Positions 1-52,676 of a stretch of 52,676 bases of DNA are shown in pieces. Both the position numbers and the translations under genes were made by a program. The number at the start of each line of letters is the position of its first letter. The first letter of the stretch is position 1. Origin of the DNA: a virus (lineage: Duplodnaviria > Caudoviricetes); IMG/VR virus record IMGVR_UViG_3300007346_005272, positions 1 through 52,676 of that record, one strand, 5' to 3'. Under the pieces are notes generated by a model. The model did no database searches, had not been told where the DNA came from, and saw nothing but the letters and a program-made list of their open reading frames with translations.

Positions 1-2
1 GA

Positions 3-1283
3 ATCCCAAGTCACCGCCTCAGCATCACCCACATTTGTGTAATAATCCTGACCCATAATCGCAATCACAGGATAATTCAACTGATTAGTTGCCACGATCC
101 AACTAATACCATAATTATTTGAAGTGATCTCAGGAGTGCTCCATGTACCGCCAGAGTTCAAATTATAAGTCGGCCTTGGAGTGCCGCCATACTTCAAAGG
201 AAAGTTAGTCGGAGCGTCATAAGTCCACCCAGTAGTACCACTCTGATAAAACACAGGAATCTGAGCAGGCCCCTGCAAATCTTGCTCCCACGTATTCGCC
301 GTGGGCGTATCAGAATGAACAATATCTACCTGCAAGTCCTCATCAAAGAACGTGCCATTAGCAATATCAATGTACGCCTGATCGTCAGTGCTTCCATCTT
401 TCGTAGAAACATCAAAATTGGACGCGTCGAAGCCATTAGCAATCGCCGCTCCACGGGTTCGATGCAGATATTCGTGCGTCTGCCAATCCAAAACAATACC
501 GTGCCGCTCATCAAACAGCATGTACTTAGCAGGCTCACCAGAGTTGTAGTGAATGTAGGCAGTGGGGGTTTCTGAATCCCACTGGTAAAATGTCGTAGTA
601 GCCTGCAACACGCCGTCAGCGTCAAACGAAATGTAGTACAAATCTGAAGAACTGCCAATAACTACGCTCTCAGGAGCAGTCTTAACAAACTTCTGACCGG
701 CACACCAAACCACATAACTATCACCTACGGGAGCAATAGTGAAAGTTCTCGTGGAATAATCAAAAGAGATAACGCTCTCAGATTTATCTTCATGGCCGAT
801 AGGTTCGCCGCCGTCACCATTCGCAGTTGTGATCACTTCAGAGATAGGGACAAGTTTGGGTTCGCCGCTGTCGCTATCATCACTGATGACTACTTTGTCG
901 TCGTACGCTAATGTTACGGTTGTGAGTTCGCTTGGTTCAAAATCTACGGTAACGTCCCCAGAAGTCCCACCGCCGCTAATACCTATACCGGCAGTAACCG
1001 AAGTAATGTCTCCTGCAGGGTCACCAGTATTTCCTGAATCGGCCACGCCCGTAAACGCAACAAACGAACCAGACTTGCCCTCCAAAAACCCAACAAACAC
1101 AAGATCCCCGGCAGCAGGCGTAGGACCCGCATACGGAACACCCTCGTACACGTTATTCAAACCAAGCTTAGGGATCTTCACCCTTAGCAAGTCATCATCA
1201 CCAACCGAAACAACCGTGGCACGAAAAATACCGTTACGGGGGACACTTGAACTTGCAGATGTGTTAAAACTTGTTCTTCTCAC
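3..1283 (-). CDS. Baseplate spike / tail-fibre-like protein, 3' end runs off the window (not in ORF track)
   Basis: Manual translation from GTG at 1283, which overlaps the TGA of the upstream gene (GTGA): MRRTSFNTSASSSVPRNGIFRATVVSVGDDDLLRVKIPKLG...GDLVFVGFLEG resembles a spike (gp5/gpV-like) OB-fold start. It is followed by DITSVTAGIGISGGGTSGDVT, a fibre-type motif. Frame stays open to the window edge. Confidence 0.75.
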   Translation of the reverse strand, partial: MRRTSFNTSASSSVPRNGIFRATVVSVGDDDLLRVKIPKLGLNNVYEGVPYAGPTPAAGDLVFVGFLEGKSGSFVAFTGVADSGNTGDPAGDITSVTAGIGISGGGTSGDVTVDFEPSELTTVTLAYDDKVVISDDSDSGEPKLVPISEVITTANGDGGEPIGHEDKSESVISFDYSTRTFTIAPVGDSYVVWCAGQKFVKTAPESVVIGSSSDLYYISFDADGVLQATTTFYQWDSETPTAYIHYNSGEPAKYMLFDERHGIVLDWQTHEYLHRTRGAAIANGFDASNFDVSTKDGSTDDQAYIDIANGTFFDEDLQVDIVHSDTPTANTWEQDLQGPAQIPVFYQSGTTGWTYDAPTNFPLKYGGTPRPTYNLNSGGTWSTPEITSNNYGISWIVATNQLNYPVIAIMGQDYYTNVGDAEAVTWD

Positions 1284-2503
1284 AATGCCGCCTTAATCAT
1301 TGCCCAGTCGTCAGCGTCAATCACACCGGTAACCGGCAATCCGTTTAGTTCTTGATATTTTCGTACAGCTCTTGCTGTCTGTGGTCCAAAAACGCCGTCA
1401 ATCGCTAAACGATAGTTCACTGTCTTAACATAAGATGTGTTGATCAAGTTAACGCCGATGCTTGTTAACCCTTCGATTTCTTGAGCAGTCAGCTGGACTG
1501 TTACCTGCTTCCGACCATTATACGAAGCAGCTACTGCCTGCTGAATACGCTTAACACACTCACCACGAGAACCCTCAGCAAACGTCTGAATCTCACACTG
1601 CATATCGTCAGAATCTTCAGGACACGTACCAGAAATACTAACAAACCCTGATTTTGTTGTATCGTAACTTACTCGATCAACCATAAACTTTTTATCAAAG
1701 TTATTTAAACCTTTAATTGTCACACCCAAACCCGGAAACACAGTGATTGATGACGTAGACTTTAACAAATTGACATTGCAGGTCGCTGCCGAATTGGTAC
1801 TGTCAGCAGATCTACGAACAGTCAGATTTGCTGCAAAAAACGGGTCATCTTCGTTAGATGGAACATTGATTTCGATAGAAGGCTGCCGGTCTAGAATGAA
1901 TTCTTCAGAAGCAAAAAACAGTACACCATTAGCTTCAAAAAACATGAACTCTGCATCTCGGGCTAAACGAGTAAGAACGTCGTATGTTGACTCTTCTTTC
2001 TGCTCATTTTGTTCTCGAACGATATTACCATCAACCGGTGTATCTTCGCCAAAAAACTCTAAACCAAACTTAGCAGCCGTTGCCGCTGCAAAGGCTGTAG
2101 GAGAAATTCGCCCAAACGACTCTTGCCCCTTTTCTCTACGCATTTGCTGCAGCCTGCGAGTACGAGCAGTAATTCTTACCGTGTCATTAGCTCCGTGCTC
2201 CGCCGATACAGCAGCAATTTCAAAATCAACCGTCTTGACTGAAATAGTAACATCATCGCCATCCCTGTCTTCGATCTCTAAAGTAGCAGGCAAAACAAAC
2301 GCAACACGTCTACCAATCATGAAGTAATTACTATTAAGCATTTTAAAGCCGGGATCATAAACATGAAGCTTTAGCTCGCTAACCATTCGAGCAGACATAT
2401 CAAACTGAGCAGACAATACCGATTCCCGAACAAGAACGGTTTCATCACCAATTTCACCAATATACAGATACTCATTGTCTGTGAAAGCTGCAGAAATAGT
2501 CAT
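1280..2503 (-). CDS. Baseplate hub-like tail protein with C-terminal peptidoglycan-binding domain
   Basis: Two genes after tape measure. C-terminus GSRGECVKRIQ...LAIDGVFGPQTARAVRKYQELNGLPVTGVID is a PG_binding_1-type signature. Confidence 0.7.
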   Translation of the reverse strand: MTISAAFTDNEYLYIGEIGDETVLVRESVLSAQFDMSARMVSELKLHVYDPGFKMLNSNYFMIGRRVAFVLPATLEIEDRDGDDVTISVKTVDFEIAAVSAEHGANDTVRITARTRRLQQMRREKGQESFGRISPTAFAAATAAKFGLEFFGEDTPVDGNIVREQNEQKEESTYDVLTRLARDAEFMFFEANGVLFFASEEFILDRQPSIEINVPSNEDDPFFAANLTVRRSADSTNSAATCNVNLLKSTSSITVFPGLGVTIKGLNNFDKKFMVDRVSYDTTKSGFVSISGTCPEDSDDMQCEIQTFAEGSRGECVKRIQQAVAASYNGRKQVTVQLTAQEIEGLTSIGVNLINTSYVKTVNYRLAIDGVFGPQTARAVRKYQELNGLPVTGVIDADDWAMIKAAL

Positions 2504-2515
2504 GATAGTATTCTA
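2504..2515 (-). promoter_or_regulatory. Leaderless-type -10 box TAGAAT, 6 nt before ATG
   Basis: Minus strand reads GGTAGAATACTATCATG, with no Shine-Dalgarno. Confidence 0.55.
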
Positions 2516-2541
2516 CCTACTTAAAAACAAGCAATCCAGTA

Positions 2542-3306
2542 TTATTCGTCGGGTTCGATAATATCGGCATCTGGAACAAGACGGTCAAGAATCACCGACG
2601 CTTGGCTGTCCACAATAATCGTAATTCCTTCGCCACCTTCTCCCGGAGGAGGAAGAGCAGAACCAATAGGGGTAGGGGCGTTAGGAGTAAACGTGATTGC
2701 CGCTAACTCGACAATCCTCTGGTCATACAGCGGCGTTTCTGTCAACTGCAAATCTACAGAAACCTGCGTAGGATTACCATCAAGGTCTCTACGATTCGTG
2801 GTGAACGAAAACTTGGTGATTGTTACACTATATGGAACCGCCGAAACTCCATACACAAACTTGCATGGGATCGAGTTGGCGGCAATAAGCTCAATCTTAT
2901 CTAAGATCTCAATAACAGGAAACGGATCACAACCACCGGTTACTTTATCTGCAATGAGGGCCGAAAACGTAACCGTCTTCAACGACGGGTTCTCAAAAAC
3001 AAGCAAAGGAGCTTTTCCGGGCCTCGGAACCTTTTTCGTAACACCAGCGTACTCATCAAACTGTATATTCTGAGGACCATACGGAAACTCTACCTGAAAG
3101 TCTTCCCACGTTGTGCCGTCCGGAAGACTATAATTAAAAGGACCAACATTTACCGTAGTAGTCGCACCTTCATCGTCTGTTTGCGTTTTAGTAGGCTGAA
3201 ACGGTTTGAGTACGGCACGGCCAGGATTCACCGAGTGGTAATCCATCGTGTCAAAAATATCTATTTGATTTGTTATGTCAACTACTTTTTGTTGCAAAAT
3301 AGACAT
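2542..3306 (-). CDS. Tail tube initiator / baseplate protein
   Basis: Directly after tape measure. VPRPGKAPLLV...ITKFSF...NPTQVSVDLQLTE fits the tube-initiator pattern of contractile tails. Confidence 0.55.
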   Translation of the reverse strand: MSILQQKVVDITNQIDIFDTMDYHSVNPGRAVLKPFQPTKTQTDDEGATTTVNVGPFNYSLPDGTTWEDFQVEFPYGPQNIQFDEYAGVTKKVPRPGKAPLLVFENPSLKTVTFSALIADKVTGGCDPFPVIEILDKIELIAANSIPCKFVYGVSAVPYSVTITKFSFTTNRRDLDGNPTQVSVDLQLTETPLYDQRIVELAAITFTPNAPTPIGSALPPPGEGGEGITIIVDSQASVILDRLVPDADIIEPDE

Positions 3307-3317
3307 AAGTCACCTCT

Positions 3318-6300
3318 TTATGTAGCGCCAGTTATAGCCGAAAGCGCAACTCCACCACGCTCAAGGGTAAACGTGCCATCAGTAACAGTAATTCCCTCTG
3401 TTCTAAGATAATTAATATCTGCAGCGATCGCTGCAAGCGAAATATTTCTCTCATTATCCAACGTCTCATCCATATCGAAGAAACCTGACTCTGCTAGAGA
3501 CCTAAGAAGAATAGCACTAGTGTCGGCACCTGCGTTGGCGGTCTCTACTTGGGTAAACAAGTCTGCTGTACTGAACCGCACGGCGTCGTAGCCGCTCATC
3601 CCCAATTCAGCGAGCAAAGCTTTCCTGATAGCGTAATTAGACTTACCAGTCGGAGCAACCCCTGCATCTTCAAGACTCGCAAATCTTTCAGAACCAGTCA
3701 AACCACTACTAAGATTAAGTGCCCCACGAATCGCAGACCGTTCAGCAAGAAACGTCTCAATACCACGAAGCTCGCCAGTGCCCGGTGTCCCAATAATTCG
3801 GTCATCTCCAGCAAACTGCATAATTCGCTCTAACGGAATAGCGTAAGCCTGACTCATAGCGGTAGCTGATTCAAGCGTACCAGACGCCAGCATCGCCATA
3901 AGCGTCTCCTGATTATCTGTAGACAAGTGACCCATAACTTGTTCCATAAGCTCAAAGTTTGAAGAAAAGCCTGCAACGTCAGGAGACACACCCATGACTA
4001 CTTCATACGCCGCAAACGCTTCAAATGCGTCACGAACCAAGTCAACAGTTAACTTATCAGCATTAGCTAACGTAGTAAACGCTGCGTTCGCCGTGGCTCT
4101 AGCTTCCGCCTGCCCCAACGGTGAAGTAGAAAAACTAGGGAAAAACGCACGGTTTCTGTCAATCAAAGGAAGCATCTGCGCTGCAAAAACGGCAGTAGCG
4201 CCTGCAGCGTTCATCAAACCATCAGCTAAATCAATCCCCAACGAGTCCGCAACAGACTCAATTTCCTCACTTGTCATCTGTGTCGTACGTTTCAGCATCT
4301 GCAGGTTCGACTCAAAGTTAAGGCTTTCTTCTTCCCACATCTCAAACGTACGTTTAAGTTCTTGGCCCAGAGGACCCACTCCGGTCAAGGCATCATAAAA
4401 TTCTTGATCGTTAAGTACTGATAAATCTTTGCCTTGTGATTGGAAAAATGCGGTCAGGTCTTTCGCTGCTTGAGACTCTCTATCAAAGAAGAAACGCTCT
4501 TCACCGTAAAATGAATTACCAAAGCTTACAGTATCGTTCACAAAGTAATTGAGCTTTTCAAAAAAGCCGCCGCCTCCGTTACCTCTAGTCTCACCAAACA
4601 AGATATCATTATAAACAATGTCCCTCTCCGTCGTATCTATCAAATCTCTGTAACTTTGCCGAAGGGCACGACCCTCTTCCCGCCTAGCCCTAAAATCTGC
4701 GAAAGACCCGCCACCCAAAGACATATCTCGTAAAGAAAGTACCGCACCAGAAACAGCATCTTCAGCACGAGCTGCCCGAGCGTTCTCACCCAAAATGCCA
4801 GTTATGGAAGCAGCCAGCAAACCAGCCGCAGCACCAACAGCCATACCCGGCAGTCCAAACGAAGAACCCATCATAACGCCGCCACCAATCATGGCTGCTG
4901 TGTTACCGCCACTTGGTCCCGACTGAAGAGTGTTTAACCCTCCCATCAGACCAATCGACCCACCCATAAGCATCGTGCCGTTTCTCGTACCAGTCAAAAA
5001 GTTAACCCCACTCCGGGCACCCTCAGCAATCTCAACACGGTTCTTAATCAACTTGCCAACAGCCATAGGGTTCTTCAAGCCCAGGAACAACCCCAACAGG
5101 CCCAAACCGCCAGCAGCACCACCAATCTTACCAATACCCATAAGAGCACCAATAACCCTAGCAAGATGACCAACAACAGGAGCAACAATATCGTTCAAAA
5201 CAGCAGCTAAACCAGACACCGCATTAGGAAGCTGCTCTAAAATAGGCATCAACGCCTCTAAAAACTTACCAATCGCCGGAATAAAATCAGAAGCAACCCG
5301 ATTCATAATATCTGAAAACAAATCTAACTTACCAAAGAACCCTGACTGACCCGCTTTCAACAAATCAAAAATAGCGCCAAACACGTTACCAATAGACGCA
5401 CCAAACGTCTGGAAAGCCTCAGCGTTCTTAACAACCAAATCACTAAACGACCTAAACAAACCACGACCGCCACCCGTAGCGCCCATGGCCCTAAACATCT
5501 CAATAACCACATCAGCAGCAGGCTCAAACTGAACCAAGAACGCTCCAATACCACGGAAGAAATCACGCACACTCCGGAAGAATCCTACGAAGCTTTCACC
5601 CATCTGCTCAATGTTTTCAAGATGATCAAAGATGTTACTCCGAATGAAGTCAATCGTTTTCTCAACAAGAGTGACCAACGTGGGGGCGAACGAATCCGCA
5701 CCAAAACGTTGAATAAGTAGCGACATGCCCACGAAGTTTTCACGAATAATCCTGGCCATGTCCATCATTGCGTCACGGAACGGGTTCAGAAGCGGCTGAC
5801 CCATATCCGCAAACATGTTCTTCATGCCTGAAAATTCTGTTTTAGCCGTACCGATAAACGTACCGGCAAGTCCAGCGCCTACGCCCCGATAATTTTCAGA
5901 TACGATAGATCCGCTGGAAAGTGCAGCCAGTAGCTGATTTGTTGAAAGACCCTCTTGTAAAGACCCTGACCGGAACCCGGCAGCACCACTGAGTGCTGAA
6001 CGTAATTCTGCAGAGTCTTTAGAACCGATTGCTTTTGCAATTGCTTGAACGGCTGCAGCGTCTCCGCCGGTCAGGTTAACGAGCTGACGTGCGATACCAC
6101 CCGAGGCTGTCGGTGAAACTCCTGCTTTTGCGAGACCTGCCAACAGGGCGGTTGTGGCTTCACCACCAAGAAGACCTGTTGTTCTAGAACCAAGGCTACG
6201 GCTAAGCAAAGCTGAGTTTTGAGCACCACGACGAGTCATGCCGCCCCCAACAGACGGGATAAGCATCGCTTCATTAAACTGACGTAAAGCTGCCGCAGCA

Positions 6301-6761
6301 ACAGACACTGCTGTTGCTACACCGGCTGCCGCAACCGACAAACCTTTCAAAGCTACCTGATAAACTTGAACAGCAGCTCTACCAGTTATCAAGGCCAGTT
6401 TAGCAGCCAACAAACCTACCGTGAACAAACCGATCTGACCAATTAAAGCAACGAAAGACAGCTTAGATAAAGTCATCATAAACTTTTTAAGAGGAGCAGT
6501 TACTCTATTCAACGTCCTTGCAAAACGGCGATGCGAATGATTAACACGATTCATTCGCTTATCGTGAGCATCTAAATTCTTATTGGTTCTATCAAGAGAG
6601 TCACTAGTCTCGTTAATTTTCTTAGTAGACTCAGATATCCGCTTAGAAAATTTCTTACTTTTTTTCTCTAAGCGATCAAAGCGTTCTTCTAGGACGGTAA
6701 GTTCGCCCATCCCATCAACATCAACATCGACCTTAATAACTACACTATCTTGAACAGGCAT
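3318..6761 (-). CDS. Tape measure protein
   Basis: 1147 aa, Ala/Gly-rich, amphipathic helical repeats and hydrophobic segments; follows the chaperone pair; SD GGAGG upstream. Confidence 0.9.
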   Translation of the reverse strand: MPVQDSVVIKVDVDVDGMGELTVLEERFDRLEKKSKKFSKRISESTKKINETSDSLDRTNKNLDAHDKRMNRVNHSHRRFARTLNRVTAPLKKFMMTLSKLSFVALIGQIGLFTVGLLAAKLALITGRAAVQVYQVALKGLSVAAAGVATAVSVAAAALRQFNEAMLIPSVGGGMTRRGAQNSALLSRSLGSRTTGLLGGEATTALLAGLAKAGVSPTASGGIARQLVNLTGGDAAAVQAIAKAIGSKDSAELRSALSGAAGFRSGSLQEGLSTNQLLAALSSGSIVSENYRGVGAGLAGTFIGTAKTEFSGMKNMFADMGQPLLNPFRDAMMDMARIIRENFVGMSLLIQRFGADSFAPTLVTLVEKTIDFIRSNIFDHLENIEQMGESFVGFFRSVRDFFRGIGAFLVQFEPAADVVIEMFRAMGATGGGRGLFRSFSDLVVKNAEAFQTFGASIGNVFGAIFDLLKAGQSGFFGKLDLFSDIMNRVASDFIPAIGKFLEALMPILEQLPNAVSGLAAVLNDIVAPVVGHLARVIGALMGIGKIGGAAGGLGLLGLFLGLKNPMAVGKLIKNRVEIAEGARSGVNFLTGTRNGTMLMGGSIGLMGGLNTLQSGPSGGNTAAMIGGGVMMGSSFGLPGMAVGAAAGLLAASITGILGENARAARAEDAVSGAVLSLRDMSLGGGSFADFRARREEGRALRQSYRDLIDTTERDIVYNDILFGETRGNGGGGFFEKLNYFVNDTVSFGNSFYGEERFFFDRESQAAKDLTAFFQSQGKDLSVLNDQEFYDALTGVGPLGQELKRTFEMWEEESLNFESNLQMLKRTTQMTSEEIESVADSLGIDLADGLMNAAGATAVFAAQMLPLIDRNRAFFPSFSTSPLGQAEARATANAAFTTLANADKLTVDLVRDAFEAFAAYEVVMGVSPDVAGFSSNFELMEQVMGHLSTDNQETLMAMLASGTLESATAMSQAYAIPLERIMQFAGDDRIIGTPGTGELRGIETFLAERSAIRGALNLSSGLTGSERFASLEDAGVAPTGKSNYAIRKALLAELGMSGYDAVRFSTADLFTQVETANAGADTSAILLRSLAESGFFDMDETLDNERNISLAAIAADINYLRTEGITVTDGTFTLERGGVALSAITGAT

Positions 6762-6776
6762 AAAGCACCTCCCCCA

Positions 6777-6823
6777 AAAAGAGAAAGCCAGGAACTTCTA
6801 TTATTCTATAGAAATTCCCGGCT
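6777..6823 (-). terminator. Intrinsic terminator-like hairpin between chaperones and tape measure, with TAGAAT at the loop
   Basis: AGCCGGGAATTTCTAT-AGAATA-ATAGAAGTTCCTGGCT (16-bp stem with 2 G-U pairs) followed by TTCTCTTTTT. Confidence 0.65.
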
Positions 6824-6824
6824 G

Positions 6825-7031
6825 TCAGTAGCCACCAGTGCTACCTCTTCTCTTTTTTTCTCTAGCTTCATGATCTGCTGACAACGCCTGCGCAGCAGCC
6901 ATCCTAATCAACCACTCATCCAAATCCGAATCCAAAATCTGAATCGGATCACAATGAAAAGCCTCAGCTAACCTAGCCGAAGATTTAATACGTGGATCGT
7001 CGGCTAGTCTATCAACTAGCCCTGCGTAGGG
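6825..7031 (-). CDS. Tail assembly chaperone, -1 frame extension (gpT-like)
   Basis: -1 frame relative to the upstream chaperone reads PYAGLVDRLADDPRIKSSARLAEAFHCDPIQILDSDLDEWLIRMAAAQALSADHEAREKKRRGSTGGY*. It has no convincing independent start and sits at the classical G/T position. Confidence 0.65.
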   Translation of the reverse strand, partial: PYAGLVDRLADDPRIKSSARLAEAFHCDPIQILDSDLDEWLIRMAAAQALSADHEAREKKRRGSTGGY

Positions 7032-7534
7032 TCCTCCGCATCAACGTCATCCCCATACCCAGCAAAATCCAGAATCTTCAAAGCAACATTCTCAAGATGT
7101 GGATCAACACCATAGAACGCACGGATAGCGTCAGGCAACGGACGATCAGTACCAGTCATCTCCATCACTACTGGAGAAGCAAACGTGATAGCGTTACCCT
7201 CATCATCCAAAACAAGCTCATCCTCAAAATAGATTCCTGACACAGTGTTACCAATCACGTAGCAAGAAAACTTGATTGAATCCAGCTCGTCAGTCTTGCG
7301 GTTCGTGGAGTTACGACGCCACGCCTTCAACTGCTCATTCGTAATGTTAGGAGAGAAACGTACCGACACGCCCTTACGCTCCGGAACGTCCATCTCAACC
7401 TCAGGACGAGTCACTTCACGAGAAATCTCGTCCTTAAGCATGTCAAGAACAGACACTCGCTTGCTTGACTTGCCTGACGTTGGCTCCGCCTTAGCAGGAG
7501 TAGCGCCAGCTACCTCAATCACTTCATCAGCCAT
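7016..7534 (-). CDS. Tail assembly chaperone (gpG-like)
   Basis: 172 aa, acidic, between tube and tape measure; ends EDPTQG with a candidate slip site G GAC CCT at 7028-7034. Confidence 0.7.
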   Translation of the reverse strand: MADEVIEVAGATPAKAEPTSGKSSKRVSVLDMLKDEISREVTRPEVEMDVPERKGVSVRFSPNITNEQLKAWRRNSTNRKTDELDSIKFSCYVIGNTVSGIYFEDELVLDDEGNAITFASPVVMEMTGTDRPLPDAIRAFYGVDPHLENVALKILDFAGYGDDVDAEDPTQG

Positions 7535-7560
7535 TATTAACCTTTCTTTATTTAATCTAC

Positions 7561-8298
7561 TCAGTCAGCCAGCGCTGCCCAAGTCTTCGGACCAACAACG
7601 CCATCAGCAGCAAGACCCTCATCACGCTGGAACTGCTTCACAGCACGCACAGTCTTCGGACCAAAGTCACCGTCAACGCCAGAGTTCTTACGAGGACGAG
7701 AAGTCAACTTGTAACCATTCTTGTCAAGCAGCTTCTGAAGGAACTCAACAACTGGACCCTTGTCGCCCTTACGCACCACAGTCTGCAAACAAGCAACGAT
7801 AAACTCAAAAGCCTTAGCCAGCTCAGACTTAACAGAAGCCTCCTTAGGAACCTTGATTTCACCCTTAACAGGGAACCACTCCATCTTAGAACCGCTAACA
7901 CGGCACGGCTGATGATGCCACCACTCCGAAGCCACGGTCTTACGAATACCGTACTCTTCAGCAATCTTGTTTACCTGTGAGGTAGAGATAGCGCCCTTCT
8001 TGATAATACGGAAGTCAACCGCATAACCGTAACCATCAAACTTTGGCTGGCTCATATGATATGAACCCTGGAAGCCTGCACGGTTGATGCGGTCAGGGTT
8101 AGCTGCCAGATTGAAACCGGGCCTACGGCGCTTATAGCCATCATACAGGTACTTCTGCTGCTGATAGGTGCGGACACCAGACACAACAGCAACCTTGCCC
8201 GCAATACGCTGATCAGCGAAGAACGCTTCCAGACGGGCCTTAAACTTCGGGTGAAGATCCTTCACGTTCACCCTGCTACTTGTAACAGGAATAGTCAT
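7561..8298 (-). CDS. Endolysin: M15-family Zn peptidase plus peptidoglycan-binding domain
   Basis: VSGVRTYQQQKYLY, SYH...AVD and EWWHH motifs; C-terminal GVDGDFGPKTVRAVKQFQRDEGLAADGVVGPKTW. Confidence 0.85.
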   Translation of the reverse strand: MTIPVTSSRVNVKDLHPKFKARLEAFFADQRIAGKVAVVSGVRTYQQQKYLYDGYKRRRPGFNLAANPDRINRAGFQGSYHMSQPKFDGYGYAVDFRIIKKGAISTSQVNKIAEEYGIRKTVASEWWHHQPCRVSGSKMEWFPVKGEIKVPKEASVKSELAKAFEFIVACLQTVVRKGDKGPVVEFLQKLLDKNGYKLTSRPRKNSGVDGDFGPKTVRAVKQFQRDEGLAADGVVGPKTWAALAD

Positions 8299-8334
8299 TC
8301 GATAATCCTTTGCTAGAGAATAACTTGCCTACCT

Positions 8335-8364
8335 ACACTACCAAAAACCTACACACTCAGTCAA
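8335..8364 (-). promoter_or_regulatory. Sigma70-like promoter for the endolysin gene
   Basis: TTGACT-18 nt-TAGTGT, just downstream of the tube terminator. Confidence 0.45.
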
Positions 8365-8371
8365 GCAAAAT

Positions 8372-8410
8372 AAAAAAGAAAAAGCGCCACCCGAAGGTGA
8401 CGCTCTTTCT
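8372..8410 (-). terminator. Rho-independent terminator after tail tube gene
   Basis: GAGCGTCACC-TTCG-GGTGGCGCTT followed by a T-run. Confidence 0.85.
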
Positions 8411-8448
8411 CAAGTGTCTAGTTTAAGTTGAACTAGATAACGTATTTA

Positions 8449-8898
8449 TCAGGTGCCCTGACCCACAGATGAAACTGAGAAAGTCATAGAAAGAGTAGCG
8501 GGAGCGCCAGAAGAAGCGTCACCGTCAGGCTCAGTCAGACCCACCAGCAGACACTTCGCATAGCTACGCTCAGAACCCGGAACCTGAAGGTCACAATCCA
8601 GTGTGAAAACGCTAATGTCGTAGTACGCACGACCAACAAGCTGTCTTAATGCCTGAAGGTCAGAGTAGTCTTCGATATCATCTGTAGCAAACCGGCTAAC
8701 AGTAATGTCACCGATTTCAGATGGGGCACAAAGGACCTCTGGATGAATCTTACCGCCGTCATAAACCTTTTCAACAGCAGCGCTAATCTCACCACCGCTT
8801 ACGGTAGTGAAATACTGCCCGTTGTTAAAGTTGGGAGCAGTACTGCCGTCACTAGGCTCAATCGTAGCGACAATTTGCCGTTGTGTTGCTTTAGCCAT
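8449..8898 (-). CDS. Tail tube protein
   Basis: 149 aa beta-rich protein immediately after the sheath gene; GDITVSR and DGDASSG...LSMTFSV motifs. Confidence 0.8.
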   Translation of the reverse strand: MAKATQRQIVATIEPSDGSTAPNFNNGQYFTTVSGGEISAAVEKVYDGGKIHPEVLCAPSEIGDITVSRFATDDIEDYSDLQALRQLVGRAYYDISVFTLDCDLQVPGSERSYAKCLLVGLTEPDGDASSGAPATLSMTFSVSSVGQGT

Positions 8899-8911
8899 TA
8901 ATCATATCTCC

Positions 8912-10459
8912 TTAAACTAGAGGATCACTCAGATTGCTCTTCGTGACCACAATGTCAATCAAATCAGCCACGCCAGAAACACGCACACCAACAGTAGCTT
9001 TAACTAGACCAGTCGCAAGCTGCGAGTTGGGGTTGTTGGTGGCATTAACCGAAACCGTGTAACCCGGATCAATTTGTGCACCTTCAATATCAAACGCAGC
9101 ATACAGACCATCCTGAAGAGCGATCGGCTGAAGGAAGTTCTTGATTGAAGAACGAATGTTTGCAAAGAGGTTGCCTCGTGCATCAATCGTGGAGAAAACA
9201 AACCGTTCCATACGATCCTCAATACCGATCACAATGTAGTTCATTGTGTCCTGCTGAGTGATGTAACGCCAGTTGGTCTCATCGTTAGAAGCCGACCGGG
9301 CACCATACACACGGATTGAGTTATTTACCTTGCGGATAGCGTTGATTCTGGCCTTATCGAGAGTTTCAGCAGTGGTAGGAGTAACGTCCTGATAAAGATC
9401 AGAAATGCCTACCGCTGAAGAAATCACACCGGCACCGGCACGCCACGGACCGCCCGCCGCATCAACCGCTTTAGCTCTAGCAGCCGCAGCGTAACTTTCC
9501 GGAGAAATGTTGATCGTGGAAGTCGTAACAGTTGACTCACCCGTCGCAAGCTCAGCAGAGTTAGGTGAAGTAACCTTAATGTGTGGCCAGTAGAAAGCCA
9601 TGCACTTAGCGTTTGCGTCAGAGTAGTACGATGAAACGCTGGTCTTAGCCGTAGCTGACGAATCACCCAGGGTGAAAGCACAAAGGGCAATACGGTTGTT
9701 GTTAGCAGCGTGGGTACGCAAAGCGTCCCAAACCGCAGTACCAGTGTAACCCGGAGCTGCAACAGCGCCACTCTTAAGGTTCACGCTGAAGCACGTTGAC
9801 ACATCCGGATCGGAATCGAATGTACCATCAAGCGCATCCACGATGTGATCCGCTGTGACTGCCGTACCATCTGACCCTCCAGAAAGGTTCGTGTCAGCAA
9901 GCGAATCTGGGTCATTCGATGAAGTTGCGTCGTCAGCAGCAACGATCAGATGACTGACCGTTGAAGAGTTGACGAACGAAACAGCATCATCAACATCCAC
10001 AAGATCACGACTAGACAGAAGAAGTGTGCTATCTAGCGAAATCTTAAGCCGGAAATAACCGGAAAGAATGTTGCTGTCATCGCTGTTGTTCTCAACAGCG
10101 ACAGAAAGGTTGTTGCCCCAAGCGCCCTTGTTCTTTGACGTAAGCGTCATAGTAGCAGAACCGCTTGAATCGTTCAACGTAATCGAAGAAGTCGCCGCAT
10201 CGTCCGCATCATAGTTGATCGCACGGAACACATAGCAACGAGAACCGCCCTCATCAAAGAAGGTCTTCACGTGGGAATACATATTCCCTGACTGGTAGTT
10301 ACCATAGTAGGTCGTGTAGTCGCTGAAGCTGCGAAGGAGCGTAGGCTCAGTCGTTGATCCACGCTCAGCAGTGCCAACCATAAACACCTGTCCAGCCACA
10401 TTGTTAGTAGTGCCCACAGGACCAGTACGCACTGCAGTGGTGACATTAACTCCCGGCAT
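8912..10459 (-). CDS. Contractile tail sheath protein
   Basis: MPGVNV start (SD GGAGG), GTAERG, FFDEGGSRCYVFR, GAWGNNLSV, RINAIR...IRVYGARS...WRYI sheath motifs. Confidence 0.93.
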   Translation of the reverse strand: MPGVNVTTAVRTGPVGTTNNVAGQVFMVGTAERGSTTEPTLLRSFSDYTTYYGNYQSGNMYSHVKTFFDEGGSRCYVFRAINYDADDAATSSITLNDSSGSATMTLTSKNKGAWGNNLSVAVENNSDDSNILSGYFRLKISLDSTLLLSSRDLVDVDDAVSFVNSSTVSHLIVAADDATSSNDPDSLADTNLSGGSDGTAVTADHIVDALDGTFDSDPDVSTCFSVNLKSGAVAAPGYTGTAVWDALRTHAANNNRIALCAFTLGDSSATAKTSVSSYYSDANAKCMAFYWPHIKVTSPNSAELATGESTVTTSTINISPESYAAAARAKAVDAAGGPWRAGAGVISSAVGISDLYQDVTPTTAETLDKARINAIRKVNNSIRVYGARSASNDETNWRYITQQDTMNYIVIGIEDRMERFVFSTIDARGNLFANIRSSIKNFLQPIALQDGLYAAFDIEGAQIDPGYTVSVNATNNPNSQLATGLVKATVGVRVSGVADLIDIVVTKSNLSDPLV

Positions 10460-10473
10460 AATTGCCTCCATAT

Positions 10474-10553
10474 TATTGTAGTTACAATACTAGTATTGAA
10501 CATGCCCTGCGGGGATACGCAAAGCGTACGCTCTATCAAATTTTATTTTACCA
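10474..10553 (-). promoter_or_regulatory. Sheath promoter and structured, palindromic 5' leader
   Basis: GGTAAAAT -10-like box; hairpins TACGC-TTT-GCGTA and CCC-GCA-GGG; overlapping palindromes CAATACTAGTATTG and TATTGTA-AC-TACAATA next to the SD. Confidence 0.45.
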
Positions 10554-10592
10554 TGCGAGAAGTAAAGTCGAGTGTAACTAACGTGACTACGG

Positions 10593-10808
10593 TCAAGAAT
10601 CAGATTGTTTGTTTAACTTTTCACGTTCTTCTTCGATAACAGCATCCCAATCAACAGTTCCCTTGTCGTTTAAGGGAAGACTTGTGCGTTTCACAACCTC
10701 CGCATAACGGCTCAAAACCTGTTTCCGGTACTCAAGCACATCTTCACGAGTAGGGGCTACTGTGAGAGAATAGTCTCTTAGTTCTTCAAGTTCTTCTTCT
10801 GTACTCAT
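10593..10808 (-). CDS. Small hypothetical protein (candidate partner or immunity protein of the 1950-aa protein)
   Basis: 71 aa, charged; TAGACT box 6 nt before the ATG. Confidence 0.55.
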   Translation of the reverse strand: MSTEEELEELRDYSLTVAPTREDVLEYRKQVLSRYAEVVKRTSLPLNDKGTVDWDAVIEEEREKLNKQSDS

Positions 10809-10812
10809 ATCG

Positions 10813-10998
10813 TTAGTCTAACTCATCTAAGGTCGCAGCGGGGTCGCTGAGTAAAGAATTCTTTTTGCGAGACTTACCGTCGTCCCAAAAATCTTGACCA
10901 GTGCGTGCTTTACGGGTGTGCCGCAACCAATAATCACTTTGTTCCCTTATCTTAGGGTCTCTTAACAGCTCTCGCCACGTTTTAGCTGATGATCTCAT
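10813..10998 (-). CDS. Small hypothetical protein ending in ATLDELD
   Basis: 61 aa, SD AAGGA, starts 12 nt after the stop of the 1950-aa gene. Confidence 0.55.
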   Translation of the reverse strand: MRSSAKTWRELLRDPKIREQSDYWLRHTRKARTGQDFWDDGKSRKKNSLLSDPAATLDELD

Positions 10999-11010
10999 CT
11001 TTTATTCCTT

Positions 11011-14000
11011 TCAAGAAAATCTAGGCCACAAGCCCGTACTTAAATAAGCAAACACTGCTGCTTCCTTAATGTTGAAATTATAGCCGCCTTCAGGACGCTC
11101 CGATCTCCACGGCTTCAAAAGATCATTTGATAACCAGTTAACAGGTCTAGAGCTACCTAACACAACAATCTCAGATTCTTCACCCTGACCTAAAGAACCA
11201 GTAGTAATACGAGGATTATCAAGATATCCGATACCCATAATAAGTTGAGCAGGAACCACATCATGCTGAAGAACGTGGGTAGGCTCACCCAGTTCACCAA
11301 CCTCTGCCATCTGTTCTATCCTATCGTCAGCAGTACCATACTTATTGCCAGCAAACCCCAAAGCAATCCCTATGTCGGTACTCCACGACTCCAAACCGCG
11401 AGTCACAGATGGTTCACGTCCACTAGGAAGCCCGTCGTCATCCCCAACAACATTCGGGATGTAAGTACCTCTAAACACACTAAGTTCAGTAATACCCGCA
11501 TCTTCCAAGTATTTCTGTGTTGTGGAATACTGACCTCTAACCCAAGCATCAATAAACGGTGTCAGAAGTTCTTGAATTTCAAAAATTTCTTCTATACCGG
11601 CATCAATCTCTGAGGGTTCATGAGAAACATCAATATCAAACTCTTCTCCCAAAACTGTTTTAACACGTTCAGATAAGAAGTCCCAATGGAACACTTCACT
11701 TCGCGCTTCACCCCAATGGATTTGAATAGCTTTAGCAATCCGACTCCCCACCCATGCTTCATTCTCAGTCACTTCTTTTTCATACTCTCTCATTTGTGAA
11801 GGAGTAAAACCAGTAGTATCTCGTTGACGTGAAGTAATTAAATCATTTATTGCAGCAAAAATTTCATACGTTGCATCAGTACGTTGTTTACCAGAAAGAG
11901 AACCACCAAGCTCAAACGCTTCCTCTAGCTTTTTCTGCAACGGCAACAAATCATCCTCAGTAGACAATTCCGCCACCACCGTTTTTAATGCTTTCTGATC
12001 TTCCCTTAAATGCACACCATCCACAACATCAGCCACAGGACGAGGCTTTCCTTCATGAATATCTGGAACAGAAGAGCCAGTCAAACGATCTTTATCCCAA
12101 CCCGTCAGTTTTTCAGGCCCTGGAGGAAGCCCAAAATCTGGCGCAGACGAACGAACCGTATCCAACTCATCAAGCGTGGCAGTCATATCATCCACAATCG
12201 TGGGACGAGCTTCGCTTTGAACAATTTCTACAGCTTCAGGAATAGTACGCCACTCGCCCATTCCCGAAACCTGCCAACCGCGTGCCCCGTCAACTGACGG
12301 ATTCACCGTAACGACACCAACTTCATTAGGGTCAAGATCAGCGTACGCCTGATAATTAGGAGTCCAAAACAGAGGGTCGGGACGGTTCGGAACATTGTAC
12401 TGCCGCCAATACGAATATTCTCTATAGAAATCTCCACGCTCTTCCATCGTAGACGGCGTAGCTGATAAAAGTCTCTTTCTCTCATTTTCTGGCATGCTCT
12501 TAGTCCAGGCAGCGATCTCCGACTTCATTCGCTCCACGGCAGCTGGCCCCGTATCGTCACGGACAGCTTCACGCATTTCATGAATACCACGAACGATCGA
12601 ATCCGCAACCAACGGGTCAGTCGTAAAGCTAATAGCGTCGGATACGCCGCCGCCCAACCCTGCAGGAACTTCACCTGATTCGTCTCTTAACTGGGCACGA
12701 GTTTTAAACCCTCCATCTTGCAAACCACTCAAACCTGTAGTTACATGTAACAATCCTTGTGGAAGGTTTTCCCACATGCCTCTCTCAGCCCTAGCGGAAT
12801 AACCATACCGCTGCCACGCCTCCGACCTCTCATCATTTTCAGTACCCCAAACCTCTCTAGGGTTACCTATGTCAATCTTATTTAGTACGATAGCCCGAGT
12901 GATTTCAGCTTGCCAAGCCTTTTCGATTTCACGCCTAACTGTCATAGCCGCATCAGCGTCATCCGATGGCAGGGCATCGTAAACTGATCCAATATCAGCA
13001 AGGCCGGGTCGCTCATCTCTAGGCACGGGTAAACCATCATCAGCAATAACTTGCGTCTTAAACAACTCAGGACGCTCTCTCAATAATTCAACACCACGCT
13101 CCCATGTTACCTTCCCCTCTTCAGTATAGCCGACAGGAGGAGGCCCAGGCACCCAAAAACCGCCATCATCAGTTTCGACAACACCTCCCCCAGGAATCTC
13201 CGTAGACTCTGGAACGATATCATCAACCGACCGGGCCATAACCGAAGCCACTTCATCCTCAGCATCATCCAAATCATCAATCATTTCAGAAACAGCATCA
13301 TCCCGATCAGAACGCAACTGATCAGACAAACCACGCAACTCAGCCAAACGCTCCTTCTGCCGCAAAAACTCAGGAATCTTACCCTCATACTCGGCAAACT
13401 CTTCACGCTGACGCTCCAACCCCGCAACAGGATCAAGACCATCCAACGGCACATCATTCTCATCCATATAATCCAACAAACGCCACAACACCTGACCCGT
13501 CATCTCCGAATCAGCATCAGCCGTATGCCACGAGAAATCCTCCAACCCGAAAAACTCCTGCAACTTCTTCAACGAAGCACTACCCGGACCATCCTCAACC
13601 CCAGCACGCTTAGCAATATTGCCCAAACCCATCGTGTCAAAATACGTCACCTCATCCAAATCAAACGACGGCACACCATCAGGATCATGACGCTGACGCT
13701 CCAACTCCATACGCTTCAAATCAAACGCAGCATTATGCGCCATAAACACCACATCAGAACCATCAGAATCGCCATTAGCAAAACGCATAAACTCCTGCAA
13801 CACCGTAGGCATATCAGGCTGCTTCGCCAAAAACTCCGGAGACATAGGCTTACCATCAGCATCAATCAAATTCGCTTGAGACCAATCAGACAACTCATCA
13901 TACTCCACATTCACATACATGGAGAAACGATCAACAATCACACCATCAACATAAACCACGCCACCCAACTGAACAATACGGTCCTCATCAACCTCATCCG

Positions 14001-16863
14001 GATCCATACGCCCAGCAGTCTCCGTATCAAAAACCACCACACGCTTACCCTTAAGAAGCTGCGACACCTCTCTCCACGAAGTCGCCTCAGCCAACTCATC
14101 ACGCAAACCAGAACCAGCAAGATGCGGAGGAGGAGAGAACGGTGCCCACACCTTATCTACAAGAACACCATCTCTAAACAACTCAGGTTCGTCTACCTGT
14201 GCCTGAGCTAACTCGCCAAGAATTCTATTCTTCCGATCTTCCGACTCGGCATCAGAAAGCATTTGAGACGTGGCTGAAGGATCACTCGCAACCCTAGGAA
14301 GCAAGCTGCCACGCTGCTTCCCCTGATCTACATCCCTCACCACTCGACGGGCTTCGTAAGTGGAGTAGGCAGTATCTGCTTCTTGTCTACCTGCCAAAGC
14401 AGTCAAAGGAGGAAGGTCGTCTTCAGACCAGTCACGGTCCGTCAAAATAAACTTAAGCTCCTCAGGAATAATCTGCTTCGAATACTTGTCAAACATCTGA
14501 GGAAGATTGCTTTCTTCTCCGTCTGTACCTGCCGGAATTCTTCGCCTTCCTGTAACGTGAGCCGAAATTACTTCCGCTAAAACTTCCATGCTTTCAGTCC
14601 GCTCCATCCGCCTCTTGAGTAACGGATCTAAGCCGGGAGTGTTTTGTGAGACACCATACTTTATTTGAATATAATCATTAGGCGTATAACCCAAAATAGA
14701 AGATACGTAAGCATGGTCAGTGCTCCTCGTCCGTAATTCAAAATCTCTATTGTAAGTCTCAAGCCACGGCCTATTTTCACTTATCCACTGTTGGGGAGCT
14801 TGACGAATAGGTGAATCATTTCTAAAAATGTAATCACCATTTCTTTCTTGTCTGTCAAGCTCACGAAGAGCTTCTTGCCTACGACTTAACGTCTCTGTTA
14901 AAATAGTAACTCTACGAGCATTCTCAGGATCGTCTATCTGTTTCTGAATATTTTCGATCTCGCCCTCAAGACGTATCTTCTCTCTAAAGAAAGCATCTGC
15001 AGCCAACAAAGAATCAATCCGGTGAACCGCTTCATGCACAGCAACTTGGTCTAGAGGTGTTTCAGATAAGCCCACCTCCTGAAAATCATTACGCAACCTT
15101 CCAAGCGTAGCTAAACTCTTTAACCCCAAAGGAATATCTACACCATCAGGCCCATCATCAGGATTAAACCTCTTAATGGTACCGGCTTTCCGATCAATAA
15201 CTAAATGCTCATCTAAGCCCAACATTTGCGGAGTGAGGACTAACACGCCAGTTGCAGAATTAAACGTACCACCAATTTTATTGTCATCAAGCAGTTCAAT
15301 ACGAAGTTCTGTTGGACGATACTCAGGACTTAGACCATCTGTAGACTTTCTAATTTTACGCAACAAATCTTCATTCTCTGCACCGCCAGGAATGAAACGT
15401 AAAATGCCCTGCATTTTTTTATCTTTCAGGGTTTCCTCCGTAAACACGACTTTGATATCTTGTGGCTTAGTAACTTCTTTAAGCTCAGTTTTCAACTCAG
15501 CTAAACGTTCACGAAGCTGAGAAGCTAATGGATGTTCGCCGTCAGCCTCAAGTCTCTGAATTGCAATCTCACCTGTTTCAATGTCTCTCAAAACCTGACT
15601 AATAACATCAAAATTCTGATACTGTCCACTTAACTCACCGGCACGTTCAACTAACCGATTCTCAGGAATTATCCCCAAAGTAGAACTAAGCTCAGTAGCC
15701 TCATCAGCACGCCGTGCAGCTAAATCCGACTTTGCGCTAGCTACCGTCTGACCAATACTATCGCTACGACGCCTAAAAGCATGGCCTGTATAATATTCGT
15801 AATCTTTAAATCCGGCATTCTGTAAAAATAGCCTATCTATCAATTCGGGATTATCAGCCATGTACTGCAGCTGGTTTGCAAGACCCAAATGGGTTTCAGT
15901 GCTGCCCGTAGAAGCTGTATTCCTATCTAACCAATCAGCATGGTAACGAACCTTATCAAAATCATCAGCAGCATAAGCATTAATTAATTCTTTTATATGA
16001 TGATCGTGCCAAGTCGTCACAGGCAACGCAGCGGCCATCGCTTGTAAGAACCGAACGTCATCCTCGTCAACTGTCTCGATCATGTCTGCTACAGATCGCC
16101 TCCGTCTGCGTGCTTCATCTTCTAAAAACTTTAAGCGAGAACGAAAACGGCTAATAGATTGTCTATCGCCATCACGAAGCATAGCAGCCATACTTTCACC
16201 CAAAGTAAAGTTCGCATAGCGGTAAGAAGGAGACTCCCCGCTTCGGCCCGTAGGCTTGCCGTGTAACCGCTCTTCCATGTACTGAAACAGTGTGATGCGG
16301 TTACGACGCTCCGCAATATCTATTGCAGCTGCCCGCTTAACAGGAATATTATTTAAACCCCGTAGCCGATCTTGAGACGCTTGAGTTATTAAACCACTTT
16401 CAACAGCTTCATCCGATAAAAGGTACTCAATCTTCGGACGAAAAGCGGCAAGGGCAGCGGAACCTTTATCAGTTGACACATCCACTACATCCACATCATC
16501 AACCGCATCATCAAAACGAGCCGACTCAGCCAACGACGGCCCCAAAACCCCACGAGGCAAAATGCCCTGAGACTCCAAAAGCGAAGGCGAATCATCAGCC
16601 AACGTCCCCAAAGATCCACCCAACGTAGTAGAATCAGTATCTCTAAACGACGGCGTAAAATCCCAAACAGACCCGTCAGCACGAACAAACTCTACACGAC
16701 CACGATCAACCTGACCGTACTCGCTCCAAATCTCACCCGTATCAATAAAGCGCAAATACGCCCCTTTAGGGCGCTCCCAAATCGTTCCATCCTGAACAAG
16801 ACCATCAAGGTCACCGTCACGAGGAAACGGCACAAAAGGTACAACACGAGGTTTCCTAGCCAT
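11011..16863 (-). CDS. Large polyvalent protein: zincin-like peptidase, DEDDh 3'-5' exonuclease and two ADP-ribosyltransferase-like domains
   Basis: N-terminal PRDGDLDGLVQDGTIWERP; AVHEAVH...EVLAE (HExxH plus E); VVFDTETAG...AHNAAFD...HTADAD (DnaQ-like); LLHVTT...GLGGG...ISFT...GEWR; VFRG...ESWS...EESEIVV (R-S-E ART pattern). Confidence 0.75.
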   Translation of the reverse strand: MARKPRVVPFVPFPRDGDLDGLVQDGTIWERPKGAYLRFIDTGEIWSEYGQVDRGRVEFVRADGSVWDFTPSFRDTDSTTLGGSLGTLADDSPSLLESQGILPRGVLGPSLAESARFDDAVDDVDVVDVSTDKGSAALAAFRPKIEYLLSDEAVESGLITQASQDRLRGLNNIPVKRAAAIDIAERRNRITLFQYMEERLHGKPTGRSGESPSYRYANFTLGESMAAMLRDGDRQSISRFRSRLKFLEDEARRRRRSVADMIETVDEDDVRFLQAMAAALPVTTWHDHHIKELINAYAADDFDKVRYHADWLDRNTASTGSTETHLGLANQLQYMADNPELIDRLFLQNAGFKDYEYYTGHAFRRRSDSIGQTVASAKSDLAARRADEATELSSTLGIIPENRLVERAGELSGQYQNFDVISQVLRDIETGEIAIQRLEADGEHPLASQLRERLAELKTELKEVTKPQDIKVVFTEETLKDKKMQGILRFIPGGAENEDLLRKIRKSTDGLSPEYRPTELRIELLDDNKIGGTFNSATGVLVLTPQMLGLDEHLVIDRKAGTIKRFNPDDGPDGVDIPLGLKSLATLGRLRNDFQEVGLSETPLDQVAVHEAVHRIDSLLAADAFFREKIRLEGEIENIQKQIDDPENARRVTILTETLSRRQEALRELDRQERNGDYIFRNDSPIRQAPQQWISENRPWLETYNRDFELRTRSTDHAYVSSILGYTPNDYIQIKYGVSQNTPGLDPLLKRRMERTESMEVLAEVISAHVTGRRRIPAGTDGEESNLPQMFDKYSKQIIPEELKFILTDRDWSEDDLPPLTALAGRQEADTAYSTYEARRVVRDVDQGKQRGSLLPRVASDPSATSQMLSDAESEDRKNRILGELAQAQVDEPELFRDGVLVDKVWAPFSPPPHLAGSGLRDELAEATSWREVSQLLKGKRVVVFDTETAGRMDPDEVDEDRIVQLGGVVYVDGVIVDRFSMYVNVEYDELSDWSQANLIDADGKPMSPEFLAKQPDMPTVLQEFMRFANGDSDGSDVVFMAHNAAFDLKRMELERQRHDPDGVPSFDLDEVTYFDTMGLGNIAKRAGVEDGPGSASLKKLQEFFGLEDFSWHTADADSEMTGQVLWRLLDYMDENDVPLDGLDPVAGLERQREEFAEYEGKIPEFLRQKERLAELRGLSDQLRSDRDDAVSEMIDDLDDAEDEVASVMARSVDDIVPESTEIPGGGVVETDDGGFWVPGPPPVGYTEEGKVTWERGVELLRERPELFKTQVIADDGLPVPRDERPGLADIGSVYDALPSDDADAAMTVRREIEKAWQAEITRAIVLNKIDIGNPREVWGTENDERSEAWQRYGYSARAERGMWENLPQGLLHVTTGLSGLQDGGFKTRAQLRDESGEVPAGLGGGVSDAISFTTDPLVADSIVRGIHEMREAVRDDTGPAAVERMKSEIAAWTKSMPENERKRLLSATPSTMEERGDFYREYSYWRQYNVPNRPDPLFWTPNYQAYADLDPNEVGVVTVNPSVDGARGWQVSGMGEWRTIPEAVEIVQSEARPTIVDDMTATLDELDTVRSSAPDFGLPPGPEKLTGWDKDRLTGSSVPDIHEGKPRPVADVVDGVHLREDQKALKTVVAELSTEDDLLPLQKKLEEAFELGGSLSGKQRTDATYEIFAAINDLITSRQRDTTGFTPSQMREYEKEVTENEAWVGSRIAKAIQIHWGEARSEVFHWDFLSERVKTVLGEEFDIDVSHEPSEIDAGIEEIFEIQELLTPFIDAWVRGQYSTTQKYLEDAGITELSVFRGTYIPNVVGDDDGLPSGREPSVTRGLESWSTDIGIALGFAGNKYGTADDRIEQMAEVGELGEPTHVLQHDVVPAQLIMGIGYLDNPRITTGSLGQGEESEIVVLGSSRPVNWLSNDLLKPWRSERPEGGYNFNIKEAAVFAYLSTGLWPRFS

Positions 16864-16876
16864 ACTATCTATTATA
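16864..16876 (-). promoter_or_regulatory. Leaderless-type -10 box TATAAT, 7 nt before ATG
   Basis: Minus strand reads GCTATAATAGATAGTATG. Confidence 0.65.
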
Positions 16877-16888
16877 GCTCAACCGGAC

Positions 16889-17761
16889 CTACGAAGACGG
16901 CGTGACCTCTAACGAACTTGCAGAATATGCGCCAGTACCGCCAGCATTCAAAGCAGCCACCCGGAACTTGTAACCAGTCCCGTTCGTCAAACCAGTCACC
17001 CGATAGAAACCCTCGACCGAACTTGTATCGGCAACAGCAGTAGACCACGTGTCACCATCATCAGTGCTTTGCTGAATCTTGTAACCAGTGATCTCATGAA
17101 CACCACCATTCCACGTGGCCTCAAGCCAAGACAGCGTAACTTCAGTATCGCCCGCAACCGCTACAAGGTTTGTGGGGGCATTCGGAGTAGCCGCCATCTT
17201 TTCTACAGTAATCTCAGAGGACTGCATAGTGCCTAGTGCAGTGCGGGTCAGAGTTTCTTCAAGGGTCAAAGAGTAACCTATGTATGACCCTGCCAGTAGT
17301 CGCTCACCTTTAATCAAAGTTAAATCAGAGAACTGCTCTACAATAGTCCCCTCATCAATCTTTGGCGAGCACGATACGTCAGTATCGTAAGCAGAAAGCG
17401 AGGGATGATCCATCAATGCTTCACGAACAACAGTTGTCAAGTTATCTCGCTGATCGGTGACAGTCTGAGCACCCGCATCCCGAACCCAAACATAGGTACG
17501 CATATCGTACACAACCTGCAAATCCGGATCAAACCCCGCCGTATAACCAGCTCGATTAATAGAATCAGTGCTCATGACAATAGTAATAATCGTCGGCCAT
17601 CTATCAAGCTGAAACGGCTCATGGCTAACATACAAACGAGGATCAGGCAACTGACTGGCGCTCAGGTTCCAATGGTTCCTGTAAGCAACCAGCCTAGAAG
17701 GCAGATCTGCTGCTAAATAATTGGTAACAAACTGTTTAGCCAAACGGCTTCCACTCATCAT
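16889..17761 (-). CDS. Tail completion/terminator-like protein with C-terminal fibronectin type III domain
   Basis: Position after the neck genes; PNAPTNL...VTLSW...ITGYKIQ...VTGLTNGTGYKFRVAALNAGGTG is a clear FN3 signature. Confidence 0.7.
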   Translation of the reverse strand: MMSGSRLAKQFVTNYLAADLPSRLVAYRNHWNLSASQLPDPRLYVSHEPFQLDRWPTIITIVMSTDSINRAGYTAGFDPDLQVVYDMRTYVWVRDAGAQTVTDQRDNLTTVVREALMDHPSLSAYDTDVSCSPKIDEGTIVEQFSDLTLIKGERLLAGSYIGYSLTLEETLTRTALGTMQSSEITVEKMAATPNAPTNLVAVAGDTEVTLSWLEATWNGGVHEITGYKIQQSTDDGDTWSTAVADTSSVEGFYRVTGLTNGTGYKFRVAALNAGGTGAYSASSLEVTPSS

Positions 17762-17772
17762 AATTCAAACAC

Positions 17773-18396
17773 CTACTGTCCTAACAAATCGTTGCCTCTG
17801 TACGTCTTGCTCCAATACGGAACATTAGCACCAGCCATACCCGTCTTCTTCAACCAAGCATAGTACTTGCCTACCGAACCACCGTAAATAACTCTCTCGG
17901 CAATAGCAGAACCCAGCTTTGAAGAGAACTGACGGCCCTTCGGCTCGCCAAACTTAAACAAGAACGGTCGAGCAGGCATCTTCCTTGTACCGTATTGAAT
18001 GAAACTTGCATACGGAACAACTCGACCATCAATCCCATCGCTCGTTAAATCCGTACCAAACTTCATACTATGCGACTTATACTCTCTAACCGCTCCTCGT
18101 GCATTGTCAACAGTAAGGCTGCGTCTTAAATCGCCAGTTCTAACAAGCACACCTTTATTACCATATCCCTCTTCTATTTTCCATGCAACAGTTTCAGGCG
18201 CAAGTACGGTCCATCTACCGCGACCATTATTACGAAAATCTTCCCGAATCTGACGTTTGACCTCTTTAGCTGCCCACTTAAACTGCGACTTGAAACCTTT
18301 TGCAGAACGGCGACGCATAGCATTAAAATGCTTAGTCATTTCCCGCTTGTCAACTTTGACACTAATACTAAGAGCTGGTTGCCTTCTCCGAGCCAT
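17773..18396 (-). CDS. Virion morphogenesis (neck / tail-completion) protein
   Basis: Basic protein; W..LAP.T, LVRTGDLRRSL and YASFIQYGTRKMPARPFL motifs of the Mu gpG / HK97 gp10-like family. Confidence 0.8.
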   Translation of the reverse strand: MARRRQPALSISVKVDKREMTKHFNAMRRRSAKGFKSQFKWAAKEVKRQIREDFRNNGRGRWTVLAPETVAWKIEEGYGNKGVLVRTGDLRRSLTVDNARGAVREYKSHSMKFGTDLTSDGIDGRVVPYASFIQYGTRKMPARPFLFKFGEPKGRQFSSKLGSAIAERVIYGGSVGKYYAWLKKTGMAGANVPYWSKTYRGNDLLGQ

Positions 18397-18397
18397 C

Positions 18398-19039
18398 TTA
18401 AGCAACCCTCACACGGCGATACTTTCTAAGAGTAAACAATTCCCTATCAGAAAAACCAGTCTCCAAAGGCGCAACATTCCTCGTCGTCAAATCCTTCAAA
18501 CCAACCACATCATCATGCATATTCTGCATCTCACGAGTAGCTGCACGCAACATCAAAATCTTAAACGCCTTAATGTTCGGACCATCCAACCCCGCCGTAT
18601 ACGTCACCTCAATACGATCATTCGCAAACGCATTAAACAAATCAATACCATAATCCCGAGTCACATAATCACGCTCCGCAACCTGAGCCGTCGCCGTAGC
18701 AGACGCAGAAGCAGGCGTAATCGAAACAGAAGACACCGAAACAACCGGACTATTATCCAAATACAACGTATACATAGGCGTATAAATAATGCCAGGAGAA
18801 GTCAACGTGGAAGCAGGATCAGTAGTGTAATTGTAATAGTACTGCTGGTTTACAACGCCCCTGCCCACATCGGGCACACGATACGTTTCCGTAAACTCTG
18901 TCTGTTCAACAGGGCGACGCAAATACGCCTCTAACTCAGACTGCAAGCCTTCAATAATAAATGCTGCGGCGTCTTCCTGAGTGTTCGTGAGCGTAATGTC
19001 CATATAGGTAGTAATATCAGAGACTGTAATAAGAGCCAT
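18398..19039 (-). CDS. Head-tail adaptor
   Basis: MALITVSDITTYM, IEVTYTAG and L..YRR.RV motifs of gp6/gp15-like connectors. Confidence 0.8.
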   Translation of the reverse strand: MALITVSDITTYMDITLTNTQEDAAAFIIEGLQSELEAYLRRPVEQTEFTETYRVPDVGRGVVNQQYYYNYTTDPASTLTSPGIIYTPMYTLYLDNSPVVSVSSVSITPASASATATAQVAERDYVTRDYGIDLFNAFANDRIEVTYTAGLDGPNIKAFKILMLRAATREMQNMHDDVVGLKDLTTRNVAPLETGFSDRELFTLRKYRRVRVA

Positions 19040-19054
19040 TGTTACCTACTCCCT

Positions 19055-19420
19055 CTAGAACGGCTCGCCAGACGGCGGTGAAGGATTTCTACGACCACGC
19101 CCAGGAGGACGTGAGGCTTTCTGACCTTCTTTGAGCTTCTGAAGAAAGGCGGCAACATTGCTTCTAGCCGCTCTAAGCTGAGCTAGTGTAGCGCCAGTCA
19201 AGTTAGCGCCCTTCACATTGTATTTCTCCCGAAAAGCTTTACGGGCATTTTTCATCTTGATGGCGTTATCAAAAATTCTCTGCTGAGTGTCTGTAAGCTT
19301 CCCATTGTCCTTTCGCTTTTGTCTCAGACCTTTAAGAATGCTATTAAGTTGCCGGTCGCTTTTACCTTCCAACATGTCGTCAGGTTTAACTTTACCGACA
19401 CCTTCAAGAACTACAGCCAT
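19055..19420 (-). CDS. Hypothetical basic protein
   Basis: 121 aa, Lys/Arg-rich, fits the gene packing. Confidence 0.6.
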   Translation of the reverse strand: MAVVLEGVGKVKPDDMLEGKSDRQLNSILKGLRQKRKDNGKLTDTQQRIFDNAIKMKNARKAFREKYNVKGANLTGATLAQLRAARSNVAAFLQKLKEGQKASRPPGRGRRNPSPPSGEPF

Positions 19421-19482
19421 AACAGCCCCAATCAGAAAACAATACTGATACTATGATACCGTATCCGACAACAGCATTAATC

Positions 19483-19953
19483 CTAATCTGCCATTTGCTT
19501 CAAAAAGCTACCGTCCAACAGCATCAAACCAATCGTGGAATAGCCAACAATGTCCAGATAGGTGTCCTCCACCGCCTCATTCTCTGGCAGACGGCCAGAA
19601 TCTAGCAGATTTTCCAAACGTGCAACCTTGTCATGGAGACGCACAATCAGACCACGGTGCCCGAACCTGAGAATGTTTTCAGAACCATAATCTCGCTGCT
19701 TATTACAGAGCGTTTGCCACACAAAATCCTTGTCTAGCGAAATATCGGCATGCTTGGTCATTGCCGCTAGCTGAAACCAAACCTCAGGATCAACCAACTC
19801 CTTATTGCCGACAAAATAAGTCTCAATCAGCGAATCAATATACTCCCGAATGTCTTCAACCGTAGTTACCTGAGACGACTCGGCCACCCACACGCTGTCA
19901 ATATGTGTCAACGCATGATCTTCCCACGTCAACAAATCGTCAATTACGGTCAT
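19483..19953 (-). CDS. MazG-like nucleotide-modification-associated protein (DUF1599-like)
   Basis: KQRDYGSENI...GLIVRLHDKVARLENL...EAVEDTYLDIVGYS. Confidence 0.75.
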   Translation of the reverse strand: MTVIDDLLTWEDHALTHIDSVWVAESSQVTTVEDIREYIDSLIETYFVGNKELVDPEVWFQLAAMTKHADISLDKDFVWQTLCNKQRDYGSENILRFGHRGLIVRLHDKVARLENLLDSGRLPENEAVEDTYLDIVGYSTIGLMLLDGSFLKQMAD

Positions 19954-20264
19954 GACTTCGCACCCTTCGACATGCTGAGCTTAATTGAAAACAGAATCCA
20001 GAGAATAGATGAAACTAGAAAAGCGTCCGTGTAGCCGATGCCGGGGCGGAACGCCATCAAGTTAGGCCACGCAGAATTAGCAATGCTGTTCAAAAACATC
20101 AGACCCAAAGCGCCCGTGCCTGCAAGAAAAGCAAAACCGAAAATACTCTGCAAAACCGTGATAAGCACTGCCTGCTTGACTACCTGCTGAACATTCTCCT
20201 CCAACTCTGTCGAAAGCTTACCGGTGAACCGGCCCCAATCTTCAGCGCCTTGCCTATTTACCAT
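19950..20264 (-). CDS. Small membrane protein (about 2 transmembrane segments)
   Basis: Two long hydrophobic stretches; ATGA overlap with the next gene. Confidence 0.65.
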   Translation of the reverse strand: MVNRQGAEDWGRFTGKLSTELEENVQQVVKQAVLITVLQSIFGFAFLAGTGALGLMFLNSIANSAWPNLMAFRPGIGYTDAFLVSSILWILFSIKLSMSKGAKS

Positions 20265-20643
20265 TTTCGTATTCCTTTACTATCTGGTGAACCCGCTGAC
20301 GGGACAACCTATACCGAGCACCGATCTTAGCTAACGTCTCACCGTTATAGTACTCGCTATAAATCTGACTATTTCTTTCTGCAATAAAATCCTTCGACTT
20401 CGGTCCCGGTCTGACAGGACCCCAAGTCCAAGAAGAAAGACTTTCTAACAACTGAATCCGGTTAGTAGCCAATGCGTTCTGCTTATATCTCGTCCGCATA
20501 TAACTAACCCAATTGCCTAAACTGATACATTCCCCCGAGTCTAAAAACTCTACGTGATCTGTAGGCACAATAGCGTCACCATAGCGTTTCTCATATGCGC
20601 ATAGGGCCTCGTAATGCTTATGCCATCGCTGTTCATGCCTCAT
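20254..20643 (-). CDS. Helicase-associated (HA) domain plus sigma70-region-4-like HTH protein
   Basis: W...YEAL..Y....G...VP...LGNWV..MR..Y...L...RIQLLESL..W.W; C-terminal TLAKIGARYRLSRQRVHQIV. Confidence 0.75.
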   Translation of the reverse strand: MRHEQRWHKHYEALCAYEKRYGDAIVPTDHVEFLDSGECISLGNWVSYMRTRYKQNALATNRIQLLESLSSWTWGPVRPGPKSKDFIAERNSQIYSEYYNGETLAKIGARYRLSRQRVHQIVKEYENGK

Positions 20644-20678
20644 AGTGGTATCTTAGTAAAGCCCCACCGCCATGTCAA
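20644..20678 (-). promoter_or_regulatory. Near-consensus sigma70 leaderless promoter
   Basis: TTGACA-17 nt-TAAGAT-6 nt-ATG. Confidence 0.8.
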
Positions 20679-20692
20679 GTAAACCCCATAAA

Positions 20693-21067
20693 CTAACGTG
20701 GCTTATACAAGCTAGCGTTAGCTACCTCACCAGCTAAAGACTTAATAGTCTTGTACGCATCTTGACTGCCAACCCGTTCGGACCAATCCACGATGTCTTC
20801 CCCAACAAACATCTCAATAGCTTCCCAACACCTGATAAAGTTAGCTCTTTTGTTAGCAGGGATATTATCTAAAAGTTCGTCAAAATTATTAGACAGGTTG
20901 CGCTCGGGCATCAAACCAACAAAGACAGCAATCGCTGCAGGCAAAGAAAGCCGCTTCTCATCATCTATCGGAACAGTCTCCGCTAAGCCATGCTTACAAC
21001 AAGCTGCAACCATAAGCAACTCATGCTGCACACCATGAAGCCTTAAATCTCTCAAAGAAAAAGCCAT
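20693..21067 (-). CDS. Hypothetical protein (start reassigned to MAFSLRDL)
   Basis: The longer ORF-track start runs through a terminator; TTGACT-18-TATGAT-6-ATG supports 21067. Confidence 0.6.
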   Translation of the reverse strand: MAFSLRDLRLHGVQHELLMVAACCKHGLAETVPIDDEKRLSLPAAIAVFVGLMPERNLSNNFDELLDNIPANKRANFIRCWEAIEMFVGEDIVDWSERVGSQDAYKTIKSLAGEVANASLYKPR

Positions 21068-21083
21068 ATGCATATCATAACGT

Positions 21084-21119
21084 AAAAAGCGGGGTTCAGT
21101 CAAACTGACCAAACCCCGC
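21084..21119 (-). terminator. Rho-independent terminator
   Basis: GCGGGGTTTGGTCA-GTT-TGACTGAACCCCGC followed by TTTTT. Confidence 0.85.
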
Positions 21120-21207
21120 CCTAGACGTGCGATTGCTTTTACGGCTACCGGCACGTTAGCCGATAATCACAATCTCCTCCTTCGGGGTTAGTCAAATTTG
21201 CCGGTAC
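21085..21207 (-). ncRNA. Candidate structured small RNA containing a 4-codon minigene
   Basis: TAAAGT box at 21214-21219; stem TACCGGCA/TGCCGGTA; competing stem ACGTGC/GCACGT; AGGAGG-5 nt-GTG ATT ATC GGC TAA; ends at a terminator. Confidence 0.4.
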
Positions 21208-21267
21208 ACAAATACTTTAACTTCCCAAATTACGCCAGATTGCAACTTTGCATATTATAATATCCCG

Positions 21268-21393
21268 TTATCTACCGCACCATGTTAGGAGTTTGTCGAT
21301 ATCCATTGCAGGCGTCTTCTCAATGCCGCCCACAACAATATTACAAATGTGGCACAGCAGTCCACGCACCTCGCCAGTATCGTGGTATAGCAT
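21268..21393 (-). pseudogene. Truncated endonuclease VII-family remnant
   Basis: Manual translation MLYHDTGEVRGLLCHICNIVVGGIEKTPAMDIDKLLTWCGR* keeps H.TG.VRGLLC..CN but lacks the N-terminal CxxC and the DH catalytic motif. Confidence 0.7.
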
Positions 21394-21428
21394 CAGAATG
21401 TACTGGTGGCGCTTACTACGCCACTAGG

Positions 21429-23378
21429 TCATCTCACGGGACAACTTCCCGTTGAGCATTCGGCGTCAAACTCATCGTCCGACATGATCGTGGAACCTGA
21501 CAGCTTCTCACCAAGCTGTGACGTAGTGCTGAGCACATGCTCGTACTCTTCCTTAGTCAACTCGCCCATCGGGGCCTGATCGAAACCATGCTCGCTGTGC
21601 AGCAAGAACGAAACGGACTTCATCTCGCTCCAATGCTCCGCAAGGTACTCACGAATACCATCAAGTTCTTCGCTCTTGTAGTAGACAGTCACCGAAATGG
21701 CGTTGTCTGACCACACCTTCTGGAGACGACGAACAAGGTCCATCTGCTCAATCGCAGTCATGTCCTTAGCTTCGATCGTCCCGTCAGGGAACGCACACGG
21801 GAACTCTACAACAACAGTCCGGTCATCTTCTGAGCCATCAAAGTTGCGGAGAGGCTCAACGTAGAAGCCCTTCGACTTGCAGTAGTTGACAAGAACGTCG
21901 GTGGAAGCCATACGCATACGCTTCACAAAGTACTGGCTAAAGCCGGGGTGAACGCCAGGGGTTACACCCGGAAGAAGGCTCAGCGTGCCAGAAGGCTTGA
22001 TCGTGGTAAGACGTACAGACTCAGGCCAGCCACGCTCTTCTGACCACTCGGCATCAAACTCACGCAGAGCGACATAGGTGTCGTCCAGCCAATCAATCTT
22101 TTCCATGGCCTGCGTCACGCCAGTGATACCTAGGCCGAGACGCATGTTTGTTGACGTGATCTTGTCTGAAGCAGGGTCAAGGTAAGACAGCGCCGCTGTC
22201 GCCTTCTGGACCTTGTACAGCAACTGAGACACGTCCTGAAGCTCTTCCGACGAGTCAATCATCGGCAAGAAAATCTCAGACAAGTTACAAGACTCACGGT
22301 TAGCCAACGGGATTTCAGCGCAAGGGTTGACGCCCACAATCGACGGATCGGGACGCTCTTCGCCCATACGCCCAAACTGGCGTGAAGCTTCGAGGTTGAA
22401 GAACCCGTACGGCTCACCATTACCCTTGTAGCCTTCCCAAATAAGCTCCGGCATGTCCTGCATCTGTTCCGGAGAAACGAAAACAGTGTTGTTTGACATG
22501 GCTCGCTCAATCGGAATATCGCCAAGGTCCCAACGCTTCGCCATCAGGTAATCTTCATCGTCTAGACGGCCAACAGCAATTTCAGCGCTGCGGCGAACGT
22601 TACCGGCGACAACGATAGAGCCAATGATGTTCATGCAGTCAAGAACCTCAACTGAAGTCATCGTGCGACCAACCGCACCGTCAAGAACGGCACAAATCTT
22701 CTCAATACCCGAAACGAGAATATCGGGACCTGAAGCAGTGCCGCCGAACGTCTTAATAGGTACACCCGCCTTGCGGATCAGGTGAGTAGCGTACGTCATC
22801 TTACGAGGATTGTCGTCGTCGCCCAAGTAGCACTCAAAGACCTTCCGGACTGCTTCGCCCCAACCCTCACGGGTATCAGGCACTATGAAATCAGAATCGT
22901 CAGCGTCATGATGCTCAACCCAAGCTGAACGAACAACACCCAGACGCTCAGGCTTATCGCAAGAGAAGCCCACACCGCCGCCAAGCATCAGCCGCTCTAC
23001 GGCCCAAGAAAAATCCGTGGGCTTCTGAACATCAACAAACCAGCAGTTGACCAGACTATCGCCACCCAAACGCTTGTTGTTCGGGGTACCCATCTGCCAA
23101 AGCATTCGGCCAGCAACGGAAGCCTTCAAGTTGAACAGATAGTCATAGAGGCGGACAGCCTCATCTTCCGACAACTGCGCCCCAATATCCTGAGCGCCGT
23201 TAACGACACGCTGAATCGTTTCGTGCCATTCCTCAGTACGAACAATTGTGTCGCCCTCAAAAATAGGGCGAGCATAGGTCCGCTTGTAAACAATATAGCC
23301 TAATCCGTTAAATCCCCACGGAGGCATCTTATCAGCATATGAGGCGGCATGGTCGTCGGAAATAAAAAAGGGGTCCAC
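21429..23378 (-). CDS. nrdJ: Class II (adenosylcobalamin-dependent) ribonucleotide reductase, RTPR-like
   Basis: YKRTYAR, LVNCWF, GGGVGF, VVAGNVRRSAEI, NPCAEI, ESCNLSE, TTIKPSGT and C-terminal CSTGSCP. Confidence 0.93.
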   Translation of the reverse strand: MDPFFISDDHAASYADKMPPWGFNGLGYIVYKRTYARPIFEGDTIVRTEEWHETIQRVVNGAQDIGAQLSEDEAVRLYDYLFNLKASVAGRMLWQMGTPNNKRLGGDSLVNCWFVDVQKPTDFSWAVERLMLGGGVGFSCDKPERLGVVRSAWVEHHDADDSDFIVPDTREGWGEAVRKVFECYLGDDDNPRKMTYATHLIRKAGVPIKTFGGTASGPDILVSGIEKICAVLDGAVGRTMTSVEVLDCMNIIGSIVVAGNVRRSAEIAVGRLDDEDYLMAKRWDLGDIPIERAMSNNTVFVSPEQMQDMPELIWEGYKGNGEPYGFFNLEASRQFGRMGEERPDPSIVGVNPCAEIPLANRESCNLSEIFLPMIDSSEELQDVSQLLYKVQKATAALSYLDPASDKITSTNMRLGLGITGVTQAMEKIDWLDDTYVALREFDAEWSEERGWPESVRLTTIKPSGTLSLLPGVTPGVHPGFSQYFVKRMRMASTDVLVNYCKSKGFYVEPLRNFDGSEDDRTVVVEFPCAFPDGTIEAKDMTAIEQMDLVRRLQKVWSDNAISVTVYYKSEELDGIREYLAEHWSEMKSVSFLLHSEHGFDQAPMGELTKEEYEHVLSTTSQLGEKLSGSTIMSDDEFDAECSTGSCPVR

Positions 23379-23505
23379 AGTACGTTCTCCTTGTGGTGTA
23401 GTGATGTTCTGAAAAGAGGTGGTTTTAGTATTCTAGGGGGGTTGACGTATCTTCCGGCGTCAAGTTATCACGAGATTGGAAGAAATCAAACCTATTTGTC
23501 ACAGA

Positions 23506-24240
23506 TTATTCTGTCAGTTCAGCTAGCCGCCTAGCTAAATCTTCTCTGTTGGAGAACAACAAGAAGATGCCCGCCGCTTGAGTATTTATGGAAAGAACTC
23601 CATCTGATTCGTTATCTAAATAGATGTTAAACAAACCAACTTCTGCAAGCTTTAACAAAATTCCAATCAGTAACAAATCATCTAGAGGGATATTCTTACT
23701 AGCCTTCAAGTATTCGACTAGGAACCCTATCTTAGTGGATGTCTGCCCCATAGTCAACAAGGCTTTCAATATCTCTCCAGAAATAGTTTCCCACTCACCA
23801 AACAAAGCCAACGAAGGCCGAACAGCGGCGTATCTAAACATGGAAGAAGACCTTGCCGACAAGCACACAGCCGCATCCAACGCAGCACCATTCGACTCGT
23901 TCACAGCAAGAAATAACACCCCATTGTCCTGCAACTCTAACGCTTCCAGAGACTGACGATCATACAAACAGTCAACCAAACAAAACTCGCTCGCCACACC
24001 AATAACAGCCTCAGTTTCACCCAACGAATACATATCTTCTCTGGAATCTTTATTCGCAACAGCATGCATCAACAACAACAGATCAAACTTTTCGTTGTCA
24101 ACCAGACCATTGCGGGTAACAAGATATTCCACAACATTCGTCAACCCGTACAAAAGAAACGGATCAATCGCCTCCAACAAATCAACATCATGCTGAGTCC
24201 ACACAGGAAACGGAATGTCGTCGTCATCGAATATAGGCAT
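23506..24240 (-). CDS. Hypothetical protein
   Basis: 244 aa ORF preceded by TATAAT-6 nt-ATG. Confidence 0.7.
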   Translation of the reverse strand: MPIFDDDDIPFPVWTQHDVDLLEAIDPFLLYGLTNVVEYLVTRNGLVDNEKFDLLLLMHAVANKDSREDMYSLGETEAVIGVASEFCLVDCLYDRQSLEALELQDNGVLFLAVNESNGAALDAAVCLSARSSSMFRYAAVRPSLALFGEWETISGEILKALLTMGQTSTKIGFLVEYLKASKNIPLDDLLLIGILLKLAEVGLFNIYLDNESDGVLSINTQAAGIFLLFSNREDLARRLAELTE

Positions 24241-24252
24241 GCCCTTATTATA
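24241..24252 (-). promoter_or_regulatory. Leaderless-type extended -10 box (TGTTATAAT)
   Basis: Minus strand reads TTGTTATAATAAGGGCATG. Confidence 0.65.
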
Positions 24253-24287
24253 ACAAAGGACCCCTCAACCAAAGCCGAAAGGTAAAT

Positions 24288-24324
24288 AAGAAAACCCCCG
24301 GCCCAAACGGACCGGGGGTTCTCA
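24288..24324 (-). terminator. Rho-independent terminator after the major capsid gene
   Basis: GAGAACCCCCGGTCC-GTTT-GGGCCGGGGGTTTTC followed by TTATT; a second small hairpin lies at about 24335-24352. Confidence 0.85.
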
Positions 24325-24354
24325 ACTTATCCAACTACCCCGAAGGGACTAGGA

Positions 24355-25644
24355 TCAGCTCGGTTCGGCGTCGAAGGTGACCTTGACGAACGCTTCCGGA
24401 CGCTTGACAGCGAGGGCCAGACGCTCTTCAGCAAGCACCACGATGGCGTTGCGGACGAAGAAGTCTGAGTGCTGCTCCGAAATACGGATCGTAGCCGCCT
24501 CACGGTCGTAAAGCTGAGCGCCAGTGCCGAAAGCGCCGACAAGAGCGGTGCCTGAAGCAATAGCAGGAGTGTCGATGACGGGGATACGCCAAACACGTGA
24601 CTCAGCGCCACCGGCAACTGACATCGCAAGCAGGTAGGTGCCCTGCGAGTTCTTGGTCAGCTCGATGTCTTCCCAATCTGACGGGTGGACGATGATGCCG
24701 GTCGGCTCGTAGTAGGCAAGGTATGCCAGAGTAGCCGCACGACGGAGAGCATCGGCCTTGGTGTCAGCGACAGGTGAAGTTTCACCAGCAGACCATGCGT
24801 AGGTCTGAACGTCGGTGGTGTTGAGGATACCAGTAAGGTCCTCGCCAGTACCGGCACCGTTCAGGATCTGCTCGTCCTCGTGAAGACGGAGACCGTAAAG
24901 AAGCTCGTTGTCGATGATTGAACGCAGCTGCGGCTCATCGGCAAGAACGTTACGGTGGGCAGCTTCCCAGTGAGCGATGGTACGGACCGGAGCCTGCTCA
25001 CCAACGAAGGTCATCGTTGACTGAGGCTTCGCACCAAAGTTACCGCTGGAGTACTCCGGAACAACTGAAGCGTTGTTCGTGAAGCCAGTCTGGCGGAAGT
25101 ACTCAACCACGGCGGCGTTAGTAGTACGTGCCGGGAACAGGTCACGGACACGGCTACGACGCTGAGCAATCGGGACAATGCCGTCACGCTCAACCGCACC
25201 GAAGGAAGCAGGATCACCCGTGGGCAGCCCTGAGTAAAGGTCCTTCTGGGAAAGTGACTTGGCCTGGAAAGGCGAAACCATGTTTACGCCAGCCTTGCCG
25301 CCCTGAAGTGACTTAAACTCGTCAGAAGCAAGGAAAGCCTCACCAACTGACTTGGCGTGGGTAGCGACTTCGCGCTCAACACCAGCAGCTACCTCAGCGG
25401 CAACTGACTTGTACTCGGCCTCTGAGGACCAAGCCGAAACGTCACGAAGTGAAGTAATGCCCTCAATGAGGCCCTTCATCTCGTTAATCTCAGCCATGTT
25501 TGACTGGAAAGCAGCCTTCTTTTCCGCATCAGCGATAACTGTGGTGCCTTCCACCTGCATCGAATCAACGATCTCCTGCTGCTCAGCCATCTTAGCTGAC
25601 AGAGCAGTCTTGACCTCGTTGAGCCGACTCTCATCAAAACTCAT
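24355..25644 (-). CDS. Major capsid protein, HK97 fold with N-terminal delta domain
   Basis: Coiled-coil N-terminus; VRTIAHW, EDEQILNGAGTG..LTGIL, HPSDW, F.RN..VVLAEERLALAVKRPEAF; SD AAGGAG. Confidence 0.95.
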   Translation of the reverse strand: MSFDESRLNEVKTALSAKMAEQQEIVDSMQVEGTTVIADAEKKAAFQSNMAEINEMKGLIEGITSLRDVSAWSSEAEYKSVAAEVAAGVEREVATHAKSVGEAFLASDEFKSLQGGKAGVNMVSPFQAKSLSQKDLYSGLPTGDPASFGAVERDGIVPIAQRRSRVRDLFPARTTNAAVVEYFRQTGFTNNASVVPEYSSGNFGAKPQSTMTFVGEQAPVRTIAHWEAAHRNVLADEPQLRSIIDNELLYGLRLHEDEQILNGAGTGEDLTGILNTTDVQTYAWSAGETSPVADTKADALRRAATLAYLAYYEPTGIIVHPSDWEDIELTKNSQGTYLLAMSVAGGAESRVWRIPVIDTPAIASGTALVGAFGTGAQLYDREAATIRISEQHSDFFVRNAIVVLAEERLALAVKRPEAFVKVTFDAEPS

Positions 25645-25830
25645 GTTTATCTCCTTAAGGTATTTAACATGTTTTACTGTTTAATGACAGGCGACCCAAC
25701 ACAATGTGGTAACACCGGTCAAATATTATGCTATCATCAACGTAAAGTAAACCACGGGAACTTTTCTAAGTTTCTGCAGCTACTGTTACAAGCAATAGTC
25801 TATTGTATAGCAAAAATGAAATCCACTAGC

Positions 25831-27348
25831 TTACGATTTAGTTCTACGTGGATGCTTCTTAGGGAGAAGGTCATTATCGGTTGTATACTTAGGATTCGAC
25901 GGTTTACCGCTAGACACGAGTTTCAAGAATGCGTTGACACGACCCATAGCCCACTGCTGACGACCCATCTTTGGGCGGTGAGTAGCCGAGAAAGCACCGG
26001 CACCTCTACGCCAAACAGCCTTAAGCATACCTAACGTCACCTTGCGTTCAGGCTTGTTACGCTTCTCCATCTTCTCATTATGCTCTTTGACCTTGTTTTT
26101 CAAGGAAGTCTCAACCGCAGCCGAAAGCTTAATCCCGCCACGGGTACTAGCCGCCGTTCCCGGCTTGTTTCGTCTAGACCCCCGGATACGTTCCGAAGGC
26201 TTCGCTGGCGTCTTAGGATCGTTTGGCCCATAACGTCTAGCTGCTTTTTGACGAGTCTTCCAATTCTCAGGAATCAACTCGGTGCGGCCTAAAGCCCTGG
26301 CACGCTTCACGATATGCTTTTTGGTAGCCTCACGATTCTTGCCCAAACCATAAGCCTGGATAGCGTTACGCAAATCCCCGACATCCCGAATCGGGAACGA
26401 ACCGTCAGGTAACGCCCAACCACGCTTCGCATACTCCATCCGGCGAGCACGCGTGTAGTAACGTTTTTCTTCAATTGAGTTAAACGACTTTTCGGTACCT
26501 TCGACACGGGCAACAATATTCTTGGCCCATGTATATCCGGTATCGCCACCCCACAAAGCATGAGCAATTCTACCATTAGAAGGGAAACCTTTTTCACCCG
26601 GTCTAAACCCGTCAGCGTTTGCATCAGACTGATGTCTATCGAAAAACGCCTTCATCCTCTTTACAGTCTTGTACGGAAGATTCTTGCCATTCGCAATGTC
26701 CCTAGCACGAGCGATACCTACAGCAGTACCCCCACGTTTAAACTCTTTACGCCACGCCAATGCTCGCTTCGCTTCTTCTACCATACCCTTCGTGGGGGTA
26801 AACGAATCAGAAGCCGTAACAGATTTAGCCGAAACCAAGCCACCACCCGGCAACGTCTCAATGCCTCGTGGCCCACGCTCACGAAGTTTTTCCCACGCAC
26901 GTAAATCTGTAGCAACACGACGAGTTGGTCTTTGCAACCTCAAAACCGGTGAACCGCCGATACTCAAATGGCCGTGAGCCGCATTGTAATCTTCAGGAGT
27001 CATGCACGGCGCCCAAACCCCTTGCCGGGTCTGATGCGCACCGGCACACCCCATCTTGCTTGCGGCCTGTTCTGCAGCTTCACGAGTCGGGAACTTGTTC
27101 TTCCCTTTACCCTTCGCTTTCAACTCTAAAAAGTCGTAGAAGTTTTTCTTCTTCTGTTGCCGCTTCTTCCACTCACGAAAAGCAGGGTTACCGACCCGGA
27201 TCAGCTTCGTCAGATCCTTAGGTGACTCACACGGACCCCAAGCATCGTCGCCCACTTTGTGTGCTCCCGAACAACCCAAAATCTTCGACAGCTCTTTTGC
27301 CATCTCTTCTGTAGGAACTGTCTGACCTTCCAAAGGATCTTTAGCCAT
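25831..27348 (-). CDS. Basic multi-module head-associated protein
   Basis: Two GCxGAH...PC modules, a GGT.VG..RAR...RM..FF.RH...LWGG module, an ALPDGSFPI...NAIQAYG module and a C-terminal RRG.GAF...HRP...QWAM.RVN module. Start taken as MAKDPLEG (SD AAGGA). Confidence 0.7.
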   Translation of the reverse strand: MAKDPLEGQTVPTEEMAKELSKILGCSGAHKVGDDAWGPCESPKDLTKLIRVGNPAFREWKKRQQKKKNFYDFLELKAKGKGKNKFPTREAAEQAASKMGCAGAHQTRQGVWAPCMTPEDYNAAHGHLSIGGSPVLRLQRPTRRVATDLRAWEKLRERGPRGIETLPGGGLVSAKSVTASDSFTPTKGMVEEAKRALAWRKEFKRGGTAVGIARARDIANGKNLPYKTVKRMKAFFDRHQSDANADGFRPGEKGFPSNGRIAHALWGGDTGYTWAKNIVARVEGTEKSFNSIEEKRYYTRARRMEYAKRGWALPDGSFPIRDVGDLRNAIQAYGLGKNREATKKHIVKRARALGRTELIPENWKTRQKAARRYGPNDPKTPAKPSERIRGSRRNKPGTAASTRGGIKLSAAVETSLKNKVKEHNEKMEKRNKPERKVTLGMLKAVWRRGAGAFSATHRPKMGRQQWAMGRVNAFLKLVSSGKPSNPKYTTDNDLLPKKHPRRTKS

Positions 27349-27352
27349 GTTA

Positions 27353-27928
27353 CTATCCTTGCTCTTCGCTAGGAACAACCCCGCCACTTAATTTGATAAA
27401 ATCTTGAACATACTTAGGGTCTTTCTCTTTCTCGACCTTGTTAAGTATCGCATAACTATATTCTAGTATCTCTCGCTGCGTTGCATCGTCAATATCCGCT
27501 TCTGCACCGGGCATGTTGATATTAATACCCCACCCGAAAAATACAGCCTCCATAAAGGCATCAACATCGGCAGGAATAAGCAAGCCAGTGTTAGATGAAA
27601 AGAAAAAGATGTAATCTGCCAACTCGCCGTCAGACATGGCCTCAATGCGCTGCTTTGTTAACATCGCCTTAGCGTTGAACTCATCAATAGCTGTGTACGC
27701 CTCAGAGTATTCTGACCTGTCAATCTCGGACAGCTCAGGAAAGAAGAACCTGAGGCGCTGCTCGGTGAACATGGGAGTATCAATCTCACGAAGCTTCTCT
27801 ATCTCAGCAAACACACGATCAACCTTGGCTTGACTGTGCATAGTTGAATGCGCCTCAGCAGACCGAGGATCCTGCACCCGAATAATGACGAAAGCATCAT
27901 CTGTCGTCTTGTAGTACGTCTCGTTCAT
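27353..27928 (-). CDS. Hypothetical acidic protein
   Basis: 191 aa; ATGA-coupled to the upstream gene. Confidence 0.65.
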   Translation of the reverse strand: MNETYYKTTDDAFVIIRVQDPRSAEAHSTMHSQAKVDRVFAEIEKLREIDTPMFTEQRLRFFFPELSEIDRSEYSEAYTAIDEFNAKAMLTKQRIEAMSDGELADYIFFFSSNTGLLIPADVDAFMEAVFFGWGININMPGAEADIDDATQREILEYSYAILNKVEKEKDPKYVQDFIKLSGGVVPSEEQG

Positions 27929-28131
27929 ACGTCAACTTCCTCAATTCGCCACATGGCCGCAGAACGACCAAGCATATCACTAATGCTCCTAAACTCTTTA
28001 CCGTCAGCCCACCGCACCATGTCTAAGTGGAGCTGAGGGTCAGCAAACTGCATATCAATCATTTTTTCGTTCTCAAAAACCACGTATCCGTAGTTCTTGC
28101 CGTTGAAGTAGAAATTATGCCGCTTCGCCAT
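27925..28131 (-). CDS. Small hypothetical protein
   Basis: About 68 aa; SD AGGTG; overlaps its neighbours. Confidence 0.55.
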   Translation of the reverse strand: MAKRHNFYFNGKNYGYVVFENEKMIDMQFADPQLHLDMVRWADGKEFRSISDMLGRSAAMWRIEEVDV

Positions 28132-28357
28132 TTGAATCACCTGTAGTTATATTAGCATCATTCGGGTTTTCAGTCTGTGCCTGAATAGTCTTCTCGAACG
28201 CATCTGCCAGAGAACTAAAACCAGCTTCTCTTAAAAATGGGATGAGATCAACATAATCTGATATCGACAAAACATCTTCTTCACCGGGGTCATCAAAATC
28301 AGGGTCACCCGGATCATCAAAATCAACATCTAGAAGCGAATCTTCAAAATTACTCAT
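28115..28357 (-). CDS. Small, very acidic protein (DFDDPG duplicated)
   Basis: About 80 aa, directly after the 857-aa gene. Confidence 0.55.
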   Translation of the reverse strand: MSNFEDSLLDVDFDDPGDPDFDDPGEEDVLSISDYVDLIPFLREAGFSSLADAFEKTIQAQTENPNDANITTGDSNGEAA

Positions 28358-28362
28358 CGTTA

Positions 28363-30936
28363 TCACTTATCCAAATCAACTAAGAAGTCGCCAGGGTCAC
28401 CATCAAAGATGGCAACATCTGGGACTTTCGCTCCAGCATACACTTCCTCGTACAGATTCCACAACGTGCGCCTATACCATTCTTCAGTTTGCTCTGTTTT
28501 AGGAATCCGCTCCATGGCCTCACGAAGACCTTCCATTACTTTAGCTTTTCTACGAGCATAATCCGTAGGATAATTCCACAGGCGGCGCTGCGCTTCCCAC
28601 ACAATAGACTGTACCTCACGAGGATTCAATCCATATTTCTCAGCTATCCGAATAGCTGCTTCCCTGGCTGCCCAATAGTTTCCATTGAACCCGCCCGACC
28701 CCGGCTTTGGTTTAAACGAAGTCTTCATTATCTCATCGTTGGAACCAATAAGCATCAACAGAGATGCGTTAAAATGGTGCGTGTCTGCAGTCAAACTCTT
28801 GAACCTAGTATCGTTAGGATCAACAATGTTGTTATAGAAAGATCTAACTTTTGACTGCGTGCTCAAGTTATCAGTGATAAACCGCTGCACGAATTCCCCT
28901 GTACCCAAATCAGGATTCTCTTTATCTGCCTTAAGAATACGAGCAACTTTAGTCCAAGGATCATTTTCAGCATTAGCAGCATGAGAAGTAGTTCCCTTCG
29001 CTTTTTTCAAAACAAAAGAAAATGAGCCATCAGCGTTCGGAGACATTCCAACTTCTCGAATAACATCCCCATCCAAACCAAACGATTCTGAAGCTTTTAG
29101 AACTTTACCCAAAACAATATCTGGCTGATCAGAAATTCTACCCGCCATATTTCCGCCCATAGACTCGACCCACTCGGCAGCTGTCGTGGTATTAAACACA
29201 GACAGTTCTTCTGTTAAGCGATCAACACGGGCCTGTGCCGTTTTAACTGAAGCTAAATGCTTTTTCGCTCTACTCTTCTTCTGTTTTAACTCGCTTAATC
29301 TTTTTTGAGCAGCCATCAACGAGTTTGCTTTTGTGGCAGCAGCGGACGCAAACATACGCTCCGCCACATCAGCCATAGGGGGATCTTCTTTAAAAATCCT
29401 AACAGCATTAATTGCCGAAGGTACATTGCGCTCCCAGGAAGTACCAGCAGACAAAACCGCCATTGCTGCTGCAGCGGTCTCTACCCGCACGCCATGCTTA
29501 TCAGCCGTATTGTTAGCCAAACGATTAGCCGCATCATACCAAACCTGCGTAAGTCTAGCATCATCAGTCAAATTGCCATCAGCATCAACCATGCTTCCAC
29601 GCCGCATAGTTTCTTCAAGATTAGCCTCCATGTGACCAATCACCCAATCAAGCTTCTCCTCATCAGAAGCATCAGGACCAATTCCAGCATTCTCCATCAA
29701 ATCATTTAGATGCGGATAGCCTTTAAAAATATCCGCAACAATAGACTTGCGTTCAGCATCAGTAACATCAGCAAGACGTTGAGTCTCTGCAGCAACTCTG
29801 GGAGTAGCACCCGGATTTCCTACGACAACACCCGCACGTTCTCTAGCCGCATCACCACGAAGCAAACCAACAATCTCATCCGCATCAGCCTGCCTCAAAG
29901 TAATAAGCCGATCCGTAACAGAATCCTGCTTACCACGCATCGTATCATAATCCGAAGTAGGTAAACGACCAGTATCAGCCATAAACCGTTTAACCCCAAC
30001 AGAGTTACCCTGCTCCGACAACTCCGCAACCAACGAAGTAACCGACGCCGCAACCTCATCAGCACGGCCATCATCCAAACGGCGACGCAACTCAACAACA
30101 GCAGGATGATTCGACTCAGAAGCCTTTTCAAGGAAATCAGCAAGCGCCTCTTGATCTCTCAAATTCACGCCATCAACCAAAACACCCGAATGCGAAACCG
30201 GATGCAAACTCATCCCATCATCATCCGAAGAACCCATAATGTCCAAAGGACTCCGAGACGGATTAGACAAAACAAAATCCATCAAAGCCAAACGAACCAC
30301 ATCATCAGTATCCGCCTGCGACACACTCATCTCCGGACGCAAATCACGAGTATCCCCAACCACAACCGAATCAGGCATCTCCATCAAAACCGCAAACGAA
30401 CCATTCTCCCCAACGTTACTAGCCACACGCATACGGCCCTGAGCAAAACCAAACTCCTCAGCAACACGAGAAGCCAAAATCTCTACACGGCCAGCATCTT
30501 CCAAAGCATCCTCACCATCATGATGCTTCAAACCATACACCACGCCAGTAGACGTATCCCGAAACTTCAACATACCGTCCGGAGTTGTACGATCCGCAAT
30601 AACCTCAAACCGGCCACCACCATCAGCAATATCCCGAACAATCGTTTCACCTAAAAACTCGTCAGGCACCGCAGACAACGAACCGCCATCAACAACATGA
30701 TAAACCGCCGACTCAACATCACCAATCGACGTATTTCCGTTCTCTCTACTAACAACCGTGGGCGCACCAGTAACCACACGCTTCGGATCAAGATCAGAAC
30801 GATAATCTGGATTATACCGCTGCGCCACACCATTAGGGGTACGTGGACGAGTAGGATGAACTTCGCAGAACATCTTCTCAGCAATCTGTTCAATTATTTT
30901 GTTAGTAATAAAACTCTGTGTAGAAAAATCAGACAT
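28363..30936 (-). CDS. Multidomain protein: degenerate HipA/PI3K-like kinase plus HhH-glycosylase-like domain
   Basis: YGLK...EILASRVAEEFG...DFVLSNPSRS...HPVSH (degenerate N.DRH...IDH); WYDAAN...AAAAMAVLS...WERN...KVRSFYNNI...LTADTHH...VQSIVW. Confidence 0.6.
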   Translation of the reverse strand: MSDFSTQSFITNKIIEQIAEKMFCEVHPTRPRTPNGVAQRYNPDYRSDLDPKRVVTGAPTVVSRENGNTSIGDVESAVYHVVDGGSLSAVPDEFLGETIVRDIADGGGRFEVIADRTTPDGMLKFRDTSTGVVYGLKHHDGEDALEDAGRVEILASRVAEEFGFAQGRMRVASNVGENGSFAVLMEMPDSVVVGDTRDLRPEMSVSQADTDDVVRLALMDFVLSNPSRSPLDIMGSSDDDGMSLHPVSHSGVLVDGVNLRDQEALADFLEKASESNHPAVVELRRRLDDGRADEVAASVTSLVAELSEQGNSVGVKRFMADTGRLPTSDYDTMRGKQDSVTDRLITLRQADADEIVGLLRGDAARERAGVVVGNPGATPRVAAETQRLADVTDAERKSIVADIFKGYPHLNDLMENAGIGPDASDEEKLDWVIGHMEANLEETMRRGSMVDADGNLTDDARLTQVWYDAANRLANNTADKHGVRVETAAAAMAVLSAGTSWERNVPSAINAVRIFKEDPPMADVAERMFASAAATKANSLMAAQKRLSELKQKKSRAKKHLASVKTAQARVDRLTEELSVFNTTTAAEWVESMGGNMAGRISDQPDIVLGKVLKASESFGLDGDVIREVGMSPNADGSFSFVLKKAKGTTSHAANAENDPWTKVARILKADKENPDLGTGEFVQRFITDNLSTQSKVRSFYNNIVDPNDTRFKSLTADTHHFNASLLMLIGSNDEIMKTSFKPKPGSGGFNGNYWAAREAAIRIAEKYGLNPREVQSIVWEAQRRLWNYPTDYARRKAKVMEGLREAMERIPKTEQTEEWYRRTLWNLYEEVYAGAKVPDVAIFDGDPGDFLVDLDK

Positions 30937-30937
30937 A

Positions 30938-33900
30938 CTAACACCCTATCTCGTTAATGTCTGCCGAAGAAAGATCAATAACACCTTCATCAATAGTAAA
31001 ATCACCAAGCTTCTGATTGCTTCTATCTGCATAACTACCCAAAGCATTAATCTCATCAACAGATGTTATTCTACTAACAGAACCTGCCGGAATGAAGTCA
31101 TTGACTTCATCCATCAAAGCGAGGGCCTCAGCATTGTTAAATGATAGATAAGAGTCTTTGAACAACTTCACAACGTGGCCCTCATGCTTGCTGCCAGTCT
31201 TAGCCCGCAAAGCTTGTACGAATTCAGGATACTGCGCCCAGTCTTTAAATTTATCATCACCGAGCTGCAAATTTTGATTCAGTAGCGAGGCTACACGATC
31301 TCGCTTACTGTCGTCTCCGTCGAAAACCAGCAACGCAGTAATCTGGTAACGAGACAACGACTGGCCTTTATCTATAGCGTCTTTAGCCCCGTCATAATTC
31401 TTAACCAAATCCCTAAACGCTAAATTCAAATTTTTAATCTTATACTCTGTGTTAGAACGGACACCTTTCTTCGGCCAAACATATTTACCGTCCCAACCCA
31501 CATCAAGATTATGATTTTCTTTAAAGCCCGCAGCAAACGCCATGCCCAAATATCTAGCGTTGAGCAAATCAGAAATTCCACGCTTTCTATTGTCCAGCTT
31601 TAGAATACTGCCATCAGGTAAGGGCACTGAAAAAGGAAACTCTGGATCATCTCTACTGTTTACAACCACATAGTCGTGCTGTACGCTATAACTTCCATCA
31701 GATGAGAAAGCTAAAGTACGTACCACATTACCCGTGGGGCTGACCTTCTGACGAGTTAACTCATTTCCGTCCTCATCAAATACCGTCACATACAGATCAG
31801 AAACCAAACCCAATTCATCGAATGTGGAGATATAAACACTGTCTGCATTTGACACGTTATCAATCTCAACCATTACTGGTCTATCGTCATCTGTTCTAGC
31901 ATCATACGCAGCTACGATCGTACGCTTGCTACGATCTTTAGCATCCTTTGGATCAGACGCATTTAAAAGCTTCAACGCCCACTCGCCTAGCTTTCCTTCA
32001 GACTGAAGCCGATATAAAGTGTCATAAGGTGTTTCGCCCGGAAGCGAAACATCATATTCCTCTGGTGTTAGCCCCGAAAGCCCCAACGTCAGAATTCCCT
32101 GCGTGCTTGCTTTCTTCCTTTCCCGGATAGCAACCTGCCAGACAGGAACATCGTTTGGTCCAGGCAGCAAATCAGGGTCATTCACAACATAATTAATTTT
32201 TCCAGCAACATCGCCTATTGTTTTGGCACGGGCATCTCTAAATTCTGTTTTGAAAGCAATCAAAGCCGCCAAATTTTGTTCTGCGCCGTCCACCCCATAC
32301 AAGTTATCAATAGACATCTGCAAAGATGCCATAGCGACCACAAACTCACGATCGCTAATACTTCTGACAAGTCTCTCAATATCTCGATCGTTATCTAAGA
32401 ACTGACTATACAATCTGTCCAGATCCTCGCCCGCTCTGGACATGTTTGAGCTAACACGCTGCAGTTCAAAACCACGCTTCATATGAGAGATCGTGTCTTT
32501 CAGAACTCTTTCAGTCACTGCTTTATCTTCTGCCGAATAAGTTAATCCAGCAGCATCAGCACGCCTAAACATATCATTAATCATGGCATCAGCAACTGAT
32601 TCATACATGCTCACGTTGTGTATATCCTTAACAGAACGTCCCAACATTCTCTCAAGCTCTTTTTCCATAACAACGTTCTTAGTGAAAAGATCGTACGCAT
32701 CGCCTTCCGAAGCATTTAACTGAGCGTAAACACGATCAACCATACGTGCCGCATAATCTTCAACATTATCAAGATACTCGTTTTCTGAAGTAGACAAGAT
32801 GAGGTAAATCAAAGCCTCTTCAGATCTTTCAGAACTTGGGCGATCCAACTGACCTAACTCTCGCCTTCTTCTATCTGCCGTTAAATTGTAAATGGTGTCA
32901 TACGCCATGCTTAACATTCTACGATCCGGGCCGTATCCTTCAGTCTCAGCAATCCGCCCTAACGCATAAGACAAATACGAGTACTCTTCCAAAGAAAGAC
33001 TATCCGGATCCTCACCAACTTTCGCCACATACTTCGACACCTGATTTACCATGGCATCACGGAACTGCTCCTGCGTAAGCCCCAACCTGCGATCTTCCTC
33101 ATCAGTCTCGGGCATCGGTAACTGGTCAAGCAGATCAGCATAATCAACCATGCTTGCCACATCCCACAAACCGTCTTGATCGTTCAAATCTATCAAAGCT
33201 TCAATGCGTTCTTCTGCACGCTCACCTACAGACAGGGCCGTCACACCCTCTTCTGCGACTTCATCAACCGTAGTCGCTACACGTCGATTCTCTGCAATAC
33301 CAACAAGACGACCAGCAAACTCATCAATATCGCTATCAAGTCGAGCAGCAGACTCCAAACCCGGCGACCGAATGCCGTAAAAATCTAGATACGCCTGACG
33401 CTGCGCCTCAACCGTGGCGATATCCTGCAACCGTGAAGCCAACGCCTCCCAAGACGGCTCATCCAACTCATCAGCCCCACTAAACTGAACACGACGCAAA
33501 GCAGCAGATAAATCATTACCGATGTTATCCAAAGCTGCACGCACATCATCAGTCAACGGAGGCATATTCACAGGAGTCAGCCTATCCAACTGATCAACAG
33601 GAGGAAGCCGCTCTGACAACTTATCAAAGTCAGCAATAACCTCATCGAAAGCAGCCTGAGTCTCAAAGACACCTTGCCTGAAACTTCCCTCTTCGATATC
33701 ATCTACAATGACACCAGCCAAGCGACCTGAGCCGGGTCTGTTGCGGGCAAACTTACCACGAGCATCCTGCAAATTACCCAAGCTTAACATCGTGGAAGAC
33801 CTCAAACTACGGCCACAAGTAGTGCCACGCATATTCGTTAACTGACCGCCCCCAGTAAAACCAGGGGGACAACGATAACGACTGATCGACGGATCAAAGA

Positions 33901-35746
33901 ACGCTAATGCCGAAGCAAACCCGCCCAACGCCCGACGCAAAGGAACACCGCCAGGACGGACACGCTTAAAGTTCACCCCGCCCAAATACGCCTGATCCTT
34001 ATAGGCATCTATCTTAAACGCAATATCCGCCTGATACTCTTTATAGAGTGTATCGGGTTGGACCGCCTTTGCGGTTATGAAAAAAGGGTTTACGGACTTG
34101 CCCTCCGGAACAAGCTCAAAGATCGGATCGTCCTTAGCACGACGTGGTGCAGAACGAGACAAAAACGTTTCATAAACCCACTGAGGAACCTGACGAACCG
34201 TGCCCCCCGGCCCCTGTACTTTAACTAGTTTGTTGTCGGCCTGTTCAACATTAAAGCGGCCCTGCTCATTAAGATTGCCGAACTCGACAACGAACTTACC
34301 GCCAGAATCGTCAGCAAACCCTCGCAGACCGGCAGTCGGATCCGGAAGATCAGCATCACGAGAAATGCGAGTAGGTAGAGTACGACTTAAAGACGCACGA
34401 TCTGCAGGACTAAGCTCACCGCCCTCTCTACCGAAACGAACAACACCGACCTCAGGAATCGCAAAGTACACATCCCTAAAGCCCGCATTGATAGACTGAA
34501 CAGCCTCAACGATTTCAGGAGAATCAAACGAAGCATCAGGATTCTTGATAATCAACGAGCCGTCCACAACATCGTCAAAGTCGCCGGTCTGATTAGCGAA
34601 GAAACTCAAACCTGCAACAGGCTCAAGAATAACACCATCTCGTTTAGAAACCCGAATGCTCCAACGATCATCATCAATAGCGTTCAGAACCGTGTTAACA
34701 CCAGCGGCACGAGCAGTGACATTGACTTTCTTCGGAGTGGTCGGAATCTGGGCAGCACGAATAAAGACGCCAGGATTTCTTTGAGAGCGCAAATCGCCAA
34801 TACTCGAAATAAGTTCAGCGTTTCTAGCTAACCTAGCCAGCGCCCGACCCGTACCACCGATGAGAGATCCCGGACCAACCCCCGGAATACCCAAAACCTG
34901 GGCACCACAAGTACTGAAACGACGATCAGTGAACGTACCGCCATTCTCAAACCCAGGCGGACAACGGAACCGGTTACGGGCACCACGACCCGAACGGCCC
35001 AATAAGCGACGACCAGCGCCCGCCAAACGACGGCCACGACCGCTACCTCCACCCGGAGTTAGCGCACGATAAATCCCTGAACGCACAGGACTTCTGACAA
35101 CACTAACATTGCCAGGAAGAGCACTGGAGCCGACAGCCTGAGCTACCTGACCAAAGCGACTGTTAGAACCAAACAAGCCTACACGCTTAACAGAAAACTC
35201 ATCATGCTCAACAGCAATTGGTGTATCCAAATACTGCCTAAAAATAGCAGCCTTCATATCAACAACATTCTGACGACCCGCAATCGGCTGAACCAAAATG
35301 CCGCCATAAGCACGAGACTCGCTCACAGCATAACGCAAAGAAGAACCAGAATACTCTGGCTGACTCAAATCAACAGACTTTGCTTTTCGAGCAGCAGAAC
35401 GAACACGACGAGTCAACTTGCCACGCCGCTTCCGGTTCCCCTTACCAGCGCCACGCTTACCCTTGCCCTCATTCGGCCACTTACCAGTCAACTCGTGGTG
35501 AAGCCAAGCACAAATACGCTGCGGCTTACCACCAAACTGCGGCTTGTCCATCAAAATAACGACACACCGACGAAAGCCACCCGGCTTCTTCATGATCGGA
35601 CGCCAATACTTCAGCAGATCTTCAAGATTGCCACGACGAGGACCACGGCCACGAGTTAAAGCAGTTAACTGGTCGGCGTTAGGCCCAATTTCAGGACCAA
35701 CCTTAGAAAAATAAGGTCCGATTTCAGGAGTTTCAGTTTCCATCAT
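30938..35746 (-). CDS. Large head-associated polyvalent protein with two RCPPG modules and a C-terminal GNAT-like domain
   Basis: N-terminal LKYW...GGFRRC...CAWLHHELTGKWP; RFRCPPGFENGGTFTD...CG and RYRCPPGFTGGGQLTN...CG; VQHDYVVV...RKRGIS...GF...DGKYVWPKKG. Start could be 35746 or 35761. Confidence 0.6.
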   Translation of the reverse strand: MMETETPEIGPYFSKVGPEIGPNADQLTALTRGRGPRRGNLEDLLKYWRPIMKKPGGFRRCVVILMDKPQFGGKPQRICAWLHHELTGKWPNEGKGKRGAGKGNRKRRGKLTRRVRSAARKAKSVDLSQPEYSGSSLRYAVSESRAYGGILVQPIAGRQNVVDMKAAIFRQYLDTPIAVEHDEFSVKRVGLFGSNSRFGQVAQAVGSSALPGNVSVVRSPVRSGIYRALTPGGGSGRGRRLAGAGRRLLGRSGRGARNRFRCPPGFENGGTFTDRRFSTCGAQVLGIPGVGPGSLIGGTGRALARLARNAELISSIGDLRSQRNPGVFIRAAQIPTTPKKVNVTARAAGVNTVLNAIDDDRWSIRVSKRDGVILEPVAGLSFFANQTGDFDDVVDGSLIIKNPDASFDSPEIVEAVQSINAGFRDVYFAIPEVGVVRFGREGGELSPADRASLSRTLPTRISRDADLPDPTAGLRGFADDSGGKFVVEFGNLNEQGRFNVEQADNKLVKVQGPGGTVRQVPQWVYETFLSRSAPRRAKDDPIFELVPEGKSVNPFFITAKAVQPDTLYKEYQADIAFKIDAYKDQAYLGGVNFKRVRPGGVPLRRALGGFASALAFFDPSISRYRCPPGFTGGGQLTNMRGTTCGRSLRSSTMLSLGNLQDARGKFARNRPGSGRLAGVIVDDIEEGSFRQGVFETQAAFDEVIADFDKLSERLPPVDQLDRLTPVNMPPLTDDVRAALDNIGNDLSAALRRVQFSGADELDEPSWEALASRLQDIATVEAQRQAYLDFYGIRSPGLESAARLDSDIDEFAGRLVGIAENRRVATTVDEVAEEGVTALSVGERAEERIEALIDLNDQDGLWDVASMVDYADLLDQLPMPETDEEDRRLGLTQEQFRDAMVNQVSKYVAKVGEDPDSLSLEEYSYLSYALGRIAETEGYGPDRRMLSMAYDTIYNLTADRRRRELGQLDRPSSERSEEALIYLILSTSENEYLDNVEDYAARMVDRVYAQLNASEGDAYDLFTKNVVMEKELERMLGRSVKDIHNVSMYESVADAMINDMFRRADAAGLTYSAEDKAVTERVLKDTISHMKRGFELQRVSSNMSRAGEDLDRLYSQFLDNDRDIERLVRSISDREFVVAMASLQMSIDNLYGVDGAEQNLAALIAFKTEFRDARAKTIGDVAGKINYVVNDPDLLPGPNDVPVWQVAIRERKKASTQGILTLGLSGLTPEEYDVSLPGETPYDTLYRLQSEGKLGEWALKLLNASDPKDAKDRSKRTIVAAYDARTDDDRPVMVEIDNVSNADSVYISTFDELGLVSDLYVTVFDEDGNELTRQKVSPTGNVVRTLAFSSDGSYSVQHDYVVVNSRDDPEFPFSVPLPDGSILKLDNRKRGISDLLNARYLGMAFAAGFKENHNLDVGWDGKYVWPKKGVRSNTEYKIKNLNLAFRDLVKNYDGAKDAIDKGQSLSRYQITALLVFDGDDSKRDRVASLLNQNLQLGDDKFKDWAQYPEFVQALRAKTGSKHEGHVVKLFKDSYLSFNNAEALALMDEVNDFIPAGSVSRITSVDEINALGSYADRSNQKLGDFTIDEGVIDLSSADINEIGC

Positions 35747-35924
35747 CAGAAGCCTTTCCATCGTCCAAGGGAACGTACTCTACAAGCACATCATCCTGAT
35801 AAAAGTATTTTACCGTATCTTTGTGCCAACTATCGCCTACAACAGCATTGCTGCCTACATTAAATAATGCCTCATTTGCCTGACTGATCACTTGCTCTAA
35901 GCGAGCGGGTCTCATAAGCTGCAA
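35733..35924 (-). CDS. Small hypothetical protein
   Basis: 63 aa ORF filling the gap between the 630-aa and 1607-aa genes. Confidence 0.45.
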   Translation of the reverse strand: MQLMRPARLEQVISQANEALFNVGSNAVVGDSWHKDTVKYFYQDDVLVEYVPLDDGKASDDGN

Positions 35925-35935
35925 CCCCTTCCGGA

Positions 35936-37828
35936 TCAGGCCAAATCTTCACCATCGAGCATGTTCTGGAATTCGGCCAAAGCGTTGATAAGCTCAACGT
36001 CTTCTTCCTTCTCCGCAGGCGCATCAGCCTCCGCTTCAGGTGCCTCTGGCTCTTCCTCGTTCCAATCCGCAGGAATCATGTCTTCCTTGCCAAGCTCCTT
36101 AGCACGCTTCATGATGTGCTCCTTAGCCGCAGCCTTATCCTTGGCACGACCGTAAGCCTGGATAGCGTTATCCAGATCCGCAGCATCAGCAATTGGGAAA
36201 GAACCGTCAGGAAGAGCGTCGCCAGACTCAGCCATGGCCTCACGCTGTTCACGAGAGTACATGCGCTTGATCTCAAGCTCAGCCTCAAGAGCCTTCAGTT
36301 CATCTTCCTCGTCCATGTCGTAGTCGAAAGGATTCTCAACTTCGTACTCATCGAAGCCAAGGACCTTGCCCTCAGGAGAAACGAACACATCGTAGCTCTT
36401 CTCGTTGGTATCAACCTCAACGACGTACACGTCCTGATTAGCAAACACATCGACCAGAACGCCCATCACGTCGCCCTTGATGTCGAGATCCTCAAGAGCC
36501 TTAACGGCAGCGTCTTCGGCGTCGGCCTGAGATACAATGTCCTGCATCTCACCAGACTTGGCATCCATCTCATCTTCATCAATACGCAGCCAGCCCATCT
36601 CCTCGCCCTCGCCGGACAGGAAGACCTGAATGCACGAACCATCGGCACGCTTCACATCGACAACGAAAATGTCGTCTGCTGTTGAGTAACCAGAACCAAC
36701 AATCTCTGAACCTTGATGTAGTGACTTGACCTGGGACTCAATATCTCCTAAACCGGGGAGATCTTCGGTAGGCATACACCCTCCTTGACAAAACTCGCAT
36801 GGTTGATTAACTGACTTACGGCTAAATCCGCACAGGAAGTCATCTGACTTCATGCCCTCTGCGGGCATTCCTGCAGGAGCATCTTCCTGTGCCTGCTGCT
36901 GAGCAGCCTGCCGAGCTTCACGAGCAGCTTCAGCCTGTTCGGCTTCACGCTCTTTCTTGGCAGCCATTTCTTTCTTGCTCAGATCCATCCACTCATCGTG
37001 GGAAGCGCAAGGCATGAACATCTTACCTGCACGGTGCATGCCTTCGCAACCAAGAGCTTCAGCACGTTCCATCGCTTCTTCAGCAGTTTCAAATACGTCT
37101 TCAACAGCGTTCTCGTCTTCTGCCTTCCGCATAGCGTTCAGCTCAAGGGGACTGCGACGACGATAGCGTCTACCATAGCCCTTGCTGGTGCCCTCTTCGT
37201 AAACATCGACAGCCTCAAAAGCTCCCTTAGCGTCTTCGTCAAGACCATCGTAGTCTTCATCGGAAACTAGCTCACCGTCTTCCATCATTTCCTTAAACCG
37301 AGAGTCGGTCAAGAAAATTGAAGGCTTGTCACTCTTAGGCGCACGCATCATTGACATGATGACTGCGGCCTTTTCGCTCACATCATCATCTTCGTCGTCT
37401 TCGGCGTCTTCGTCGGCTTCTTCTTCGTCGGCTTCCTCGCCATCTTCGTCGGCTTCCTCGCCATCTTCGTCGGCTTCCTCGGCGTCCTCGTCATCCTCGT
37501 CATCCTCGTCCGCCTCATCAGCTTCGTCTTCGTCAGCCTCGTCCTCGTCATCTTCTGACTTGAAACGGAACATCCAACCCATAGGAGTATCACCCTTCTC
37601 GTCCATGACAAGAACCTTCTCCATGAGCAGCTGATCTTCTTCAGAAAGCTCAGCAAACTCCTCTTCAGAAATTAGCTCACCAGCATCCTGCATCTCCTTG
37701 AAACGGATATCGGTCATGAAAACAGAAGGCGCACCCTTCTCGTCCTCATGCATGCCCTTCTCTTCACCGTCCAGCATCGCCTGAATTTCTTCAAACTTCT
37801 GAAGGTCTTCGTTAAGATTTTCACTCAT
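35936..37828 (-). CDS. Highly acidic scaffold-like protein with PepSY-like, Cys/His and ALPDGSFPI modules
   Basis: Follows the protease. Internal duplication PS.F.TD.RFKEM...GEL.S; GCEGMH...MPC; IVSQADAEDAAVKA...VYVVEV...DVFVS.EGKVLG (PepSY-like); SD AGGAG. Confidence 0.65.
   Translation of the reverse strand: MSENLNEDLQKFEEIQAMLDGEEKGMHEDEKGAPSVFMTDIRFKEMQDAGELISEEEFAELSEEDQLLMEKVLVMDEKGDTPMGWMFRFKSEDDEDEADEDEADEADEDDEDDEDAEEADEDGEEADEDGEEADEEEADEDAEDDEDDDVSEKAAVIMSMMRAPKSDKPSIFLTDSRFKEMMEDGELVSDEDYDGLDEDAKGAFEAVDVYEEGTSKGYGRRYRRRSPLELNAMRKAEDENAVEDVFETAEEAMERAEALGCEGMHRAGKMFMPCASHDEWMDLSKKEMAAKKEREAEQAEAAREARQAAQQQAQEDAPAGMPAEGMKSDDFLCGFSRKSVNQPCEFCQGGCMPTEDLPGLGDIESQVKSLHQGSEIVGSGYSTADDIFVVDVKRADGSCIQVFLSGEGEEMGWLRIDEDEMDAKSGEMQDIVSQADAEDAAVKALEDLDIKGDVMGVLVDVFANQDVYVVEVDTNEKSYDVFVSPEGKVLGFDEYEVENPFDYDMDEEDELKALEAELEIKRMYSREQREAMAESGDALPDGSFPIADAADLDNAIQAYGRAKDKAAAKEHIMKRAKELGKEDMIPADWNEEEPEAPEAEADAPAEKEEDVELINALAEFQNMLDGEDLA
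37380..37555. repeat. Low-complexity acidic tract with 21-bp tandem unit (EEADEDG)
   Basis: cttcgtcggcttcctcgccat repeated 2-3 times within a D/E run. Confidence 0.8.
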
Positions 37829-37858
37829 TATAAACTCCTAAATCCTTTATAGAGTATC

Positions 37859-39436
37859 TTATTGAGCACCCTCATCGGTGTCAATGGGTTCTGTAATGCT
37901 AATGCTAGGAACAAATTCCAAAGTAGCCAAAGAATCCGCTACCTTAACCATAAGTTCATCATGATCCATCTTCGTAGAGAAGTGAACATCCACGCCCTCA
38001 TCTGTCTTGAAGGAGAAAACAGGCACAGCCGAAAGCGCAGACGAAACATCAAGAGCCTCATCATCAGAGCACTTAACGTGTACCACGAAACCAGAAACAG
38101 CCTTTTCGCCCTGCTCCATTGGACGAGACATCGGAGCCTCCGTCAGATAATCCTCAACGCCAGCAATAAGCTCAAGCGTGGCTTCACGTAGTGTGCCTGC
38201 ACCACGAAGCTTCAACATCTCGTTGTAAGCCATCAAAAGAAGCGCCATGGGGTCTTTGAGATACTCAGGTGTCTTTGACTCCCCGTACCCATGACCCTTT
38301 TCTTCGGTACCGCAAGAACAGCCGCCAGTAGCATCCTTTGCCTCTTCGACCTCCACACCGGCCAAGTAGTTGTTGTGAACATTGATGTTAGCATTACCAT
38401 CAAAACGTTTCAGTGCCTCAAGGTACTCCTCGTGCGTGTCACAAGGAAGATAGCCACCACCATGTGAGTGGGTGCCAGAACAACCAAATGTTTTCGACCA
38501 TGCTAAAGCAATATCAGGAGTCGCCCAAGTACCGTGCTCGTCCTCTGCGTCACGGATACCTTCAGGCTCTTCAGCGTCCTTCTCGTCAGGGTCCTTAACC
38601 ATCATCGAAGGAGGAGCCGAATCACCAACCGGCGTATACGACATCGTAGGCGTCACCCTCGTAGGCTTCCCAACCATGATGTTGCCTTCGTCCATTGAGA
38701 ACGTGGCCATCCATGTCATGTCTTCGCCTGTCTCAAAGATTACCGAGTTTCCGTCAACACTGATAATTTTTACCGGCTTACGAAGAGCTTGAGAAAGCGC
38801 ATTGCCAATCATTGATGACATTGCGTCGGCTCTATTTGACGGCTTACCCATTCCGTTGTCATCCATATGCATTTTTGTCACTGTGCCTTCTTCATCGTCT
38901 TTTACAGAAATAGTACCGGTTAGCTGATTAGCGCCGTGTAGTACGGGAGAAATCTCGTATAGTTCAACTTCTTTAAGCATGTTTGCTTTTTGCATAGCAT
39001 CGTAATCGGCGGTTAGTGTTTTGTAACCAATCGACCACTCTTGATCATTTCCATAAAATGCAACATTTGCGAACGCCTCACGACCACGCTCAGTATTGAG
39101 GTTAAACTGAACTTTTGCGTAAAGTCCGCCAATCTTAGCATTCTTCATCTTCTCAGGCAGTCTTGGATCATTTCTAGAAACTTCGTAAATCTCCAGAACC
39201 TTACCGATGGGCTGATTCCAATCGTGGCCCCAAACAACTCGGGGCTTACGGCGCTTTAAAGATTCGTTAAAAGCCCCAGAAATAACAACATCGCCAACTG
39301 AATCGCGATTGCCAATACCTGAAACAAATGCTTCGACAATACCTTCGGCTTTATCAATGCCAATCTGGCCTGAAATGGCCTTAAAAGTGAAGTCTTCTTC
39401 CTTTTCAGATGCATTTTCCATAACGACAGAAGTCAT
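37859..39436 (-). CDS. HK97-family prohead protease with long C-terminal extension
   Basis: DSVGDVV..GAF, WGHDWNQPIGK, WSIGY, ELYEISPVLHGAN; extension contains GCSGTH...LPC. Confidence 0.9.
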   Translation of the reverse strand: MTSVVMENASEKEEDFTFKAISGQIGIDKAEGIVEAFVSGIGNRDSVGDVVISGAFNESLKRRKPRVVWGHDWNQPIGKVLEIYEVSRNDPRLPEKMKNAKIGGLYAKVQFNLNTERGREAFANVAFYGNDQEWSIGYKTLTADYDAMQKANMLKEVELYEISPVLHGANQLTGTISVKDDEEGTVTKMHMDDNGMGKPSNRADAMSSMIGNALSQALRKPVKIISVDGNSVIFETGEDMTWMATFSMDEGNIMVGKPTRVTPTMSYTPVGDSAPPSMMVKDPDEKDAEEPEGIRDAEDEHGTWATPDIALAWSKTFGCSGTHSHGGGYLPCDTHEEYLEALKRFDGNANINVHNNYLAGVEVEEAKDATGGCSCGTEEKGHGYGESKTPEYLKDPMALLLMAYNEMLKLRGAGTLREATLELIAGVEDYLTEAPMSRPMEQGEKAVSGFVVHVKCSDDEALDVSSALSAVPVFSFKTDEGVDVHFSTKMDHDELMVKVADSLATLEFVPSISITEPIDTDEGAQ

Positions 39437-39538
39437 GTCTCTCCTTAAGGTCTAAGAGCGCCCTGAGTATATGTTATCGGGGCGAGGGTTGTTACTTTAG
39501 CGTATTTATATAAACTGAAAAACGGGTAATTATATAAA

Positions 39539-41041
39539 CTATAGTGCAGATTCGCTAGGAACTCTTGATGCAGGAGCTTCAATATTATCAGTACCCTGCA
39601 CAGTGCCAGCAGGAACAAACCCGCCAACCTCAGGACTAAACTCAGCAACATCCTGACTAAACGCAGCAGACCTCTGCGCATCCAATGATTCACCAACACC
39701 TGCACCGGGAGCACCGCCGCCAGGAGCAATACTGGTCGGAACTGCACCGCCCTCAGCCGCCGCTGCTTCCTCCTGCTCAGCAGCAATCTCCTCCTGCGTT
39801 TTCTCAGTATTCGCAATCGGCGTCTGATTCGGGTTAGCCAACAACGAATCAGCAATATCGCCATCAACACGCTTACGGCTCACCGCTTGACGATACTCAT
39901 TAACACTAATTAGACCTTGCTGGAACTCTGACAAATAGTGCATCGCCCGCTCCTGACTAGCTAAAACCAGCGTGGGAACATTACCGGTATCGAAATCAAT
40001 GTAGTAAGTAGGATCAATCTTGTCGAACGATCGTGCAATCAAGTCCAAGTGCGGAGACATGGTTTCCATCCAGAAAACCTTCCCCTCTTCAGAAGCGTTA
40101 GCGAAAGTACGGTTAGAAGAGTTGCCGATAATCGACTCAGGTACACCAAATGCTGCCAAAATCTCTTCTTTGGTGATTGTTCGCATCTGGATATACGCAG
40201 CATCACGAGGACTGGCTGCAGTATCAACGAAATCTGCACCATCATCGGCGGAAATTACACCTACAGCGCCTGCTCTACCGATATTGCCACGGAAACGGGA
40301 ACGTAACTCCTCTTTATCCTCGTCAGCGATCTCGCTGCGTAGAACAAGTAGACCGCCGGGACGACCGTCGTTAATCAAGAAGTTCCTGTTGTAGATTTTA
40401 GCCAAACTTTCGACTTCGATAGCAACCCCAGAAGCTTCCATTGGGGTCATCGACAAGTAAGGATCCAAAGGATGCGGACGGCGAATCCAGATGACATTCT
40501 CTGGACGCAACGTACGCTTCTCATGTGCACTAATCTTGACTTCAAAACCCTTCACAAACTTCTGAACATCAGGAATAGGTGACGTATTCTGAGGCGGCAA
40601 AAGGTGAAGCGCAATGGGTACACCACCTCTACCTCGTACAACCTCAACAAAAACACCACGACTACTCATGAGAAGCTGAGCAGACAAACGATACCTAAAC
40701 GCAAACGCATTCTCGCCCTGGTTGGCAGTGTTATTGAAGATTTTCAACAAATCAGCGTCTTGGACAATCTCACCAAAGGGATTGTTGTCTTTGCGTAAAA
40801 TCATGGGAAGGCGTGCTTGGTTTGAAGCGATCACATCAATGCTTCTAAACACCCAAGTGACCTTAGCGACGCCCTCTTTATAAGCCTTAACAATGTCCCA
40901 CCCATCATGATAACCACGATTATCCGCCAAAGAAGGGCTGTACGAAACTGGGGCGCCAACAGAAATAGGAGCAGCTTTCTGCTCCTCTGGCCCTACAGCA
41001 ATGTTGCGAAGTGATTTGTTAGATGTGGAATTCCATGCCAT
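39539..41041 (-). CDS. Portal protein (HK97 family)
   Basis: WVFRSIDVIA, NDGRPGGLL, ITKEEILAAFGVP..IIG...TFAN, SVNEYR. Confidence 0.93.
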   Translation of the reverse strand: MAWNSTSNKSLRNIAVGPEEQKAAPISVGAPVSYSPSLADNRGYHDGWDIVKAYKEGVAKVTWVFRSIDVIASNQARLPMILRKDNNPFGEIVQDADLLKIFNNTANQGENAFAFRYRLSAQLLMSSRGVFVEVVRGRGGVPIALHLLPPQNTSPIPDVQKFVKGFEVKISAHEKRTLRPENVIWIRRPHPLDPYLSMTPMEASGVAIEVESLAKIYNRNFLINDGRPGGLLVLRSEIADEDKEELRSRFRGNIGRAGAVGVISADDGADFVDTAASPRDAAYIQMRTITKEEILAAFGVPESIIGNSSNRTFANASEEGKVFWMETMSPHLDLIARSFDKIDPTYYIDFDTGNVPTLVLASQERAMHYLSEFQQGLISVNEYRQAVSRKRVDGDIADSLLANPNQTPIANTEKTQEEIAAEQEEAAAAEGGAVPTSIAPGGGAPGAGVGESLDAQRSAAFSQDVAEFSPEVGGFVPAGTVQGTDNIEAPASRVPSESAL

Positions 41042-41199
41042 TATTCAGCCCCTAAGAGATACCCATAAATACCGCACGCAAGGCCAGCACTTGCCAAACC
41101 CCACCCTAAACTTAGTATACTAAGACCAAGCCCAATTAGAATCACAGAAAAACACATAAGTAGATGGGCGCACGTTGATCGGCTAAAAAAATTCATCAT
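41041..41199 (-). CDS. Small membrane protein coupled to the portal gene (not in ORF track)
   Basis: MMNFFSRSTCAHLLMCFSVILIGLGLSILSLGWGLASAGLACGIYGYLLGAE*, 52 aa; TAATG overlap with the portal start. Confidence 0.65.
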   Translation of the reverse strand: MMNFFSRSTCAHLLMCFSVILIGLGLSILSLGWGLASAGLACGIYGYLLGAE

Positions 41200-41234
41200 G
41201 TTTATACTTTACAGCTAAATAGTCAAGGATTCAA
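41200..41234 (-). promoter_or_regulatory. Head-operon promoter in the 41-bp divergent gap
   Basis: TTGAAT-17 nt-TAAAGT-6 nt-ATG; an overlapping plus-strand TATACT at 41203-41208 could serve the terminase. Confidence 0.55.
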
Positions 41235-41240
41235 GCAGAT

Positions 41241-42557
41241 ATGTCTAACGAAGCTCCAGACTGGAACAAAATTCGGCAATACCTAGAACCAAAACGTTCC
41301 GAATATTGGATCGAAGAACCGTCGATGACACAAAAAGTCTTCCTAAAAAGCACTGCACAAGAAGTTCTCTTCGGTGGAGCCGCAGGCGGTGGAAAATCTA
41401 GTGCTCTAATCATGGCAGCCCTACAATACGTAGACGTACCCGGTTACAGCGCAATCCTGTTTAGGCGTACATACGCTGACCTTGCACTACCCGGCGCCCT
41501 CATGGACCGCTTCAGAGACTGGACTATGCAATACGACGACGTTCACTGGAATGCCAACAGCTACACAGCAACTTTCCCTAGCGGTGCAAGAGTCACATTC
41601 GGTTACCTCAACAACGTCAACGACTACCTCAGATACAAGGGTTCGGAATTCCAATTCATCGGAATGGACGAGGTAACAGAAATTAGAGAATCTGACTACC
41701 GTTACATGTTCTCTCGTCTTCGTCGTCCAGCATCAGGACCGCTAGCTCAAGTACCGCTGAGAATGCGGGCAGCTACAAACCCTGCACCTAACTGGGTCAG
41801 ACAGCGATTCCTTGTTGAAGGAAAAAATCGTGGACGAATCTTTATTCCTTCGATGCTGACCGATAACCCTGGTATTGATCCGGCTTCTTACCGTGCAGTT
41901 TTGCAGGAGCTAGATCCTGTTGAAAGAAAACGTTTGGAGTTTGGTGACTGGTGGTCAACTGCTTTAGGATCACTTTTCAACCGTGAAAGTTTTGAGGTTA
42001 TCGACCATAACGAGATCCCATCATTCTCGAACGATACACAAATCGTCAGATTCTGGGACCTCGCTGGCTCAGAACCAACACAATCAAACCCGGACCCTGA
42101 CTGGACCGTTGGCTGTCTCGGAGCGTTTGACAATGGCGTGTTCTATATCTTGGATATCCGTAGAATTAGGGCGAAGGGCGATAAAGTTGAAAAGTTCATT
42201 AGAGCCACCGCTGCGGAAGATGGTCCCGAAATCCCGATCATGATGGAGCAAGAGCCAGGGTCTGCAGGTAAAAACCTTATTGACCAATACGCTAGATATG
42301 TGCTACCCGGCTATGACTTCAAAGGCCAACGCGCTACTGGTGATAAAGTCACCAGAGCCAAGCCACTTTCGGCAGCTGTAGCCAACGGAAATGTTCGCCT
42401 TATGATGGCAGAGTGGAACACAGACTTTTTGGACGAAATCTCTTCGTTCCCGGAAGCACGAGTACACGACGATCAAGTTGACGCTGCAGTACACGCTTTC
42501 AACTATTGTGCAGGACTTGGTATGGGGCGTCGCAAAAAGATTGAGATTATAATCTGA
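41241..42557 (+). CDS. terL: Terminase large subunit
   Basis: Walker A GGAAGGGKS, Walker B IGMDE, ATNP, nuclease motifs RFWDLA and HDDQVDA. Confidence 0.95.
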   Translation: MSNEAPDWNKIRQYLEPKRSEYWIEEPSMTQKVFLKSTAQEVLFGGAAGGGKSSALIMAALQYVDVPGYSAILFRRTYADLALPGALMDRFRDWTMQYDDVHWNANSYTATFPSGARVTFGYLNNVNDYLRYKGSEFQFIGMDEVTEIRESDYRYMFSRLRRPASGPLAQVPLRMRAATNPAPNWVRQRFLVEGKNRGRIFIPSMLTDNPGIDPASYRAVLQELDPVERKRLEFGDWWSTALGSLFNRESFEVIDHNEIPSFSNDTQIVRFWDLAGSEPTQSNPDPDWTVGCLGAFDNGVFYILDIRRIRAKGDKVEKFIRATAAEDGPEIPIMMEQEPGSAGKNLIDQYARYVLPGYDFKGQRATGDKVTRAKPLSAAVANGNVRLMMAEWNTDFLDEISSFPEARVHDDQVDAAVHAFNYCAGLGMGRRKKIEIII

Positions 42558-43499
42558 CTAAGCGTCTCTTACCGCATTAAAGACATTTACTTTAAGCCGA
42601 TGACTGAAGTTGTCTAACTCTAACGAGTGCTGTGCTGCTTCAATCGGTGGAATATCTCTGTGGAAATCTATGTATTCCGTAATAGCGTTATACGCCGCCC
42701 ACTTCGTTTCACCGAACCGGCCAAGATTATGAGGCTGACGGTAAATAGTATTGATCTTCTCGTGCACATCTTCAGCGTTGGAACGCTTCTTAGCAGAAGA
42801 AGCTCCTTGAGTGGACCAGAACTTTTCCATCACCTTGAACATTTTATCAGCAGACATGTGAGAAGATGTAAACTCGCTGATGATAAGGTCAAGCTTCTCC
42901 GACCAAATCTGACGCATCGTGAGAGCTTCTGTCGCATCCATAGGATCAATCGTCTCATTCGGTGTGTGTCGCTTACGCAAACTAAAATCTGCATCAGCAG
43001 AAAAACGATAAACAGAATTTGTTTCAGCCCGAACATCTAGGTTGTAATAGCAAATAGGGATACTGCCATCGTGGGAAGTAATGACAACGATATAGTTATC
43101 TACAGAATCCTCACCCATGGTAGACAGGATCTTTGTGCTACTATGCTTAACGGCCACGAAAAACTTACGACCTTCCTCAAGCACCCCGCAACTATGCAAA
43201 GAGGCTGCGCCGTTTGCTTTTGCCACGATATCTCTAGCTCTATCTAAAATGCTAGAGTTGGGTACAACCGAGTAACGTTCTTTCACGACCTCCCACATGA
43301 TGCGGTGAGTCTGATCCAAACTAACTCGGTTAATGATAAAGCGGTTAGGGAACGTGGCGATCTTGCCCATAACGTCGTCATGCATCAAGACCGGGCTTAG
43401 TGTAACAGTATAGTCGCCTTTGGACTTGAGTAAAATCTCGTTGTTCGATTGCTCAGACGAAATCCTAGTCCCAAGGTCAAGCCATGACTTATCGCTCAT
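42558..43499 (-). CDS. DUF932-like phage/plasmid protein
   Basis: Y.VV.N, G.L..GRKFF, NYIVVITSHDGS, GETKWAAYNAITEYIDF. Start taken as MSDKSW, in the last repeat copy. Confidence 0.75.
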   Translation of the reverse strand: MSDKSWLDLGTRISSEQSNNEILLKSKGDYTVTLSPVLMHDDVMGKIATFPNRFIINRVSLDQTHRIMWEVVKERYSVVPNSSILDRARDIVAKANGAASLHSCGVLEEGRKFFVAVKHSSTKILSTMGEDSVDNYIVVITSHDGSIPICYYNLDVRAETNSVYRFSADADFSLRKRHTPNETIDPMDATEALTMRQIWSEKLDLIISEFTSSHMSADKMFKVMEKFWSTQGASSAKKRSNAEDVHEKINTIYRQPHNLGRFGETKWAAYNAITEYIDFHRDIPPIEAAQHSLELDNFSHRLKVNVFNAVRDA

Positions 43500-43632
43500 A
43501 TCCGGACCCCGGCTCAGACGAAATCCTAGTCCCAAGGTCAAGCCATGACTTATCGCTCATATCCGGACCCCGGCTCAGACGAAATCCTAGTCCCAAGGTC
43601 AAGCCATGACTTATCGCTCATCCCCGGACCCC
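43451..43632. repeat. 61-bp tandem repeat, about 3 copies, at the mazG / DUF932 junction
   Basis: Unit gctcagacgaaatcctagtcccaaggtcaagccatgacttatcgctcatatccggaccccg starts at 43451, 43512 and 43573; the third copy has cc instead of at. Confidence 0.95.
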
Positions 43633-43961
43633 TGAATCACGTTCCGATCGTATCGGTCAAAAAGCTTTTCGATATTTTCTTTAGCAATGTCGTTGAGATC
43701 AATACCAAGCTCCCAGGCGAGCACGGCAGCATACCAAAGCACATCACCGATTTCTTTACTGATAGCAGAGCGGAATACCGAATCAGTATAGTCCCCGTCA
43801 CTGTCTCTAATGTGCTTCTTTACCTTGTCAGCAACTTCGCCTGCTTCGCTAGCGAGACCAAGAGTCAGGTACTCAACCGCTGATTCCTTCGGATAAATAG
43901 CGGTCGTCTTAGCACCAACCTGATACGCATTAAATTCCATTCCCATTTTATCTCCTGTCAC
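43611..43961 (-). CDS. mazG: MazG-like NTP pyrophosphohydrolase
   Basis: YLTLGLASEAGEVADKVKK...KEIGDVLWY...NIEKL..R...IQGSGDER. Confidence 0.88.
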   Translation of the reverse strand: MTGDKMGMEFNAYQVGAKTTAIYPKESAVEYLTLGLASEAGEVADKVKKHIRDSDGDYTDSVFRSAISKEIGDVLWYAAVLAWELGIDLNDIAKENIEKLFDRYDRNVIQGSGDER

Positions 43962-44485
43962 AGCGACTCGGGATCGCCCGTCGGTCGCTCAATCTTAACG
44001 CTCTCTCCTGTTGCCGATTCAATCGGCACCCAGGCAGGCGAATACTTATGTGCTTTAATCTTACGCATCTTGATTAAAGAACCTTCCATGAGCAACATAA
44101 ACTCATCATCATCTAAGCCTAGCTGATCTTGGAAATCTTCACCATCAATATCGTTATCTAAAAACAACTCTCGCAAAAGCTCTGACAAGAACTTATTGAC
44201 TACAACGCCACGGTTCCGGTTCAGGTTCACGTGGAGTATCGCTGCCTCAACATCATCCACGTCTACCTTTACAATAGGGACTTCTTCTAGCTCTAGAAGC
44301 TTAGCAATCTCCCAACGATGGAACCCATCAATGATACATGCAGTAGATGCTTGACATACAATTGGTTGAAGTATGCCAAACTTTTCAACAGAGGTACGCA
44401 ATCTATTGAAGTCCGGTGAAACAACATAGTTCACTGAACCCCAAAAAGAAGGCTGCAATTTATTTGGAGAAACTGAAATGTACAT
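43958..44485 (-). CDS. ParB/Srx-like N-terminal domain protein (IbrB-like)
   Basis: SVEKFGILQPIV...IIDGFHRW...NRNRG; adjacent to the PAPS-reductase-like gene. Confidence 0.75.
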   Translation of the reverse strand: MYISVSPNKLQPSFWGSVNYVVSPDFNRLRTSVEKFGILQPIVCQASTACIIDGFHRWEIAKLLELEEVPIVKVDVDDVEAAILHVNLNRNRGVVVNKFLSELLRELFLDNDIDGEDFQDQLGLDDDEFMLLMEGSLIKMRKIKAHKYSPAWVPIESATGESVKIERPTGDPESL

Positions 44486-44489
44486 TTAC

Positions 44490-45659
44490 TTAACTTAACC
44501 TAAAATCGTCGTGCAAGTCAAGGCTATCGGCATCAGCTATATCTTGATAGAGAGCCTGCATCCTCTTCTTGTGTGCAATCGTTTGCGGACCAACTGGGGA
44601 AGGGTTCCCCACAACGGAATTCAGAAGCAAGGTTCGAACTAGATGATCAATCGGATATGCAAAAGGGTCTTTCTTATGTGATGTTCTAAACTTATCTGCA
44701 AAAGAAAAAGCTAGACGCTTATAGTCGGCATCAATAAAATGCATTTCGATACATTCCTTAACGCCATCCCACCCATCTGCAACAAAATCATCTATGAGCG
44801 CTTCTATATCGTACTCTCCCCAGAGCTGACGCTGAGTATCTATCTCAGGGAACGTTTCAACTAGCCGATCGTAAAACTCTGGCTCGGTCTTGATTACGTC
44901 AGTCAACCTTCTAGCTGCAGTAGAAAACAAGGGCGTACCAACTCGTTGATTTGCTCCACCCAACATAGCGTAATCATAGTACTTGCAATAAGGAGCACCA
45001 TGCTCTTCTGTGATAAACTTAAGAACATCATCAGAAGTCCAATCGTATAGAACTTTTGCAAACCGTAGTGGAATTGACTTGGGTAAACCCTGAGGACGAT
45101 TGATGTAATTTTCGTGAAGCTTCTGAGTAACAGATCGGTACCGGACCATTGACTCATTCGCCCTTACTCCGGTAATAAACGCAGTTCGGCCACGCTTGCC
45201 CTGCATTGTATACTCATCTATTCGTTTAGGGAGGGGTAGATTACCAGACAATCCAAAATGCTCGGCCCGAATAGAGTTTGGCGGAAAGTCCCGGACCAGC
45301 AAGCCACACTCTTCCCTAAACGCCGACCACAACAAAACTAGCTCACGGGTACCCATGGACCAAACTTCTTGCAGCTGAGGGAGACAGTACCATTCCATGT
45401 CAACCCAATCGTAGTTACTTACTTCAGTAACAAACTCTTCTGCTGCAGGAGAAATGATCTCTTCGTCACGGAAAATCGTTTTGACAGGTCCAAGCCCACG
45501 CTCTTCATGAACCTCTTTCGCAAGATACAGCGCAGCCGTACTGTCTTTACCGCCACTAAACTGAACGCAAACTGTATCAAAGATATCATAAACGTGACGA
45601 ATTCGCTGCCTAGCAGCCTCTACACAATTTATATCCAAATACATTTGCTTACGAGGCAC
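44490..45659 (-). CDS. PAPS-reductase-like PP-loop protein (IbrA-like)
   Basis: AARQRI, VQFSGGKDS, FRDEE, ITGVRANESMVR, LYDWTSDDV. Confidence 0.8.
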   Translation of the reverse strand: MPRKQMYLDINCVEAARQRIRHVYDIFDTVCVQFSGGKDSTAALYLAKEVHEERGLGPVKTIFRDEEIISPAAEEFVTEVSNYDWVDMEWYCLPQLQEVWSMGTRELVLLWSAFREECGLLVRDFPPNSIRAEHFGLSGNLPLPKRIDEYTMQGKRGRTAFITGVRANESMVRYRSVTQKLHENYINRPQGLPKSIPLRFAKVLYDWTSDDVLKFITEEHGAPYCKYYDYAMLGGANQRVGTPLFSTAARRLTDVIKTEPEFYDRLVETFPEIDTQRQLWGEYDIEALIDDFVADGWDGVKECIEMHFIDADYKRLAFSFADKFRTSHKKDPFAYPIDHLVRTLLLNSVVGNPSPVGPQTIAHKKRMQALYQDIADADSLDLHDDFRLS

Positions 45660-45664
45660 GAGAC

Positions 45665-46447
45665 TTACTCCAGATGCTGGTCAAAGAAATCAAACAAAAG
45701 TTCTGTCGTTGTAGCGCCTTCGTACACAGGACTCTCCTTCAACTTGTGAAGAATGCGGTACCAGCCCGCCTGTTGATCGGTGTTCTCGAAAACAAGAGTA
45801 AACTGAATAGCGACGTTCTTGCTACCAGCCGCACCGACTGTGGTGCTTCCTTGAGTCACAATCGTATCAGTGCTTACACCTTCAGGGTTGAACGTTTGAG
45901 TTGGGGTCTCATCTGTACTGTCACTCACGAAAGCAGGAACGTTGTTCTCTTCAGGAACCCTGTTTACCGTGATCTCTGGGGCAGTCCAACCGTCATTAGG
46001 CGCACTTGATACCTGCGAAGAAATTACATTGTTTTCAATCGTGGCAATCGAAAAATCGTCCCAACCAAGGGTGCTGTAAAAATCTTCGTCCAAGCTAACA
46101 GCATCCGATAGCAAGTCGATAAGAGCGCTTTCATCAGTCTCACCAAGCTCAGAAATCCTATTGTCTGCCAGCGAGAAAGCAAGAGCGTCTTCTGAATCTA
46201 AATCAACGATGGACACAGCAATTTCTTGCCAACCTAAACGCTTAGCAGCTTCTAACTGATGATTGCCAGCGATAACTAAAAGTTTATCGCCATCCTCTAC
46301 GGCCACAATGGGCTTCACTTGTCCAAACTTGTTGTAAGACGCCATGATTGCATCAACATTACCACGACGTGCGTTAACCTCAAGAGGCTTCAGTAGCTCA
46401 ATGTCTACAGCCAACGACTGAATATTTGAAGCGATGTTATGGATCAT
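45665..46447 (-). CDS. ParB-like domain protein
   Basis: NARRGNVDAIMASYNKFGQVKPIV...VIAGNHQLEAAKRLGW...ADNR; start MIHNI coupled by ATGA. Confidence 0.8.
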   Translation of the reverse strand: MIHNIASNIQSLAVDIELLKPLEVNARRGNVDAIMASYNKFGQVKPIVAVEDGDKLLVIAGNHQLEAAKRLGWQEIAVSIVDLDSEDALAFSLADNRISELGETDESALIDLLSDAVSLDEDFYSTLGWDDFSIATIENNVISSQVSSAPNDGWTAPEITVNRVPEENNVPAFVSDSTDETPTQTFNPEGVSTDTIVTQGSTTVGAAGSKNVAIQFTLVFENTDQQAGWYRILHKLKESPVYEGATTTELLFDFFDQHLE

Positions 46448-47067
46448 GACGGCGCATACCCCATAACTGCACATTGCCACCACCAGTACCCGACCGTAGG
46501 CCAGCGCATGTTTGTGCGTGAGTCATACCAATCATGTCGGTTGCCGGGTAGGTCCCGCTCAATGTAAGGAGAGTAAACCTGTACATTCTCGAAGTGTGTA
46601 TTCATGACCAGCTCTAAGCGATCTTCATAGCAATTCCAATGGTGCGCTGCTCCATCCCACCACTCCGGCGGAGTCTTAGTAAGATATTGACCATCGTCGG
46701 ACATGTGATAAATTTGCGAGTCAACATCCTGATGCTCCATCGTAGAAACAACCATGTCCCAAGGCTCTAGTTTCTCAGCCCACCGCTTAATACACTTATG
46801 AACATCAGGACCGACAGCAAGGACCGGGGCACCCGGCTTAGCGATGCGAACCATATCTGTCAAAAAGACACCCAGCTTCGGCCACGCAATATGCTCAAGC
46901 ACATGGCCGAGATAGATCGCATCAAATGTGTCATCCTCAAACGGATACGGTTCATCCATCTTTACCAAAACATCAGGTGTTGTGGAATGATCTTCCCACA
47001 CATCTGTGTTGACCCATCCGTCGATATAGTGGGTACCGCACCCCACATTGAGTAACTGCTTTTCCAT
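46444..47067 (-). CDS. Class I SAM-dependent methyltransferase
   Basis: LNVGCG...GWVNTD...YPFEDDTFDAIYLGHVLEH...RIAKPG. Confidence 0.85.
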   Translation of the reverse strand: MEKQLLNVGCGTHYIDGWVNTDVWEDHSTTPDVLVKMDEPYPFEDDTFDAIYLGHVLEHIAWPKLGVFLTDMVRIAKPGAPVLAVGPDVHKCIKRWAEKLEPWDMVVSTMEHQDVDSQIYHMSDDGQYLTKTPPEWWDGAAHHWNCYEDRLELVMNTHFENVQVYSPYIERDLPGNRHDWYDSRTNMRWPTVGYWWWQCAVMGYAPS

Positions 47068-47076
47068 AGCGTTCTC

Positions 47077-47427
47077 CTAAAACTTTACTTGCGATCTGAC
47101 ATTTGCTGCAATCGTGCGCAAGGCATCGCAGGCAGTGCGTAATGAATGAAGACGTTCACGCTTCGCTTTAACCAACGCTTCAGCGATCATAGAATCGTAC
47201 TGAAGATCGCTTGTCTTGTAACCCGCCCAGCTTTCTTTCTGCTTCACGGCACCTTCCGCTGCTAGATATTCCTTATACCAAGCGCTCTTGTAAGACGCTT
47301 CTTTTTGGGCATGATCCTTGCACAGGATCTCAAATGCTTCAGTTTCTTGCTCAATTTCACCAATCAAGCGGACAAGTTCAGACTCAACTTCAACCTGACT
47401 GATTGGCGCAGTTCTCGTACTATTCAT
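47077..47427 (-). CDS. Helical hypothetical protein
   Basis: 116 aa, coiled-coil pattern; TAGAAT-6 nt-ATG upstream. Confidence 0.65.
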   Translation of the reverse strand: MNSTRTAPISQVEVESELVRLIGEIEQETEAFEILCKDHAQKEASYKSAWYKEYLAAEGAVKQKESWAGYKTSDLQYDSMIAEALVKAKRERLHSLRTACDALRTIAANVRSQVKF

Positions 47428-47436
47428 GTCGCTATT

Positions 47437-47817
47437 CTATCCATTTCCATTCATCTCGTCAATAATAGACTGTAGGCGTTCGGCTTCACTGCCCCAGTCA
47501 ACCTTCACCCCCGAAACGCCACGTTCCAGCAGATCGTCTAAATGCTCTCTACCTAGCTCATCTTCAAGCCATCTCGCCCAAACCAGCGGGTTTTTAGACT
47601 GCTTCCAATGGCACGACGCACACAAGGCAACCGCATTCTTTTCATCAGTCCTAGTAGCCGAGATAGACCGACTGATTATATGAGCGCACTGTATCTGCTT
47701 GCCGTCATCTTTGTGAACCCCGCACCAGCGACAGCGAAACCCATCACGAGTCCTCACAAGTAGACTGTGTAACTTTGTGGCTTTAGCTTTAGCCGCTGTC
47801 CCGTAATTGGCAGCCAT
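47437..47817 (-). CDS. NinG/HNH-like endonuclease
   Basis: RD...CRWCG...QCAHIISR....TR.DE.N..ALC..CH; start taken as MAANYG. Confidence 0.75.
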   Translation of the reverse strand: MAANYGTAAKAKATKLHSLLVRTRDGFRCRWCGVHKDDGKQIQCAHIISRSISATRTDEKNAVALCASCHWKQSKNPLVWARWLEDELGREHLDDLLERGVSGVKVDWGSEAERLQSIIDEMNGNG

Positions 47818-47818
47818 C

Positions 47819-48718
47819 TCACAAAGGAATGTTTTGATTGATTGGGAAGAACCATCCACCGTCCTGATACTGGTACCCTTGTGGCATATCGGGACGATGA
47901 TTCACACCTGAATAGTGGAGAATTGCTGTCTCTCTCCACAAGTCTGGATTGTTTGGAATTGCGCCTCGATGCATCAAGCGTGCATGCCAAATTAATACAT
48001 CACCCTTCTTGGCGATAAACTTTTCAGTCGAAAGGTTGCCACGATGTAAGATGTCTTCAAACATGGGAGTAAGGAAGCGCTCCGAGTACTTAGGCCAGTT
48101 AGGATCATCTCGCTCATGAGGCTCTAACCTAGACTTTGTTGCATCTTGCGTAATAACCGGAAGAACATGACTACCCGGAACATACTCAAATGGGCCAGCA
48201 TCTTCATGCACATCATCCAATGCAACCCACACAGCCAAGTAATGATCCTTATTCGTGTCAGGATTCAAATACCCGTCTTGGTGCCAGTTCCGTTCTGTGG
48301 ACTTCCAACCAGTCAAGTTCAAATGAATACCCATCTGATCGCCAATAAGATGCTCAAGGATATTACTTAATGGAGCATAGGTAGCGATATTCATTAGACT
48401 TTCTACCTGAAAGTAAGCACACTCGCCAGGGTAGCCCAAAGGACGATCATGGTTGACACGATTATGCTGAATCCAGTCTTGACGGTATGCTTCAATCATG
48501 TCGTCGGGAATCAACGAGTCAACAATTACAACACCGTTATGCCTCCATCCCTTCTGGATATCAGAAAGAAACGATTCGTTAACTTCCTCTCTATCTAAAA
48601 ATGGAAGATCGCTATCAGCGAACCCTCCAGATAGGCTGTTGATTTCGTCTAGTAGATCGGGATGCTCAGTTAGAGCTGAACCAATAAGGTTCTGCAGGAG
48701 TTCCGTTTTTCCAGGCAT
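47819..48718 (-). CDS. Phytanoyl-CoA dioxygenase (PhyH)-family 2OG-Fe(II) oxygenase
   Basis: WHQD, VWVALDD...GPFEYVPGSH, KGDVLIWH.RLMHRG...R. Confidence 0.88.
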   Translation of the reverse strand: MPGKTELLQNLIGSALTEHPDLLDEINSLSGGFADSDLPFLDREEVNESFLSDIQKGWRHNGVVIVDSLIPDDMIEAYRQDWIQHNRVNHDRPLGYPGECAYFQVESLMNIATYAPLSNILEHLIGDQMGIHLNLTGWKSTERNWHQDGYLNPDTNKDHYLAVWVALDDVHEDAGPFEYVPGSHVLPVITQDATKSRLEPHERDDPNWPKYSERFLTPMFEDILHRGNLSTEKFIAKKGDVLIWHARLMHRGAIPNNPDLWRETAILHYSGVNHRPDMPQGYQYQDGGWFFPINQNIPL

Positions 48719-49142
48719 TTCTTACCCTTTCTGCTTCGAGGAAATGCGACATTTTGTTTGACGTGCTTTTTAAATGAAGGCCAAGCATTTCAGAAATTAA
48801 AGGTTCTGTAGTTATTCTACTGTGACATGGCCTGCACACAGCCAGTAGATTCTCATACTCCAAGATGCTTCCGCCTTGTGACCTATTCACAAGTTCGTGA
48901 ATGTCTTTACTTTTATTATGCTTAACGAAAAGAGAATCACTATTGCCGGTCTGATAATCGTAAGAAGCCCACACCAAACAAGCTTCACAATGCGGGCGTT
49001 CAGACAGAAGTTGCTTAACAATGCTTCGACGGCCCACATACTTTTCCGACATCTTATCGGAACGCTTCTTTAAAGGAGTTCTCTTCAACTGACTACTACC
49101 ACGCTTCAACGGTGTTCTCTTTAGAGGCTTACCTCGCTTCAT
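48666..49142 (-). CDS. HNH endonuclease
   Basis: CEAC...DIHE..NRSQGG...NLLAVCRPCH; N-terminal LKRTPLK repeats. Confidence 0.8.
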   Translation of the reverse strand: MKRGKPLKRTPLKRGSSQLKRTPLKKRSDKMSEKYVGRRSIVKQLLSERPHCEACLVWASYDYQTGNSDSLFVKHNKSKDIHELVNRSQGGSILEYENLLAVCRPCHSRITTEPLISEMLGLHLKSTSNKMSHFLEAERVRNAWKNGTPAEPYWFSSN

Positions 49143-50236
49143 CTCGCACGCTTCACTAGGTTCTTGATCGTCTTGATAAGACGAGTCGCCCCAATTTTTA
49201 CATCAAATTTCTTGACCCGCTTCCAATTCAAATCTGAAATTTCTTGTCGATAATCAACGTCTTGGTACTTCTTTAAAAGCTTTACGAAATCCTTCGGGTC
49301 ACGAGCAATCTCACCGATGCCGTGCTCTTCCGCTAGCTCTTCATACTGGGGTGACCAAGAAGCAACAAATGGAACGCCGCCACAAGCATACTCCAGACCT
49401 TTGATATAAGACTTGGCATGGTTGAAAGGAATGTTTGTAAGCGGCACGATCCCTACATCAAAGAGGAACCCCTTCTCCAGCTCATAAGGAGCTAAGAAGG
49501 GATGGGTCGTCACACAGCCCGCACTAACTTTAATTTCCTTATGGAACAAAGGAATATTAGGAGCCTGCATGTGTCCAGTGTGATGCCACGTAGCAAACTT
49601 GCTAATAGCATCTGAATAAGGCTGAAGAATCTCCAAATCACCGCTTCTATGAGCAGTGGACCCCATCCACCCTACAACCATCTTACCGCTATGTATTTCA
49701 TGAATGCGACGAGTGGTGTACTTTGAACGATTCACATAGTTACCATGCAGCATAGTATTTGGATTCCACTCCTTCATTTTTTGATGAAGAAATGGAGTAG
49801 ACGTAATGATTCCGTCACACTGCTCCAAAATGTTCTTATACCACAAAACGTTTTCGCTCTTGTTCACCTCAGGATCTGACGCCGACTTGGCCTGATTCTT
49901 ATCACTAAGACCCCAGTACCAGTCATCTACATCATTCAAAATGATCTGACCTGCAGCCTGCGCACGTTTCATGTCAGGAAGCACCTGCATGTGCATGTAA
50001 CGTTGCATAACAATCACATCACAATCAAATGAGTCAACACCATCCCACGAATGAACACCGAACGTTCCGGTCAACTTGTTCTGTGCCAAAATGCCAATCA
50101 CGACATTATAACCAGCTTCACGCAAAGGCTTAATGTACTGACCGATGCGAATAAAACCAGAACCGCCAATCACGGGATGACCCATAGCATCCGTAGCACT
50201 ACGAGACCAGTCGTTCGTAGCAAACCCAATCTTCAT
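49139..50236 (-). CDS. GT-B fold glycosyltransferase
   Basis: DVDDWY, VGWMGS..H..DL, DVGIVPL...FNHAKSYIKGLEY...GVPFVAS. Confidence 0.85.
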   Translation of the reverse strand: MKIGFATNDWSRSATDAMGHPVIGGSGFIRIGQYIKPLREAGYNVVIGILAQNKLTGTFGVHSWDGVDSFDCDVIVMQRYMHMQVLPDMKRAQAAGQIILNDVDDWYWGLSDKNQAKSASDPEVNKSENVLWYKNILEQCDGIITSTPFLHQKMKEWNPNTMLHGNYVNRSKYTTRRIHEIHSGKMVVGWMGSTAHRSGDLEILQPYSDAISKFATWHHTGHMQAPNIPLFHKEIKVSAGCVTTHPFLAPYELEKGFLFDVGIVPLTNIPFNHAKSYIKGLEYACGGVPFVASWSPQYEELAEEHGIGEIARDPKDFVKLLKKYQDVDYRQEISDLNWKRVKKFDVKIGATRLIKTIKNLVKRAR

Positions 50237-50694
50237 TAGAAACCCCAAACCCCGTCTAAAGCTTTATACAAGCAATCATCGCCTTCTGAATTAACCATGT
50301 CGTTATCTATATGCCACTGCTTGTGGGCTACAATTGCATTTCGCAAAAACGTGGCAAGCGACAGTTCAGGGTCGGCTTCTTCTCCGAGGGTAAGCAACCT
50401 GTCTACTTCGACCAAACGCTTTTCCGCATAAAACCGAAACCGTGCTGCTTTGTAGCGCTGTTCTTCTAACCCCGCAGCAGGGTCGATCGTGAAGGTAGTA
50501 TATGTTCCACGAAGGCGAGAAATCTCTTCGTCTAGACTTGCGATCTTTGCAGTGACCGTCTCAACGATAGTGATTAGTGCATCTCTCCATTTTACCTGAT
50601 TCTCTGGGAGGCGAAGAAAATCTTTATCCTGCTGAGAAGCGTTGTTCTTGATGTCTTCAGACACCAACATTGCAAAGTTATCGGTCTGCGACAT
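50236..50694 (-). CDS. Hypothetical protein
   Basis: 152 aa; TAATG-coupled to the glycosyltransferase. Confidence 0.7.
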   Translation of the reverse strand: MSQTDNFAMLVSEDIKNNASQQDKDFLRLPENQVKWRDALITIVETVTAKIASLDEEISRLRGTYTTFTIDPAAGLEEQRYKAARFRFYAEKRLVEVDRLLTLGEEADPELSLATFLRNAIVAHKQWHIDNDMVNSEGDDCLYKALDGVWGF

Positions 50695-50697
50695 GAC

Positions 50698-51492
50698 TCA
50701 GATGCCTCCAAACTCAGGACAGATATGCTGATAATCACACCAGTTGCAAAGAGGGCCAGTCCGGGTTTCAAACTCGCCCGACTCACACATGGACTTTACT
50801 TGATCCCATGTGTTACGAACCTCAACACGAACAGCGTTCTCAAGCTCTTCGTCTACATCATACCGTGCAAACTGGCCAGATTTGACATAAAGCAACTCTG
50901 CACGTTTAACGTCCATACCTGTCATCTCTTTGAGAAGAATGCTGTAGATCGTGATCTGCATCTTCTTCTCCCACTCGTACTGCTTGCGAGGCTTCTTACC
51001 TGTCTTGTAATCCGAGATTACTAGCTTGCCGTCCTCAATCGTGTAACGGTCAATGATGCCAAAGATGGGTACACCGTCAATATCGCCGTCCATCTTGGCT
51101 TCAATGCCTTCAGCGTCAAACTTCGTGGGATCTTCCATACCGAAGTAGTTTTCGATGCACCACCACGCCTTCCACTTGAAGTTGTTGGGATCATCGTCAC
51201 GGTCATCTAATCCAAAATACTCATCAGCCCACTTCGACTCCCACAAGCTCTTCGCAAGGCTGCTCGCAGCTTTTTCCGTCCGCTCTTCCGCAGGAAGCTT
51301 AAATAACTCCTCTAGCACCTCATGCACAAAAGAGCCAAGGACTTGAGGTTCTGTGGAAACACTTGGGAGTTTGTCTAGCTTGGCATACTTGTACTTCAGA
51401 GGACACTGCTGAAAGGTACTAATCGAACTTGGCGACATATACTTCGGGAACTCATAAGGTACCGGATCAATCGGTAGAGGACTCTGCATCAT
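50698..51492 (-). CDS. RecB-family PD-(D/E)XK exonuclease with four-Cys cluster
   Basis: SPSSI..FQQCP, G..VHEVLE, GIIDR, DYKTG, Q..IY, CNWCDYQHIC. Confidence 0.88.
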   Translation of the reverse strand: MMQSPLPIDPVPYEFPKYMSPSSISTFQQCPLKYKYAKLDKLPSVSTEPQVLGSFVHEVLEELFKLPAEERTEKAASSLAKSLWESKWADEYFGLDDRDDDPNNFKWKAWWCIENYFGMEDPTKFDAEGIEAKMDGDIDGVPIFGIIDRYTIEDGKLVISDYKTGKKPRKQYEWEKKMQITIYSILLKEMTGMDVKRAELLYVKSGQFARYDVDEELENAVRVEVRNTWDQVKSMCESGEFETRTGPLCNWCDYQHICPEFGGI

Positions 51493-52130
51493 TGTGCTTC
51501 AGCGTTACGTAGCGACTTTACAAAAACCAAAATCTTCTGAAGAAGATCGTTGGTGACGTTTTCGTTCACAAACTCTTTGCCTTCCGAAATGGTCGCCCAA
51601 TATTCCTTGCACTTTGCAGCATGTTCCTGATCTAGTGAGTTAAGAAGTTCTCGTAGCTTTGTAAAATGCTCTTCCGCCACAGGCTGATCAGACATCTCTT
51701 CAACGTATTCGAGATTCATTGCCTCTTCAGAACGTGCGAGATAAATGCCGACGCCGAGATGCTGCGCCGCTTTCTTGAGGGCGTCGGAAACGGCACCTTT
51801 CATTTCGTCGCCCAGATCAACAATGTCTCCAGCCCGTGTGCGCTTAATCTTCTGCCCACCGATGCCGTCCTTGACGACGGTAAGGGCAGGAGCGCTGTCT
51901 GTGGGAACAAACGTGGTCGTCAGACGGACATGAGCCACAATATAGTCAGGGTCTAGTGAGTCTCTCGCACAAGAGACAACCTCATACGACCACATGTCTA
52001 CACCCAGTACCTTGTTTAGGCGCGTGATGACTTCACTAACCGGGATGTATGTTAGAGAAGCGCCGCCCTTCTTTAGCTGGCGCTCAACTTCTCGCGGAAA
52101 AGGCTCCGACAATGCTTGCAAAATACTCAC
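51489..52130 (-). CDS. Rad52/Sak-like single-strand annealing protein
   Basis: LTYI....V..RLN.VLG...W, KDGIG, KGAVSDALKKAAQHLGVGIYL. Confidence 0.85.
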   Translation of the reverse strand: MSILQALSEPFPREVERQLKKGGASLTYIPVSEVITRLNKVLGVDMWSYEVVSCARDSLDPDYIVAHVRLTTTFVPTDSAPALTVVKDGIGGQKIKRTRAGDIVDLGDEMKGAVSDALKKAAQHLGVGIYLARSEEAMNLEYVEEMSDQPVAEEHFTKLRELLNSLDQEHAAKCKEYWATISEGKEFVNENVTNDLLQKILVFVKSLRNAEAQ

Positions 52131-52645
52131 TTATCTCTCCTAATAACTAGACTCTTCTTCGGTTCTCCAACTTCGCAGTAGTCGTCTGCGTCAATGTGGA
52201 GATCTTTCAAGTTACCGACCTTCCAATAAGAAACACCCATGTACTCCATAGCGTGCTGAATCATTTCCTGCGACGACATGGTAATTTCGCCGGTCTCCAT
52301 ATCCACACTCTTATCAACGATCCGGCGACTAACTTCGTTCATCAGCGCCTTATGATCCCACGTTTTGCGAGCAGAACCAGACTTAATCTCTACCGTGCCC
52401 CCATCAACGGTCACGGGAGTTGGTAGACTGCCAATCTTTTCAGTCAGCATAGACTGAAGCTCATTAAACAACTCAGTAGCGTACGACTTAACTAGGTGAG
52501 CGTCGCTAGCAAGCTGCATCATCTCTTCAACAGATGCGTAATCCAAGTTTGAGATGCCACCCATCTCTCGGATGTCGCTCTCAAAACTTCGCAATGCCGT
52601 GAAAGCTTCTTGCAGTGAGTGCGTCGGATTCTCTAATACAGACAT
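52127..52645 (-). CDS. Hypothetical protein
   Basis: 172 aa; SD AAGGA; GTGA-coupled to the annealase gene. Confidence 0.7.
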   Translation of the reverse strand: MSVLENPTHSLQEAFTALRSFESDIREMGGISNLDYASVEEMMQLASDAHLVKSYATELFNELQSMLTEKIGSLPTPVTVDGGTVEIKSGSARKTWDHKALMNEVSRRIVDKSVDMETGEITMSSQEMIQHAMEYMGVSYWKVGNLKDLHIDADDYCEVGEPKKSLVIRRDK

Positions 52646-52676
52646 TATGTTTCCTTAGTAAATAGTAACAAGCCTA

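Follow-up and report, generated by a model that had tools for sequence, protein, structure and literature searches.

On the evidence of sequence comparison, the element described here is a real, conserved, selected and structured RNA in a group of uncultured tailed phages, and it defines a new RNA family for annotating such phages. It lies on the minus strand of the window, by which we mean the whole stretch of 52,676 nucleotides that was analyzed, and is predicted to yield an RNA of ~123 nt running from 21207 to ~21085. A first-pass annotation of this DNA had proposed a structured RNA of ~120 nt, and the features that it named, i.e., the TAAAGT box, two 8-nt arms, a Shine–Dalgarno (SD) sequence with a minigene, the ACGTGC/GCACGT pair and a terminator, all sit on the minus strand where it had placed them. 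The proposed RNA is indeed a conserved unit with a −10 box, an SD, a four-codon ORF kept in 41 of the 43 sequences, and a terminator.

Conservation and secondary structure

All 46 IMG/VR contigs that encode the protein family of the downstream gene carry the element, and so do further metagenome contigs. We obtained 44 distinct sequences of it from 103 of 130 loci, plus 12 of 12 further loci reached via the downstream protein; 42 distinct full-length sequences make up the alignment set, and some of the counts below are taken from 43. The members score 51–148 bits with the covariance model, and each of the five large records contains a single copy. The nucleotide identity of the element equals or exceeds that of the flanking ORFs; in L038, for example, the element is 91% identical compared with 64–72% in the flanks. 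Folding gave a z-score of −4.4 when 181 nt were taken and of −3.2 with the 124-nt RNA alone. Conservation in relatives, on which the first-pass annotation had made its proposal depend, was found throughout this set.

The whole window gave no match to Rfam 15 at the gathering score, and at E ≤ 10 the interval 20900–21500 gave chance-level matches only, the best of which was asX6 with 18.9 bits against a gathering score of 50. No tRNA or tmRNA gene was found with ARAGORN in the window or in five related loci. Among the INPHARED phages, the region has no DNA match and the downstream gene no protein match, while the RNR and capsid give only distant matches (<50% identity), the capsid being nearest to those of actinobacteriophages (46–48% identity). 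A pattern scan of 185,579 prokaryote species genomes returned one match, in a Fimbriimonadaceae MAG, which is taken as chance because the covariance model does not recognize the MAG sequence.

The hairpin P2 (21131–21174) consists of an outer helix, in which GAUUGU (21174–21169) pairs with GCAAUC (21136–21131), and an inner helix, in which CGGCUA (21162–21157) pairs with UAGCCG (21147–21142), closed by an apical loop at 21156–21148. Eight of the nine pairs of the inner helix and three of the six of the outer helix are changed on both sides among the relatives. The intrinsic terminator (21084–21122) is formed here by a 17-bp hairpin at 21122–21086 with a 3-nt loop, followed by a U run; 9 of 14 of its pairs are changed on both sides. 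All members possess a terminator hairpin of 14–17 bp with a U-rich tail, the U tract being imperfect in several clades; regulated terminators are often weak. None of 500 shuffled controls matched the observed covariation. G-U cells outnumber A-C cells by 71 to 2 in P2 and by 91 to 0 in the terminator, and the structure is therefore that of an RNA on the minus strand. In the comparison of homologs suggested with the first-pass annotation, the pairs of P2 and the terminator thus covary, and the SD and short ORF are conserved.

These data leave hardly any room for the view that the unit is not an RNA at all, that is, the start of a decayed gene, a DNA-level site (origin, operator or packaging) or a part of the RNR 3′ UTR. 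Inverted and direct repeats are present in the element, and in some genomes it lies just after the RNR gene; however, no longer homologous ORF exists in any of the 42 distinct sequences, the many G-U pairs would be A-C on the other strand, RNR is not always the upstream neighbor, and 27 more distant RNR loci lack the element. The suspicion that the SD heads a decayed gene, intact elsewhere, also fell away, as no relative has a longer intact gene from the SD, the longest frames being the 10 codons of L160 and the 14 codons from a poorly spaced GTG in L034.

The two 8-nt arms, TACCGGCA (21206–21199) and TGCCGGTA (21153–21146), are 100% complementary and 45 nt apart; the conserved competitor or partner of this pairing is the covarying hairpin CGGYUA/UARCCG plus GAUUGU/GCAAUC. 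The 5′-terminal strand UACCGGCA (21199–21206), which would be the 5′ strand of a helix P1 with its partner at 21146–21153, keeps its CCGG in 42 of 42 sequences, and the GCCGG of the P2 loop is invariant in the same 42. The loop strand UGCCGG (21148–21153) can pair with the 5′-terminal CCGGCA, a weakly supported pairing that may form either a pseudoknot (P1) or, alternatively, a long-range helix: the pair 14–67 is C-G in 32 sequences, A-U in 2 and unpaired in 8, and in L010 the minimum free energy (MFE) fold picks an 8-bp long-range helix instead of P2. The mutually exclusive second fold that the first-pass annotation had drawn between ACGTGC (21156–21151) and GCACGT (21130–21125) is confined to the near-identical clade of the window itself and was dropped as a conserved feature. 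A small hairpin UUGC/GYAA in the promoter region was discarded, a G-A mismatch being present in most sequences of the alignment.

Promoters and predicted transcript

The conserved A/T box TATTATAAT (21254–21262, minus strand) marks the 5′ edge of the unit. Across the 43 sequences, its A2, T6 and A7 never vary and T1, T3 and T4 hardly do, and the box is nearly a copy of the downstream gene's −10 region. The upstream neighbor varies among the loci, being the RNR stop codon, an Endonuclease_7 (homing endonuclease) gene or its remnant, or an AhpC/TSA (AhpC-like) gene, and the TATTATAAT box is retained with each of them; it is possibly a second, upstream −10 element or a UP-like element. Between this box and the TAAAGT box lies the conserved block AAAGTTGCA (21241–21249, minus strand), whose positions G17, T18, T19, G20 and C21 show little or no variation. 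Elsewhere in the window the motif shows no enrichment (18 matches at ≤1 mismatch compared with 17 expected), and the block may serve as an activator site or, with a 20-nt spacer, as a −35-like site.

The TAAAGT box (21214–21219, minus strand) has the form TAnnnT and would be the −10 box of the RNA's own predicted promoter, ~30 nt upstream of the SD. Its T44, A45 and T49 are invariant in all 43 sequences, and by eye a TAnnnT lies 6–7 nt before GUACCGG in seven of seven more divergent members. The sequence GUACCGG is invariant after the −10 box, and its G, the seventh base after the box, is the probable transcription start (21207), at which the invariant block TGTACCGG begins. At least seven genes of the window show the same arrangement as leaderless starts (TAnnnT-N6/7-ATG), in agreement with the many leaderless mRNAs noted in the first-pass annotation; these are merely the first genes of transcription units.

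The loop and the 3′ arm of the terminator also carry the −35 of the next promoter, TTGACT-18-TATGAT (21074–21103, minus strand), which matches 10 of the 12 consensus positions. The ATG of the downstream gene (20693–21067, minus strand) follows 6 nt after the −10 and is not preceded by an SD, so that its mRNA would be leaderless. Of the 14 relatives compared, 12 retain this −10 at the same distance from the ATG; the distance is 5 nt in L180 and unclear in L159. The locus is thus predicted to be a small transcription unit, composed of a promoter, a structured RNA of ~123 nt and a terminator, that merges with the next gene's promoter.

Five RNA runs contain 6–13% of the sampled words. In four runs, checked as contigs rather than reads and at depths of 2–6, one 261-nt contig of a ~95% relative was found in one RNA library; it covers 20951–21214, crosses the terminator and extends 7 nt past the predicted start, and it may stem from DNA carry-over.

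Ribosome-binding site and tiny ORF

The SD sequence AAGGAGG (21176–21182, minus strand) has no conserved pairing partner, and none of the 43 sequences lacks its GGAG core; together with the tiny ORF, it forms the stretch AGGAGG-AGATT-GTG ATT ATC GGC TAA (21181–21156). The start of the tiny ORF lies 5–7 nt after the SD, and in two clades the motif is located 1 nt further upstream of the GUG, within SD tolerance. AAGGAGG occurs five times in the 52.7-kb window compared with 5.99 expected, i.e., at chance level, and only the copy in the element sits 5–9 nt before a start codon outside a long ORF. The first-pass annotation was therefore right that one of the best SD matches in the window serves no real protein, this being the only non-ORF copy before a start codon.

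The tiny ORF GTG ATT ATC GGC TAA (21156–21170, minus strand) contains four sense codons and a stop and lies in the 5′ arm of P2. Its general form is GTG-NNN-ATC-GGY-TAA/TGA, present in the 41 of 43 sequences mentioned above; codon 2 is the sole variable codon (ATT, TTT, GAT, AAT, GAG or GAA), codons 3 and 4 are within the helix, and the helix accounts for much of the conservation of the ORF. No regulatory codons are present in the tiny ORF, and the codons in other lineages are unrelated. Six lineages have lost the usual frame, and four of these six, namely L034/L159, L164, L153/L149 and L179/L180, have a different ORF of one to four codons. The ORFs found among these four are AUG GUA UCG GCG UAG; UUG UUU UAU CGG UGA; (UUG) AUG UAG; and UUG UAG. 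The chance of such a replacement ORF is 0.08–0.15 per sequence. L160 has a 10-codon frame, L027 has an SD without a start codon, and a poorly spaced GTG in L034 opens a frame of 14 codons. Judged by these patterns, the RNA core is probably a functional translation-initiation region, to which ribosomes would bind. Since the tiny ORF is kept and, when lost, is rebuilt in another frame, ribosome loading rather than the peptide is most likely the selected function.

The overlap of the terminator with the next promoter, the position of most ORF bases within covarying helices and the missing start codon in L027 would all fit a passive terminator or insulator cassette, which ends upstream transcription and shields the leaderless promoter, with the SD and ORF as by-products of the hairpin. 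We regard this explanation as improbable, for it accounts neither for the conserved −10 before the RNA nor for an SD kept in every sequence without a pairing partner, and it also leaves unexplained the tiny ORFs that re-appear in other frames and the invariant GUACCGG/GCCGG pair.

Even less probable, in our judgment, is the sink suggested by the first-pass annotation, in which a minigene RNA would occupy ribosomes or tRNA through re-initiation and peptidyl-tRNA drop-off and so favor the leaderless mRNAs of the phage. The consensus SD with its good spacing, the ORFs of one to four codons kept across lineages and the leaderless-type starts of the phage (at least seven) are in its favor, and minigenes of 2–8 codons have been described to sequester tRNA, with more ribosome re-use from the shorter ones (PMC2490762). 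However, a conserved helix encloses the start codon; this position disfavors high-rate translation and is itself unexplained by a sink, as are the invariant blocks outside the SD. The codons vary among lineages, so no single tRNA is targeted, and the tRNA-Ile version rests on codon 2 (ATT), the very codon that varies. A global sink would also harm the SD-led genes of the phage itself, among them that of the capsid (AAGGAGA) and most others, and the leaderless starts are explained as above by gene position. Furthermore, the element has one copy per genome. Minigenes of the bar type are toxic where Pth is limiting, through peptidyl-tRNA drop-off and tRNA starvation; a Pth gene was not found in any of the five records searched, which is weak evidence because these records are only 35–74% complete.

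Proposed attenuator and the linked downstream gene

The reading that we put first, tentatively and at somewhat under even confidence, is a ribosome-dependent leader or attenuator before the always-linked downstream gene, in which transcription with its start and end points, ribosome binding, the antiterminator and the direction of the switch are all inferred. The features present are a short ORF with a ribosome-binding site near the promoter and an intrinsic terminator between this ORF and the downstream gene. The block UUUGACUAACCCC (21184–21196, minus strand), a direct repeat of the terminator 3′ arm that complements the terminator 5′ arm, is the candidate 5′ strand of the antiterminator. 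In the proposed mechanism, CUAACCCC, immediately 5′ of the SD, would pair with the terminator 5′ arm to form the antiterminator. With a ribosome occupying the SD and tiny ORF, CUAACCCC would be covered, so that the terminator would form, transcription would end just before the next gene and the RNA of ~123 nt would be released. If ribosome loading failed, the antiterminator would form and the polymerase would read into the conserved downstream genes, which encode the protein of 117–124 aa and a Mor-like HTH protein.

In the MFE fold of the truncated RNA, CUAACCCC pairs with the terminator 5′ arm in 40 of 42 sequences, and the duplex has an energy of −12.8 to −18.2 kcal/mol. When the 5′ region was shuffled, at least eight pairs to the terminator 5′ arm still arose in 75% of the shuffles, and the z-scores for the energy gain of the antiterminator lay merely between +0.5 and −2.2, with the pairing doing no better than shuffles of matched composition; owing to these controls, with z-scores near −1, the count of 40 lost weight. 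The antiterminator cells are 90% paired, and two pairs show double changes: pair 25–116 changes from A-U to G-C in two sequences, and pair 22–119 is G-U, A-U or G-C, with one non-pair. The GGGG/CCCC core never varies. L034 and L159 lack the CUAACCCC block, and their duplex reaches only −4.5 and −5.0 kcal/mol. Taken together, the antiterminator is a plausible candidate. A classical 2:3 antiterminator, in which the P2 3′ arm pairs with the terminator 5′ arm, was considered and set aside, being predicted only in L034 and L159.

The downstream gene was found by tblastn in 101 of the 103 element-bearing loci, the two others being cut contigs. Its product, 124 aa here and 117–121 aa in the relatives, has no Pfam or PHROG family and no PDB fold match at E ≤ 0.001, and it is not ToxN-like. 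The structural model is all-helical (pLDDT 92.7), and its Atlas scores of up to 0.85 are a lead only. By eye, the protein appears rich in acidic residues in the alignment. A constant downstream neighbor next to a variable upstream one points to an action in cis. The strict linkage could also be physical rather than functional, because the terminator and the downstream promoter overlap. In addition, the conserved promoter of the downstream gene makes read-through unnecessary for its expression, and read-through would yield a leadered mRNA that is poorly translatable.

The main rival, which we consider rather unlikely, is a stand-alone trans-acting or dual-function sRNA, where the terminated RNA of ~123 nt is itself the product that matters. 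The single-stranded 5′ block GUACCGGCA, the block CUAACCCC and the loop GCCGG would bind a target RNA or protein, and the ribosome site with its tiny ORF would stabilize the RNA or gate its fold. The RNA has its own conserved −10 and terminator, both predicted, the typical size of an sRNA, and an invariant 5′ end, as is typical of sRNA seed regions. The promoter of the next gene means that no cis role is required, the linkage is explicable by the terminator loop serving as the −35 of that gene, and the RNA is retained in L034 and L159, which lack the antiterminator block. Moreover, the terminated leader RNA rnTrpL is described as acting in trans (PMC7968998), and ribosomes that initiate at a strong SD are reported to shield RNA from RNase J1 (PMC5737220). 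On the other side, the complements of the two conserved blocks match at chance level in the window, which is 35% of the genome, and a base-pairing sRNA would not usually have an SD under selection together with a tiny ORF that has been replaced several times. The neighboring protein, apparently acidic and without a known fold, is not marked as an RNA-binding partner.

Leaders of the trp and pyrBI type are ribosome-dependent transcription attenuators. Short-ORF attenuators of this kind have been described from mycobacteria as well (10.1101/834739). This class has in common with the element a promoter-proximal short ORF with a ribosome-binding site, a hairpin, a terminator and a fixed downstream gene, as well as a block able to pair with the terminator 5′ arm. 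The differences are as follows: the ORF of the element has only one to four codons and no regulatory ones, the candidate antiterminator strand precedes the SD instead of following the ORF, and the downstream gene keeps a leaderless promoter inside the terminator. In the case of lambda bar, we know of no selected function that has been shown, whereas the conservation of the element in 42 distinct sequences implies one. Both bar, which is also phage-borne, and synthetic minigenes of 2–8 codons (PMC2490762) resemble the element in a strong SD, a very short ORF and a meaningless peptide. Unlike bar, the element has its ORF inside a conserved hairpin that covaries, as part of a small and defined transcription unit; the ORF lacks an AUA codon, and its last codon is not the same in all lineages.

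The STAB-SD of cry3A and the SP82 stabilizer are orphan-SD 5′ stabilizers. Like them, the element has a consensus SD near the 5′ end without a real protein, and a bound ribosome could block 5′ decay; the hbs mRNA is described as protected by initiating ribosomes (PMC5737220). The orphan-SD stabilizers, however, protect a long downstream mRNA, whereas the RNA of the element would end ~90 nt later at the terminator, and the element also maintains a start and a stop codon. The rnTrpL/peTrpL system of Sinorhizobium meliloti, as described in PMC7968998 and PMC7298713, is likewise a terminated leader with a short ORF that potentially acts in cis and in trans, but it encodes a functional 14-aa peptide and senses Trp codons. 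It shows no sequence or Rfam relation to the element.

In the rpsO/S15 and alpha-operon/S4 leaders, as in the element, a hairpin carries the SD and start codon, and its loop pairs with a strand further upstream; these leaders precede real genes and are controlled by a ribosomal protein. The pseudoknot of the element, by comparison, covaries weakly, and its ORF stops after four codons. ToxIN, a type III toxin–antitoxin locus with tandem RNA repeats and the endoribonuclease ToxN, has the same gene order as the locus, i.e., a promoter, a structured RNA, a terminator and a small protein gene that are co-inherited. Unlike ToxIN, the element has beside it a protein gene with its own promoter, encoding an all-helical product without a ToxN-like match, and no tandem repeats of score ≥30, expected of a type III system, were found in 20950–21450.

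Very short ORFs and start–stop sites appear in ribosome profiling and in lambda bar regions; they are usually dismissed, and to our knowledge nothing shows selection on them. If the attenuator reading holds, the element would be a compact sensor of translation capacity that can be tested with simple reporters. It is a more speculative and, in our estimate, unlikely extension that the leader gauges the free ribosome capacity of the infected cell and switches transcription into the Mor-like activator block. Were this capacity-sensing reading true, the element, whose phages show many leaderless-type promoters, would act as a translation-load timer for phage development, and it would be the first natural minigene that is both conserved in evolution and assigned a definite task.

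Genomic setting and distribution of the element

The contig, with an estimated completeness of 35% in IMG/VR, carries nearly all of its genes on the minus strand, and those for tail sheath, portal, protease, capsid and terminase are of a contractile-tailed phage. A 355-nt gap between the class II ribonucleotide reductase (RNR) gene (21429–23378) and a downstream ORF with no assigned function, which probably starts at the ATG at 21067 (−), houses a predicted RNA of roughly 123 nt (21207 to about 21085, minus strand). All motifs that the first-pass annotation had named are present where it placed them, including the 8-nt perfect complement TACCGGCA/TGCCGGTA, AGGAGG-N5-GTG ATT ATC GGC TAA, and the 17-bp terminator with its U run.

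A homing endonuclease remnant (Endonuclease_7, PF02945, E 4e-7; 21268–21426 (−)) of the last ~41–52 codons, whose DHDH-type motif was read by eye as MLYH in the translation, takes up the opening 160 nt of the gap. Presence of this endonuclease at the RNR 3' end is polymorphic: the related locus L007 has an intact gene (201 aa, 5002–5607), L040 and L041 retain a scar still shorter than that of the window, and L001, L002 and L004 have none; in relatives without it the RNR stop codon directly adjoins the element. In L010-type relatives, a 170-aa AhpC/TSA (peroxiredoxin-like) gene lies between RNR and element (L010 2774–3286), and its product might be a reductant partner of the reductase. The element is absent from a sister clade (L035, L036 and L062; RNR 68% identical), where the ~30–330 nt past the RNR stop are an unrelated region with a ~38-codon ORF led by GGAGG. 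A DUF1599 protein ('nucleotide modification associated domain 1'; 19483–19953 (−)) is encoded three genes downstream, forming with the RNR a small nucleotide-metabolism island within the structural gene block.

Related loci were gathered by the downstream protein, the RNR, a degenerate DNA pattern (matching 32 IMG/VR contigs, 33 metagenome contigs and 1 genome) and a profile of the downstream protein family. We found the element by nhmmer in 103 of 130 loci, as 44 distinct sequences; the other 27 loci either belong to more remote RNR relatives or matched the pattern by chance. A covariance model scored all 43 full-length sequences at 64–148 bits, and its remaining matches were one cut copy (L101, 94 bits) and terminator-like sequences at ≤21 bits. 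Each of five large records holds one copy per genome. At the nucleotide level the element is at least as well conserved as the ORFs that flank it; in locus L038 its identity is 91%, against 72% for the RNR and 64% for the ORF that follows. We regard the element as absent from print mainly because Rfam, a check proposed at first pass, has no family of this kind; nor is it described in any of the papers listed by literature searches aimed at known analogues.

Structure of the predicted RNA

The structure was compared across 42 distinct sequences. In P2, the hairpin that holds the tiny ORF (21131–21174 (−)), both sides change at 3 of the 6 pairs of the outer helix (GAUUGU/GCAAUC) and at 8 of the 9 pairs of the inner helix (UAUCGGYUA/UARCCGAUA), and the same is true of 9 of the 14 terminator pairs. 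Overall, 94.8% of cells are paired versus 27–49% with the register slid, and none of 500 shuffles reached the observed values. Among 35 distinct alignment rows, G-U cells outnumber A-C cells by 71 to 2 in P2 and by 91 to 0 in the terminator; the structure is therefore that of the gene-sense-strand RNA, not a DNA palindrome.

The two mutually exclusive folds proposed at first pass fared differently. ACGTGC/GCACGT is present in the window but confined to its clade. The long-range helix remains as a pairing of loop and 5' end (CCGGCA with UGCCGG), but yields to P2 at their point of conflict, the UA of UGCCGGUA, where covariation sides with P2 (L034). The two folds are energetically close, the minimum-energy structure being the 8-bp long-range helix in L010 and P2 in the others. 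The CCGG core of this pairing is invariant and thus uninformative; one pair flanking it is C-G in 32 sequences, A-U in 2 and unpaired in 8.

Promoters, downstream genes and possible attenuation

An invariant TAnnnT box (TAAAGT in the window), 6–7 nt upstream of the invariant GUACCGG, is the putative promoter of the element. TAnnnT ending 6–7 nt before an ATG at the seventh position, with no SD, precedes at least seven genes in the window (starts at 47427, 44485, 24240, 21067, 20643, 16863 and 2503, all (−)), two of them with TTGACA/TTGACT at 17–18 nt. Judged by these motifs, they appear to open transcription units as leaderless genes, in keeping with an actinobacterial-type host, the nearest capsid relatives being Brevibacterium and Gordonia phages (46–48% identity). 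The capsid gene is separated from the next leaderless-type gene by a strong 15-bp terminator-like hairpin (24290–24323 (−)).

Nearly all relatives have the TAnnnT-ATG layout ahead of the downstream gene, and the terminator loop contains the −35 of that gene's promoter, which physically fuses the RNA unit to the next gene. The A/T box TTATAATATGCA at the 5' edge of the unit (21249–21260 (−)) is a 92% copy of TTATGATATGCA (21069–21080 (−)), the −10 region of the same promoter, which points to either a second promoter, ~45 nt 5' of the predicted RNA start, or a past duplication. The downstream protein family (117–124 aa; 20693–21067 (−) in the window, plus 46 related contigs) has the conserved motifs CWEAIE and EDIVxWSE and no Pfam or PHROG match; it is predicted with confidence to be all-helical (pLDDT 92.7), and no PDB fold matches it at E ≤ 0.001. 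The family was never found without the element: all 46 IMG/VR contigs with the family carry it, the covariance model having detected it in all 12 new loci reached via the protein as well. That the element is a passive cassette seems improbable to us. The next gene (20254–20643 (−)), with a leaderless, near-consensus promoter (TTGACA-17-TAAGAT), encodes a helicase-associated (HA) domain and a Mor/sigma-70 region 4-like HTH, and its PHROG matches are late transcriptional activators.

The block CUAACCCC, directly 5' of the SD, is complementary to the 5' arm of the terminator and in the window is a direct repeat of its 3' arm. When RNAs that stop short of the 3' arm are folded, 40 of 42 sequences show this pairing, with duplex energies of −12.8 to −18.2 kcal/mol versus −19 to −32 for the terminator; 90% of the cells of this candidate antiterminator are paired, with double changes at two pairs. 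A ribosome that occupies the SD and tiny ORF would cover CUAACCCC, and the element may be an attenuator whose antiterminator strand is occluded by the ribosome. The antiterminator case is weakened, since shuffled 5' regions give at least 8 pairs to the terminator 5' arm in 75% of trials, the energy gain is 0–2 sd better than shuffles, and L034 and L159 are without the block. Moreover, with a leaderless promoter of its own, the downstream gene should be able to do without read-through. For both reasons we hold the attenuator, though it is our leading reading, only tentatively. A stand-alone or dual-function sRNA is less likely. In PMC7968998 and PMC7298713, an sRNA derived from an attenuator is shown to act in trans. 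Five RNA-library runs contain small shares of the region; among the contigs of four of them, which are of low depth and possibly DNA, one of 261 nt from a ~95% relative covers 20951–21214, crossing the terminator and extending 7 nt past the predicted start.

Putative ribosome site and tiny ORF

The GGAG core is kept in all 43 sequences and the SD has no conserved pairing partner among them. In two clades the motif lies one nucleotide further upstream, a shift that would be tolerable for an SD, not for a structured protein site. The full heptamer AAGGAGG occurs five times in the window, in no case ahead of the start of a long ORF. GTG-NNN-ATC-GGY-TAA/TGA is found in 41 of 43 sequences, with codon 2 free and the other codons within helices.

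Most is learned about the tiny ORF from the divergent members: AUG GUA UCG GCG UAG in L034/L159, UUG UUU UAU CGG UGA in L164, (UUG) AUG UAG within a hairpin of wholly different sequence in L153/L149, UUG UAG in L179/L180, a frame of 10 codons in L160, and no frame in L027. Replacement ORFs in four of six lineages exceed the expectation from shuffles, which give an equally short ORF at usable spacing in 8–15% per sequence (binomial roughly 0.003, computed by hand, a figure to be read with caution because the lineages are related and the UUG is part of a conserved helix).

The first-pass annotation had proposed a ribosome or tRNA sink, and drop-off and ribosome re-use increase as minigenes are shortened from 8 to 2 codons, according to PMC2490762. 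However, the start codon is buried within a conserved helix, no one codon or tRNA is shared by all lineages, the phage capsid and most other genes are SD-led too, and the invariant non-SD blocks would be left without a role; we therefore consider a sink very improbable. In PMC5737220, RNase J1 is shown to be blocked by ribosomes that initiate at a strong SD. Because the peptide is not conserved, comparison of these sequences points to ribosome occupancy as the property likely under selection.

Follow-up and report, generated by a model that had tools for sequence, protein, structure and literature searches.

Among the closest described systems, the polyvalent proteins of phages (Iyer, Burroughs, Anand, de Souza, Aravind 2017) are depicted as anchored by a MuF domain or a portal and as bearing kinase, 2H and ART domains, with their packaging put forward by inference (PMC5512222). 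The internal proteins of T-even phages form, according to the cited account, a diverse set in which a capsid-targeting sequence is the sole shared element (PMC3012670). The Dar system of phage P1 includes Hdf, DarA, DdrA and DarB (PMC12810830, PMC9024508), and DarA–Hdf pairs are reported to lie on the inner capsid surface, to contact DNA and to be missing from heads after DNA release (PMC12810830). The ejection or inner-body proteins of giant phages such as SPN3US and phiKZ are described as a large head-internal mass, which the prohead protease processes and which is then delivered to the cell (PMC7411985, PMC5694885). Here we analyse a gene cassette from an uncultured, marine-type myovirus clade which we read, with moderate confidence, as encoding head-interior proteins, at least some of which probably enter the host along with the DNA.

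Layout of the head operon

The cassette lies in an IMG/VR myovirus fragment (IMGVR_UViG_3300007346_005272:1-52676; hereafter the window, that is, the whole 52.7-kb stretch of DNA analysed), which CheckV places at 35% of the genome; contigs carrying relatives reach 156 kb. On the minus strand, the order is portal, S78 protease, 630-, 1607-, 857-, 191- and 518/505-aa ORFs and then the HK97-type capsid gene:

39539..41041, minus strand: portal, 500 aa, at the upstream end of the head operon (Pfam Phage_portal, E 9.4e-51; PHROG portal families)
37859..39436, minus strand: prohead protease, 525 aa (Peptidase_S78, E 1.7e-14; TIGR01543 proheadase_HK97, 60.8 bits, cut-off 59)
35936..37828, minus strand: 630-aa very acidic protein in the scaffold-gene position (31% D+E, net charge ~-135)
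30938..35761, minus strand: 1607-aa protein (ORF call)
28363..30936, minus strand: 857-aa protein, beginning 1 nt past the 1607-aa stop (coordinates)
27353..27928, minus strand: 191-aa acidic protein, role not assigned (88-89% identity in relatives L004-L008)
25831..27387, minus strand: 518/505-aa very basic protein, a string of five modules, immediately preceding the capsid gene (net charge ~+59)
24355..25644, minus strand: HK97-type major capsid protein, 429 aa (Phage_capsid, E 1.4e-47, residues 154-424)

A reading made earlier from the sequence only had placed four large ORFs between protease and capsid, and the ORF calls, with both ends named by Pfam, bear this out (630, 1607, 857 and 518/505 aa). 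These genes fill a protease-to-capsid insert of ~12 kb on a single strand, in which neighbours overlap or are separated by a few bases. The last of them can start at a GTG (518 aa) or at Met14 (505 aa), the latter being the form in 5/5 relatives with a complete gene. Ahead of its Pfam domain, the capsid protein has an N-terminal stretch of ~150 aa that is delta-domain-like. The same record encodes the sheath and further tail proteins at a distance of 15-30 kb from the cassette, and a ribonucleotide reductase gene is found inside the structural block.

Pfam searches found no MuF domain in the record, which agrees with the earlier proposal of a delivery system lacking a recognisable one, and the head-region proteins scanned gave no Pfam families beyond those named here at E <= 0.01. 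The 191-aa protein matched no family in Pfam, PHROG or NCBIfam. A tblastn search with the 1607-aa protein as query returned zero matches, and thus no cultured member of the window's clade, from 50,697 phage records, and two scans of 185,579 species genomes, made with narrow search patterns, returned no relatives.

Small modules shared with head proteins

Three of the cassette-region proteins share DUF3721, one of several small recurring modules. In the protease, the S78 domain (residues 31-176; 38909-39346) is followed by an extension of ~340 aa that has one copy, and the 630-aa and 518-aa proteins have the other copies and further modules:

38432..38500, minus strand: DUF3721 copy in the protease extension (PF12518 six-frame E 6.4e-8, over the cut-off; regular-expression match at residue 318)
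37375..37554, minus strand: poly-D/E tract of the 630-aa protein (repeat family D1, 13 copies, 9-15 nt period)
36998..37093, minus strand: DUF3721 copy in the 630-aa protein (PF12518 E 4.4e-12; Pfam E 1.9e-9, 37.5 bits)
36041..36277, minus strand: ALPDGSFPI copy 1, residues 518-596 of the 630-aa protein (BLASTP E 4e-21 to copy 2)
35939..35998, minus strand: acidic amphipathic C-terminal tail of the 630-aa protein (motif common to module proteins)
27223..27315, minus strand: DUF3721 copy 1 in the 518-aa protein (PF12518 E 3.5e-7)
26998..27093, minus strand: DUF3721 copy 2 in the 518-aa protein (PF12518 E 1.7e-10)
26488..26802, minus strand: module A, all-helical, residues 196-300 of the 518-aa protein (phrog_2859 E 5.3e-29; block pLDDT 89-96)
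26239..26475, minus strand: ALPDGSFPI copy 2, residues 305-383 of the 518-aa protein (BLASTP and DNA match to copy 1)
25867..26049, minus strand: DUF5824-like module, residues 447-507 of the 518-aa protein (PF19141 E 4.6e-5, 24.0 bits, cut-off 25)

When the entire 52.7-kb record was searched in six frames, PF12518 matched at exactly four places (E 4e-12 to 3.5e-7), in agreement with four regular-expression matches to the GCxGxH..PC module in three proteins; both the count and the family name, DUF3721, had been given correctly by the sequence-only reading. DUF6582, another family that it named, gave no match even at E <= 10, and DUF5824, which it had also named, matches none of the three modules that it listed and instead the C-terminal end of the 518-aa protein, just under the cut-off. 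The ALPDGSFPI copies of the 630- and 518-aa proteins are 52% identical over 79 aa (BLASTP E 4e-21), and their likeness at the DNA level extends further than had been claimed, to 152 nt (26258-26409 versus 36060-36211, 70% identity). DUF3721 and the ALPDGSFPI module are both absent from the 1607- and 857-aa proteins.

The supposition that the modules are tied to head genes holds strongly: other phages carry them joined to portals of the HK97, lambda and Mu types, to prohead proteases of the S78 and XkdF families, to a protease–capsid polyprotein and to an ADP-ribosyltransferase. Nine of the 518-aa homologues to which a source assigns portal, protease or ART domains were scanned with Pfam; DUF5824 is over the cut-off in 8/9, alongside Phage_portal and DUF3721 (P0086), a lambda-type portal (P0119), a Mu-type portal (P0120), Peptidase_S78 (P0056), Peptidase_S78_2 (P0066) or ADP-ribosyltransferase domains (P0081), and in such fusions module A adjoins portal and protease domains and an ART domain. 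Two cultured phages encode, immediately after the portal gene, a single polyprotein in which module A is N-terminal to S78 and Phage_capsid: gp04 of Synechococcus phage S-CBS3 and gp38 of Roseobacter phage CRP-701, the latter also containing DUF5824. The ALPDGSFPI profile reaches 5020 representative clusters at E <= 0.001, and among the 88 proteins scanned of its best 150 matches are found S78 (7), S78_2 (2), DUF3721 (6), NUDIX (2), the 2'-5' RNA ligase superfamily (3), ferritin (1) and PEP mutase (1), with a recognisable cargo domain missing in most. The tail motif occurs in 30/149 ALPDGSFPI-module proteins, with 30/31 occurrences at most 45 residues from the end, and within the window in the 630-aa protein only.

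Neighbourhoods were compared across 80 loci with capsid relatives (64-99% identity), a set that is non-independent and contains many near-duplicates; in it, the complete ORF immediately preceding the capsid gene resembles the 518-aa protein in its DUF3721 region in 57/62 cases, with eight different sets of the four modules, and an ORF of at least 1000 aa is present upstream of the capsid gene in 36/43 loci whose upstream sequence extends for 6 kb or more. The 630-aa homologue comes directly after the portal, a ~200-aa ORF and the S78 protease in most of the 73 related loci L017-L089, and in most the ALPDGSFPI module lies near the C terminus of this scaffold-position ORF; in L072, a 141-aa protein consisting of the module alone is found immediately before the capsid gene. 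Residues 101-150 of the 630-aa protein show 42-48% identity in relatives that are otherwise 84-100% identical.

AlphaFold2 renders the 518-aa protein as beads on a string (mean pLDDT 75.6, pTM 0.31), and in the N-terminal part of the 1607-aa protein block pLDDT is 72-95 over residues 265-555 (~90 from residue 330). Foldseek against the PDB returned nothing at E <= 0.001 for either protein model, and the best VIA Z-scores (5.1 and 6.2) are below the tool's own trust level; as neither model clearly matched a known fold, the functions that we propose for the modules and the N-terminal part are guesses.

A conserved carrier and a replaceable payload

The 1607-aa protein divides into a conserved N-terminal part, which we call the carrier, and a variable C-terminal part, and it is followed by the 857-aa gene:

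33770..35761, minus strand: carrier, residues 1-664 (common to 71 proteins of 974-2811 aa, most sharing nothing else)
35462..35659, minus strand: module C, residues 35-100, with two Cys and two His invariant (phrog_6439 E 3.8e-6)
34904..34966, minus strand: RCPPG..CG knuckle 1, residues 266-286 (regular expression)
33812..33874, minus strand: RCPPG..CG knuckle 2, residues 630-650, at the conserved/variable border (regular expression)
30941..33769, minus strand: variable C-terminal part, residues 665-1607 (10-57% identity per block to L006/L007)
30157..30816, minus strand: degenerate HipA/PI3-PI4-kinase-like domain, residues 41-260 of the 857-aa protein (BLASTP E 3e-13 to the kinase-like domain at the C terminus of P0164, a carrier protein)
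29218..29559, minus strand: DUF7178 region, residues 460-573 of the 857-aa protein (PF23802 E 1e-18, 68.4 bits, cut-off 27)

The RCPPG..CG module does occur twice, as had been noticed, and the two knuckles cross-match between homologues (BLASTP E <= 1e-5). Eight columns of knuckle 1 are invariant across 50 homologues (C267, P268, G270, G274, G275, F277, C285 and G286), and module C has 31 invariant columns within residues 37-99 of a 50-sequence alignment. In 8 related loci module C also forms an ORF by itself (204-216 aa), and it occupies the extension, in place of the window's arrangement, in 12 related S78 proteases whose S78 domains are 54-75% identical to that of the window (11/12: 64-75%). 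A survey of 85 matches to residues 1-700 of the 1607-aa protein separates the parts: 71 align up to residue ~487-931, most stopping at 650-664, and the remaining 14 comprise the 12 module-C proteases, one protein with module C and a partial carrier, and one stand-alone payload ORF. A payload ORF (P0199) starts just ahead of knuckle 2, a 545-aa carrier-only ORF (L125) is directly followed by a 518-aa homologue and the capsid gene, and the carrier core and module C are encoded separately in L158, L161 and L167.

Behind this N-terminal part, the family carries varied enzyme domains, as the sequence-only reading had anticipated: among the 85 matches are NUDIX (16), PI3_PI4_kinase (3), the 2'-5' RNA ligase superfamily (3) and HTH (2), counts that come from the sources' precomputed Pfam annotation with 4 proteins checked directly, and 39/71 carrier-family proteins have, near their own C terminus, the kinase-like domain with which the 857-aa protein begins in the window. 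The claim of enzymatic cargo is not supported in the window itself, where the large proteins have no recognisable enzyme domain. Sequence searches of the variable C-terminal part against Pfam, NCBIfam and the PDB returned nothing. In the 857-aa protein, the kinase-like domain, for which the ESM Atlas offers HipA_2 as a fold lead, no longer has its catalytic motifs: DRHxxN and IDxG are both replaced in 8/8 members of the window's clade.

Near-identical relatives have had the C-terminal half of the 1607-aa protein and the 857-aa protein swapped for diverged alleles. In L004-L009, the portal, protease, 518-aa protein and capsid protein are 93-99% identical; the carrier is 78-100% identical in L004-L006, and the head genes flanking the variable part are 89-97% identical to those of L006/L007. 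Past knuckle 2, identity to L006/L007 falls from 92-96% to 50-52% within the next 50-residue block, and the 857-aa protein is 47-49% identical to its copies in L004-L008. Against L008, dN is 0.61 in the variable part and 0.05 in the N-terminal part; dN/dS is 0.03-0.19 in core head genes and 0.27-0.41 in the variable parts, below 1 and so giving no sign of positive selection there, and the rise of dS to 1.5-2.1 in the latter suggests that diverged alleles have taken their place.

Proposed mechanism and alternatives

We suggest that the cassette proteins would be assembled into the prohead along with the portal, protease and capsid protein, a location for which the fusions of modules to three portal families, two prohead-protease families, a protease–capsid polyprotein and an ADP-ribosyltransferase argue. 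In one layer, DUF3721, ALPDGSFPI, module A, the DUF5824-like module, module C and the RCPPG knuckles, reshuffled between genes, would be building blocks of the prohead interior, some with a function of their own; the 630-aa protein is probably a scaffold- or core-like partner that later leaves or is degraded, and the 518-aa protein is probably DNA-associated. The second layer would be the polymorphic 1607-aa giant, in which a ~650-aa N-terminal carrier (up to the second RCPPG knuckle) may hold a C-terminal payload that is swapped by recombination: NUDIX, an intact PI3/PI4-HipA-like kinase, a 2H phosphoesterase or HTH in homologues, and in the window an unrecognised 940-aa part, to which the 857-aa gene would add a degenerate kinase-like domain and DUF7178. 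The products would be present in virions and may be processed by the S78 protease, and some, once ejected into the host, could act against host defence. This effector role rests on the homologues, as no enzyme is recognisable in the payload of the window and both the catalytic loop and IDxG are missing from the kinase-like domain there.

The earlier view of the shared modules as docking tags, with DUF3721, ALPDGSFPI and RCPPG binding the capsid delta domain, portal or scaffold and thereby loading unrelated cargo, appears rather unlikely to us. It would suit the presence of modules on many different proteins beside or fused with head proteins, the C-terminal placement of ALPDGSFPI in the scaffold-position ORF of most of the 73 loci, the module-only protein before the capsid gene in L072, the few enzyme-like domains among the 88 proteins scanned and the single conserved acidic tail of 30/149 module proteins (targeting peptides are C-terminal in the P22 scaffold and in encapsulin cargo). 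Yet the 1607- and 857-aa proteins lack both DUF3721 and ALPDGSFPI, so there is no common tag, and most of the 88 proteins have no recognisable cargo domain. Moreover, DUF3721, module A and DUF5824 occur on portals with nothing else, and module A and DUF5824 likewise on the protease–capsid polyprotein; as a tag would be purposeless on a head-building protein that is free of cargo, module A and DUF5824 fit better as passengers with a job of their own than as address labels. A purely morphogenetic set, in which the 630-aa protein would be the scaffold and the others core or size-determining factors of a large capsid, removed or degraded at maturation with nothing delivered, is also unlikely. The scaffold position of the 630-aa homologue after the protease in most related loci, its extreme acidity, length-variable D/E tract and conserved tail all accord with such a set, as do the resemblance of the protease–module fusions to protease–scaffold fusions, which occur in other phages, and the large head implied by the CheckV estimate and the 156-kb contigs. 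However, the NUDIX, intact kinase, 2H and ADP-ribosyltransferase domains of homologues would be left unexplained, as would payload replacement where capsid, portal and protease are 93-99% identical, and the capsid protein's own long delta-like stretch makes a separate scaffold less necessary.

That the genes are non-virion accessory 'morons' (for host take-over or anti-defence) lodged in the head operon and acting after expression in the cell is improbable. Their homologues carry enzyme domains of the host–phage conflict type, the region is as variable as other accessory islands, and the ribonucleotide reductase gene shows that non-structural genes occur in the structural block; against this, the cassette has modules and fusions in common with portals, proteases and capsid polyproteins, capsid relatives as distant as 64% identity retain its arrangement, and late expression with the head operon would presumably come at the wrong time for take-over unless the products were packaged. 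The recombining C-terminal part behind a conserved N-terminal anchor is a pattern of tail fibres too, but we think it very improbable that these are host-recognition or tail-associated proteins, given that the genes lie between protease and capsid with the sheath and tail genes 15-30 kb off, that homologue payloads are intracellular enzymes and not receptor-binding folds, and that module C also occurs in protease extensions.

Comparison with known systems

Read as a set of head-interior proteins that are in part delivered, the cassette resembles polyvalent proteins, as these are described, in its very large, multidomain products, its place in the head module of a terminase–portal phage, its portal fusions and cassette-like recombination, the kinase, 2H phosphoesterase, ART and NUDIX-linked domains, and packaging and injection by inference (PMC5512222). 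It differs in its anchor, which with no MuF in the record is the ~650-aa N-terminal part with module C and two RCPPG knuckles, and in that no enzyme domain is recognised in the copy of the window. With the T4 internal proteins and Alt, as portrayed in the cited account, it would share a diverse, fast-changing head-packaged set with one conserved targeting element, and basic internal proteins of T4 lie on DNA and are trimmed by the prohead protease (PMC3012670). The T4 element is a short N-terminal leader, whereas here a ~650-aa part or folded mini-domains would take that place, next to an S78/HK97-type protease and with the genes between protease and capsid gene. The T4 leader is cleaved by gp21, a protease of another family. 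Phage P1 offers the likeness of a myovirus described as packing large anti-restriction proteins in its head, with small partners on the inner capsid surface and the DNA (PMC12810830, PMC9024508). Compared by description only, the cassette differs from Dar in that no methyltransferase or helicase domains are seen. The Dar genes are not known to lie between a protease and a capsid gene. SPN3US and phiKZ belong to a different phage lineage with a different protease family. The likeness to their ejection or inner-body proteins is by description only (PMC7411985, PMC5694885).

The 630-aa protein invites comparison with HK97-, lambda- and P22-like scaffolds through its scaffold position and the C-terminal location of its conserved module and tail, and the occurrence of ALPDGSFPI on S78 proteases in 7/88 proteins scanned recalls protease–scaffold fusions. 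The P22 scaffold binds coat protein through its C terminus. Unlike these scaffolds, the 630-aa protein is extremely acidic and has DUF3721 and Cys-rich inserts, its capsid binding is putative, and the capsid protein keeps a delta-like stretch. Packaged internal or ejection proteins that lack MuF are a known kind, and it is to this kind that the cassette most likely belongs.

Head gene order and neighbourhoods

The record is a complete IMG/VR virus record (52,676 bases) that CheckV places at ~35% of a genome; given this estimate and the presence of tail sheath-like, baseplate-like, class II ribonucleotide reductase and recombination genes, we regard it as a fragment of a large myovirus, relatives of which lie on contigs of up to 156 kb. 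The Pfam families of an HK97-type head module (that is, portal, S78 protease and HK97-fold capsid protein) are found on one strand in this order, and the order is kept in six related loci (L004-L009); in an NCBIfam scan, the protease was the sole protein named. The series of proteins that the sequence-only reading had noted between protease and capsid gene is indeed present on the minus strand, in the order portal, protease, cassette and capsid. Below, residues 1-664 of the 1607-aa protein are called the carrier and the variable remainder the payload.

Head genes of the record, in gene order
39539-41041, minus strand: portal
37859-39436, minus strand: S78 prohead protease with a ~340-aa extension
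After the protease, minus strand: 630-aa protein, then a 63-aa ORF
After the 63-aa ORF, minus strand: 1607-aa protein, then 857-aa protein
After the 857-aa protein, minus strand: two small ORFs and a 191-aa protein
Directly before the capsid gene, minus strand: 518-aa protein (505 aa from Met14, as in relatives)
24355-25644, minus strand: HK97-type capsid protein

The large terminase gene (41241-42557, plus strand) sits immediately upstream of portal in the opposite orientation, and beyond it (42558-43541 and 43958-47067, both minus strand) are DUF932, two ParB_N-like, PAPS-reductase-like and methyltransferase genes. The class II (that is, B12-dependent) ribonucleotide reductase gene (21429-23378, minus strand) sits inside the structural block, two genes downstream of capsid. 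Among the structural genes on the tail side, flanked by an fn3-containing ORF and by the sheath-like gene, a second giant ORF (11011-16863, minus strand; 1950 aa) has a DEDD/DnaQ-type 3'-5' exonuclease domain at residues ~940-1135 and could be another virion-associated polyvalent protein.

Among 73 viral loci found through the ALPDGSFPI module, a search pattern that biases the sample towards orthologues of the 630-aa protein, the ORF bearing this module (~460-710 aa) almost always follows portal, a ~200-aa ORF and the S78 protease, which is the usual place of scaffold genes. A search through the capsid protein gave 80 loci (64-99% identity), and there the ORF directly upstream of the capsid gene matches the DUF3721 region of the 518-aa protein in 57 of 62 complete ORFs, in varying company. 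An ORF of at least 1000 aa is present in 36 of the 43 loci having at least 6 kb of upstream sequence. As many of the capsid-found loci are near-duplicates, these counts describe one clade, not independent events.

Modules in the 62 complete ORFs directly upstream of the capsid gene
All four modules: 21
DUF3721 only: 17
DUF3721 + ALPDGSFPI: 6
DUF3721 + DUF5824 + ALPDGSFPI: 5
DUF3721 + ALPDGSFPI + module A: 4
DUF3721 + DUF5824 + module A: 3
DUF3721 + DUF5824: 1
DUF5824 only: 1
None of the four modules: 4

A minimal form of the cassette, without payload, occurs on a 30,997-b IMG/VR contig (L125, locus coordinates 1-11125), where the order is portal, 218-aa ORF, protease, 630-aa homologue, 545-aa carrier-only ORF, 429-aa ORF and capsid gene; the 429-aa ORF is homologous to the 518-aa protein and lacks the ALPDGSFPI module.

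Small modules of the cassette

DUF3721 (PF12518) was found at exactly four places in the whole record, all within the cassette region. Three copies exceed the gathering score of 27 bits alone and the fourth reaches 26.8 bits, or 27.1 bits with its neighbours in frame; by whole protein, the scores are 37.5 bits (630 aa), 50.6 bits (518 aa) and 24.9 bits (protease). The family name proposed in the sequence-only reading is correct; that reading had also reported an ALPDGSFPI module in two proteins with DNA-level similarity and an RCPPG..CG element twice in the ~1600-aa protein, and both of these observations hold. The copies of the ALPDGSFPI module in the 630-aa and the 518-aa protein share 52% identity across 79 residues (E 4e-21), and at the DNA level they are 70% identical along 152 nt. 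The RCPPG..CG copies occupy residues 266-286 and 630-650 of the 1607-aa protein; given that the first has eight invariant columns in 50 homologues and that the two copies cross-match between homologues, this is a real duplicated element. The DUF5824 profile (PF19141, gathering score 25 bits), also proposed there, comes close to the cut-off at the C-terminus of the 518-aa protein (24.0 bits, E 4.6e-5, profile positions 66-126 only) and gives 25.9-36.2 bits in eight of nine fused homologues scanned, but the match lies in a different part than the modules that had been noted. DUF6582, the name proposed for the ALPDGSFPI module, found no support, as neither module-bearing protein matched at E <= 10 in a search whose HMMER filters drop most matches above ~0.1, so that a very weak likeness could escape.

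At the C-terminus of the 630-aa protein, the ALPDGSFPI module is succeeded by an acidic amphipathic tail, and 30 of 149 family members likewise have this tail at their very end. The D/E tract of the 630-aa protein (37375-37554, minus strand) is encoded by imperfect repeats with a 9-15-nt period, is the only poorly conserved part of the protein in close relatives and is flanked by a ~35-aa segment in two copies (residues 33-66 versus 168-201); the N-terminal 25 residues resemble the acidic C-terminal tail. Residues ~380-500 (~36329-36691) contain two beta-rich repeats that look PepSY-like by eye, a region in which Pfam gave no match, and 6 of 88 ALPDGSFPI proteins scanned carry PepSY.

DUF3721 also occurs in marine cyanobacteria. 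Scans of bacterial genomes with narrow search patterns, one from the 518-aa protein and one from an alignment (A1), found no relatives, and no paper found in our literature search mentions DUF3721, DUF5824 or DUF7178 (PF12518, PF19141 and PF23802).

Modules fused to head proteins in other phages

A search with the 518-aa protein found 2091 proteins at E <= 0.001, and nine of the best 120 of these, listed by their sources with portal, protease or ADP-ribosyltransferase (ART) domains, were scanned with Pfam. In these nine, DUF5824 is joined to an HK97-type portal together with DUF3721, to lambda- and Mu-type portals, to S78 and XkdF-type (S78_2) proteases and to ART domains, and module A (the phrog_2859 piece, residues 196-300 of the 518-aa protein) is visible in the sequences. 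In two cultured phages, tblastn finds module A at the N-terminal end of a polyprotein that, by Pfam, runs from module(s) through an S78 protease to an HK97 capsid protein; one is annotated 'major head protein' (Synechococcus phage S-CBS3) and the other 'major capsid protein' (Roseobacter phage CRP-701). In the jumbo Pseudomonas phage PaBG (KF147891.1, 107724-108086), a module A-like match overlaps two annotations, one for a 'putative DNA-binding protein' and one for a 'putative RNA 2'-phosphotransferase'. Module C, which in the record is located near the start of the 1607-aa protein, also occurs within the long extensions of 12 S78 proteases, the catalytic domains of which are 54-75% identical to that of the record. 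A literature search combining S-CBS3 with mass spectrometry returned nothing useful, and the main text of the roseophage paper PMC12629253 has neither the word 'protease' nor 'fused', its two matches to 'proteom' being to a proteomic tree.

With a four-sequence profile, ALPDGSFPI proves to be a large unnamed family of 5020 clusters at 50% identity (E <= 0.001), in which proteins of 96-1771 aa carry up to four copies each (among the best 150 of 5020). Most of the 88 proteins scanned with Pfam from these best 150 matches are without any Pfam family; the others include S78 (7), S78_2 (2), DUF3721 (6), PepSY (6), ChaB (4), the 2'-5' RNA ligase superfamily (3), NUDIX (2) and ferritin (1).

A conserved putative carrier with a variable payload

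Residues 1-700 of the 1607-aa protein, used as a query, found 85 proteins. The N-terminal part is shared by 71 of them (974-2811 aa), with most matches stopping at residue 650-664, just past the second RCPPG..CG knuckle; another 12 are the S78 proteases with module C, one (P0198) has module C and part of the carrier, and one (P0199) is a stand-alone ORF starting just before knuckle 2. Payload domains listed by the sources' Pfam column in carrier homologues are NUDIX (16), PI3_PI4_kinase (3), 2'-5' RNA ligase superfamily (3) and HTH (2). Our own scan confirmed a NUDIX domain at residues 1266-1371 of homologue P0141 and, in P0177, a 2H/LigT domain ahead of the carrier plus NUDIX; P0164 has a PI3/PI4 catalytic-loop region (25.1 bits, under the 27.1 cut-off) and P0174 has HTH and sigma region 4 motifs. 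Unlike P0177, P0141 and P0164, the 1607-aa protein of the record has no recognised domain. The carrier also occurs in pieces: in L125 the 545-aa carrier-only ORF is followed directly by the 518-aa homologue and then the capsid gene, and in three other loci (L158, L161 and L167) module C and the carrier core are separate ORFs. We argue, from the existence of both fused and split forms, that these parts probably work together physically.

Six close relatives have the same gene order and 93-99% identical portal, protease, 518-aa and capsid proteins. For the 1607-aa protein, identity in L004-L006 is 78-100% over the N-part, whereas 50-residue blocks of the C-part drop to 10-57% in L006 and L007; the 857-aa protein has 47-49% identity in close relatives. 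Raised dS in the variable parts points to an exchange of diverged alleles; with dN/dS below 1 throughout, there is no sign of positive selection.

Substitution rates among close relatives (Nei-Gojobori)
Core head genes: dN/dS 0.03-0.19
1607-aa variable part: dN/dS 0.27-0.41; dN up to 0.61, dS up to 1.5
857-aa C-part: dN/dS 0.28-0.36; dS 1.7-2.1
857-aa N-part: dN/dS 0.21-0.38

A kinase-like domain near the C-terminus of 39 of the 71 carrier proteins is homologous to residues 41-260 of the 857-aa protein (BLASTP, E 3e-13), indicating that this domain moves across the gene border. In an alignment of 27 such domains, DRHxxN and (I/F/Y)DxG are retained by most of the 19 copies borne on carriers, and both the DRHxxN loop and the IDxG motif are replaced in all eight members of the record's clade. 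The record's copy (30157-30816, minus strand) thus lacks the catalytic loop and the metal-binding aspartate of IDxG that mark HipA- or PI3-PI4 kinase-like kinases, and because of these losses the domain is probably inactive. Residues 151-250 are nevertheless 84-90% identical in relatives, which gives the domain the look of a conserved pseudokinase. In the ESM Atlas model, residues 84-363 resemble HipA-like kinases (TM 0.66-0.68 by target), a structural lead that agrees with the sequence link to the carrier-borne kinases. Further along, DUF7178 (PF23802) matches residues 460-573 with 68.4 bits (gathering score 27 bits), and the ESM Atlas model of residues 314-857 resembles DUF7178 phage proteins (DUF7178 cluster, TM 0.74 by target).

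Structure predictions

The AlphaFold2 model of the 518-aa protein (mean pLDDT 75.6, pTM 0.31) resembles beads on a string. Both DUF3721 units are helix-hairpin-helix structures, module A is entirely helical (block pLDDT 89-96), and the ALPDGSFPI module (block pLDDT 55-86) and the DUF5824-like unit are helical as well. The carrier model has disordered linkers and a module C folded into a small helical unit; between residues 265 and 555 its block pLDDT is 72-95 (~90 from residue 330). Neither model had a Foldseek match against the PDB at E <= 0.001, PDB sequence searches with single proteins and family profiles gave nothing better than E 0.05, and the ESM Atlas gave neither a model nor a usable match for the 1607-aa protein. 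In VIA-align against 48,161 chains, the carrier reached a best Z of 5.1, below the level that the tool notes call meaningful; around fifteen weak rows (Z 3.3-4.8) join residues 345-505 to JAMM/MPN chains (Rpn11, CSN5, BRCC36, AMSH, RadC and related ones), and the translation has no HxH motif, part of the metal site of active members, between residues 345 and 505. The best VIA score of the DUF5824 region, also below the meaningful level, was Z 6.2, with matches to three-helix bundles of a generic kind, among them sigma region 2 and MCM winged helix. The only clear BFVD matches were a homologue that is itself uncharacterised (E 1e-19) and, at E 9e-6, a 'prohead protease' with module C; rows to 'minor capsid protein' were weak (E 0.07-0.5). 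A complex prediction for the capsid protein (22-row alignment) and the C-terminal 121 residues of the 630-aa protein (30-row alignment) scored 0.01 against a mark of 0.32 and counts neither for nor against binding.

A proposed route into the phage head

We consider it reasonably probable that the cassette proteins are head-interior proteins. In other phages DUF3721, module A, DUF5824 and module C would be brought inside the prohead by fusion to portal, protease or capsid polyprotein and, given these fusions, the free-standing module proteins are most simply placed in the prohead interior too. The 518-aa protein, which is very basic (net charge about +59) and accompanies the capsid gene more constantly than any other neighbour, may be an internal protein lying on DNA, as described for T4 internal proteins and P1 DarA-Hdf (PMC3012670; PMC12810830). 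The 630-aa protein, very acidic with a net charge of about -135 and in scaffold position, may be a scaffold- or core-like partner, and the 1607-aa family would act as a carrier with an exchangeable payload. The enzymes of the homologues (NUDIX, kinase and 2H, and ART on a module A/DUF5824 protein) match the kinds assigned to packaged polyvalent proteins in an earlier survey (PMC5512222). We infer that the cassette proteins are present in virions, cleaved by the protease and ejected into the host.

A more far-reaching scenario, which we put forward tentatively and with more doubt than confidence, is that the mini-domains and the 650-aa carrier constitute a widespread, undescribed MuF-less protein route into tailed-phage heads, in which the modules network with portal, protease and inner capsid wall, the carrier passes on interchangeable effector payloads for entry into the host along with the DNA, and ALPDGSFPI with its acidic tail is a coat- or core-binding element reused by scaffold-like and basic DNA-associated proteins. 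The sequence-only reading had instead proposed that the small shared modules are docking tags that load cargo into the prohead. We find this version unlikely, given that the two largest proteins (1607 and 857 aa) are without the shared small modules, that several modules sit on portal or capsid polyproteins without cargo and that most of the 88 ALPDGSFPI proteins scanned lack a recognisable cargo domain; the docking idea would survive best for the ALPDGSFPI module and its tail.

The cassette points to another packing arrangement in abundant uncultured aquatic myoviruses (at least 309 capsid-relative stretches occur in IMG/VR), with a new carrier for exchangeable payloads, and the prohead inside may be the common context for DUF3721, DUF5824, DUF7178 and the unnamed ALPDGSFPI family (at least 5020 clusters at 50% identity). 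Cultured phages with some of the modules exist (S-CBS3 and CRP-701/406), which makes the idea directly testable, and a targeting element, if confirmed, could be used to load foreign proteins into HK97-type capsids.

Comparison with known systems

Head-packed proteins injected with phage DNA act first in infection and often counter host defences. To our knowledge, established packing routes comprise the leader peptide of T4 internal proteins, a short N-terminal targeting element that the prohead protease takes off, as well as polyvalent proteins anchored by MuF, the Dar proteins of P1 and the inner bodies of giant phages. A MuF-anchored polyvalent protein can be set aside here: as had been anticipated from the sequence, a recognisable MuF domain (PF04233) is absent, with no Pfam match in nine head-region proteins and none in a six-frame search of the whole record (as a control, the family was detected in 5 of 14 genomes). 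The 857-aa protein has a weak structural likeness to MuF clusters (ESM Atlas, TM 0.22-0.37). Polyvalent proteins in the broad sense (that is, several effector domains on one huge head-module polypeptide) are represented by homologue P0177, with 2H and NUDIX; P0141 has NUDIX and P0164 a kinase loop, whereas the 1607-aa protein of the record is without a recognised domain. The P1 Dar proteins (DarA, Hdf and DarB) are likened to the cassette by mechanism only.

Among 50,697 deposited phage records, the closest capsid proteins (46-48% identity) belong to actinobacterial myoviruses, namely Brevibacterium phage Cantare and Gordonia phages GMA6 and Chidiebere. Cantare and Chidiebere have extra genes between portal and protease rather than between protease and capsid gene, including an RNA ligase, a VIP2-like ADP-ribosyltransferase, 970-1040-aa proteins, lysin B and others, which suggests the same theme at another insertion point. 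The packing of diverse effectors into phage heads has precedents in T4, in P1, in giant phages and in the polyvalent proteins anchored by MuF; the differences here are the lack of MuF, a conserved carrier of ~650 aa without a known fold match, the location of the cassette between S78 protease and capsid gene, and the tying of several DUF families to the prohead interior.
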